Positions 1 to 26,496 of a stretch of DNA of 26,496 bases are shown here, in pieces; within the stretch, counting starts at the first letter, position 1, and the number at the start of each line of letters is the position of its first letter. This stretch comes from Armatimonadia bacterium. GTDB taxonomy: Bacteria; Armatimonadota; Zipacnadia; Zipacnadales; UBA11051. Under the pieces are notes generated by a model that saw only the letters and a program-made list of their open reading frames with translations, ran no database searches and was not told where the DNA came from. A program made the position numbers and the translations under genes. The stretch covers positions 1-26,496 of the forward strand of contig JBDKRC010000006.1 of the NCBI GenBank assembly GCA_039683575.1. Direction: 5' to 3'.

Positions 1-60
1 CTGCAGTTGTTCGAGCACCTTGCTGTAGTTGCGTTCCTTGTGGCTCATCAGTAACTTCAT
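1..60 (-). CDS. N-terminus of IS1202/ISNCY-type transposase (partial; MKLLMSHKERNYSKVLEQLQ...)
   Basis: ATG at 60-58, open to the window edge. The MSxKExxxxxVL start resembles IS1202-group transposases and lies just inside the terminal repeat. Confidence 0.65.
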   Translation of the reverse strand, partial: MKLLMSHKERNYSKVLEQLQ

Positions 61-127
61 GCCCTTCAGTTCGCCGAAGGGACATTTCTACTTTGCACAA
101 GAGGGACATTACTACTTGGCAGCGACA
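1..127 (-). mobile_element. Left end of an IS1202-family (ISNCY-type) insertion sequence, truncated by the window edge
   Basis: The minus strand begins TGTCGCTGCCAAGTAGTAATGTCCC...GCAAAGTAGAAATGTCCC: a TGT terminus at 127 plus two internal ~18-bp repeats (79-96 GGGACATTTCTACTTTGC; 103-120 GGGACATTACTACTTGGC). A transposase-like ORF start follows immediately. Confidence 0.75.
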
Positions 128-144
128 GTGGCCCATCCCCAATC

Positions 145-173
145 TTGACGGCCTATCACTGTCAGACTATACT
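145..173 (+). promoter_or_regulatory. Sigma70-type promoter for the ileS operon
   Basis: TTGACG (145-150), 17-bp spacer, TATACT (168-173). Confidence 0.8.
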
Positions 174-296
174 ATTTGACCAATTGGCGCTGCCTCTCGC
201 AGCGCTTCGTAGCATCCGGCGCGCGGGCACTAATCCCGCGCGTTCTCCGCATCTGAACTTCACAGCCACTACCTGCGTCTGCCACTCCGTTTGTGC

Positions 297-324
297 GAGC
301 CGCGGAGCGATCCGGGGTTTCTTT
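297..324 (+). terminator. Terminator-like hairpin in the ileS leader (possible attenuator)
   Basis: GAGCC-G-CGGA / GCGA tetraloop / TCCG-G-GGTTT, followed by CTTT. Confidence 0.5.
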
Positions 325-387
325 GCTACCCGCTACCCACCGCTCTCGCCCTGCGGACGTGGCCCAACCGCCTGAAAGCCTACTGCC

Positions 388-3165
388 ATGGACTATCGCC
401 AAACACTAAACCTGCTCCAGACCGAATTCCCCCTCAAGGGCAACCTGCCCCAGCGCGAGCCTGAGATCCTCAAGCTCTGGGAAGAGTGGGATATCTACCG
501 CCTCGTCCGCAAACAGCGCGAGGGCGCGCCCAAGTACGTGCTGCACGACGGCCCGCCTTACGCCAATGGCAACATCCATCTGGGCCAGGCGCTCAACAAG
601 ATTCTCAAAGACATAACGATGAAGTACAAGACCATGCGCGGGTATGACTGCCCGTACGTCCCCGGGTGGGACACGCAGGGTCTGCCGACCGAGCAAAGCG
701 TCGCCAAGGAATACGACATCGACCGCCACAGCCTCCCGCCGCTGCAGTGGCGCGCGAAGTGCCGCGACCTGGCCCTGCGCTATGTAGACCTGCAGCGCGG
801 ACAGTTCAAGCGGCTCGGCGTGCGCGGCGACTGGGAGAACCCCTATCTGACCCTCAACCCGGAGTATCAGGCCCGGCAGATCGAGGCCTTCGCCAAGATC
901 GCCCTCAAGGGCCTCGTCTACCGCCGCGAGCGGCCCGTCTACTGGTGCTATCACTGCGAGACGGCTCTGGCCGAGGACGAGATCGAGTACGCCACCAAGG
1001 AAAGCCCGGCAATCTACGTCGGCTTCCCGGTCCCCGAGGCGCACGAGCGCTTCGCCGAGCTTCCCGCCGGCGCCACCGCCGAGGCCGTCATCTGGACCAC
1101 CACGCCGTGGACTCTGCCCGGCAACACCGCCACCGCCGTCAGCGGCAGTGATGACTATGTCCTCGCCCGCTTCGGCGAGCGCTACCTGATCGTCGCGAAG
1201 GCGCTTCTCGCCAAGGTCGCTGATGAGTGTGGCCTGGGCGAGCCGGAAGTCCTGGCGACCAGGAAGGGCCGCGAACTGGAGGGCCTCGTCGCCCGCCACC
1301 CGCTCTACGACCGCTGCTCGCCGGTAGTTTTGGCCGATTATGTAGAAATGGAATCCGGAACCGGCCTCGTGCACACCGCTCCCGGCCATGGGCTTGAGGA
1401 CTTCGAGACCGGCCTGCGCTGCAACCTTCCGGTCATCAGCCCTGTTGACGACTACGGCAGGTTCACCACCGAGGCGGGGGAGAGGCTGACCGGCAAGGTC
1501 GTCGATCAGGCCAATGCCATGATCATCGCCTGGCTCGAAGAAGCCGGCGCGCTGCTCAATGCCGGTAAGATCGAGCACGAATACCCCCACTGCTGGCGCT
1601 GTCATCTCCCGGTGATCTACCGGGCCACCAAGCAGTGGTTCATGGACATCGAGAAGGTCCGGCAGTCCGCCCTCGACGAGATCGCGAAGGTCCACTGGGT
1701 CCCCGCCTGGGGCGAGAGCCGCATCGCCGGCATGGTCCAGGCCCGCCCGGACTGGTGCATCTCCCGCCAGCGCGTCTGGGGTGTCCCCATCCCGGTCTTC
1801 TATTGCGCTGACTGCGACGAGACCCTCCTCACCGAGGAGAGCACTAACGCGATCCGCGACCTCGTGGCCGAGCATGGCGCGGACGTCTGGTTCGAGCGAG
1901 AGCCGCAGGACCTGCTGCCCGCCGGCACCACCTGCGCCAAGTGCGGCGGCAGCAACTTCATCAAAGAACCGGACATCATGTCCGTGTGGTTTGACTCGGG
2001 CGTCTCGCACTACTGCGTGCTTGATACCCACGACGAGTTGACCAACCCGGCCGACCTCTACCTGGAGGGTGACGACCAGTACCAGTGCTGGTTCCAGACC
2101 TCGCTGTGGGCTGCGATGGCCCTTGGCCGCCCTGCGCCCTTCAAGACCGTCGTCGGCCATGCCTTCTTCGTGGATGAGACGGGCCACAAGCTCTCCAAGA
2201 GCAAGGGCAACATCATCCCGCCGACGGACATCACCGACAAGTTCGGCGCGGACGTCCTGCGCATGTGGTTCACCTACGCGGACTTCCGCCGCAAGATGTA
2301 CGCCGCCGAGAGCATCTACGAGCAGGTGGCCGACGCCTACCGCAAGATCCGTTTCACCTGCCGCTTCATGCTCCAGAACCTGCAGGACTTCAACCCTGAG
2401 ACCGACGCCCTCGCCTACGGTGACCTCCTTGAGGTCGACAAGTGGGCTCTGAGCCGCGTGTCGTGGCTCTGCGGGCGCATGACCGACGCCTTCGACAACT
2501 GGAACCTGCATCTCTTCTACCATGAAGTGCATTCCTTCTGCGTCACCGACCTCAGCGCGTTCTACCTGAACGTGCTCAAGGACCGGCTCTACACCGAGCT
2601 TCCGGCCTCCCACGCCCGCCGCTCGGCCCAGACCGCGCTGTGGGAAATCCTCATGGCGCTGGTGAAGATCATCGCCCCCGTGCTGACCTTCACCTCCGAG
2701 GAAGTCTGGCAGCAGTGCCGCAAGCTCGACGGCCGCCTGTCGCAGAGCGTGCAGACCGCAGACTGGCCGCAGCCGCCCGCCGAGTGGTCGCAGCCGGAAC
2801 TTGCTGCGCGCTGGGATGTTCTCATGCAGGTGCGGGAGATCGCGCTGCAGGCCCTTGAAGACGCCAAAAACCGTGGCGAAGCCGAGAACCCGCTGGAGGC
2901 AGCCATCGAGATCACCTGCTCGAAAGAGACTTGCGCGGCCCTCGCGCCGCTGGCCGAGCAACTGCCTGGCCTTTTGATCGTTTCGCAAGTGATCTTGCGC
3001 GAGGCGGAGGAACCCGTGGAGGGTGTGGCGAATGTGGTGGCCCGGCGCAGTGAGGGCGAGAAGTGCCAGCGCTGCTGGATGGTGCTCCCCTCGGTCGGTC
3101 AGGACCCTGAGCACGCGACTCTCTGCAGCCGCTGCGCAGCCAACGTGAAGGCATTGACCCAATAA
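388..3165 (+). CDS. ileS: Isoleucine--tRNA ligase, type 1 (C-terminal Zn finger)
   Basis: LHDGPPYANG, HIGH-like HLGQ, WTTTPWTLP editing motif, GTGLVHTAPGHG, DWCISRQR, KLSKS, C-terminal CQRCW...CSRC; 925 aa. Confidence 0.97.
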   Translation: MDYRQTLNLLQTEFPLKGNLPQREPEILKLWEEWDIYRLVRKQREGAPKYVLHDGPPYANGNIHLGQALNKILKDITMKYKTMRGYDCPYVPGWDTQGLPTEQSVAKEYDIDRHSLPPLQWRAKCRDLALRYVDLQRGQFKRLGVRGDWENPYLTLNPEYQARQIEAFAKIALKGLVYRRERPVYWCYHCETALAEDEIEYATKESPAIYVGFPVPEAHERFAELPAGATAEAVIWTTTPWTLPGNTATAVSGSDDYVLARFGERYLIVAKALLAKVADECGLGEPEVLATRKGRELEGLVARHPLYDRCSPVVLADYVEMESGTGLVHTAPGHGLEDFETGLRCNLPVISPVDDYGRFTTEAGERLTGKVVDQANAMIIAWLEEAGALLNAGKIEHEYPHCWRCHLPVIYRATKQWFMDIEKVRQSALDEIAKVHWVPAWGESRIAGMVQARPDWCISRQRVWGVPIPVFYCADCDETLLTEESTNAIRDLVAEHGADVWFEREPQDLLPAGTTCAKCGGSNFIKEPDIMSVWFDSGVSHYCVLDTHDELTNPADLYLEGDDQYQCWFQTSLWAAMALGRPAPFKTVVGHAFFVDETGHKLSKSKGNIIPPTDITDKFGADVLRMWFTYADFRRKMYAAESIYEQVADAYRKIRFTCRFMLQNLQDFNPETDALAYGDLLEVDKWALSRVSWLCGRMTDAFDNWNLHLFYHEVHSFCVTDLSAFYLNVLKDRLYTELPASHARRSAQTALWEILMALVKIIAPVLTFTSEEVWQQCRKLDGRLSQSVQTADWPQPPAEWSQPELAARWDVLMQVREIALQALEDAKNRGEAENPLEAAIEITCSKETCAALAPLAEQLPGLLIVSQVILREAEEPVEGVANVVARRSEGEKCQRCWMVLPSVGQDPEHATLCSRCAANVKALTQ

Positions 3166-3211
3166 GAAGCGTTGCATTAGTCGCAAGCACCGCAGACCCA
3201 TACCAAAACGC

Positions 3212-3287
3212 GTAGGACTGGCGTCCCGCCCGTCTCTCAACATACGCAAGACAAACACACAACGCGTAGTGCGGGCGTCTCGCCCGC
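3212..3287 (+). repeat. Two tandem GTAG-type REP palindromes (class A)
   Basis: GTAGGACTGGCGTCCCGCCCGTC (3212-3234) and GTAGTGCGGGCGTCTCGCCCGC (3266-3287). The same pair recurs at 26370-26425. Confidence 0.85.
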
Positions 3288-3352
3288 TCTCCGAGGCCGC
3301 AAGTCTGAGGTTGACAGAGTGGGGGAACGCCCCGTTTTCAGGAGGAGTATCT

Positions 3353-3727
3353 GTGGCACAGCGCAAGATGGACATGACCAAGTTCAAAGAAGCACTGCTG
3401 GCGGAACGGGACAGGCTACAAGAACAGCTTCGGCGCATTGACGACCGCACGGCGGGACGGGATCGCCTCGATTCCATGGTCTCGGCTGAAGATTTCGACG
3501 AACCCGGTGGCGACGCCGCCTCCGATACCCTCGAGCGCTCTCAGGCGATGGCCATAGGCGAGAACTTCCGCGACATGCTCGCGCACGTGGAGCATGCGCT
3601 TGAGAAGATGGAAAAAGGCACGTACGGCCAGTGTGACTCGTGCGGCAAGAACATCGCCAAGGCCCGGCTGGAGTTCCTCCCGTGGGCTGCGATGTGCGCC
3701 GATTGCCGCAAGCGACTCGGGTCATGA
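3353..3727 (+). CDS. TraR/DksA family C4 zinc-finger protein
   Basis: GTG start after AGGAGGAG; coiled coil, then GTYGQCDSCGKNIAKARLEFLPWAAMCADC; 124 aa. The track's upstream start at 3269 lies inside a REP. Confidence 0.9.
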   Translation: MAQRKMDMTKFKEALLAERDRLQEQLRRIDDRTAGRDRLDSMVSAEDFDEPGGDAASDTLERSQAMAIGENFRDMLAHVEHALEKMEKGTYGQCDSCGKNIAKARLEFLPWAAMCADCRKRLGS

Positions 3728-4287
3728 CGCAGGACGGGACTGCAATGACTGAAAACAGGGCGTCGGAGACTCCTGTGCCCGATAAGACCCAGGGCCGGCG
3801 GTATGGCCGCCGGCTCTTTGTCATTGTGGCTGTTGGGGTGGCTCTCTTCGACCAGCTTACCAAGCTACTGGTCGTGCAGCATCTGCAGCTTGGGCTGCCC
3901 CAGCCGCTCATTCGTGGCTTCTTGAGCCTGACGCTGGCCCAGAACCGTGGAGGGGCCTGGGGCGTCATGGCCGGCTCGCACCATGTCCTGACCGCGATTG
4001 CCGCGCTGCTGATCATCGGTCTCCTGGCCTTCGGGGTGAGTCGCCGCCCGCGTAGCCCGTGGGTGAACGTCGCCCTCGCGCTGCTGCTTGGTGGCGCTCT
4101 CGGCAATCTCGCCGACCGCCTCCATCTCGGTTATGTGGTGGACTTCATAGACTTCTCCTTCTGGCCCACCTTCAACGTTGCTGATATTGCCATTAGCACG
4201 GGAGCGACCATGGTCCTGCTCGACGCCATCCGCGGCGGCCCGGCGCCAGCACCTTGCACCCCCGCCAAAGATGAGGAGACCGTCTGA
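3724..4287 (+). CDS. lspA: Lipoprotein signal peptidase (SPase II)
   Basis: DQLTK, NRGGAWG, GGALGNLADRL, VVDFI, FNVADIAI. ATGA overlap with the upstream stop; alternative start at 3745. Confidence 0.95.
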   Translation: MTQDGTAMTENRASETPVPDKTQGRRYGRRLFVIVAVGVALFDQLTKLLVVQHLQLGLPQPLIRGFLSLTLAQNRGGAWGVMAGSHHVLTAIAALLIIGLLAFGVSRRPRSPWVNVALALLLGGALGNLADRLHLGYVVDFIDFSFWPTFNVADIAISTGATMVLLDAIRGGPAPAPCTPAKDEETV

Positions 4288-5276
4288 TGCGCCCCGTACT
4301 GGTGAGCCTTGGCCCGTGGGGCTACCTCGCCCTCCCTGTTATCTTCGTTGTCCTGTATCTCCTGATGCTTGCCTGGCAGTGGGCCGAGGCCCGCTGGGGC
4401 GAGGGCAAGCCCCTCAACGTTGCCCGCGCCGTCCTCACCGCCCTGCCTGCGGCCGTGCTGACGGTCCTGGTCTTCCTCCTCGTCAACCGCTTTGCCCCCG
4501 TCGAGATCAAGTCCTGGGGCACCATGCTGGTCCTCGCCTTCGCGGCGGGTACCATCTGGCTCGCCAAATGGGGCGATAAGCGGGTCATCAAGCCGCCGGA
4601 AGCCCTCGATCTCGCCCTCTTCTGCCTCATCGGCGCCATCATCGGCGCGCGCCTCATCTTCGTAGCCCTCGACTGGGACCAGTACGCCCAAAATCCCGGC
4701 CACCTGCTCAACGTCTGGGAGGGCGGCCTCTCCTTCCATGGCGGCCTGCTGGGCGCAATCCTCGCGGGACTGCTCTTCGCGCGCCTGCGCAGTATCAACT
4801 TCTGGGCCCTCGCCGATGAAGTCTGCCCCGGCATCGCCATCGGCTACGCCATAGCCCGCATCGGCTGCTTCCTCAATGGCTGCTGCCATGGCCACCCCTG
4901 CAACCTGCCCTGGGCGATGGTCTTCCCGCACGGCGAAATCAACGACCGCCCCGTCCATCCGACCCAGCTTTACGCCATGGCGGCCTCGCTGGTAATATTC
5001 GCGATCCTCGTCAAGCTGCGGGGCAAGTTCCCGCGCGCCGGCCACCTTTTCGGCGCCTATCTCGCCCTCTACTCGATTCAGCGCTACTTGCTCGAAATGA
5101 CGCGTGCGGGCGCCACGGGCAAGCTCCTGCTGCCCTGGCTGACTGTAGGCCAGTTGGCCTCGGTGCTCATTTTCCTCGTCGTCGTGGTGATCATGGCGTT
5201 GACCTGGCGGGCGAAGCCAGCCCAGGAAGCCCCTCAGACCGGCGGAGGCAAGCATGGCTCCGGCCCCCGGCGCTAG
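4287..5276 (+). CDS. lgt: Prolipoprotein diacylglyceryl transferase with an N-terminal two-TM insertion
   Basis: IIGARL, GGLSFHGG, ARIGCFLNGCC, VHPTQLY, RYLLE; multi-TM protein; adjacent to lspA. Confidence 0.9.
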   Translation: MRPVLVSLGPWGYLALPVIFVVLYLLMLAWQWAEARWGEGKPLNVARAVLTALPAAVLTVLVFLLVNRFAPVEIKSWGTMLVLAFAAGTIWLAKWGDKRVIKPPEALDLALFCLIGAIIGARLIFVALDWDQYAQNPGHLLNVWEGGLSFHGGLLGAILAGLLFARLRSINFWALADEVCPGIAIGYAIARIGCFLNGCCHGHPCNLPWAMVFPHGEINDRPVHPTQLYAMAASLVIFAILVKLRGKFPRAGHLFGAYLALYSIQRYLLEMTRAGATGKLLLPWLTVGQLASVLIFLVVVVIMALTWRAKPAQEAPQTGGGKHGSGPRR

Positions 5277-6342
5277 AGAGTTTGCCATACCGTCTGAATT
5301 GGCTGGCCAGCGCCTCGACAAGGTCGTCATCGCCCTCGCCCCCGACCTCACCCGCAGCGCTGCCCAGAGGCTGCTCAAAGACGGTCTGGTGCTGCTCGAC
5401 GGCGCCCCCGCCCGGGCCTCCGACAAGCCCGCCGCCGGGCAGACTCTCGTCATCTGCCCCGCCATCCCCGAGCCACTCGACCTCAAGGCCGAAGACATCC
5501 CGCTCGACGTGGTCTACGAAGATGACGACGTGCTGGTGGTCAACAAGCCCCCGGACATGGTCGTCCACCCCGCTAAGGGCCACCAGGACGGCACCCTCGT
5601 CAACGCGCTGCTCTCCCACTGCCGCCTCAGCACGGCCGGCGAGGATATCCGGCCCGGCATCGTCCACCGTCTCGACCAGCATACCTCCGGCCTGCTCCTG
5701 ATCGCCAAGCACGACCAGTCCCACGTCGCCCTCAGCCGCCAGGTGGAGGCCCACGAGGCCCGTCGCGTCTACGAGGCCCTCGTCTGGGGTCACCCGCAGC
5801 CCCCCAGCGGCACCGTCCGCACAGGCTTCGGCCGCCATCCCCACCACCGCACGATGATGGCGGTCATGGAAGAGGGCCGCGGCCGCGAGGCAATCACCCA
5901 CTACCGCACCATGGAAGCCTACGAGGTAGTCTGGCAGCCCTCCGACTGTAGGGCGGGGGCTCGTACCCCGCCAGCCGTTATCGCCGACCAACTAGACGGC
6001 GGGGTGCAAGCCCCCGCCCTACAATCCGGCCGCCCGCGCAAGCGCCAGGCCGCCCTCATCGAGTGCGTCCTCGAAACCGGCCGCACCCACCAGATCCGCG
6101 TCCATCTCGCTCACCTCGGCTGCCCGCTCATCGGCGATCCAGTGTATGGAGACGCCGTCCGCGACCAGGCTGGCCCGCCGGAACTCGACGCCCTGGTTGC
6201 CGCGCTGCCCGGTCAGGCCCTGCACGCGCTCCAGCTAACCTTCCGCCACCCGCGCACGAACGAGGAGATCACCGTCCGTGCCGCAGAGCCCCCGGCCTTC
6301 GCCAATCTCAAGGCCTTCCTGCACTCCTCGCGCCGCCCCTAA
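5254..6342 (+). CDS. rluD: RluA/RluD-family pseudouridine synthase with S4 domain; carries an in-frame REPIN
   Basis: RLDK (S4), VNKPPDMVVHP, HRLDQHTSG (catalytic Asp), LETGRTHQIRVH, IGDPVYG, QALHA; GGAGG RBS. Confidence 0.9.
   Translation: MAPAPGAREFAIPSELAGQRLDKVVIALAPDLTRSAAQRLLKDGLVLLDGAPARASDKPAAGQTLVICPAIPEPLDLKAEDIPLDVVYEDDDVLVVNKPPDMVVHPAKGHQDGTLVNALLSHCRLSTAGEDIRPGIVHRLDQHTSGLLLIAKHDQSHVALSRQVEAHEARRVYEALVWGHPQPPSGTVRTGFGRHPHHRTMMAVMEEGRGREAITHYRTMEAYEVVWQPSDCRAGARTPPAVIADQLDGGVQAPALQSGRPRKRQAALIECVLETGRTHQIRVHLAHLGCPLIGDPVYGDAVRDQAGPPELDALVAALPGQALHALQLTFRHPRTNEEITVRAAEPPAFANLKAFLHSSRRP
5947..6023. repeat. 77-bp REPIN (inverted pair of class-B REPs) inside the rluD coding sequence
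   Basis: TGTAGGGCGGGGGCTCGTACCCCGCC, 25-nt spacer, GGCGGGGTGCAAGCCCCCGCCCTACA. The two arms match at 23/25 positions as an inverted repeat. Confidence 0.9.
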
Positions 6343-6379
6343 CCTCTTCCGCGTTCCCGCCTCACCCCTCCCCCCACTT

Positions 6380-6408
6380 TTGACTTGCCCTCCCCCTCTT
6401 GTTATAAT
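6380..6408 (+). promoter_or_regulatory. Near-consensus sigma70 promoter with extended -10 for the lipid A operon
   Basis: TTGACT (6380-6385), 17-bp spacer, TATAAT (6403-6408), with TG at 6400-6401. Confidence 0.85.
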
Positions 6409-6464
6409 CACCAAACTCACCCCATGTGGGTATGCACGCCGGCGGCGGTTGAGCTGGAAACGGT

Positions 6465-6494
6465 AAGCGGCATCGGTTGATGCCGCTTTACTTT
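6465..6494 (+). terminator. Hairpin in the fabZ leader (terminator of the upstream operon, or attenuator)
   Basis: AAGCGGCATC-GGTT-GATGCCGCTT perfect 10-bp stem, followed by TACTTT. Confidence 0.5.
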
Positions 6495-6526
6495 GTGATT
6501 CCGGGCGACACAGGAGGCCTTCTCAG

Positions 6527-6964
6527 ATGTCTATGGATATTAAGGGGATCATGAACATACTGCCGCACCGGTACCCGTTCCTGCTCGTAGACCGGATTCT
6601 TGAGCTCGAGCCCGGCGTGCGGGCGGTTGGCCTTAAGAACGTAACCGCCAACGAGCCGCAGTTTACCGGCCACTGGCCCGAGAATCCCGTCATGCCCGGC
6701 GTGCTCATGCTCGAGGCCATGGCCCAGGTCGGCGGCATCTTCCTGCTCTCCGAGGCCGAAACCGCCGGCAAGACCGCTTTCTTCGCCGGCATGGACGCCA
6801 TCAAGTTCCGCCGCCAGGTCGGCCCTGGCGACCAGCTGACGATCACAGCCGAGCTTATTCGCCGCAAGGGCGGCATTGGGAAAGTTGCCGTTGTCGCCAA
6901 AGTGGGCGACGAGGTAGCAGTTGAGGGTGAATTCATGTTTGCGCTGGTAGACAACGGGCGTTAG
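6527..6964 (+). CDS. fabZ: 3-hydroxyacyl-ACP dehydratase
   Basis: LPHRYPFLLVDR, GHWPENPVMPGVLMLEAMAQ; CAGGAGG RBS. Confidence 0.97.
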   Translation: MSMDIKGIMNILPHRYPFLLVDRILELEPGVRAVGLKNVTANEPQFTGHWPENPVMPGVLMLEAMAQVGGIFLLSEAETAGKTAFFAGMDAIKFRRQVGPGDQLTITAELIRRKGGIGKVAVVAKVGDEVAVEGEFMFALVDNGR

Positions 6965-7028
6965 CTCCCGTCTCACCGGCCCTCTGACCACGCCGGATAT
7001 CCGCATTGTCGCTTCAGGAGGAGCCGCT

Positions 7029-7817
7029 ATGGCCATTCATCCGACTGCTATTGTCGAACCGGGGGCTCAGCTAGGGGTAGACGTCGAAATCCTGCCCTAC
7101 ACCATCATCGAGCACGGCGCGGTCATTGGCGACCGCTGCGTCATCGGGCCCAACGCCGTGGTCCGGCGCTGGACCACCATGGGTGCCGACTGCCTCATCT
7201 CCACCGGCGCAGTCCTCGGCGAGCCCCCCCAGGATCGCAAGTACAGCGGCGAGATGACCTTCCTCAAGCTGGGCGACGGCAACCAGATCCGCGAATACGT
7301 GACGCTCCACCGGGCCAGCGGCGAGGGCAACAGCACCTTGCTTGGCGACAACAACATGATCATGGCCTACAGCCACGCCGGTCATAATGTGCATATTGGC
7401 AGCAACTGCTCGATCGCCAATGGTGTGCAGCTTGCCGGCTACGCTGTGATTGAAGACTACGTCAACCTCGGCGGCATGTCCGGCTTCCACCAGTTCGTCG
7501 TCGTGGGTACGATGGCCATGGTCGGCGCCATGTCCCGCATCAACCGCGATGTCCCGCCCTACTCGATTGTAGAGGGCATTCCTGCTGAGGTTCGCGGCCT
7601 CAATGTCATTGGTATTGAGCGCCGCGGCGTCAGCGCCGAGAGCCGCGCCGCCCTGCGCAAGGCCTTCCGCCTGCTCTTCCGCTCCGAGCACAATATTTCC
7701 GACGCCCTCCGTCAGGTTGCCGAGGAAGTGGAAGACGGCGCGGAACTCAAGTATCTGTGCGACTTCGTCCAGCGCACGCATGCCGGTTCCATGGGGCGCC
7801 AGCTCAGCCATCGCTGA
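7029..7817 (+). CDS. lpxA: UDP-N-acetylglucosamine acyltransferase
   Basis: IHPTAIV hexapeptide repeats, PQDRKY, IREYVTLHR, FHQF, GLNVIG; follows fabZ. Confidence 0.95.
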   Translation: MAIHPTAIVEPGAQLGVDVEILPYTIIEHGAVIGDRCVIGPNAVVRRWTTMGADCLISTGAVLGEPPQDRKYSGEMTFLKLGDGNQIREYVTLHRASGEGNSTLLGDNNMIMAYSHAGHNVHIGSNCSIANGVQLAGYAVIEDYVNLGGMSGFHQFVVVGTMAMVGAMSRINRDVPPYSIVEGIPAEVRGLNVIGIERRGVSAESRAALRKAFRLLFRSEHNISDALRQVAEEVEDGAELKYLCDFVQRTHAGSMGRQLSHR

Positions 7818-7843
7818 GTGCGGCAGGGGATCAGCCTTTGACA

Positions 7844-7891
7844 GTAAGGCAGGCGGCTCGCCTGCCCGCGTGGGCGAGCGACCCGCGCTAC
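7844..7891. repeat. Degenerate inverted REP pair between lpxA and lpxB
   Basis: GTAAGGCAGGCGGCTCGCCTGCC, then GGGCGAGCGACCCGCGCTAC (GTAGCGCGGGTCGCTCGCCC on the minus strand). Confidence 0.6.
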
Positions 7892-7910
7892 CGATACCAG
7901 TCGTCAACCC

Positions 7911-9056
7911 ATGAAATCACCTGAAATCTTCTTCGTTGTCGGCGAGCCCTCCGGCGATCTGCATTCCGCGCTGCTCGCCGGGGAACTGCTGAAACGCGGC
8001 AGCTTCCGCCTCACCGGGGCCGGCGGCGACAAGATGCGCCAGGCTGGCGTGGTCACGGATTTCGACAGTGGCGGCTGGGGCGCTATTGGCGTCCCCGAGG
8101 CGCTGCGCAAGATCCCGGGCCTGTATCTCGCCAAGCTGCGCCTCCTCCGCTTGCTGCGTGAGCGCCGGCCTGCCCTGCTCGTCCTGGTGGACTGCGGCGC
8201 CTTCAACGTCCGTCTCGCCCGCGCCGTTCGCCAGTTCCCGTGGCACCAGCCGATCATGTACTACTTTCCGCCCTCGTCGTGGGACCAAAGCGAGCGCGAC
8301 CGTTCGCCCCTCGCGGCGATCACGGATGTTGTGGCCACGCCTTTTCCGTGGTCGGAGACGCTGCTGCGCAAAGACGGTATCAACGCCCACTTCATCGGCC
8401 ATCCGGTAGTGGACCGCATCCAGCCTGTGCAGGACAAGCCCCAATTCCGGCGGGAGTTGGGCCTTCCCGAGGCCGAACACTACGTCGGCCTGCTGCCCGG
8501 CAGTCGCAAGGTTGAGCGCACGCTACTCGGCCCGCAGATGCTCGAAGCCGCCCGTCGCCTCATTGCGACCGGCCAGTACCACTTCCTGTGGTCCTCGCCG
8601 CCCGCGAAACAGGCCGGTGCCGACCACCTGCCTGCCGACTTGCAGGACCACATCACTGTCATCGGCGAAAGTGCGAGTATCTTCCGCGCGTCCGATCTGG
8701 TCCTGACCTCCTTCGGGACCGCAACCCTCGAAGCAGCGGCGGCTCTGACCCCGATGCTGACCATGTACCGCGGTACGCTTGCGATGAGACTGCAGTACCG
8801 CCTGATGAGCTTTTCCACCAAGTACTACGCCATGCCCAACATCATCGCCCAGCGCGAGCTCGTGCCGGAGCTGATTCAGGACGAAGCCTCCGGCCCCGCG
8901 CTGGCCAGCCGCATAGCCGAACTCTTCGCCGAGCCTGAGCGCCTGGCGGAGATCACCGAGGGCCTGCGCGACGTTCGGGCGCAACTCGGCCCCCCCGGTG
9001 CTGCAGGCCGGGCCGCCGACCTGGTGGTGGCTGCCGTATCTGAAAGGACTTATTGA
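7911..9056 (+). CDS. lpxB: Lipid-A-disaccharide synthase
   Basis: GEPSGDLH, FIGHP, LLPGSR, GTATLE, PNII, PELIQ. Confidence 0.93.
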   Translation: MKSPEIFFVVGEPSGDLHSALLAGELLKRGSFRLTGAGGDKMRQAGVVTDFDSGGWGAIGVPEALRKIPGLYLAKLRLLRLLRERRPALLVLVDCGAFNVRLARAVRQFPWHQPIMYYFPPSSWDQSERDRSPLAAITDVVATPFPWSETLLRKDGINAHFIGHPVVDRIQPVQDKPQFRRELGLPEAEHYVGLLPGSRKVERTLLGPQMLEAARRLIATGQYHFLWSSPPAKQAGADHLPADLQDHITVIGESASIFRASDLVLTSFGTATLEAAAALTPMLTMYRGTLAMRLQYRLMSFSTKYYAMPNIIAQRELVPELIQDEASGPALASRIAELFAEPERLAEITEGLRDVRAQLGPPGAAGRAADLVVAAVSERTY

Positions 9057-10873
9057 TGCGCTCGCTCTTCAAGCTGCGCTATTACGCCCGGGAACTGACC
9101 CCGCTGATTCTCGTTGCCCTGCTGGTCATGGGCATCACCGCCGCGCTCAACGTCGGCTCCTTCACGAACACGCAGGGCGTTTTCGAGAAGGCCTTCGAAC
9201 GCCTTGCCAGCAATGACCATGCCCAGCAGACGGCCGCGATGCAGGAGCTCCTCCGTCGTGCGCTGATCCTCCTCGTCACGATCTGCGGCGCCGCCATCAG
9301 CAACTGTATCGCTCTGTACATGGGCGACTACATCGGCCAGCGCACCCTCGTCAAGCTCCGCGAAGCCATCTTCTCCCACCTGCAGACCCTCTCGATGGCC
9401 TTCTTCGAGCGCAAGCGGGCCGGAGAGCTGATCTCGCGCGTGAATAATGACACCGTCGTGCTGCAGCGCGCCCTCGGCACTGACCTGTTCAAGGTCGTCG
9501 TCGCCCCGCTGACCGTCATGGCGCTGATCGTGCAGATGGTCCGCATGTCCTGGACCCTGGCTCTGGCTCTCGGTGTCGTGATCCCGCTGGTCCTTGGCAT
9601 CACCTCCCTGATGGGGCGCTACACCCGCCGTTACGCCCTGCGCACCCAGGAGAAGATTGCCGATCTCACCTCGACCACCCAGGAAAGCTTCGCGACCATG
9701 CGGGTCATCAAGACCTTCGGTCTTGAGCCGCAGATCCAGAAGCGCTATGGTTCCGAGATCAGGGGAGTATTCGGGGCCGAGATGAAGACCGCCCGCGCCA
9801 AAGCCCTGGCCTACGCGCCCGTCTTCGGCCTCATCGGCGTTGCCACCTGTGCAACCCTCGTCCTCGGCGGCTACGAGATCATGCACGGCCGCTTTACCCC
9901 CGCCGCCCTGATGACATTCCTGCTCATGCTCGAGGGCGCTGCCGCCCAGCTGAACAGCATCTCGCGCCTCTACCTGCAGTTACAGAACGCCGAGGCAGCC
10001 GCAGAGCGAACCCTGCAGGTCATGGCCGAGGAGTCGGACGTCAAGGATGCGCCTGACGCCATCGAATTGGACCACGTGGACGGCGGAATCACCTTCGACC
10101 ACGTCTCCTTCGCCTACGACGGCAAGCACCCCGTCCTGCATGACTTCTCACTGGACATCAAGCCCGGCGAAGTCGTTGCCCTCGCCGGTCCCAGTGGCGG
10201 CGGCAAGAGCACTGTCGCCAACCTCGTCCCGCGCCTGTATGACGTGCAGGAGGGGCGGGTGCTGATCGACGGCCGGGACGTGCGTGAGGTCAAACAGCGC
10301 TCCCTGAGCCGCTTCATGGGCATGGTCCCCCAGGAGACCATCCTGTTTGGCACCACCATTCGCGACAACATCGGCTTTGGCCGTGAAGGAGCCACTGACG
10401 ACGAGATCATCGCGGCGGCCAAGGCGGCCAACGCGCATGACTTCATCATGGACCTGCCAGAAGGCTACGACACGCAGGCCGGCGAGCGCGGCGGGCGCCT
10501 CTCCGGTGGCCAGAAGCAACGCGTCGCCATCGCCCGCGCCTTCCTGCGCAACCCGCGGGTTCTCATCCTCGATGAAGCCACCTCGGCGCTTGACAATGAG
10601 AGCGAAAAAGCCATCCACTCGGCCCTCAAAACCCTCCTTCAGGGCCGCACGGCCCTCATCATCGCTCACCGCTTGTCCACCATTCAGGACGCCGACCGTA
10701 TCGTGGTGATGGCTGACGGCCGCATCGTCGAGCAGGGCCCGCATGAGGAACTCCTCAAGCACGACGGTCTCTACCGGCGCCTGTACGAATCCGCTGAACT
10801 CGTGGAACAGCACCAGCCTGAAACTCCCGGTCTTGAGGCTGCAACCGAGACCTTCGGGGATACCGATGACTAA
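9056..10873 (+). CDS. msbA: MsbA-like ABC exporter (fused TMD-NBD), probable lipid A flippase
   Basis: N-terminal TMD, GPSGGGKST, LSGGQKQR, ILDEATS, IAHRLST. Located between lpxB and waaA; TGATG overlap. Confidence 0.8.
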   Translation: MRSLFKLRYYARELTPLILVALLVMGITAALNVGSFTNTQGVFEKAFERLASNDHAQQTAAMQELLRRALILLVTICGAAISNCIALYMGDYIGQRTLVKLREAIFSHLQTLSMAFFERKRAGELISRVNNDTVVLQRALGTDLFKVVVAPLTVMALIVQMVRMSWTLALALGVVIPLVLGITSLMGRYTRRYALRTQEKIADLTSTTQESFATMRVIKTFGLEPQIQKRYGSEIRGVFGAEMKTARAKALAYAPVFGLIGVATCATLVLGGYEIMHGRFTPAALMTFLLMLEGAAAQLNSISRLYLQLQNAEAAAERTLQVMAEESDVKDAPDAIELDHVDGGITFDHVSFAYDGKHPVLHDFSLDIKPGEVVALAGPSGGGKSTVANLVPRLYDVQEGRVLIDGRDVREVKQRSLSRFMGMVPQETILFGTTIRDNIGFGREGATDDEIIAAAKAANAHDFIMDLPEGYDTQAGERGGRLSGGQKQRVAIARAFLRNPRVLILDEATSALDNESEKAIHSALKTLLQGRTALIIAHRLSTIQDADRIVVMADGRIVEQGPHEELLKHDGLYRRLYESAELVEQHQPETPGLEAATETFGDTDD

Positions 10874-12308
10874 CTCTGCAAGCAATCAGGACGGCGGGCG
10901 CGGCTGGTCCGCCGGCTACATAATCTACAACGTCTTCCTGGCGCTGCTCTTCCCGCTGCTGCTGCTGTACCTCGGCTGGCGCCTGCTGCGTGGCAAGTCC
11001 CGCCAGGGCCTCAGAGAGCGCCTCGGCTGGCTGCCGGAGAGCTTCGACCGTTTCAGCACCTACGAGGACCCGGTGATCTGGATTCACGCCGCCTCGGTCG
11101 GCGAGGTCAACGCCGTCGCCCCGGTGCTCCGCGAGCTTCGGCTGCGCCTGCCTCTGGCGCGCTTCATACTCTCGGTCATCACCCCCACCGGCCGCGCCGT
11201 CGCCGAGAAGCGTGACCTCGGCGTCGATGCCATCATGTACTTCCCGTTCGACTTGCCGATGATCGTCGGCAATGTCATGCGGCGTCTCAATCCCGCCATG
11301 TTCGTGATGGTGGAGACCGAGCTATGGCCCAATGTCCTCGCGATGGCCAAGCAGCGGGGCGCCAAGACCGTAGTCGTCAACGGCCGCATCTCCGATCGCG
11401 CCTACCCCAAGACCAAGGCTCTCTGGCCCATCTACCGCTGGATGATGAGCAACGTTGACCTCGTACTGGCCCAGTCAGACCTTGATGCCGACCGCTTCCG
11501 CTTCCTCGGTGCCGCGGCGGACAAGGTCATAGTCTCCGGCAACTCCAAGTTCGACGAGATTCCTCGTGCCCTTCTCCCCGCGGAGGCCGCCAAATGGCGC
11601 CAGGAGTTCGGCTTTGCCGAAGATGACGAAGTCCTCCTCGCCGGCAGCACCCACGAAGGGGAAGAGGACCTCATCCTCTCCGTCTTTGACCATCTCAGAT
11701 TCTCCCATGAAAACCTGCAACTGATCATCGCCCCGCGCCATCCCGAGCGCGGGGAGCGCGTGCACGGTCTCGTACAGCAGCACGGCTACGACGTCTACCG
11801 CCGCAGCCACGTCCTCGCCGCGCGAGCCGCTGGCGAGGAAGTAGCGCCGCCCACCGCCGGCCCTGCCAGGCGCGTCGCCATCATTGACACCGTCGGCGAG
11901 CTCGCCTCACTATATGGTTGCGCCGATCTCGTGATCGTGGGCGGCAGCCTGGTTCGTGGCCTCGCGGGGCACAACGTCCTGGAGCCCATCGCGCAGGGCA
12001 AAATGACCCTTTTCGGCCCGTACATGGCCGACCATCGCGATATCAGCGCCATCGCCGTCCGCGAGGGCTGCGGTGTGCAGGTCCACAATATCCATGAACT
12101 GCGCGACGAGTGCGCCCGCCTGCTCAGCCTCCCCGAGGCTCGCGCCAGCGCTGCCGAGCGCGGACAGGCCATGCTCGAAAAGTACGCCGGAGCCTCCGCC
12201 CGCTACGCCGAGGCCGTGGAGCAACTGCTGCACAGCGATGGCGAGCCCGAAGCGCCCAGGCAGGCGGAAACAGCCGCCGAAGAGACTCCCTCCAGCGATG
12301 AGGCCTGA
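10866..12308 (+). CDS. waaA: 3-deoxy-D-manno-octulosonic acid (Kdo) transferase
   Basis: WIHAASVGE, ETELWPN, NGRISDR, GNSKFD, AGSTHEGEE, APRHPER, DTVGEL, GHNVLEP. Start placed at ATG 10866. Confidence 0.93.
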   Translation: MTNSASNQDGGRGWSAGYIIYNVFLALLFPLLLLYLGWRLLRGKSRQGLRERLGWLPESFDRFSTYEDPVIWIHAASVGEVNAVAPVLRELRLRLPLARFILSVITPTGRAVAEKRDLGVDAIMYFPFDLPMIVGNVMRRLNPAMFVMVETELWPNVLAMAKQRGAKTVVVNGRISDRAYPKTKALWPIYRWMMSNVDLVLAQSDLDADRFRFLGAAADKVIVSGNSKFDEIPRALLPAEAAKWRQEFGFAEDDEVLLAGSTHEGEEDLILSVFDHLRFSHENLQLIIAPRHPERGERVHGLVQQHGYDVYRRSHVLAARAAGEEVAPPTAGPARRVAIIDTVGELASLYGCADLVIVGGSLVRGLAGHNVLEPIAQGKMTLFGPYMADHRDISAIAVREGCGVQVHNIHELRDECARLLSLPEARASAAERGQAMLEKYAGASARYAEAVEQLLHSDGEPEAPRQAETAAEETPSSDEA

Positions 12309-12309
12309 C

Positions 12310-13428
12310 ATGCCCGCAGGTGACACCTTCGAGCACCGGTGGCACAGGTTGATCAGCGGCGACAGCCGCGGGCCCCTGCCGTCACTCGCTCGAGTTGGCC
12401 TCACCGCTCTCTCTGGGCTATACTGGCTCGGTCTCAAGGGCAACCACGCGCTCTGCAACCTGCGCCTGCGCCGCCAGACGCGCCCCGCCCTGCCGGTTAT
12501 CAGTCTCGGCAACCTGAGCGTCGGTGGCACCGGCAAAAGCGTCGCCGTACGGTACGTCGCCCGCGAGTTGATCTCCCGCGGCCTCCGCCCCGGCATCGTC
12601 CTGCGCGGCCATCGCCGTGAGGACGCCAGTCAGGTTATCCTGGCCTCGGACGGGCAAGGCACCATCGCCTCCCTCGCCCTGACTGGCGACGAGGCCGCCG
12701 AGCACCTCCGCGCTCTGCCTGAGGTGCCGGTCGCCGTCGGCAAACGCCGCGAGCAGGCCATCGAGCTTCTCGCCGCCGCCGGGGTACAGGTAGCGATCCT
12801 TGACGATGGTTTCCAGTACTTCCGCATGGCGCGCGACTGGGATATAGTGTTGATCAGCGCCCGGCTGGACCTGCGCACCGCCCGCTTGCTGCCTCGCGGC
12901 GTCCTGCGGGAGCCGTGGAGCCACCTCCGCCGCGCTGACCAGGTCTGGATCACTCACGCCGACGAGGTCACCGCTGACCAACTCGCAGCCGTGCAGGCCG
13001 CCGTGGCCCGGGTTGTGCCGCACCAGACGCCAGTTCTGGCCCGCCACGCCAGCGCCGGTATCGCCACCCTACAGGGCGCAGACGTGCCGCTGGAGAACCT
13101 GCGGAACCTGCCGGTAATCGCCATGTCCGGCCTCGGCTCGCCCGGCAGTTTCGAGAGCAGTCTCGCCGCTCTCGGCGCCCGGGTGACGCCGCTGCGGTAT
13201 GCTGACCATCATCACTACCAGCCAGCCGATTGGCTGCAAGTATGCGACACCGCGGAACGCGCGGGCGCCACAGTTGTTGTGACCACTGAGAAAGACGCTG
13301 TCAAACTGCCCGAGGGCGCCCCGCTCCCAGTCTGGGTGCTGCGCACTCAATTGCAGATCATGACCGGCAAAGAGCAGGTGCTCGCCGGTCTAGAGCAGTT
13401 TCCCGGAGAGACTGAGCCAGAAGCATGA
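12310..13428 (+). CDS. lpxK: Tetraacyldisaccharide 4'-kinase
   Basis: GNLSVGGTGKS, GDE, LDDGFQ, LLPRGVLREP, DHH, TTEKD. Start at 12310 (alternative 12298). Confidence 0.93.
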   Translation: MPAGDTFEHRWHRLISGDSRGPLPSLARVGLTALSGLYWLGLKGNHALCNLRLRRQTRPALPVISLGNLSVGGTGKSVAVRYVARELISRGLRPGIVLRGHRREDASQVILASDGQGTIASLALTGDEAAEHLRALPEVPVAVGKRREQAIELLAAAGVQVAILDDGFQYFRMARDWDIVLISARLDLRTARLLPRGVLREPWSHLRRADQVWITHADEVTADQLAAVQAAVARVVPHQTPVLARHASAGIATLQGADVPLENLRNLPVIAMSGLGSPGSFESSLAALGARVTPLRYADHHHYQPADWLQVCDTAERAGATVVVTTEKDAVKLPEGAPLPVWVLRTQLQIMTGKEQVLAGLEQFPGETEPEA

Positions 13429-14336
13429 AGAATCCGCTGCAACGCCGTGTAGAACAAGCCATCGTCAGCCGCATCGCGCTATTCACCAGCTGGTGGGCGC
13501 GCAAGCTGCCGTTGCGCACCGTCTGGGCCATCGCTGACGCCTGTGGAGCGGTAATCATCCGCCTCTTTCCAAGCCGCCAGCGCCTCGCCGAGAGAAACCT
13601 CGCCGCCACCTTCCCCGAGCTCTCCGACGCCGAGCGGCGTCGCATCTTCCACGACAGCGTGCGCAACATCTGCCGGACCATGGCCGAGGTGTTCCGCCTC
13701 CCGGCCCTGACCCCTGAGGACCTCCGGCAACTCATCAAGGCGCCCGACCTCACTCCCATCCGCCAGGCCTTGGAAGCTGGCGAGGGCGTCCTGATCGTCA
13801 GCGCTCACTATGGCAACTGGGAATGGCTCGGAGCCCGCCTCTCAGCCGACCTCCCGGTCCCCTTCACCGTGATTGCCCGCGACGCCGCCCACAACCTGAC
13901 CTCCTCGCTCATCAACGCCTCGCGCGAAAGCCATGGCATGCAGGTCATCGGCCGCCAGGAGACCCGCCGCATGCTCAAGGCGCTCCACGGTGGCGAGATG
14001 CTGGGCATAGTCCCCGACCAGCACGCCCTGCAGGGTGGCCAGCTGCTCGAGTTCCTCGGCCGTCCCGCCTGGACGTTCGTCGGCCCGGCCACCCTCGCCA
14101 TGCGCACCGGCGCCAGGGTCTTCCCCTGCTTCTGCGTTCGCACGTTTGGCGAGTGCTTTGTGCTGGAGGTCCAGCCCGAAGTCGAGATGATTGGCACCGG
14201 CGACCGCGCCGCTGACCTGACTGAGAATACTCGCCGCATCACCGCAGCCATCGAGCGCGCCATTCGCGCCCATCCCGAGCAGTGGCTCTGGCTGCACGAC
14301 CGCTGGCGGCCCGAAAAGACCCAGGACGCGGAGTAG
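13425..14336 (+). CDS. lpxL: Lipid A late acyltransferase (LpxL/HtrB family)
   Basis: SAHYGNWE, PDQ, PEQWLWLHDRW; operon context. Confidence 0.85.
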   Translation: MKNPLQRRVEQAIVSRIALFTSWWARKLPLRTVWAIADACGAVIIRLFPSRQRLAERNLAATFPELSDAERRRIFHDSVRNICRTMAEVFRLPALTPEDLRQLIKAPDLTPIRQALEAGEGVLIVSAHYGNWEWLGARLSADLPVPFTVIARDAAHNLTSSLINASRESHGMQVIGRQETRRMLKALHGGEMLGIVPDQHALQGGQLLEFLGRPAWTFVGPATLAMRTGARVFPCFCVRTFGECFVLEVQPEVEMIGTGDRAADLTENTRRITAAIERAIRAHPEQWLWLHDRWRPEKTQDAE

Positions 14337-14339
14337 CTA

Positions 14340-15836
14340 ATGCCCGTAAGACTGGCGCTGAGGATACTTGCCCTCTCAAAACCGGGGCTATCTTGTGGGA
14401 GCGGTCTCCAGACCGCGACCATCGGGCCGCGACTGCTCACAGTCGCACGCAGAGCCCTCCCACAGGTTCTGACGCAGCTTCTGTTGATCGTGCTGCTCGG
14501 AAGCCTCGCTGTGGCCGGCGAACTCGGCCCCTACGAGCCCGGTCGTGGCTGCTACATCGGCGCCTACATCGAGCTCGACAACAACACTGCGGGGGAAATC
14601 GGCGCTTTCGAGCAGCTCACCACCAAAAAGCACGCCACCTACTTCAAGTACGTCGGCTACGGCCAGCCCTTCCCCTACAAGTGGGTCAAGGAGCTTCACG
14701 CCCAGGGAGCCCTGCCGCACATCGCCTGGGAACCCAACGAGGGCCTCGGCCCGGTCCGCGACGATGACTACCTCCACGGCTGGGCCCAGGCCGCTGCCCG
14801 CACCGGCAAGCCCATCTTCCTCCGCTACGCCTCCGAGATGAACGGCAACTGGATGGCCTACTCCGGCGATCCCGACCTCTACATCGCCAAGTGGCGCCTC
14901 GTGTACAACATCATGCACGAGGAAGCCCCCAACGTCATCATGATCTGGTGCCCGTACGCCACGCCCAAGGCCACGATCCCGATGTACTATCCCGGCGACG
15001 AATATGTGGACTGGGTTGGCGTCAACCTCTACAGCGTCTACCGCGCCGATGGCGACCCCTCCAAGCCCCCGAGCGACGACCCGCGCGCCCTCCTCAAGCA
15101 CGTCTACGATCTCTATTCCGACCGCAAGCCCATCGCCGTCTGCGAGTATGCGGCCACCCACTACTGCGTCGCCACCAAAGAGCAGGTGGTGGACTTCTGT
15201 CTCGACAACATGACCAAGCTCTACACGGCCCTGCCCGCCCAGTTCCCCCGAGTGCGCATGATCAACTGGTTCTCGGTCGATACCACCCGCAATAACCTCG
15301 CCAACAACAACTACAGCGTCACCGACAACGCCCAGGTGCTCCAGGCCTACCAAAAGCTCATCAGCGGCGACTACTTCCTCTCCCAGGTGCCGGAGGAGAC
15401 CCTGATCGCCGCCCGCCCGCAGCAGCCAACTGAGCCCCTGACGCCCGTTGGCCCGACCGAACCCGTGCGCCCTCGGCAGACTGACGTGGCAGCAGGCCCG
15501 CCGCCGCCAACCAGCCTCCCCCTCGCCAGCACCAAACTCGGCGCCGCGCCCGCCAGCGGTATCACCCTCGTCGTTCAGGGCTCCTCTCCCGGTGCCCTGT
15601 CCGGTCAGGTGCTGGTAACTGCTGACGTCGGCAAGCAAGTCGAAGGCGCCGAATCGGTCGAATTCCACCTCGACGGCCGCTTTGTCGCCATCACCAACGT
15701 CGCGCCGTTCCGCTTTACGCTCAACGCCGATCGCCTTTCTCCGGGCGAGCACGTCCTCAAAGTGATTGTCACAACCTCCGGGGAGCGCCCCATAGCCACC
15801 GCCGAAGCCGCGGTAGTGGTCCCCCAGCCGGGGTAG
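14340..15836 (+). CDS. Secreted glycoside hydrolase family 26 protein with Pro-rich linker and C-terminal Ig-like domain
   Basis: Hydrophobic signal segment, IAWEP, FLRYASEMNGNW, YYPGDEYVDWVG, AVCEY; C-terminal VEFHLDG...APF...GEHVLKV. Confidence 0.8.
   Translation: MPVRLALRILALSKPGLSCGSGLQTATIGPRLLTVARRALPQVLTQLLLIVLLGSLAVAGELGPYEPGRGCYIGAYIELDNNTAGEIGAFEQLTTKKHATYFKYVGYGQPFPYKWVKELHAQGALPHIAWEPNEGLGPVRDDDYLHGWAQAAARTGKPIFLRYASEMNGNWMAYSGDPDLYIAKWRLVYNIMHEEAPNVIMIWCPYATPKATIPMYYPGDEYVDWVGVNLYSVYRADGDPSKPPSDDPRALLKHVYDLYSDRKPIAVCEYAATHYCVATKEQVVDFCLDNMTKLYTALPAQFPRVRMINWFSVDTTRNNLANNNYSVTDNAQVLQAYQKLISGDYFLSQVPEETLIAARPQQPTEPLTPVGPTEPVRPRQTDVAAGPPPPTSLPLASTKLGAAPASGITLVVQGSSPGALSGQVLVTADVGKQVEGAESVEFHLDGRFVAITNVAPFRFTLNADRLSPGEHVLKVIVTTSGERPIATAEAAVVVPQPG
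14394..14418 (+). repeat. REP-like palindrome inside the GH26 N-terminal coding region
   Basis: TGTGGGAGCGGTCTCCAGACCGCGA; stem GCGGTC/GACCGC. Resembles the REPs at 24106 and 24258. Confidence 0.65.
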
Positions 15837-15855
15837 CCAGGGCTGCCAACAGCCC
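15833..15855 (+). repeat. GTAG-headed palindrome whose TAG is the GH26 stop codon
   Basis: GTAGCCAGGGCTG-CCAA-CAGCCC. Confidence 0.55.
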
Positions 15856-15905
15856 GTTCCCGCGTGAGGCCGACACTCCGTGGCGGCCAGCCGCCACCAA
15901 TCCTC

Positions 15906-16250
15906 CGCGTAGCGCGGACGTCTCGCCCGCCGATGGCTGTAGGGCGTAGCGACGCCTCGCAGGGGGCTCGTACCCCGCCGGCTGTAATCTACGCCCCTCA
16001 CGCACTCAGCCAACTCGCGTAGTGCGGGCGTCTCGCCCGCCAATGGCCGCAGGGCGTAGCAACGCCCGGGGCGCAGGGGGCTCGTACTCCGCCCGCTGTA
16101 GTCCACGACCCTCACGCACTCAGCCAACTCGCGTAGTGCGGGCGTCTCGCCCGCCAATGGCTGTAGGGCAGGGGGCTCGTTCCCCGCCGGCTGTAATCTA
16201 CGATCCTCACCCACTCAGCCAACTCGCGTAGTGCGGGCGTCTCGCCCGCC
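15906..16250 (+). repeat. BIME-like tandem array: three full units (110, 114, 95 bp) plus a partial fourth; each full unit is REP-A + REP-B + conserved linker
   Basis: Units start with CGCGTAG at 15906, 16016, 16130 and 16225. The linker CTCAC(G/C)CACTCAGCCAACT is conserved. Confidence 0.92.
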
Positions 16251-16279
16251 TCCGAAGTCTTCGCCCCCACATTTCTCCC

Positions 16280-16308
16280 GTGACACCGCGCCCAACTTCG
16301 TATATAAT
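16280..16308 (+). promoter_or_regulatory. Sigma70-type promoter for the malK-like gene
   Basis: GTGACA (16280-16285), 17-bp spacer, TATAAT (16303-16308). Confidence 0.75.
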
Positions 16309-16316
16309 GTTCTACC

Positions 16317-16342
16317 GTAGCGGCCCGTGTGCATACGGGCCG
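16317..16342 (+). repeat. GTAG-headed hairpin at the predicted transcript 5' end
   Basis: GTAG-CGGCCCGT-GTGCAT-ACGGGCCG. Confidence 0.5.
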
Positions 16343-16456
16343 TCTTTGGTGGCTTGTGGATGAGCGCGGTAGGCCGATGGGTTACCCCCGTCAGTGGCAT
16401 GTCGTACCCCCGTCTGCCGCGAAGCCTGTTTCATTCTCCCGGAGCGTGTTGCATAG

Positions 16457-17563
16457 ATGGCGCAAGTTAGACTGGTCAATCTGACCAAGCGATTCCCTGG
16501 CGTGATTGCTGTCAACAGTGTCAACCTGGACATCCAGGACAAAGAGTTCCTCGTCCTCGTCGGCCCCTCCGGGTGCGGCAAGACCACCTGTCTGCGCATG
16601 ATCGCCGGCCTCGAAGAGTCCTCCGACGGTGAGATCTGGATCGGCGACCGCCTGGTCAACGACGTCTCGCCCAAGGACCGCGACATTGCCATGGTCTTCC
16701 AGAACTACGCCCTCTACCCGCACATGAGCGTGTACGAGAACATGGCGTTCGGCCTCAAGCTCCGCAAAGTGCCCCGGGAAGACATCGCCAAGCGCGTGGC
16801 CGAGGCTGCCGACATGCTCGGCATCCAGGGCCTGCTCAAGCGCCGCCCCAAGGAACTCTCTGGCGGCCAGCGCCAGCGCGTCGCTGTAGGCCGCGCCATC
16901 GTCCGCGAGCCCGCCGTCTTCCTCATGGACGAGCCGCTGTCCAACCTCGATGCCAAGCTCCGGATCCAGACCCGCGCCGAGCTCATCAAGCTCCATCGCC
17001 GTCTGGGCATCACCACCGTCTATGTCACCCACGACCAGGTCGAAGCCATGACCATGGGCGACCGCATCGTGGTCATGAAAGACGGTCTCGTGCAGCAGTG
17101 CGACACGCCGCTGCAGATCTACCGCTTCCCCGCCAACCGCTTCGTCGCCGGCTTCATCGGCAGCCCGCCCATGAACTTCGTCAATGCCTCCGTCGAGTCC
17201 GAAGGCGGCAAGACCTACATCAAGGCCAACGGCTTCCGCACCAAGGTCGATGACGAGCGCGCCGCTAAGCTCGCGGGTTACGTCGGCAAGGAAGTCATCT
17301 TCGGCATCCGCCCCAGCGATATCTTCGACAAGGCCCTGTCACCCAGCGTCACCCCGTCGCCCGACAACCTCGTCACCGTCGAAGTCGAAGTCATCGAGCC
17401 CATGGGCGCTGAGTGTGTGCTCTACGTCAAGTCCGGCGAAGATGACATGGTCATCAACGTCGACAGCGCGACTGTCGCCAAAGAGCGCGAGAACCTGGAA
17501 GTCGTCTTCGACATGGCTAAGAGCCACGTCTTCGACAAAGAGACCGAGATCACGATCATCTAG
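16457..17563 (+). CDS. Carbohydrate ABC transporter ATPase (MalK/UgpC/MsmX family)
   Basis: GPSGCGKTT, VFQNYALYPHM, LSGGQRQR, MDEPLSNLDAKLR, THDQVEAMTM, GFIGSPPMN, C-terminal TOBE-like region. Confidence 0.95.
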   Translation: MAQVRLVNLTKRFPGVIAVNSVNLDIQDKEFLVLVGPSGCGKTTCLRMIAGLEESSDGEIWIGDRLVNDVSPKDRDIAMVFQNYALYPHMSVYENMAFGLKLRKVPREDIAKRVAEAADMLGIQGLLKRRPKELSGGQRQRVAVGRAIVREPAVFLMDEPLSNLDAKLRIQTRAELIKLHRRLGITTVYVTHDQVEAMTMGDRIVVMKDGLVQQCDTPLQIYRFPANRFVAGFIGSPPMNFVNASVESEGGKTYIKANGFRTKVDDERAAKLAGYVGKEVIFGIRPSDIFDKALSPSVTPSPDNLVTVEVEVIEPMGAECVLYVKSGEDDMVINVDSATVAKERENLEVVFDMAKSHVFDKETEITII

Positions 17564-17617
17564 TCCCCGGCCTCAAACCAGGTCCCGGCCTCAAACCGGG
17601 TCATGGCCTCAAACCAG
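17563..17617 (+). repeat. Three 18-bp tandem repeats directly after the stop codon
   Basis: Core GGCCTCAAACC at 17569, 17587 and 17605, followed by the degenerate REP GTGGCGCCGGCGGCTCGCCCGCG. Confidence 0.85.
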
Positions 17618-17707
17618 TGGCGCCGGCGGCTCGCCCGCGGTCGCTACCCAGAGGAGAGGCACTGACCCCGACCTTGGTCGCCCCATCTTCACAACTGTGC
17701 TATACTG

Positions 17708-17740
17708 AAAGCCTTCGCGCCCAAAGCGCGGAGGCTTTTT
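17708..17740 (+). terminator. Intrinsic terminator
   Basis: AAAGCCTTCGCGC-CCAAA-GCGCGGAGGCTTTTT. Confidence 0.8.
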
Positions 17741-17803
17741 GGCAGGTGCGGACGTCTACTATGAACAGACTCTGCTGTTCTCGTAGTTGCGTGGAGGAAT
17801 GAT

Positions 17804-18673
17804 TTGGCTCGTCACGACCACGATGCAACCTTCTGGGATCACCTCGAGGTTTTCCGCGGTGTCCTGATTCGCTCTGTAATCTACATCGCCGCCGGTGCCA
17901 CCGCTGGCTGGATGTACCGCCAGCGCATTTTCGAGATTCTTCGCTACCCTGCCGAGGAAGCCGTCCGGCGCGCCGGCATCCACGACTTTGCCTTCCGCAT
18001 CTTCGACCCGGCCGGTGGCATCGTCCTCATGATGCAAGCCTCGCTGCTCCTGGGCGTGCTGCTTTCCGCCCCCTTGTGGCTCACCGAACTCGCCTTCTTC
18101 ATCGCCCCCGGCCTCAAGCCCGGTGAACGCCGCCTCGTCTTCGCACTCCTGCCGCTGGCCATAGTCCTCTTCCTAAGCGGCGCTGGCTTCTGCTATTACA
18201 TCTCGCCCACCGTCTTTGGCTTCCTCTTCACCTTCACCCTCAGCCTCGGCGTCACCCCCGAGGTCACCCTTGTCTCCTACTTGTACTTCCTCATGCGCCT
18301 CGTCCTGGTTTTCGGCCTCGTCTTCGAGATGCCCCTGGTCGTCATGCTGCTCGTGCAGTTCGGCGTGGTGAGCAGCCGCGCCCTCCTGCGCGCCTGGCGC
18401 ATCGCTGTCGTCATCATCTTCATCTTCGCCGCCGTCGCCACGCCCACTACCGACCCCTTCACCATGCTCACCATGGCCCTGCCCATGACCCTCCTGTACT
18501 TCCTCAGCATCGGCCTTGGCAGGCTCGTGGAGCGCCGCAAAATCGCCCACGCCTTCGATGAAGAGGACCCCTACGGCCTCCACACCGAACCTGACGATGG
18601 CCTGCCAGAACTCCCTTCCGGCCAACCGCCGGAGGACAGCGGCACCGCGCCGGCTGAGACCAATGAACCCTGA
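17804..18673 (+). CDS. tatC: Twin-arginine translocase subunit TatC
   Basis: FWDHLEVFR, FIAPGLKPGERR, FGLVFEMP, AAVATPTTDP; about six TM segments; TTG start after GGAGG. Confidence 0.92.
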   Translation: MARHDHDATFWDHLEVFRGVLIRSVIYIAAGATAGWMYRQRIFEILRYPAEEAVRRAGIHDFAFRIFDPAGGIVLMMQASLLLGVLLSAPLWLTELAFFIAPGLKPGERRLVFALLPLAIVLFLSGAGFCYYISPTVFGFLFTFTLSLGVTPEVTLVSYLYFLMRLVLVFGLVFEMPLVVMLLVQFGVVSSRALLRAWRIAVVIIFIFAAVATPTTDPFTMLTMALPMTLLYFLSIGLGRLVERRKIAHAFDEEDPYGLHTEPDDGLPELPSGQPPEDSGTAPAETNEP

Positions 18674-21143
18674 CCGCCTGCTGGGGGAAATCCGCTCCCG
18701 TAAGGACTACGCCGGGCAGATCCTTCACGTCCGCGAAAGCCCCGCCCGCGCGGCGACTTTCGCCGACACCCCGCCCGAACTTCGGGACACCGTCCGCGCC
18801 CTCCTCGACCGCCTCGGCATCAGCCGCCTCTACAGCCACCAGGCCGAGGCCGTGGCCGCCGTCCTGGCCGGTGACCACGTCTGCACAGTCTCCGGCACCG
18901 CCAGCGGTAAAACCCTCACCTACCTCCTGCCTATCGTCAACGCCCTGCACGAGCGCGGTACCAGCCGGGCGCTGCTCATGTACCCCACCAAGGCCCTCGC
19001 CCAGGACCAGTTGCGCAAGCTAACTGACTTCGGCGCGGGCACCCTCCGCCAGGAGAGCACAGCCGACGAAGGCCTCGCCTTCACCGCCGAGACGTATGAC
19101 GGAGATACGCCCTCCTATCGCCGTCGCCTCATCAAGCGCGACGCCCAGGTCGTCCTGACCAACCCCGACATGTTGCACGTCGGCATCCTGCCCTACCATC
19201 ACACCTGGTCCGAGTTCTTCCGCAACCTCAAGTACGTCGTCCTCGACGAGGTTCACACCTACCGCGGCATCTTCGGCTCCCACACCGCCAACGTCATCCG
19301 CCGCCTGCGCCGCGTCGCTGCCCACTATGGCGCGGATCCCAAGTTCATCTGCTGCTCGGCCACCATCGGCAACCCCGACGAACTCGCCGCCCGCCTCACC
19401 GGGCTCCCCATGCGCGTAGTACGCGACGATGGCGCCCCGCGCGGCCGCAAGCTCATTGTCTTCTGGAACCCGCCAGTCGTCGAGAAGCTCACCGGGAAGC
19501 GCCGCAGTGGTAACCTCGAAGCCGCCGACCTCCTCGCCACCCTCGTCCGCCGCCAGATCCGCAATATCACCTTCACCCTCGCCCGCAGCCAGGCCGAGCT
19601 AATCCTGCGTTACGCCCGGGAGCATCTCGAAGAAGACCACCTTGACGACAAGATCATGGCCTACCGCGGCGGCTATCTCCCCGCCGAACGCCGCGAGATC
19701 GAGCGCCGCCTTTTCACTGGCGAACTCCTTGGAGTCGCGGCCACCACCGCCCTTGAGCTCGGCGTGGACATCGGCGGCCTTGAAGCCGTCATCATGGCCG
19801 GCTACCCCGGCACCATCTCCTCCGCCTGGCAGCAAATGGGCCGCGCCGGACGGGGCCAGGAGGACTCCCTGGCCGTCCTCGTGGGCCTAAGCGGCGCTCT
19901 GCACCAGTACGTCGTCAACAACCCTGAGTACCTGCTCGACGCCGCCAGCGAGCGCGCCGTCATCGATCCCGAGAACCCCTTCATCCTCGCCGCCCACCTG
20001 CTCTGTGCCGCCTACGAGCTACCCATCGACGACGACGAAGGCTCCCTCTTCGGCGACAAGACCCCCCAGGTCCTCGACATCCTCTCCGAGGGCGGCTACA
20101 TCGCCCGCCGCACCCGCTGGTACTGGCTAGACCCTGAGATCTACCCCGCCCGCGAGGTCAGCATCCGCTCCGCCTCCGGCACAGCGTATGACATCGTTAC
20201 CGAAAAGGGCGACCTCCTCGGCACCATGGACGGCTCGTCGGCCCAGCGCATGATCCACAAGGGTGCGATCTACCTCCACGGCGGCCAGACCTACCTCGTG
20301 CAGGAACTCGACCTCGAAACCAAAATCGCCCGCGTCAAACCCGCGGATGTCAACTACTACACCCAGCCACTGGTCAACTCCGAAGTCCGCCAGGTGGAGC
20401 CAGGCGAGAGGAAGCAGCTCTTCCCCGACCTCCCGCCGCCTGCACCCGCACCCGCAGAACCCGCGCCTTCCGAAGGTGAGCCGCCGGCCCCTGAGCCGCC
20501 TCAGGACGGTGTCCTCCTCGAGCTAGGGCCGGTAAGCGTCCGGACCCGCGTCGTAGGCTTCCAGAAGGTCCGCCAGACCAGCGAGAAGACCATCGGCAGC
20601 GAGGAACTCGACCTCCCGACCGAAGAGTACGAAACCATGGGCCTCTGGCTCCTCCCTTCTCTCTCTGCGCTTCAAGCAGCGCCCGCCTCCGAGGCCTCAG
20701 GCTGTAGGGCGGGGGCTCGTACCCCGCCGGCCGTTGTCACCGACCACTCAAGCGGCGTGGCACAAGCCCCCGCTCTGCAGCAAACAATCGACATCCCCGG
20801 CTCCCTCCACGCCATCGAGCACGTCCTCATCATGCTCCTCCCCCTCTTCGTGGCCTGCGACGCCCACGACGTCGGCGGCATCTCCACTGCCCTCCATCCC
20901 GACGTGGGTGGTCCCGCAATCTGCCTCTACGACGGCTATCCCGGCGGCGTCGGCCTCGCCGAGGCGGCCTTCGACCGCGTCCCCGAACTTATGGCCGCCG
21001 CGGCCCAGACCATCCGCAATTGCCTCTGCGAAGCCGGCTGTCCCGCCTGCGTCCAGCAATCCACCTGCGGCAGCATGAACCGCCCCCTCGACAAATGCGG
21101 CGCCCTCCTCCTGCTCGACAGTTGGCTCCAGCGCCTTGCATAG
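18663..21143 (+). CDS. DEAD/DEAH-box helicase with C-terminal DUF1998 (MrfA/YprA/SftH/Hrq1 family); carries an in-frame REPIN
   Basis: LYSHQ, TASGKT, PTKALAQDQ, TNPDMLH, DEVH, SAT, QQMGRAGR, LHAIEH, YDGYPGGVG, CLCEAGCPAC. Start placed at ATG 18663. Confidence 0.92.
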   Translation: MNPDRLLGEIRSRKDYAGQILHVRESPARAATFADTPPELRDTVRALLDRLGISRLYSHQAEAVAAVLAGDHVCTVSGTASGKTLTYLLPIVNALHERGTSRALLMYPTKALAQDQLRKLTDFGAGTLRQESTADEGLAFTAETYDGDTPSYRRRLIKRDAQVVLTNPDMLHVGILPYHHTWSEFFRNLKYVVLDEVHTYRGIFGSHTANVIRRLRRVAAHYGADPKFICCSATIGNPDELAARLTGLPMRVVRDDGAPRGRKLIVFWNPPVVEKLTGKRRSGNLEAADLLATLVRRQIRNITFTLARSQAELILRYAREHLEEDHLDDKIMAYRGGYLPAERREIERRLFTGELLGVAATTALELGVDIGGLEAVIMAGYPGTISSAWQQMGRAGRGQEDSLAVLVGLSGALHQYVVNNPEYLLDAASERAVIDPENPFILAAHLLCAAYELPIDDDEGSLFGDKTPQVLDILSEGGYIARRTRWYWLDPEIYPAREVSIRSASGTAYDIVTEKGDLLGTMDGSSAQRMIHKGAIYLHGGQTYLVQELDLETKIARVKPADVNYYTQPLVNSEVRQVEPGERKQLFPDLPPPAPAPAEPAPSEGEPPAPEPPQDGVLLELGPVSVRTRVVGFQKVRQTSEKTIGSEELDLPTEEYETMGLWLLPSLSALQAAPASEASGCRAGARTPPAVVTDHSSGVAQAPALQQTIDIPGSLHAIEHVLIMLLPLFVACDAHDVGGISTALHPDVGGPAICLYDGYPGGVGLAEAAFDRVPELMAAAAQTIRNCLCEAGCPACVQQSTCGSMNRPLDKCGALLLLDSWLQRLA
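20703..20779. repeat. 77-bp REPIN inside the helicase coding sequence
   Basis: Left arm identical to 5947-5972, same 25-nt spacer length; 64/77 nt identical to the rluD copy by manual alignment. Confidence 0.9.
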
Positions 21144-21367
21144 CACGGGCGTCTCCTCCCCCCTCTGCTGTAGGGCGGGGGCTCATACCCCGCCGGCCTA
21201 GCCCCCCTCCTGCTGTAGGGCGGGGCTTGGCGATGTCTGCATCGCAGCTCGTACCCCGCCGGCCGTTGTCACCGACCACTCAAGCGGCGTGGCACAAGCC
21301 CCCGCCCTACAGCAAACAATCGACATCCCCGGTCCCTCCTCCTCCTCGACAGTTGGCTCCAGCGCCT
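21140..21367 (+). repeat. REP cluster plus a rearranged duplicate of the helicase 3' end
   Basis: REP-B at 21170-21194; interrupted REPIN at 21215-21311. 21247-21332 matches 20715-20800 (84/86) and 21334-21367 matches 21103-21136 (33/34). Confidence 0.9.
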
Positions 21368-21451
21368 CTCCTGAATCCTTCCCCTCCCATATAAGCAGGT
21401 CCGCAACTCCCCCCATTTCGGCCAAAAACTCTCGCGCCCCCCTCTCGCCTT

Positions 21452-21486
21452 CCCTGACCTCTGCCCCCTGAGCCCTGACCCCTGCC
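21452..21486 (+). repeat. Five imperfect heptamer tandem repeats
   Basis: CCCTGAC CTCTGCC CCCTGAG CCCTGAC CCCTGCC. Confidence 0.7.
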
Positions 21487-21513
21487 TTTCCCGCATCATT
21501 TTCCCGCCATGGT

Positions 21514-21564
21514 TGTCCAAAATAGTACTTCCCCTTTTGGGCAGACTGGTTACAATGTTATAGT
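21514..21564 (+). promoter_or_regulatory. Candidate promoter and operator for the DUF1559 cluster
   Basis: Locally AT-rich; TACAAT at 21551-21556 and TGtTATAGT at 21556-21564; inverted repeat TGTCCAAAA-N12-TTTTGGGCA at 21514-21543. Confidence 0.4.
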
Positions 21565-21733
21565 CTACAGGAACCGTGTGCGTCCCCGACGCAACAAAGG
21601 CCGCAGCGGTAGTATTTCGCTGGATTGGAAGTTTCCGCTCTTTGAGCACAGGGTATCATCTCGGTTAACAACCTGCCGCGTTTATGCGGGCAGGCCAGCT
21701 GTGCGTCAGCAGTAACAGGAGGGCTACAAGCAC

Positions 21734-22444
21734 ATGCGACACACAAGACGGGCCGGCTTCACTCTCATCGAGTTGTTGGTCGTAATCGCGATCATCGCAA
21801 TCCTGGCCGCAATCCTCTTCCCGGTCTTTGCGAAGGCGCGTGGGAAGGCCCGACAATCCACCTGTCTTTCGAACATGCGGCAACTTGCCATGGCTATCAC
21901 CAGCTATGCCTCGGATCATGACGGCATGATCTATTGGGACATAACTCCGACCGCCGGGCAGGAAGCCAACCATCCCACCTGGGATGTTGTTGTCATGCCG
22001 TACATGAAGAACACCCAGATCTTGATCTGTCCGGACAACAAGTACAACAACGAGACCAATAACCTCGGCCAGACCGGCAAGAAGCGCGGCTATGCCCTGC
22101 CTCGCTATGTCAGCGGCCAGGACCAGGATGGACCGCCCGCTCCCACCAGCACTGTGTTGCTCATTGAGAAGGGCGCTTATCTTCCCGGAACCAAGTCCGA
22201 TGCTGCCGCCGAGTCACCCAAGCAGGCCGGCAAAAGCGAGGAATATCCTGCCTGTCCCTACCGTCATAATGGAGGAAACAACTTCGCGTTCCTCGACGGT
22301 CACGTCAAGTGGCAAAACGGTGGCTCCGGCCCCTTCACCAACAATGGTTCCGACCCGACTGGCTGCCCCGGCACCAAAGGCGGCGGCTGGCTCGACCACG
22401 AGAAGGGCCACATGGAGTTCGAGCAGGACTGGCCGCTCGAGTAA
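21734..22444 (+). CDS. DUF1559-family prepilin-type N-methylation protein with H-X9-DG motif (paralog 1)
   Basis: [60 protein letters not shown]. Confidence 0.92.
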
Positions 22445-22474
22445 CCTCCGAGGTATGCATCCAGGAGGCCATTC

Positions 22475-23206
22475 GTGACCAACCTCCGTTTCTCGAGTAA
22501 CAACGGGGGCCGGGTTTCTACCCGGCCCCTTTGCGTCTCCGGACGAGGCTTCACCCTCATCGAACTCCTCGTCGTGATCGCTATCATCGCCATCCTCGCC
22601 TCGATCCTCTTCCCGGTCTTTGCCCGTGCGCGCGGCAAGGCCCGCCAAACCGCCTGCCTCTCCAACCAGCGCCAGATCGGCGTCGCCATGAGCATGTACG
22701 CCGATGACTACGACGAGCAGCTTCCCCTTTGGAGCCTCATGGGCGGTGCCCCCGACGGCACCGGCAAGCTTACCTGGCTTCCGGACCCCTACACCTGGGA
22801 CACCGAACTCTACCCCTACATGCGCAACCGCCAGATCCTGAACTGCGCCGACAATCCCCACGGACGCGCCAACCGCGCCTATGCCATGCCCCGCTACGTC
22901 AGCGGCCAGGCCCTCGGCGCCCTCACTAACGTCACCGCCATCGTCCTGATCTTCGAAAAGGGCGCCTATGTCCCCGGTAGCTGGGAGGATGCCACGGGCG
23001 AGAACTTCCTCCAGTCCACCACGTCCACGAATGATGGGAAGATGTTCCACAACAACGGCAAGAACTTCCTGTTCGCCGATGGCCACGCCAAATGGCACGC
23101 CGCCACCTCCGGCCCCTTCGCCGAAAGCGACGGCCCCACCGGCATAGCCGGCCAGTGTGAGACCCCGGCCGAGCAACCAAACGGTGATTGGCCGGCCAGT
23201 CCTTAG
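22475..23206 (+). CDS. DUF1559-family prepilin-type protein with H-X9-DG motif (paralog 2)
   Basis: GTG after [29 protein letters not shown]. Confidence 0.92.
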   Translation: MTNLRFSSNNGGRVSTRPLCVSGRGFTLIELLVVIAIIAILASILFPVFARARGKARQTACLSNQRQIGVAMSMYADDYDEQLPLWSLMGGAPDGTGKLTWLPDPYTWDTELYPYMRNRQILNCADNPHGRANRAYAMPRYVSGQALGALTNVTAIVLIFEKGAYVPGSWEDATGENFLQSTTSTNDGKMFHNNGKNFLFADGHAKWHAATSGPFAESDGPTGIAGQCETPAEQPNGDWPASP

Positions 23207-23222
23207 GGAATACTATCCTCGC

Positions 23223-23258
23223 GTAGTGCGGGCGTCCGCAGGGCAGGACGTACGCCCG
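23223..23258 (+). repeat. REP-A with its loop replaced by an internal hairpin
   Basis: GTAGTGCGGGCGT-CCGCAGGGCAGGACGT-ACGCCCG. Confidence 0.7.
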
Positions 23259-23293
23259 ACATGCTTGTTGTGCCCCTGAAAGCAGGCCTCACC

Positions 23294-24031
23294 ATGAAGA
23301 CCAACCGTCAAGCCTTTACCCTCATCGAACTCCTCGTCGTGATCGCGATAATCGCCATCCTCGCTGCCGTCCTCCTCCCGGTCGTAACCAAGGCCCGTGA
23401 AAACGGCCGCCGCACCGCCTGCATGAGCAATCTCTCCCAGATCGGCCAGGCCATCGAAGTCTATGTGCAGGACTACGCTGGCTTCCTGCCCAGTTGGTCC
23501 ATCACGCATCCCACCCAGACCGCGCCGCCCGCCAACCCCAACACACCTTCGGCAGCCGTGCAGACCTGGGATACCAGCATCTCAGGCTACCTGAAGAACA
23601 CCCAGATCCTGATGTGTCCGTCAAACCCGAACACCGACGCCCGCCACGCCCGCGCCTACGCCATCGCCCAGTATACCCAGAACTTCCGCGCAGTCGGTTC
23701 GCCTGCCTATGGCCTCTACCGCGACAAAATCCCTGCGCCGACCAAAACCGTGCTGCTCTTCGAGAAGGGCGCCAACGCTCCCGGCTCCTGGGGCGATGCC
23801 CTCGGCCAGAACGTCAACCAGTCCCACAGTTCCGCCGGCCAAAACGGCTACAGCGACAAGCCCTTCCACTTCCAGGGCAAGAACATCCTGTTCCTGGACT
23901 ACCACGTGAAGTTCTTCCCCAAGGGCGCCGGCCCGTTCGCTGCCACGCCGACCCATGACGGCGCCGAAGCCGGTGACGTAGCCTGGCCCGCCCGCTACAC
24001 CGACGGCGGCGACTGGCCCGAAGAGGACTAA
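23294..24031 (+). CDS. DUF1559-family prepilin-type protein (paralog 3; H-X9-DY variant)
   Basis: [29 protein letters not shown]. Start placed at ATG 23294. Confidence 0.9.
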
Positions 24032-24105
24032 CCCCGCCTCGGGTCCGCCCGCCTTCACTATCTATACTCTCATCGCAGCCATTCCTCCTCGTATGCCACC
24101 CAGCC

Positions 24106-24281
24106 GTACGAGCGGCTTCCAGCCGCGAGGGCAACGCCACTAGAGCAGGTCTTCCAGACCTGCGGGGCTGCTGAGCCGCCAAGCCAGATTGAACCGGCGA
24201 GAATGACCGTGTGGCCGCTGGCGGCACGGCTTGAAGCCGTGCCTGAGGTGGTGTCATCTCGCGGCTGGAAGCCGCCCCTAC
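24106..24281. repeat. 176-bp composite REPIN: inverted outer REPs enclosing two further palindromes
   Basis: GTACGAGCGGCTTCCAGCCGCGAG (24106-24129) and CTCGCGGCTGGAAGCCGCCCCTAC (24258-24281). Inner palindromes: GCAGGTC-TTCCA-GACCTGC (24145-24163) and GGCACGGCTT-G-AAGCCGTGCC (24223-24243). Confidence 0.85.
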
Positions 24282-24385
24282 GACTGAGGGCAATTTGCAG
24301 GGTCGGCGCAACTACTGAACTCGAATACCCCTCGCCTTCTCCGCCATTGCACGCGCCGCCCCGAGGGCGTAAACTGCAACGTACC

Positions 24386-25756
24386 ATGAGCACCCCCAAC
24401 CTGACCGCCGGCGCGGCCCGCGTCGACATTACGCCACCTCTGACCATTCCCGAACTCGGCTTCCTCCCCGCCCGCCACACTTTCTTCCGGGGAGTCCACG
24501 ACCCTCTCTACGCTCGCGCCCTCGTGGTTGGAAACGGTGCCACCCGCGTAGCCATGGTGGTCGCCGATGCCATCGGCCTGAAGCGCACCCTCTTCGGTGA
24601 CGGGCGCGACTTCATCGCCGAAGTGCGAGAGCGCGCCTCCGCTCTGACCGGCCTCGCCCCCGACCACCTCATGGTCGCAGCCACCCACGCCCACTCAACG
24701 CCCGAGACCATGGGCTCCCGCCCGCTCACCGCGCATCCCGGCGGCCTGCAGTGGCTTGAGGCGCTGGCCGACCAGTTGGCCTCCGCCGTCGCCGCGGCTG
24801 ACGGCGCACGTGAGCCCGTGCGCCTCAAGCAGGCCGTAGGCCGTGCCGACGGCCTCTCCTGCTGCCGCCGGGTCTTCGGCAAAGGCGGCAGGATCTATGG
24901 CTATGCCAATCGCCCGCCAGACGACCAGATCGCCGACTCGGGCCAGATTGACCCGGCGGTCACGGTCCTGCACCTGGAAACCGCGGACGGCAAGCCAGGG
25001 ACCGCGCTCGTACACTTCACCGCTCACCCTGTGACGGTGCAGGTGAATAAACTCATATCCGCCGACTACCCCGGTGCCGCCGTGGCCCATGTTGAAGACG
25101 CCGGTATCGGCTGCGAACGCCTCGTCTTCCTCCAGGGCGCCTGCGGCAATATCAACCCCATACGCGGCACCAGCGGCTTCGACGACGTTGCGCTCTACGG
25201 ACAGGTACTGGGCGAAGAGACCACCAGGTTGCTCACGCTGTCCGCCGCCCCGGACTATCCCGTCGCCAGCGATTGCGTCGCCTCGGCCACGGTGCCAGTA
25301 GCGCTCCCCTCGCGCGACGTGCCGGACTTGGCCGACCTGCAGCGCCAGATGGCCCAGCGAGAGCATGAAGCCCTTTCGGCCGCGACCGAGCAGCAGCGCG
25401 CCGCGGCCCAGGCGGCCATCTACCTGCTGCAAGAGCACCTCGCGCGCGCAGAGTATGGCTCAGGTCCGTTCCAGACCGAGGTTCAGGCCCTTCGCGTCGG
25501 CGACACAGTACTCGTCGGCGTTCCGGTAGAGCCCTTCGTCGAACTCGGCCTCGCCATCCGCGCCCTCAGTGACCGCCTCACCTGCCTCTGCGTCGGCTAT
25601 GCCAACGACTACCTCGGCTACGTCGGCCCTCCCGAGGCATGGAAACAAGGCGGCTACGAATTCGGCCTCGGCACCTGGGCATACCTCGGCCCAGATGCCT
25701 ACGATATGCTCCTCGGCGCCAGTCGTGAAGCAGTACGCTTAGTCACTGCCGGTTGA
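24386..25756 (+). CDS. Neutral/alkaline ceramidase N-terminal-domain family metallo-hydrolase (substrate unknown)
   Basis: GAARVDITPP, GVHDPLYARAL, ATHAHSTP, TAHP, SADYPG, QGACGNINP, GYANDYLGY, GGYE. The track's 24203 start runs through a REPIN, so ATG 24386 is preferred. Confidence 0.8.
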   Translation: MSTPNLTAGAARVDITPPLTIPELGFLPARHTFFRGVHDPLYARALVVGNGATRVAMVVADAIGLKRTLFGDGRDFIAEVRERASALTGLAPDHLMVAATHAHSTPETMGSRPLTAHPGGLQWLEALADQLASAVAAADGAREPVRLKQAVGRADGLSCCRRVFGKGGRIYGYANRPPDDQIADSGQIDPAVTVLHLETADGKPGTALVHFTAHPVTVQVNKLISADYPGAAVAHVEDAGIGCERLVFLQGACGNINPIRGTSGFDDVALYGQVLGEETTRLLTLSAAPDYPVASDCVASATVPVALPSRDVPDLADLQRQMAQREHEALSAATEQQRAAAQAAIYLLQEHLARAEYGSGPFQTEVQALRVGDTVLVGVPVEPFVELGLAIRALSDRLTCLCVGYANDYLGYVGPPEAWKQGGYEFGLGTWAYLGPDAYDMLLGASREAVRLVTAG

Positions 25757-25859
25757 AGCAAGGCCGGTGCGCCGTCTCCGACTCCCCTTCCTGTGAGACC
25801 GCAGGCGGTTCCGGGGAGGCGCTTGAGCTGGGACGCCGTCTCTCTCAGTATCGTCTCTC

Positions 25860-25886
25860 TTAGCACTCGCACCCTACGAGTGCTAA
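25860..25886. promoter_or_regulatory. CIRCE element (HrcA operator)
   Basis: Perfect TTAGCACTC-N9-GAGTGCTAA upstream of groES. Confidence 0.97.
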
Positions 25887-25893
25887 TTCCCTC

Positions 25894-25922
25894 TTGCATC
25901 CTCTCGCAAAACACGCTATATT
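25894..25922 (+). promoter_or_regulatory. Sigma70-type promoter for groESL
   Basis: TTGCAT (25894-25899), 17-bp spacer, TATATT (25917-25922). Confidence 0.7.
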
Positions 25923-25980
25923 ACCGCCTGCAGTTAAGGCATATACAGCCACACTGTGACCGTGAAGGGAGGTACGTTTA

Positions 25981-26259
25981 GTGGCTCTTAAAGTTCTAGG
26001 CGCACGTGTAATGATCAAGGTGGACGAGGCTCAGACCACCGAGGGAGGCATCTTCCTGCCTGAGGCCGCCCGCCAGAAGTCCCAGTGGGCGACTGTCGTT
26101 AGCGTTGGCGAGTATCGTCTCGAGAACGGCTCCACGGCCCCGCTCGACGTCAAAGTCGGCGACCGCGTCATCTTCGCCAAGTACGGCGGCCGTGAGGTCA
26201 GCGAAGCTGGTGAAGACTACCTGATCCTCGAAGCCGACCAGATCTACGCCAAAGAGTAG
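25981..26259 (+). CDS. groES: Co-chaperonin GroES
   Basis: TEGGIFLP, VKVGDRVIFAKYGG; GGGAGG RBS; CIRCE upstream. Confidence 0.96.
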   Translation: MALKVLGARVMIKVDEAQTTEGGIFLPEAARQKSQWATVVSVGEYRLENGSTAPLDVKVGDRVIFAKYGGREVSEAGEDYLILEADQIYAKE

Positions 26260-26322
26260 ACCCGCCGCACCGGCGCTCCGCCGTCCGCCTCACCACGGGG
26301 GCGTTGCGTCTTCCGCCTCACC

Positions 26323-26425
26323 GTAGGGGCGGACCGTGGTCCGCCCGCCGTTGCCGCACCCATGTCGTCGTAGGACGGGCGTCTCGCCCGTCTCCCAAAC
26401 CGCGTAGTGCGGGCGTCCCGCCCGC
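26323..26425 (+). repeat. Three GTAG REPs between groES and groEL
   Basis: GTAGGGGCGGACCGTGGTCCGCCC (26323-26346), GTAGGACGGGCGTCTCGCCCGTC (26370-26392), GTAGTGCGGGCGTCCCGCCCGC (26404-26425). Confidence 0.88.
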
Positions 26426-26470
26426 CTCCGCCGCACAAAAAACTAGATTTCCACAAGGAGACAGGCTAGT

Positions 26471-26496
26471 ATGGCTGCTAAGAATATCCTCTTCGA
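26471..26496 (+). CDS. groEL: Chaperonin GroEL, 5' fragment (MAAKNILF...)
   Basis: MAAK start after AAGGAG, downstream of groES; truncated by the window edge. Confidence 0.85.

What the first reader, a model, noticed from the sequence alone, without database searches (positions are those of the whole stretch)
5947..20779. The same 77-bp REPIN is inserted in frame in two unrelated housekeeping proteins and encodes a related 26-aa peptide in each
Seen: 5947-6023 (rluD) and 20703-20779 (helicase) have the same length, orientation and reading frame. Both read TGT-AGG, which avoids the TAG of GTAG. The peptides are CRAGARTPPAVIADQLDGGVQAPALQ and CRAGARTPPAVVTDHSSGVAQAPALQ (19/26 aa; 64/77 nt; spacers 17/25). 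Both ORFs remain intact with their catalytic motifs. In RluD the insert falls between AITHY and LETGRTHQ, normally a short turn. Known: REPs are overwhelmingly extragenic, and peptide-donating palindromes are described mainly for Rickettsia RPEs and a few similar elements. Inference: a GTAG/RAYT-type REPIN family acting as a mobile protein-loop donor. Two cases in 26 kb suggest many genome-wide. This is the best candidate for an undescribed system in the window.
Basis: partly seen in the sequence, partly recalled or inferred. Interest (0 to 1): 0.85.

Follow-up and report, generated by a model that had tools for sequence, protein, structure and literature searches.

The report
Mobile hairpin repeats translated inside genes
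A small mobile DNA palindrome that normally sits between genes has landed in frame in two housekeeping genes here, and in about two dozen others in the genome, adding a floppy 26-residue loop; this is real, but this kind of insertion has been described before.

Summary
Window 5947-6024 (RluD) and 20703-20780 (MrfA-type helicase) are two copies of one GTAG-tagged REP doublet (REPIN). Both are read in the TGT-AGG frame.

They are true insertions. All 11 RluD orthologs and all 9 helicase orthologs fetched from related genomes lack them, same-genus genomes included. In an AlphaFold model of RluD the only segment with pLDDT below 50 is the insert, at the tip of a beta-hairpin.

The family has 260 REP units in this genome. 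Of these, 39 lie inside about 27 predicted genes, among them PolA, MutS, ArgJ and FGGY kinases. None is in the TAG frame. A second REP family does the same in 22 genes.

No transposase (RAYT) flanked by this repeat was found in this assembly. One was found in a related genome of the same order.

"Undescribed" is not supported. Di Nocera et al. 2013 (PMC3733652) catalogued intragenic GTAG REP dimers encoding 20-30 aa, including in polymerase, helicase and pseudouridine synthase genes. Earlier notes of this scan report the same kind on other DNA. Verdict: a clean new member of a known kind.

One point deserves follow-up: the same protein loop holds REPINs of different families in sister species.

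The parts
5947..6024 (+). REP doublet (REPIN) inserted in frame in RluD. It encodes CRAGARTPPAVIADQLDGGVQAPALQ (residues 232-257). Left REP 5948-5972 (+), right REP 5998-6022 (-).
   Evidence: Absent from 11 of 11 orthologs. The only segment of the AlphaFold model with pLDDT below 50.
5254..6342 (+). Host gene: RluD-type 23S rRNA pseudouridine synthase (S4 + PseudoU_synth_2), with an intact frame.
   Evidence: E. coli RluD structures, E = 7e-57. Orthologs in 22 of 30 relatives.
20703..20780 (+). Second copy of the same REP doublet, in frame in the helicase. It encodes CRAGARTPPAVVTDHSSGVAQAPALQ (residues 730-755 of the 18516 frame). Left REP 20704-20728 (+), diverged right REP 20754-20778 (-).
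   Evidence: Absent from 9 of 9 aligned orthologs.
18663..21143 (+). Host gene: MrfA/Hrq1-type DEAD-box helicase with a C-terminal Zn-binding domain. The likely start is ATG 18663 (the open frame begins at 18516).
   Evidence: Orthologs align from about residue 35-55 of the 18516 frame.
21168..21312 (.). Intergenic composite copy of the same family, 25 nt behind the helicase stop. It has outer arms at 21170-21194 (+) and 21286-21310 (-), plus an extra, interrupted arm at 21210-21272.
15919..16254 (.). Intergenic cluster of REP units of this family (one interrupted) and of a second GTAG family (GCGTAGTGCGGGCGTC).
   Evidence: Contigs of related strains skip 15905-16225.

Best explanation
The two elements are copies of one family of GTAG-tagged repetitive palindromes (REPs). 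Each copy is an inverted doublet of REPs, i.e. a REPIN: a small non-autonomous mobile element of the kind moved by HUH-Y1 'RAYT' transposases. Copies land anywhere in the genome. Those that break a gene are lost. The few that land in a tolerant surface loop or linker, in a stop-free frame and with a net length divisible by three, persist and are translated as a Gly/Ala/Pro/Arg-rich disordered loop. RluD and the helicase each carry such a recent, lineage-specific passenger. Shown here: family membership, the in-frame state, empty sites in orthologs, the genome-wide pattern, and the loop location in the RluD model. Inferred: mobilisation by a RAYT, translation of the insert, and near-neutral effect on the proteins.
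For: Family. There are 260 REP units (16-nt core, up to 1 mismatch) in the 6.23-Mb genome. The commonest element is an inverted pair of 75-78 nt, and CT-GTAG is conserved in at least 178 of 182 aligned copies.

Depletion in genes. 177 units are intergenic, 39 inside genes, 5 overlap a gene end and 39 lie at contig edges. My own gene calls cover 87% of the genome.

Empty sites. RluD: 11 of 11 orthologs lack exactly the 26 residues, including 3 same-genus genomes at 59-73% identity. Helicase: 9 of 9 lack them. PolA: a 35-aa REP-derived insert is absent from 5 of 5.

Host genes are real. 19 of 24 further host ORFs have Pfam families at E <= 1e-5, including ArgJ, DNA_pol_A, MutS I-V, FGGY x2, GHMP kinase, squalene-hopene cyclase, beta-lactamase, GT2 x2, GH20 and sulfatase.

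Frames. Of 17 in-gene heads, 14 read TGT-AGG, 3 read GTA-GGG and 0 read CTG-TAG. The 5 candidate genes that might have been split by a TAG-frame copy are all pairs of distinct complete genes.

Structure. The RluD model has mean pLDDT 83.7. Its only segment below 50 is residues 231-256, at the tip of the hairpin formed by strands 211-227 and 262-275.

Transposase. In related genome G018 (265 units) a 181-aa RAYT is flanked on both sides by this REP.

Precedent. Di Nocera 2013 describes the same behaviour for GTAG REPs.
Against: No RAYT flanked by this repeat, and no ortholog of the G018 RAYT, was found in G000 or in the same-genus genomes G002 and G003 (best hit 35-37% identity to a RAYT that is flanked by another repeat family). 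The assembly breaks at these repeats (39-42 units at contig edges), so the gene may simply be unassembled.

Translation of the insert is not shown. The one RNA run laid gave contigs on part of the helicase gene (18166-18800) but none across either insert.

Independent contigs bridge only the left RluD junction (5400-5999 in X2). None spans a whole element.

Core-to-core lengths of in-gene doublets are not multiples of three, so the true ends of the mobile unit are not defined.

Stop content does not explain why this family and one other are in genes about 18% of the time while five other REP families are at 10 of 387 units.

Gene calls come from my own crude codon-usage caller.
Confidence: 0.88

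Rival explanations
1. The inserts are selected functional modules. In this reading the encoded loop, or the roughly -55 kcal/mol mRNA/DNA hairpin, was retained because it does something for the host, such as regulating translation or mRNA decay, or providing a shared binding peptide.
For: Frame use is skewed: 14 CRAG to 3 VGRG heads, and 13 of 22 tails read APALQ, although both alternatives are stop-free. In-gene doublets keep hairpin stability like intergenic ones (median -64.9 vs -69.1 kcal/mol, Mann-Whitney p = 0.21). Several hosts are DNA-repair or replication proteins (MutS, PolA, two MrfA-type helicases), as Di Nocera 2013 also remarked.
Against: The hosts are unrelated in function. Close orthologs work without the insert. 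The peptide is predicted to be disordered. Older copies decay, as in the FGGY loop in G001-G003. The frame counts include paralogs and are small. Retained hairpins are equally expected for young neutral copies.
Confidence: 0.07
2. The element is removed before or during protein synthesis (intron-like, intein-like or translational bypass), so the proteins are really insert-free.
For: The insert is a very stable hairpin and begins with a Cys codon. No RNA or peptide data cover it.
Against: If the element were removed, its frame would not matter. Yet 0 of 17 in-gene heads use the TAG frame, and no gene is split by a TAG-frame copy. Net insert lengths keep the frame. Decayed in-frame remnants persist in orthologs. 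At 26 aa the insert is far below intein size and lacks an intein C-terminal motif (from the sequence and general knowledge).
Confidence: 0.03
3. Assembly artefact: a repeat was wrongly stitched into two genes of a metagenome-assembled genome.
For: The genome is a fragmented assembly (352 contigs) that breaks at these repeats. No public contig spans a whole element.
Against: Both flanks of each insert are colinear with orthologs to the codon. The two copies differ at 13 of 77 positions. A contig from run X2 crosses the left RluD junction. About 25 further genes here, and genes in two other assemblies of the genus, show the same in-frame pattern.
Confidence: 0.02

Closest known systems
Intragenic GTAG- and CGTC-tagged REPs (Di Nocera, De Gregorio & Rocco 2013, BMC Genomics 14:522, PMC3733652; passages read)
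   Same: A GTAG head plus a short GC hairpin. High copy number and mostly intergenic. A minority lies wholly inside real genes. [quoted passage not shown] Hosts include DNA polymerase I, helicases and pseudouridine synthases. Different REPs occur at about the same site of one gene in sister species. TAG of the element sometimes serves as the stop codon of the upstream gene (seen here at C253 and C331).
   Different: A different consensus and a different lineage: an uncultured genome that earlier notes of this scan call Armatimonadia (not verified here). I could not compare with their family list, which is in Figure 1 and old .xls supplements that I did not see. Two families are active in genes side by side here (about 27 + 22 host genes). 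No cognate RAYT is in the assembly.
Rickettsia palindromic elements (RPE; Ogata et al. 2000 and later work, known to me from recall and from the citations in PMC3733652)
   Same: Palindromic repeats inserted in frame in functional housekeeping genes, read as surface peptides, and absent from orthologs.
   Different: According to Di Nocera 2013, RPE-4 and RPE-6 are CGTC-tagged and RPE-1 is longer. The host there is an obligate intracellular alphaproteobacterium. There is no sequence relation to this GTAG element (not tested by alignment).
REPIN-RAYT systems (Bertels & Rainey 2011, PMC3116915; only the listing and abstract seen)
   Same: Inverted REP doublets with a spacer. Near-identical population of copies (201 of 260 units have the exact 16-mer). 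Each RAYT gene in this genome is flanked by its own REP family. Distribution is limited to one order and is patchy.
   Different: REPINs are described as extragenic with a single cognate RAYT per family. Here about 18% of non-edge units are inside genes, and no RAYT flanked by this family was found in three assemblies of the genus.
Intragenic small mobile sequences / MITEs carrying open frames (Delihas 2008, PMC2229807; abstract seen)
   Same: Non-autonomous repeats found both between and within genes, contributing peptide segments.
   Different: MITEs have terminal inverted repeats of IS elements and use DDE transposases. This element is a REP hairpin doublet.

Membership tests
GTAG-tagged REP / REPIN | A short (20-40 nt) imperfect palindrome with a conserved terminal GTAG | tested here: met
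   The 25-nt unit GTAG-GGCGGGG-GCTCGTA-CCCCGCC has GTAG invariant by construction of the search. The preceding CT is conserved in 178-180 of 182 copies.
GTAG-tagged REP / REPIN | High copy number, dispersed over the genome | tested here: met
   260 units (up to 1 mismatch in 16 nt) on many contigs, with 0 hits to the reversed control pattern.
GTAG-tagged REP / REPIN | Two REPs in inverted orientation with a spacer (doublet), able to fold as one long hairpin | tested here: met
   65 inverted pairs with a modal length of 75-78 nt. 40 of 185 strict elements are '+-' doublets. MFE is -50 to -86 kcal/mol.
GTAG-tagged REP / REPIN | Predominantly extragenic | tested here: met
   177 of 221 non-edge units are intergenic, although 87% of the genome is called coding. 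39 units are inside genes.
GTAG-tagged REP / REPIN | A cognate RAYT (HUH-Y1 transposase) gene flanked by the same REPs in the same genome | tested here: not met
   Eight Y1/RAYT-like genes are present in G000, each flanked by a different repeat family. tblastn with the G018 RAYT finds no ortholog. The feature is met in relative G018, where a RAYT at C28:46085-46627 is flanked by this REP on both sides. Orthologs of that RAYT occur only in G005, G006 and G007. The gene may be unassembled in G000.
GTAG-tagged REP / REPIN | Mobilised by the RAYT through single-stranded DNA cleavage at the CT next to the REP | not testable with these tools
   Only the conserved CT-GTAG junction is seen.
Intragenic REP dimers (sensu Di Nocera 2013) | The element lies wholly inside a real gene, keeps the frame and encodes about 20-30 aa | tested here: met
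   26 aa in both window genes. Pfam domains lie on both sides of the insert. Orthologs lack it.
Rickettsia palindromic elements (RPE) | Membership of the RPE sequence families (CGTC-tagged RPE-4/6, or the longer RPE-1) | tested here: not met
   The element is GTAG-tagged. The RPE tags are as stated in PMC3733652. No alignment to RPE sequences was made.
Intein / self-splicing element | Intein size of at least about 130 aa with splicing blocks, or intron structure or a homing endonuclease | tested here: not met
   26 aa and 78 nt. The frame is constrained as for translated sequence: 0 of 17 heads are in the TAG frame.

The most novel reading that the evidence does not exclude
Protein loops, once colonised, act as reusable landing pads for REPINs, and this family spreads without its own transposase. 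In one orthologous gene (G000 C243:84145-85626) the same loop holds a REPIN of this family in G000 and in G002 with different spacers. In G003 it holds a REPIN of a different (GGAG-headed) family, and in G001 it holds none. Two FGGY paralogs in G000 carry different REPINs in the same loop. This family is also the most abundant, near-identical repeat in three assemblies of the genus, none of which has an ortholog of the only RAYT found flanked by it. Together these observations would mean that insertion is targeted to pre-existing hairpins, and that mobilisation works in trans by a non-cognate RAYT or by a RAYT-independent route, rather than random insertion followed by purifying selection.
Probability: 0.2. 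Interest if true: 0.6.

Novelty: new member of a known kind. Interest (0 to 1): 0.37.

Why it matters
This is a large and clean natural data set on which protein sites tolerate a 26-residue insertion. Two REP families sit in about 50 genes of one genome, roughly 1% of my gene calls. Empty, filled and decayed sites are all available in sister species.

It shows that the REP-in-gene behaviour known from Rickettsia, Opitutus and proteobacteria also operates in an uncultured lineage.

There is a practical lesson for annotation. Recurrent peptides such as CRAGARTPP...GGVQAPALQ, AGYEPPPYS, RRGTSPRPTA, RSAGVSPAS and AGETPALRG in metagenomic proteins are repeat-derived. They can create false similarity between unrelated proteins, as seen in the cross-hits.

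The repeated filling of the same loop and the missing cognate transposase are the only parts that go beyond the published picture.

Tried and rejected
1. My first flank-coding classifier used a 14-mer with up to 2 mismatches and a hard score threshold. It missed both window cases and picked up chance matches, so I replaced it with a stricter core and a gene caller.

2. Passive-filter idea: that families with more stop-free frames are found in genes more often. The data do not support it. The family flanking the C237 RAYT has 4.3 of 6 frames open but 1 of 37 doublets in genes. The present family has 2.95 of 6 open and 9 of 42 in genes.

3. Length rule: core-to-core lengths of in-gene doublets are not multiples of three, so that measure says nothing about the true unit.

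4. Target-site duplication or target motif from filled versus empty sites: the DNA of the closest orthologs is too diverged to tell.

5. Public runs: only Logan contigs were available, and these break in the repeat. No contig spans either insert, the right junctions are not bridged, and the RNA run has no piece across an insert. This gives no verdict on expression and no further check of assembly beyond the left RluD junction.

6. The search for related loci in genome contigs returned only distant RluD homologs (38-47% identity, mostly Clostridia MAGs). It was of no use for taxonomy or for empty sites.

7. MutS: the insert lies in a linker that varies in length in all orthologs, so no clean empty site can be called there.

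8. Five pairs of same-strand neighbouring genes around intergenic copies were tested as possible genes split by a TAG-frame copy. All are distinct complete genes.
Full report
OBSERVATION

Aligned without gaps they share 64 of 77 nt. The encoded peptides, CRAGARTPPAVIADQLDGGVQAPALQ and CRAGARTPPAVVTDHSSGVAQAPALQ, share 19 of 26 residues, and the spacers share 17 of 25 nt.

Each element consists of a 25-nt arm, GTAGGGCGGGGGCTCGTACCCCGCC, a spacer of about 25 nt, and the inverted arm. The arm occurs 5 times in the window at up to 3 mismatches, against 0 in 100 shuffles. The third site is an intergenic composite copy at 21168-21312, just behind the helicase stop.

As RNA the two elements fold at -59.5 and -54.4 kcal/mol (z = -7.1 and -5.6).

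The host frames are intact. ORF 5254-6342 has S4 and PseudoU_synth_2 domains and matches E. coli RluD structures at E = 7e-57. ORF 18516/18663-21143 has DEAD, Helicase_C, WHD_HRQ1 and the MrfA Zn-binding domain.

The net insertion is 26 codons: window 5947-6024 and 20703-20780.

ARE THEY INSERTIONS?

Yes. With RluD as query, every ortholog in related genomes matched as two abutting pieces, with the query gap at residues 231-258. In a MAFFT alignment, 11 of 11 fetched orthologs lack exactly the 26 residues. Three of them come from same-genus genomes at 73, 70 and 59% identity.

For the helicase, 9 of 9 aligned orthologs lack about 30 residues at the site.

By sequence alignment, E. coli RluD has 5 residues where this protein has 45. 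Relatives already have a hairpin about 19 residues longer, and the element sits at its tip.

An AlphaFold2 model built on the 12-sequence alignment has mean pLDDT 83.7 and pTM 0.76. Its only segment below pLDDT 50 is residues 231-256, between strands 211-227 and 262-275. The insert is therefore predicted to be a disordered loop on an otherwise confident fold.

THE FAMILY, GENOME-WIDE

The window is contig C6 of a 6.23-Mb assembly with 352 contigs and 63.5% GC. Earlier notes of this scan call the organism an uncultured Armatimonadia bacterium. I did not verify this.

The core CTGTAGGGCGGGGGCT occurs 260 times at up to 1 mismatch, 201 of them exact. It is the most frequent 16-mer in the genome.

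I built a simple codon-usage gene caller: 970 training ORFs, GC3 of 80%, 4707 calls covering 87% of the genome. It is a crude tool, not a standard gene finder. With it, 177 units are intergenic, 39 lie inside genes (27 host genes), 5 overlap a gene end and 39 lie within 100 nt of a contig end (one search gives nearly the same split). The family is thus strongly depleted in coding sequence, but far from excluded.

The in-gene copies give recurrent peptides:
- CRAGARTPPAV..D...GGV[QR]APALQ in the commonest frame.
- AGYEPPPYS and RRGTSPRPTA in the other tail frames.
- SAVGPGLVPGR in the other head frame.

Of 24 further host ORFs, 19 have Pfam families at E <= 1e-5. These include ArgJ, DNA polymerase I, MutS (all five domains), two FGGY kinases, a GHMP kinase, squalene-hopene cyclase, a beta-lactamase-fold protein, two GT2, GH20, a sulfatase and a Ser/Thr kinase with a PQQ propeller. 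Five have none. By my reading, most inserts lie between or inside matched domain stretches.

The PolA insert (35 aa of REP tails) is absent from 5 of 5 orthologs.

FRAME EVIDENCE FOR TRANSLATION

Of the 17 in-gene heads that remained after dropping 4 units near gene ends, 14 read TGT-AGG, 3 read GTA-GGG and 0 read CTG-TAG. The tails read APALQ 13 times, PPPYS 5 times and SPRPT 4 times.

Detection inside an ORF already excludes the TAG frame. I therefore looked for genes cut in two by a TAG-frame copy. Five intergenic copies have close same-strand neighbours on both sides. Pfam shows all five pairs to be distinct complete genes: Wzy/TPR + dehydroquinase, HPPK + T2SSF, URO-D + SBP, SpoIIE + Fe-hydrogenase-like, and PurE + PurD.

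So there is no sign that frame is irrelevant, as it would be if the element were removed from the mRNA or the protein.

The 14:3 skew between two stop-free head frames is suggestive. It rests on small counts that include paralogs.

AGE AND TURNOVER

The RluD, helicase and PolA copies are specific to this genome among those compared.

Other copies are older or recurrent:
- The FGGY loop is filled with unalignable, decayed sequence in the three same-genus orthologs and is empty in the next genus. A second FGGY paralog of G000 carries another REPIN in the same loop.
- The MutS insert lies in a linker that varies in all orthologs. G002 and G003 carry further repeat-like in-frame insertions at two other MutS sites.
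- In the ortholog set of the G000 gene C243:84145-85626, the same loop holds a REPIN of this family in G000 and in G002 (different spacers). In G003 it holds a REPIN of a different, GGAG-headed family (71 copies in G003, 44 in G002, 0 in G001). In G001 it holds none.

In-gene doublets fold as stably as intergenic ones: median -64.9 vs -69.1 kcal/mol, Mann-Whitney p = 0.21, 13 vs 41 doublets.

TRANSPOSASE

G000 has seven Pfam Y1_Tnp matches plus one more found by phmmer. Two reach the NCBIfam cut-off for REP-associated tyrosine transposase.

Each of these genes is flanked by its own high-copy repeat family, i.e. they are REPtrons. None is flanked by the present family.

In G018, a genome of the same order but another family, with 265 units, a 181-aa RAYT is flanked on both sides by this REP. 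Orthologs of that RAYT were found only in G006 (56% identity), G005 and G007. None was found in G000, G002 or G003, although those hold 260, 128 and 147 units.

The gene may be unassembled, since the assembly breaks at these repeats, or it may be lost. I cannot tell which.

The exact 16-mer is multi-copy only within this order in a sample of 301 genomes of the phylum; 13 of 301 have any match.

OTHER FAMILIES

A second GTAG family (GCGTAGTGCGGGCGTC, 156 units) has 29 units in 22 genes. It gives the peptides RSAGVSPAS, AGETPALRG and GGRDARTTRG, including one in a paralogous MrfA-type helicase.

Five other families together have 10 of 387 non-edge units in genes. Stop-codon content does not explain this difference.

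READS

Only Logan contigs were available. One contig of run X2 crosses the left RluD junction (5400-5999). None spans a whole element, and no listed joint skips an insert. The single RNA run gave pieces on the helicase 5' part (18166-18800) but none on an insert.

This is weak support for the assembly and gives no evidence on expression of the insert.

WHAT IS KNOWN

Di Nocera, De Gregorio & Rocco 2013 (PMC3733652; I read the passages returned, not the figures or the .xls supplements) report the following:
- GTAG and CGTC REPs occur inside genes in several species, most in Opitutus terrae and Rickettsia conorii.
- Hosts include DNA polymerase I, UvrD/Rep, RNA helicases and tRNA pseudouridine synthases.
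- Different REPs sit at about the same site of recB in two Xanthomonas species.
- The TAG of the element often serves as a stop codon.

The Rickettsia RPEs are the classic case (cited there; otherwise recalled). For the REPIN-RAYT framework (Bertels & Rainey 2011) and for intragenic small mobile sequences (Delihas 2008) I saw only listings and abstracts.

Earlier notes of this scan report the same kind on other DNA at least eight times, each citing the same paper.

My two literature searches do not show that nothing has been published on this particular lineage.

VERDICT

The claim of an undescribed system is not supported. This is a new member, and a rich one, of a described kind.

The points that go beyond the published picture are:
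- re-use of the same loop by different REPIN families in sister species;
- the high in-gene share of two families out of eight;
- the absence of a cognate RAYT from three assemblies of the genus.

Each of these needs closed genomes and experiments before it can carry weight.

Noticed in passing
window 15919-16254: An intergenic cluster mixing units of this family and of a second GTAG family (GCGTAGTGCGGGCGTC). One unit of this family appears to be interrupted by other sequence (CTGTAGGGCG|...|GGGGGCTCGTACCCCGCC). Contigs of runs X2 and X3 skip 15905-16225, so related strains differ here.
   Followed up: partly
genome-wide; window copies at 3261-3289, 16014-16254, 23217-23237, 26368-26428: The second REP family (GCGTAGTGCGGGCGTC) has 156 units, 29 of them inside 22 predicted genes. 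They are read as RSAGVSPAS, AGETPALRG or GGRDARTTRG, including in a paralogous MrfA-type helicase (C182:4006-6516).
   Followed up: partly
window 20421-20507 (helicase residues 636-664 of the 18516 frame): A second insertion specific to this genome in the same helicase: a 29-residue proline-rich stretch, FPDLPPPAPAPAEPAPSEGEPPAPEPPQD, absent from 9 of 9 orthologs. Its origin was not examined.
   Followed up: no
G000 contigs C31, C51, C102, C168, C237, C296, C331, C338: Eight IS200/RAYT-like Y1 transposase genes, each flanked by its own high-copy repeat family (REPtrons). The family beside the C31 RAYT shares the head TG[G/T]AGGG and the spacer start GCCGTTATC with the family studied here.
   Followed up: partly
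L095 (G002), L097 (G003), MutS orthologs: MutS of G002 and G003 carries extra in-frame insertions at two other sites. In G003 the two inserts resemble each other (EGPNAQ.YRASGP...), suggesting yet another repeat family in genes.
   Followed up: no
window 3-127: The contig begins with sequence present in 13-30 copies in the genome (…GGGACATTTCTACTTTGCACAAGAGGGACATTACTACTTGG…). It is a different, AT-richer dispersed repeat of unknown nature.
   Followed up: no
window 24100-24275: Copies of the repeat family that flanks the C338 RAYT (CGCGGCTGGAAGCCGC...) lie in the intergenic region before the gene at 24386-25756.
   Followed up: no
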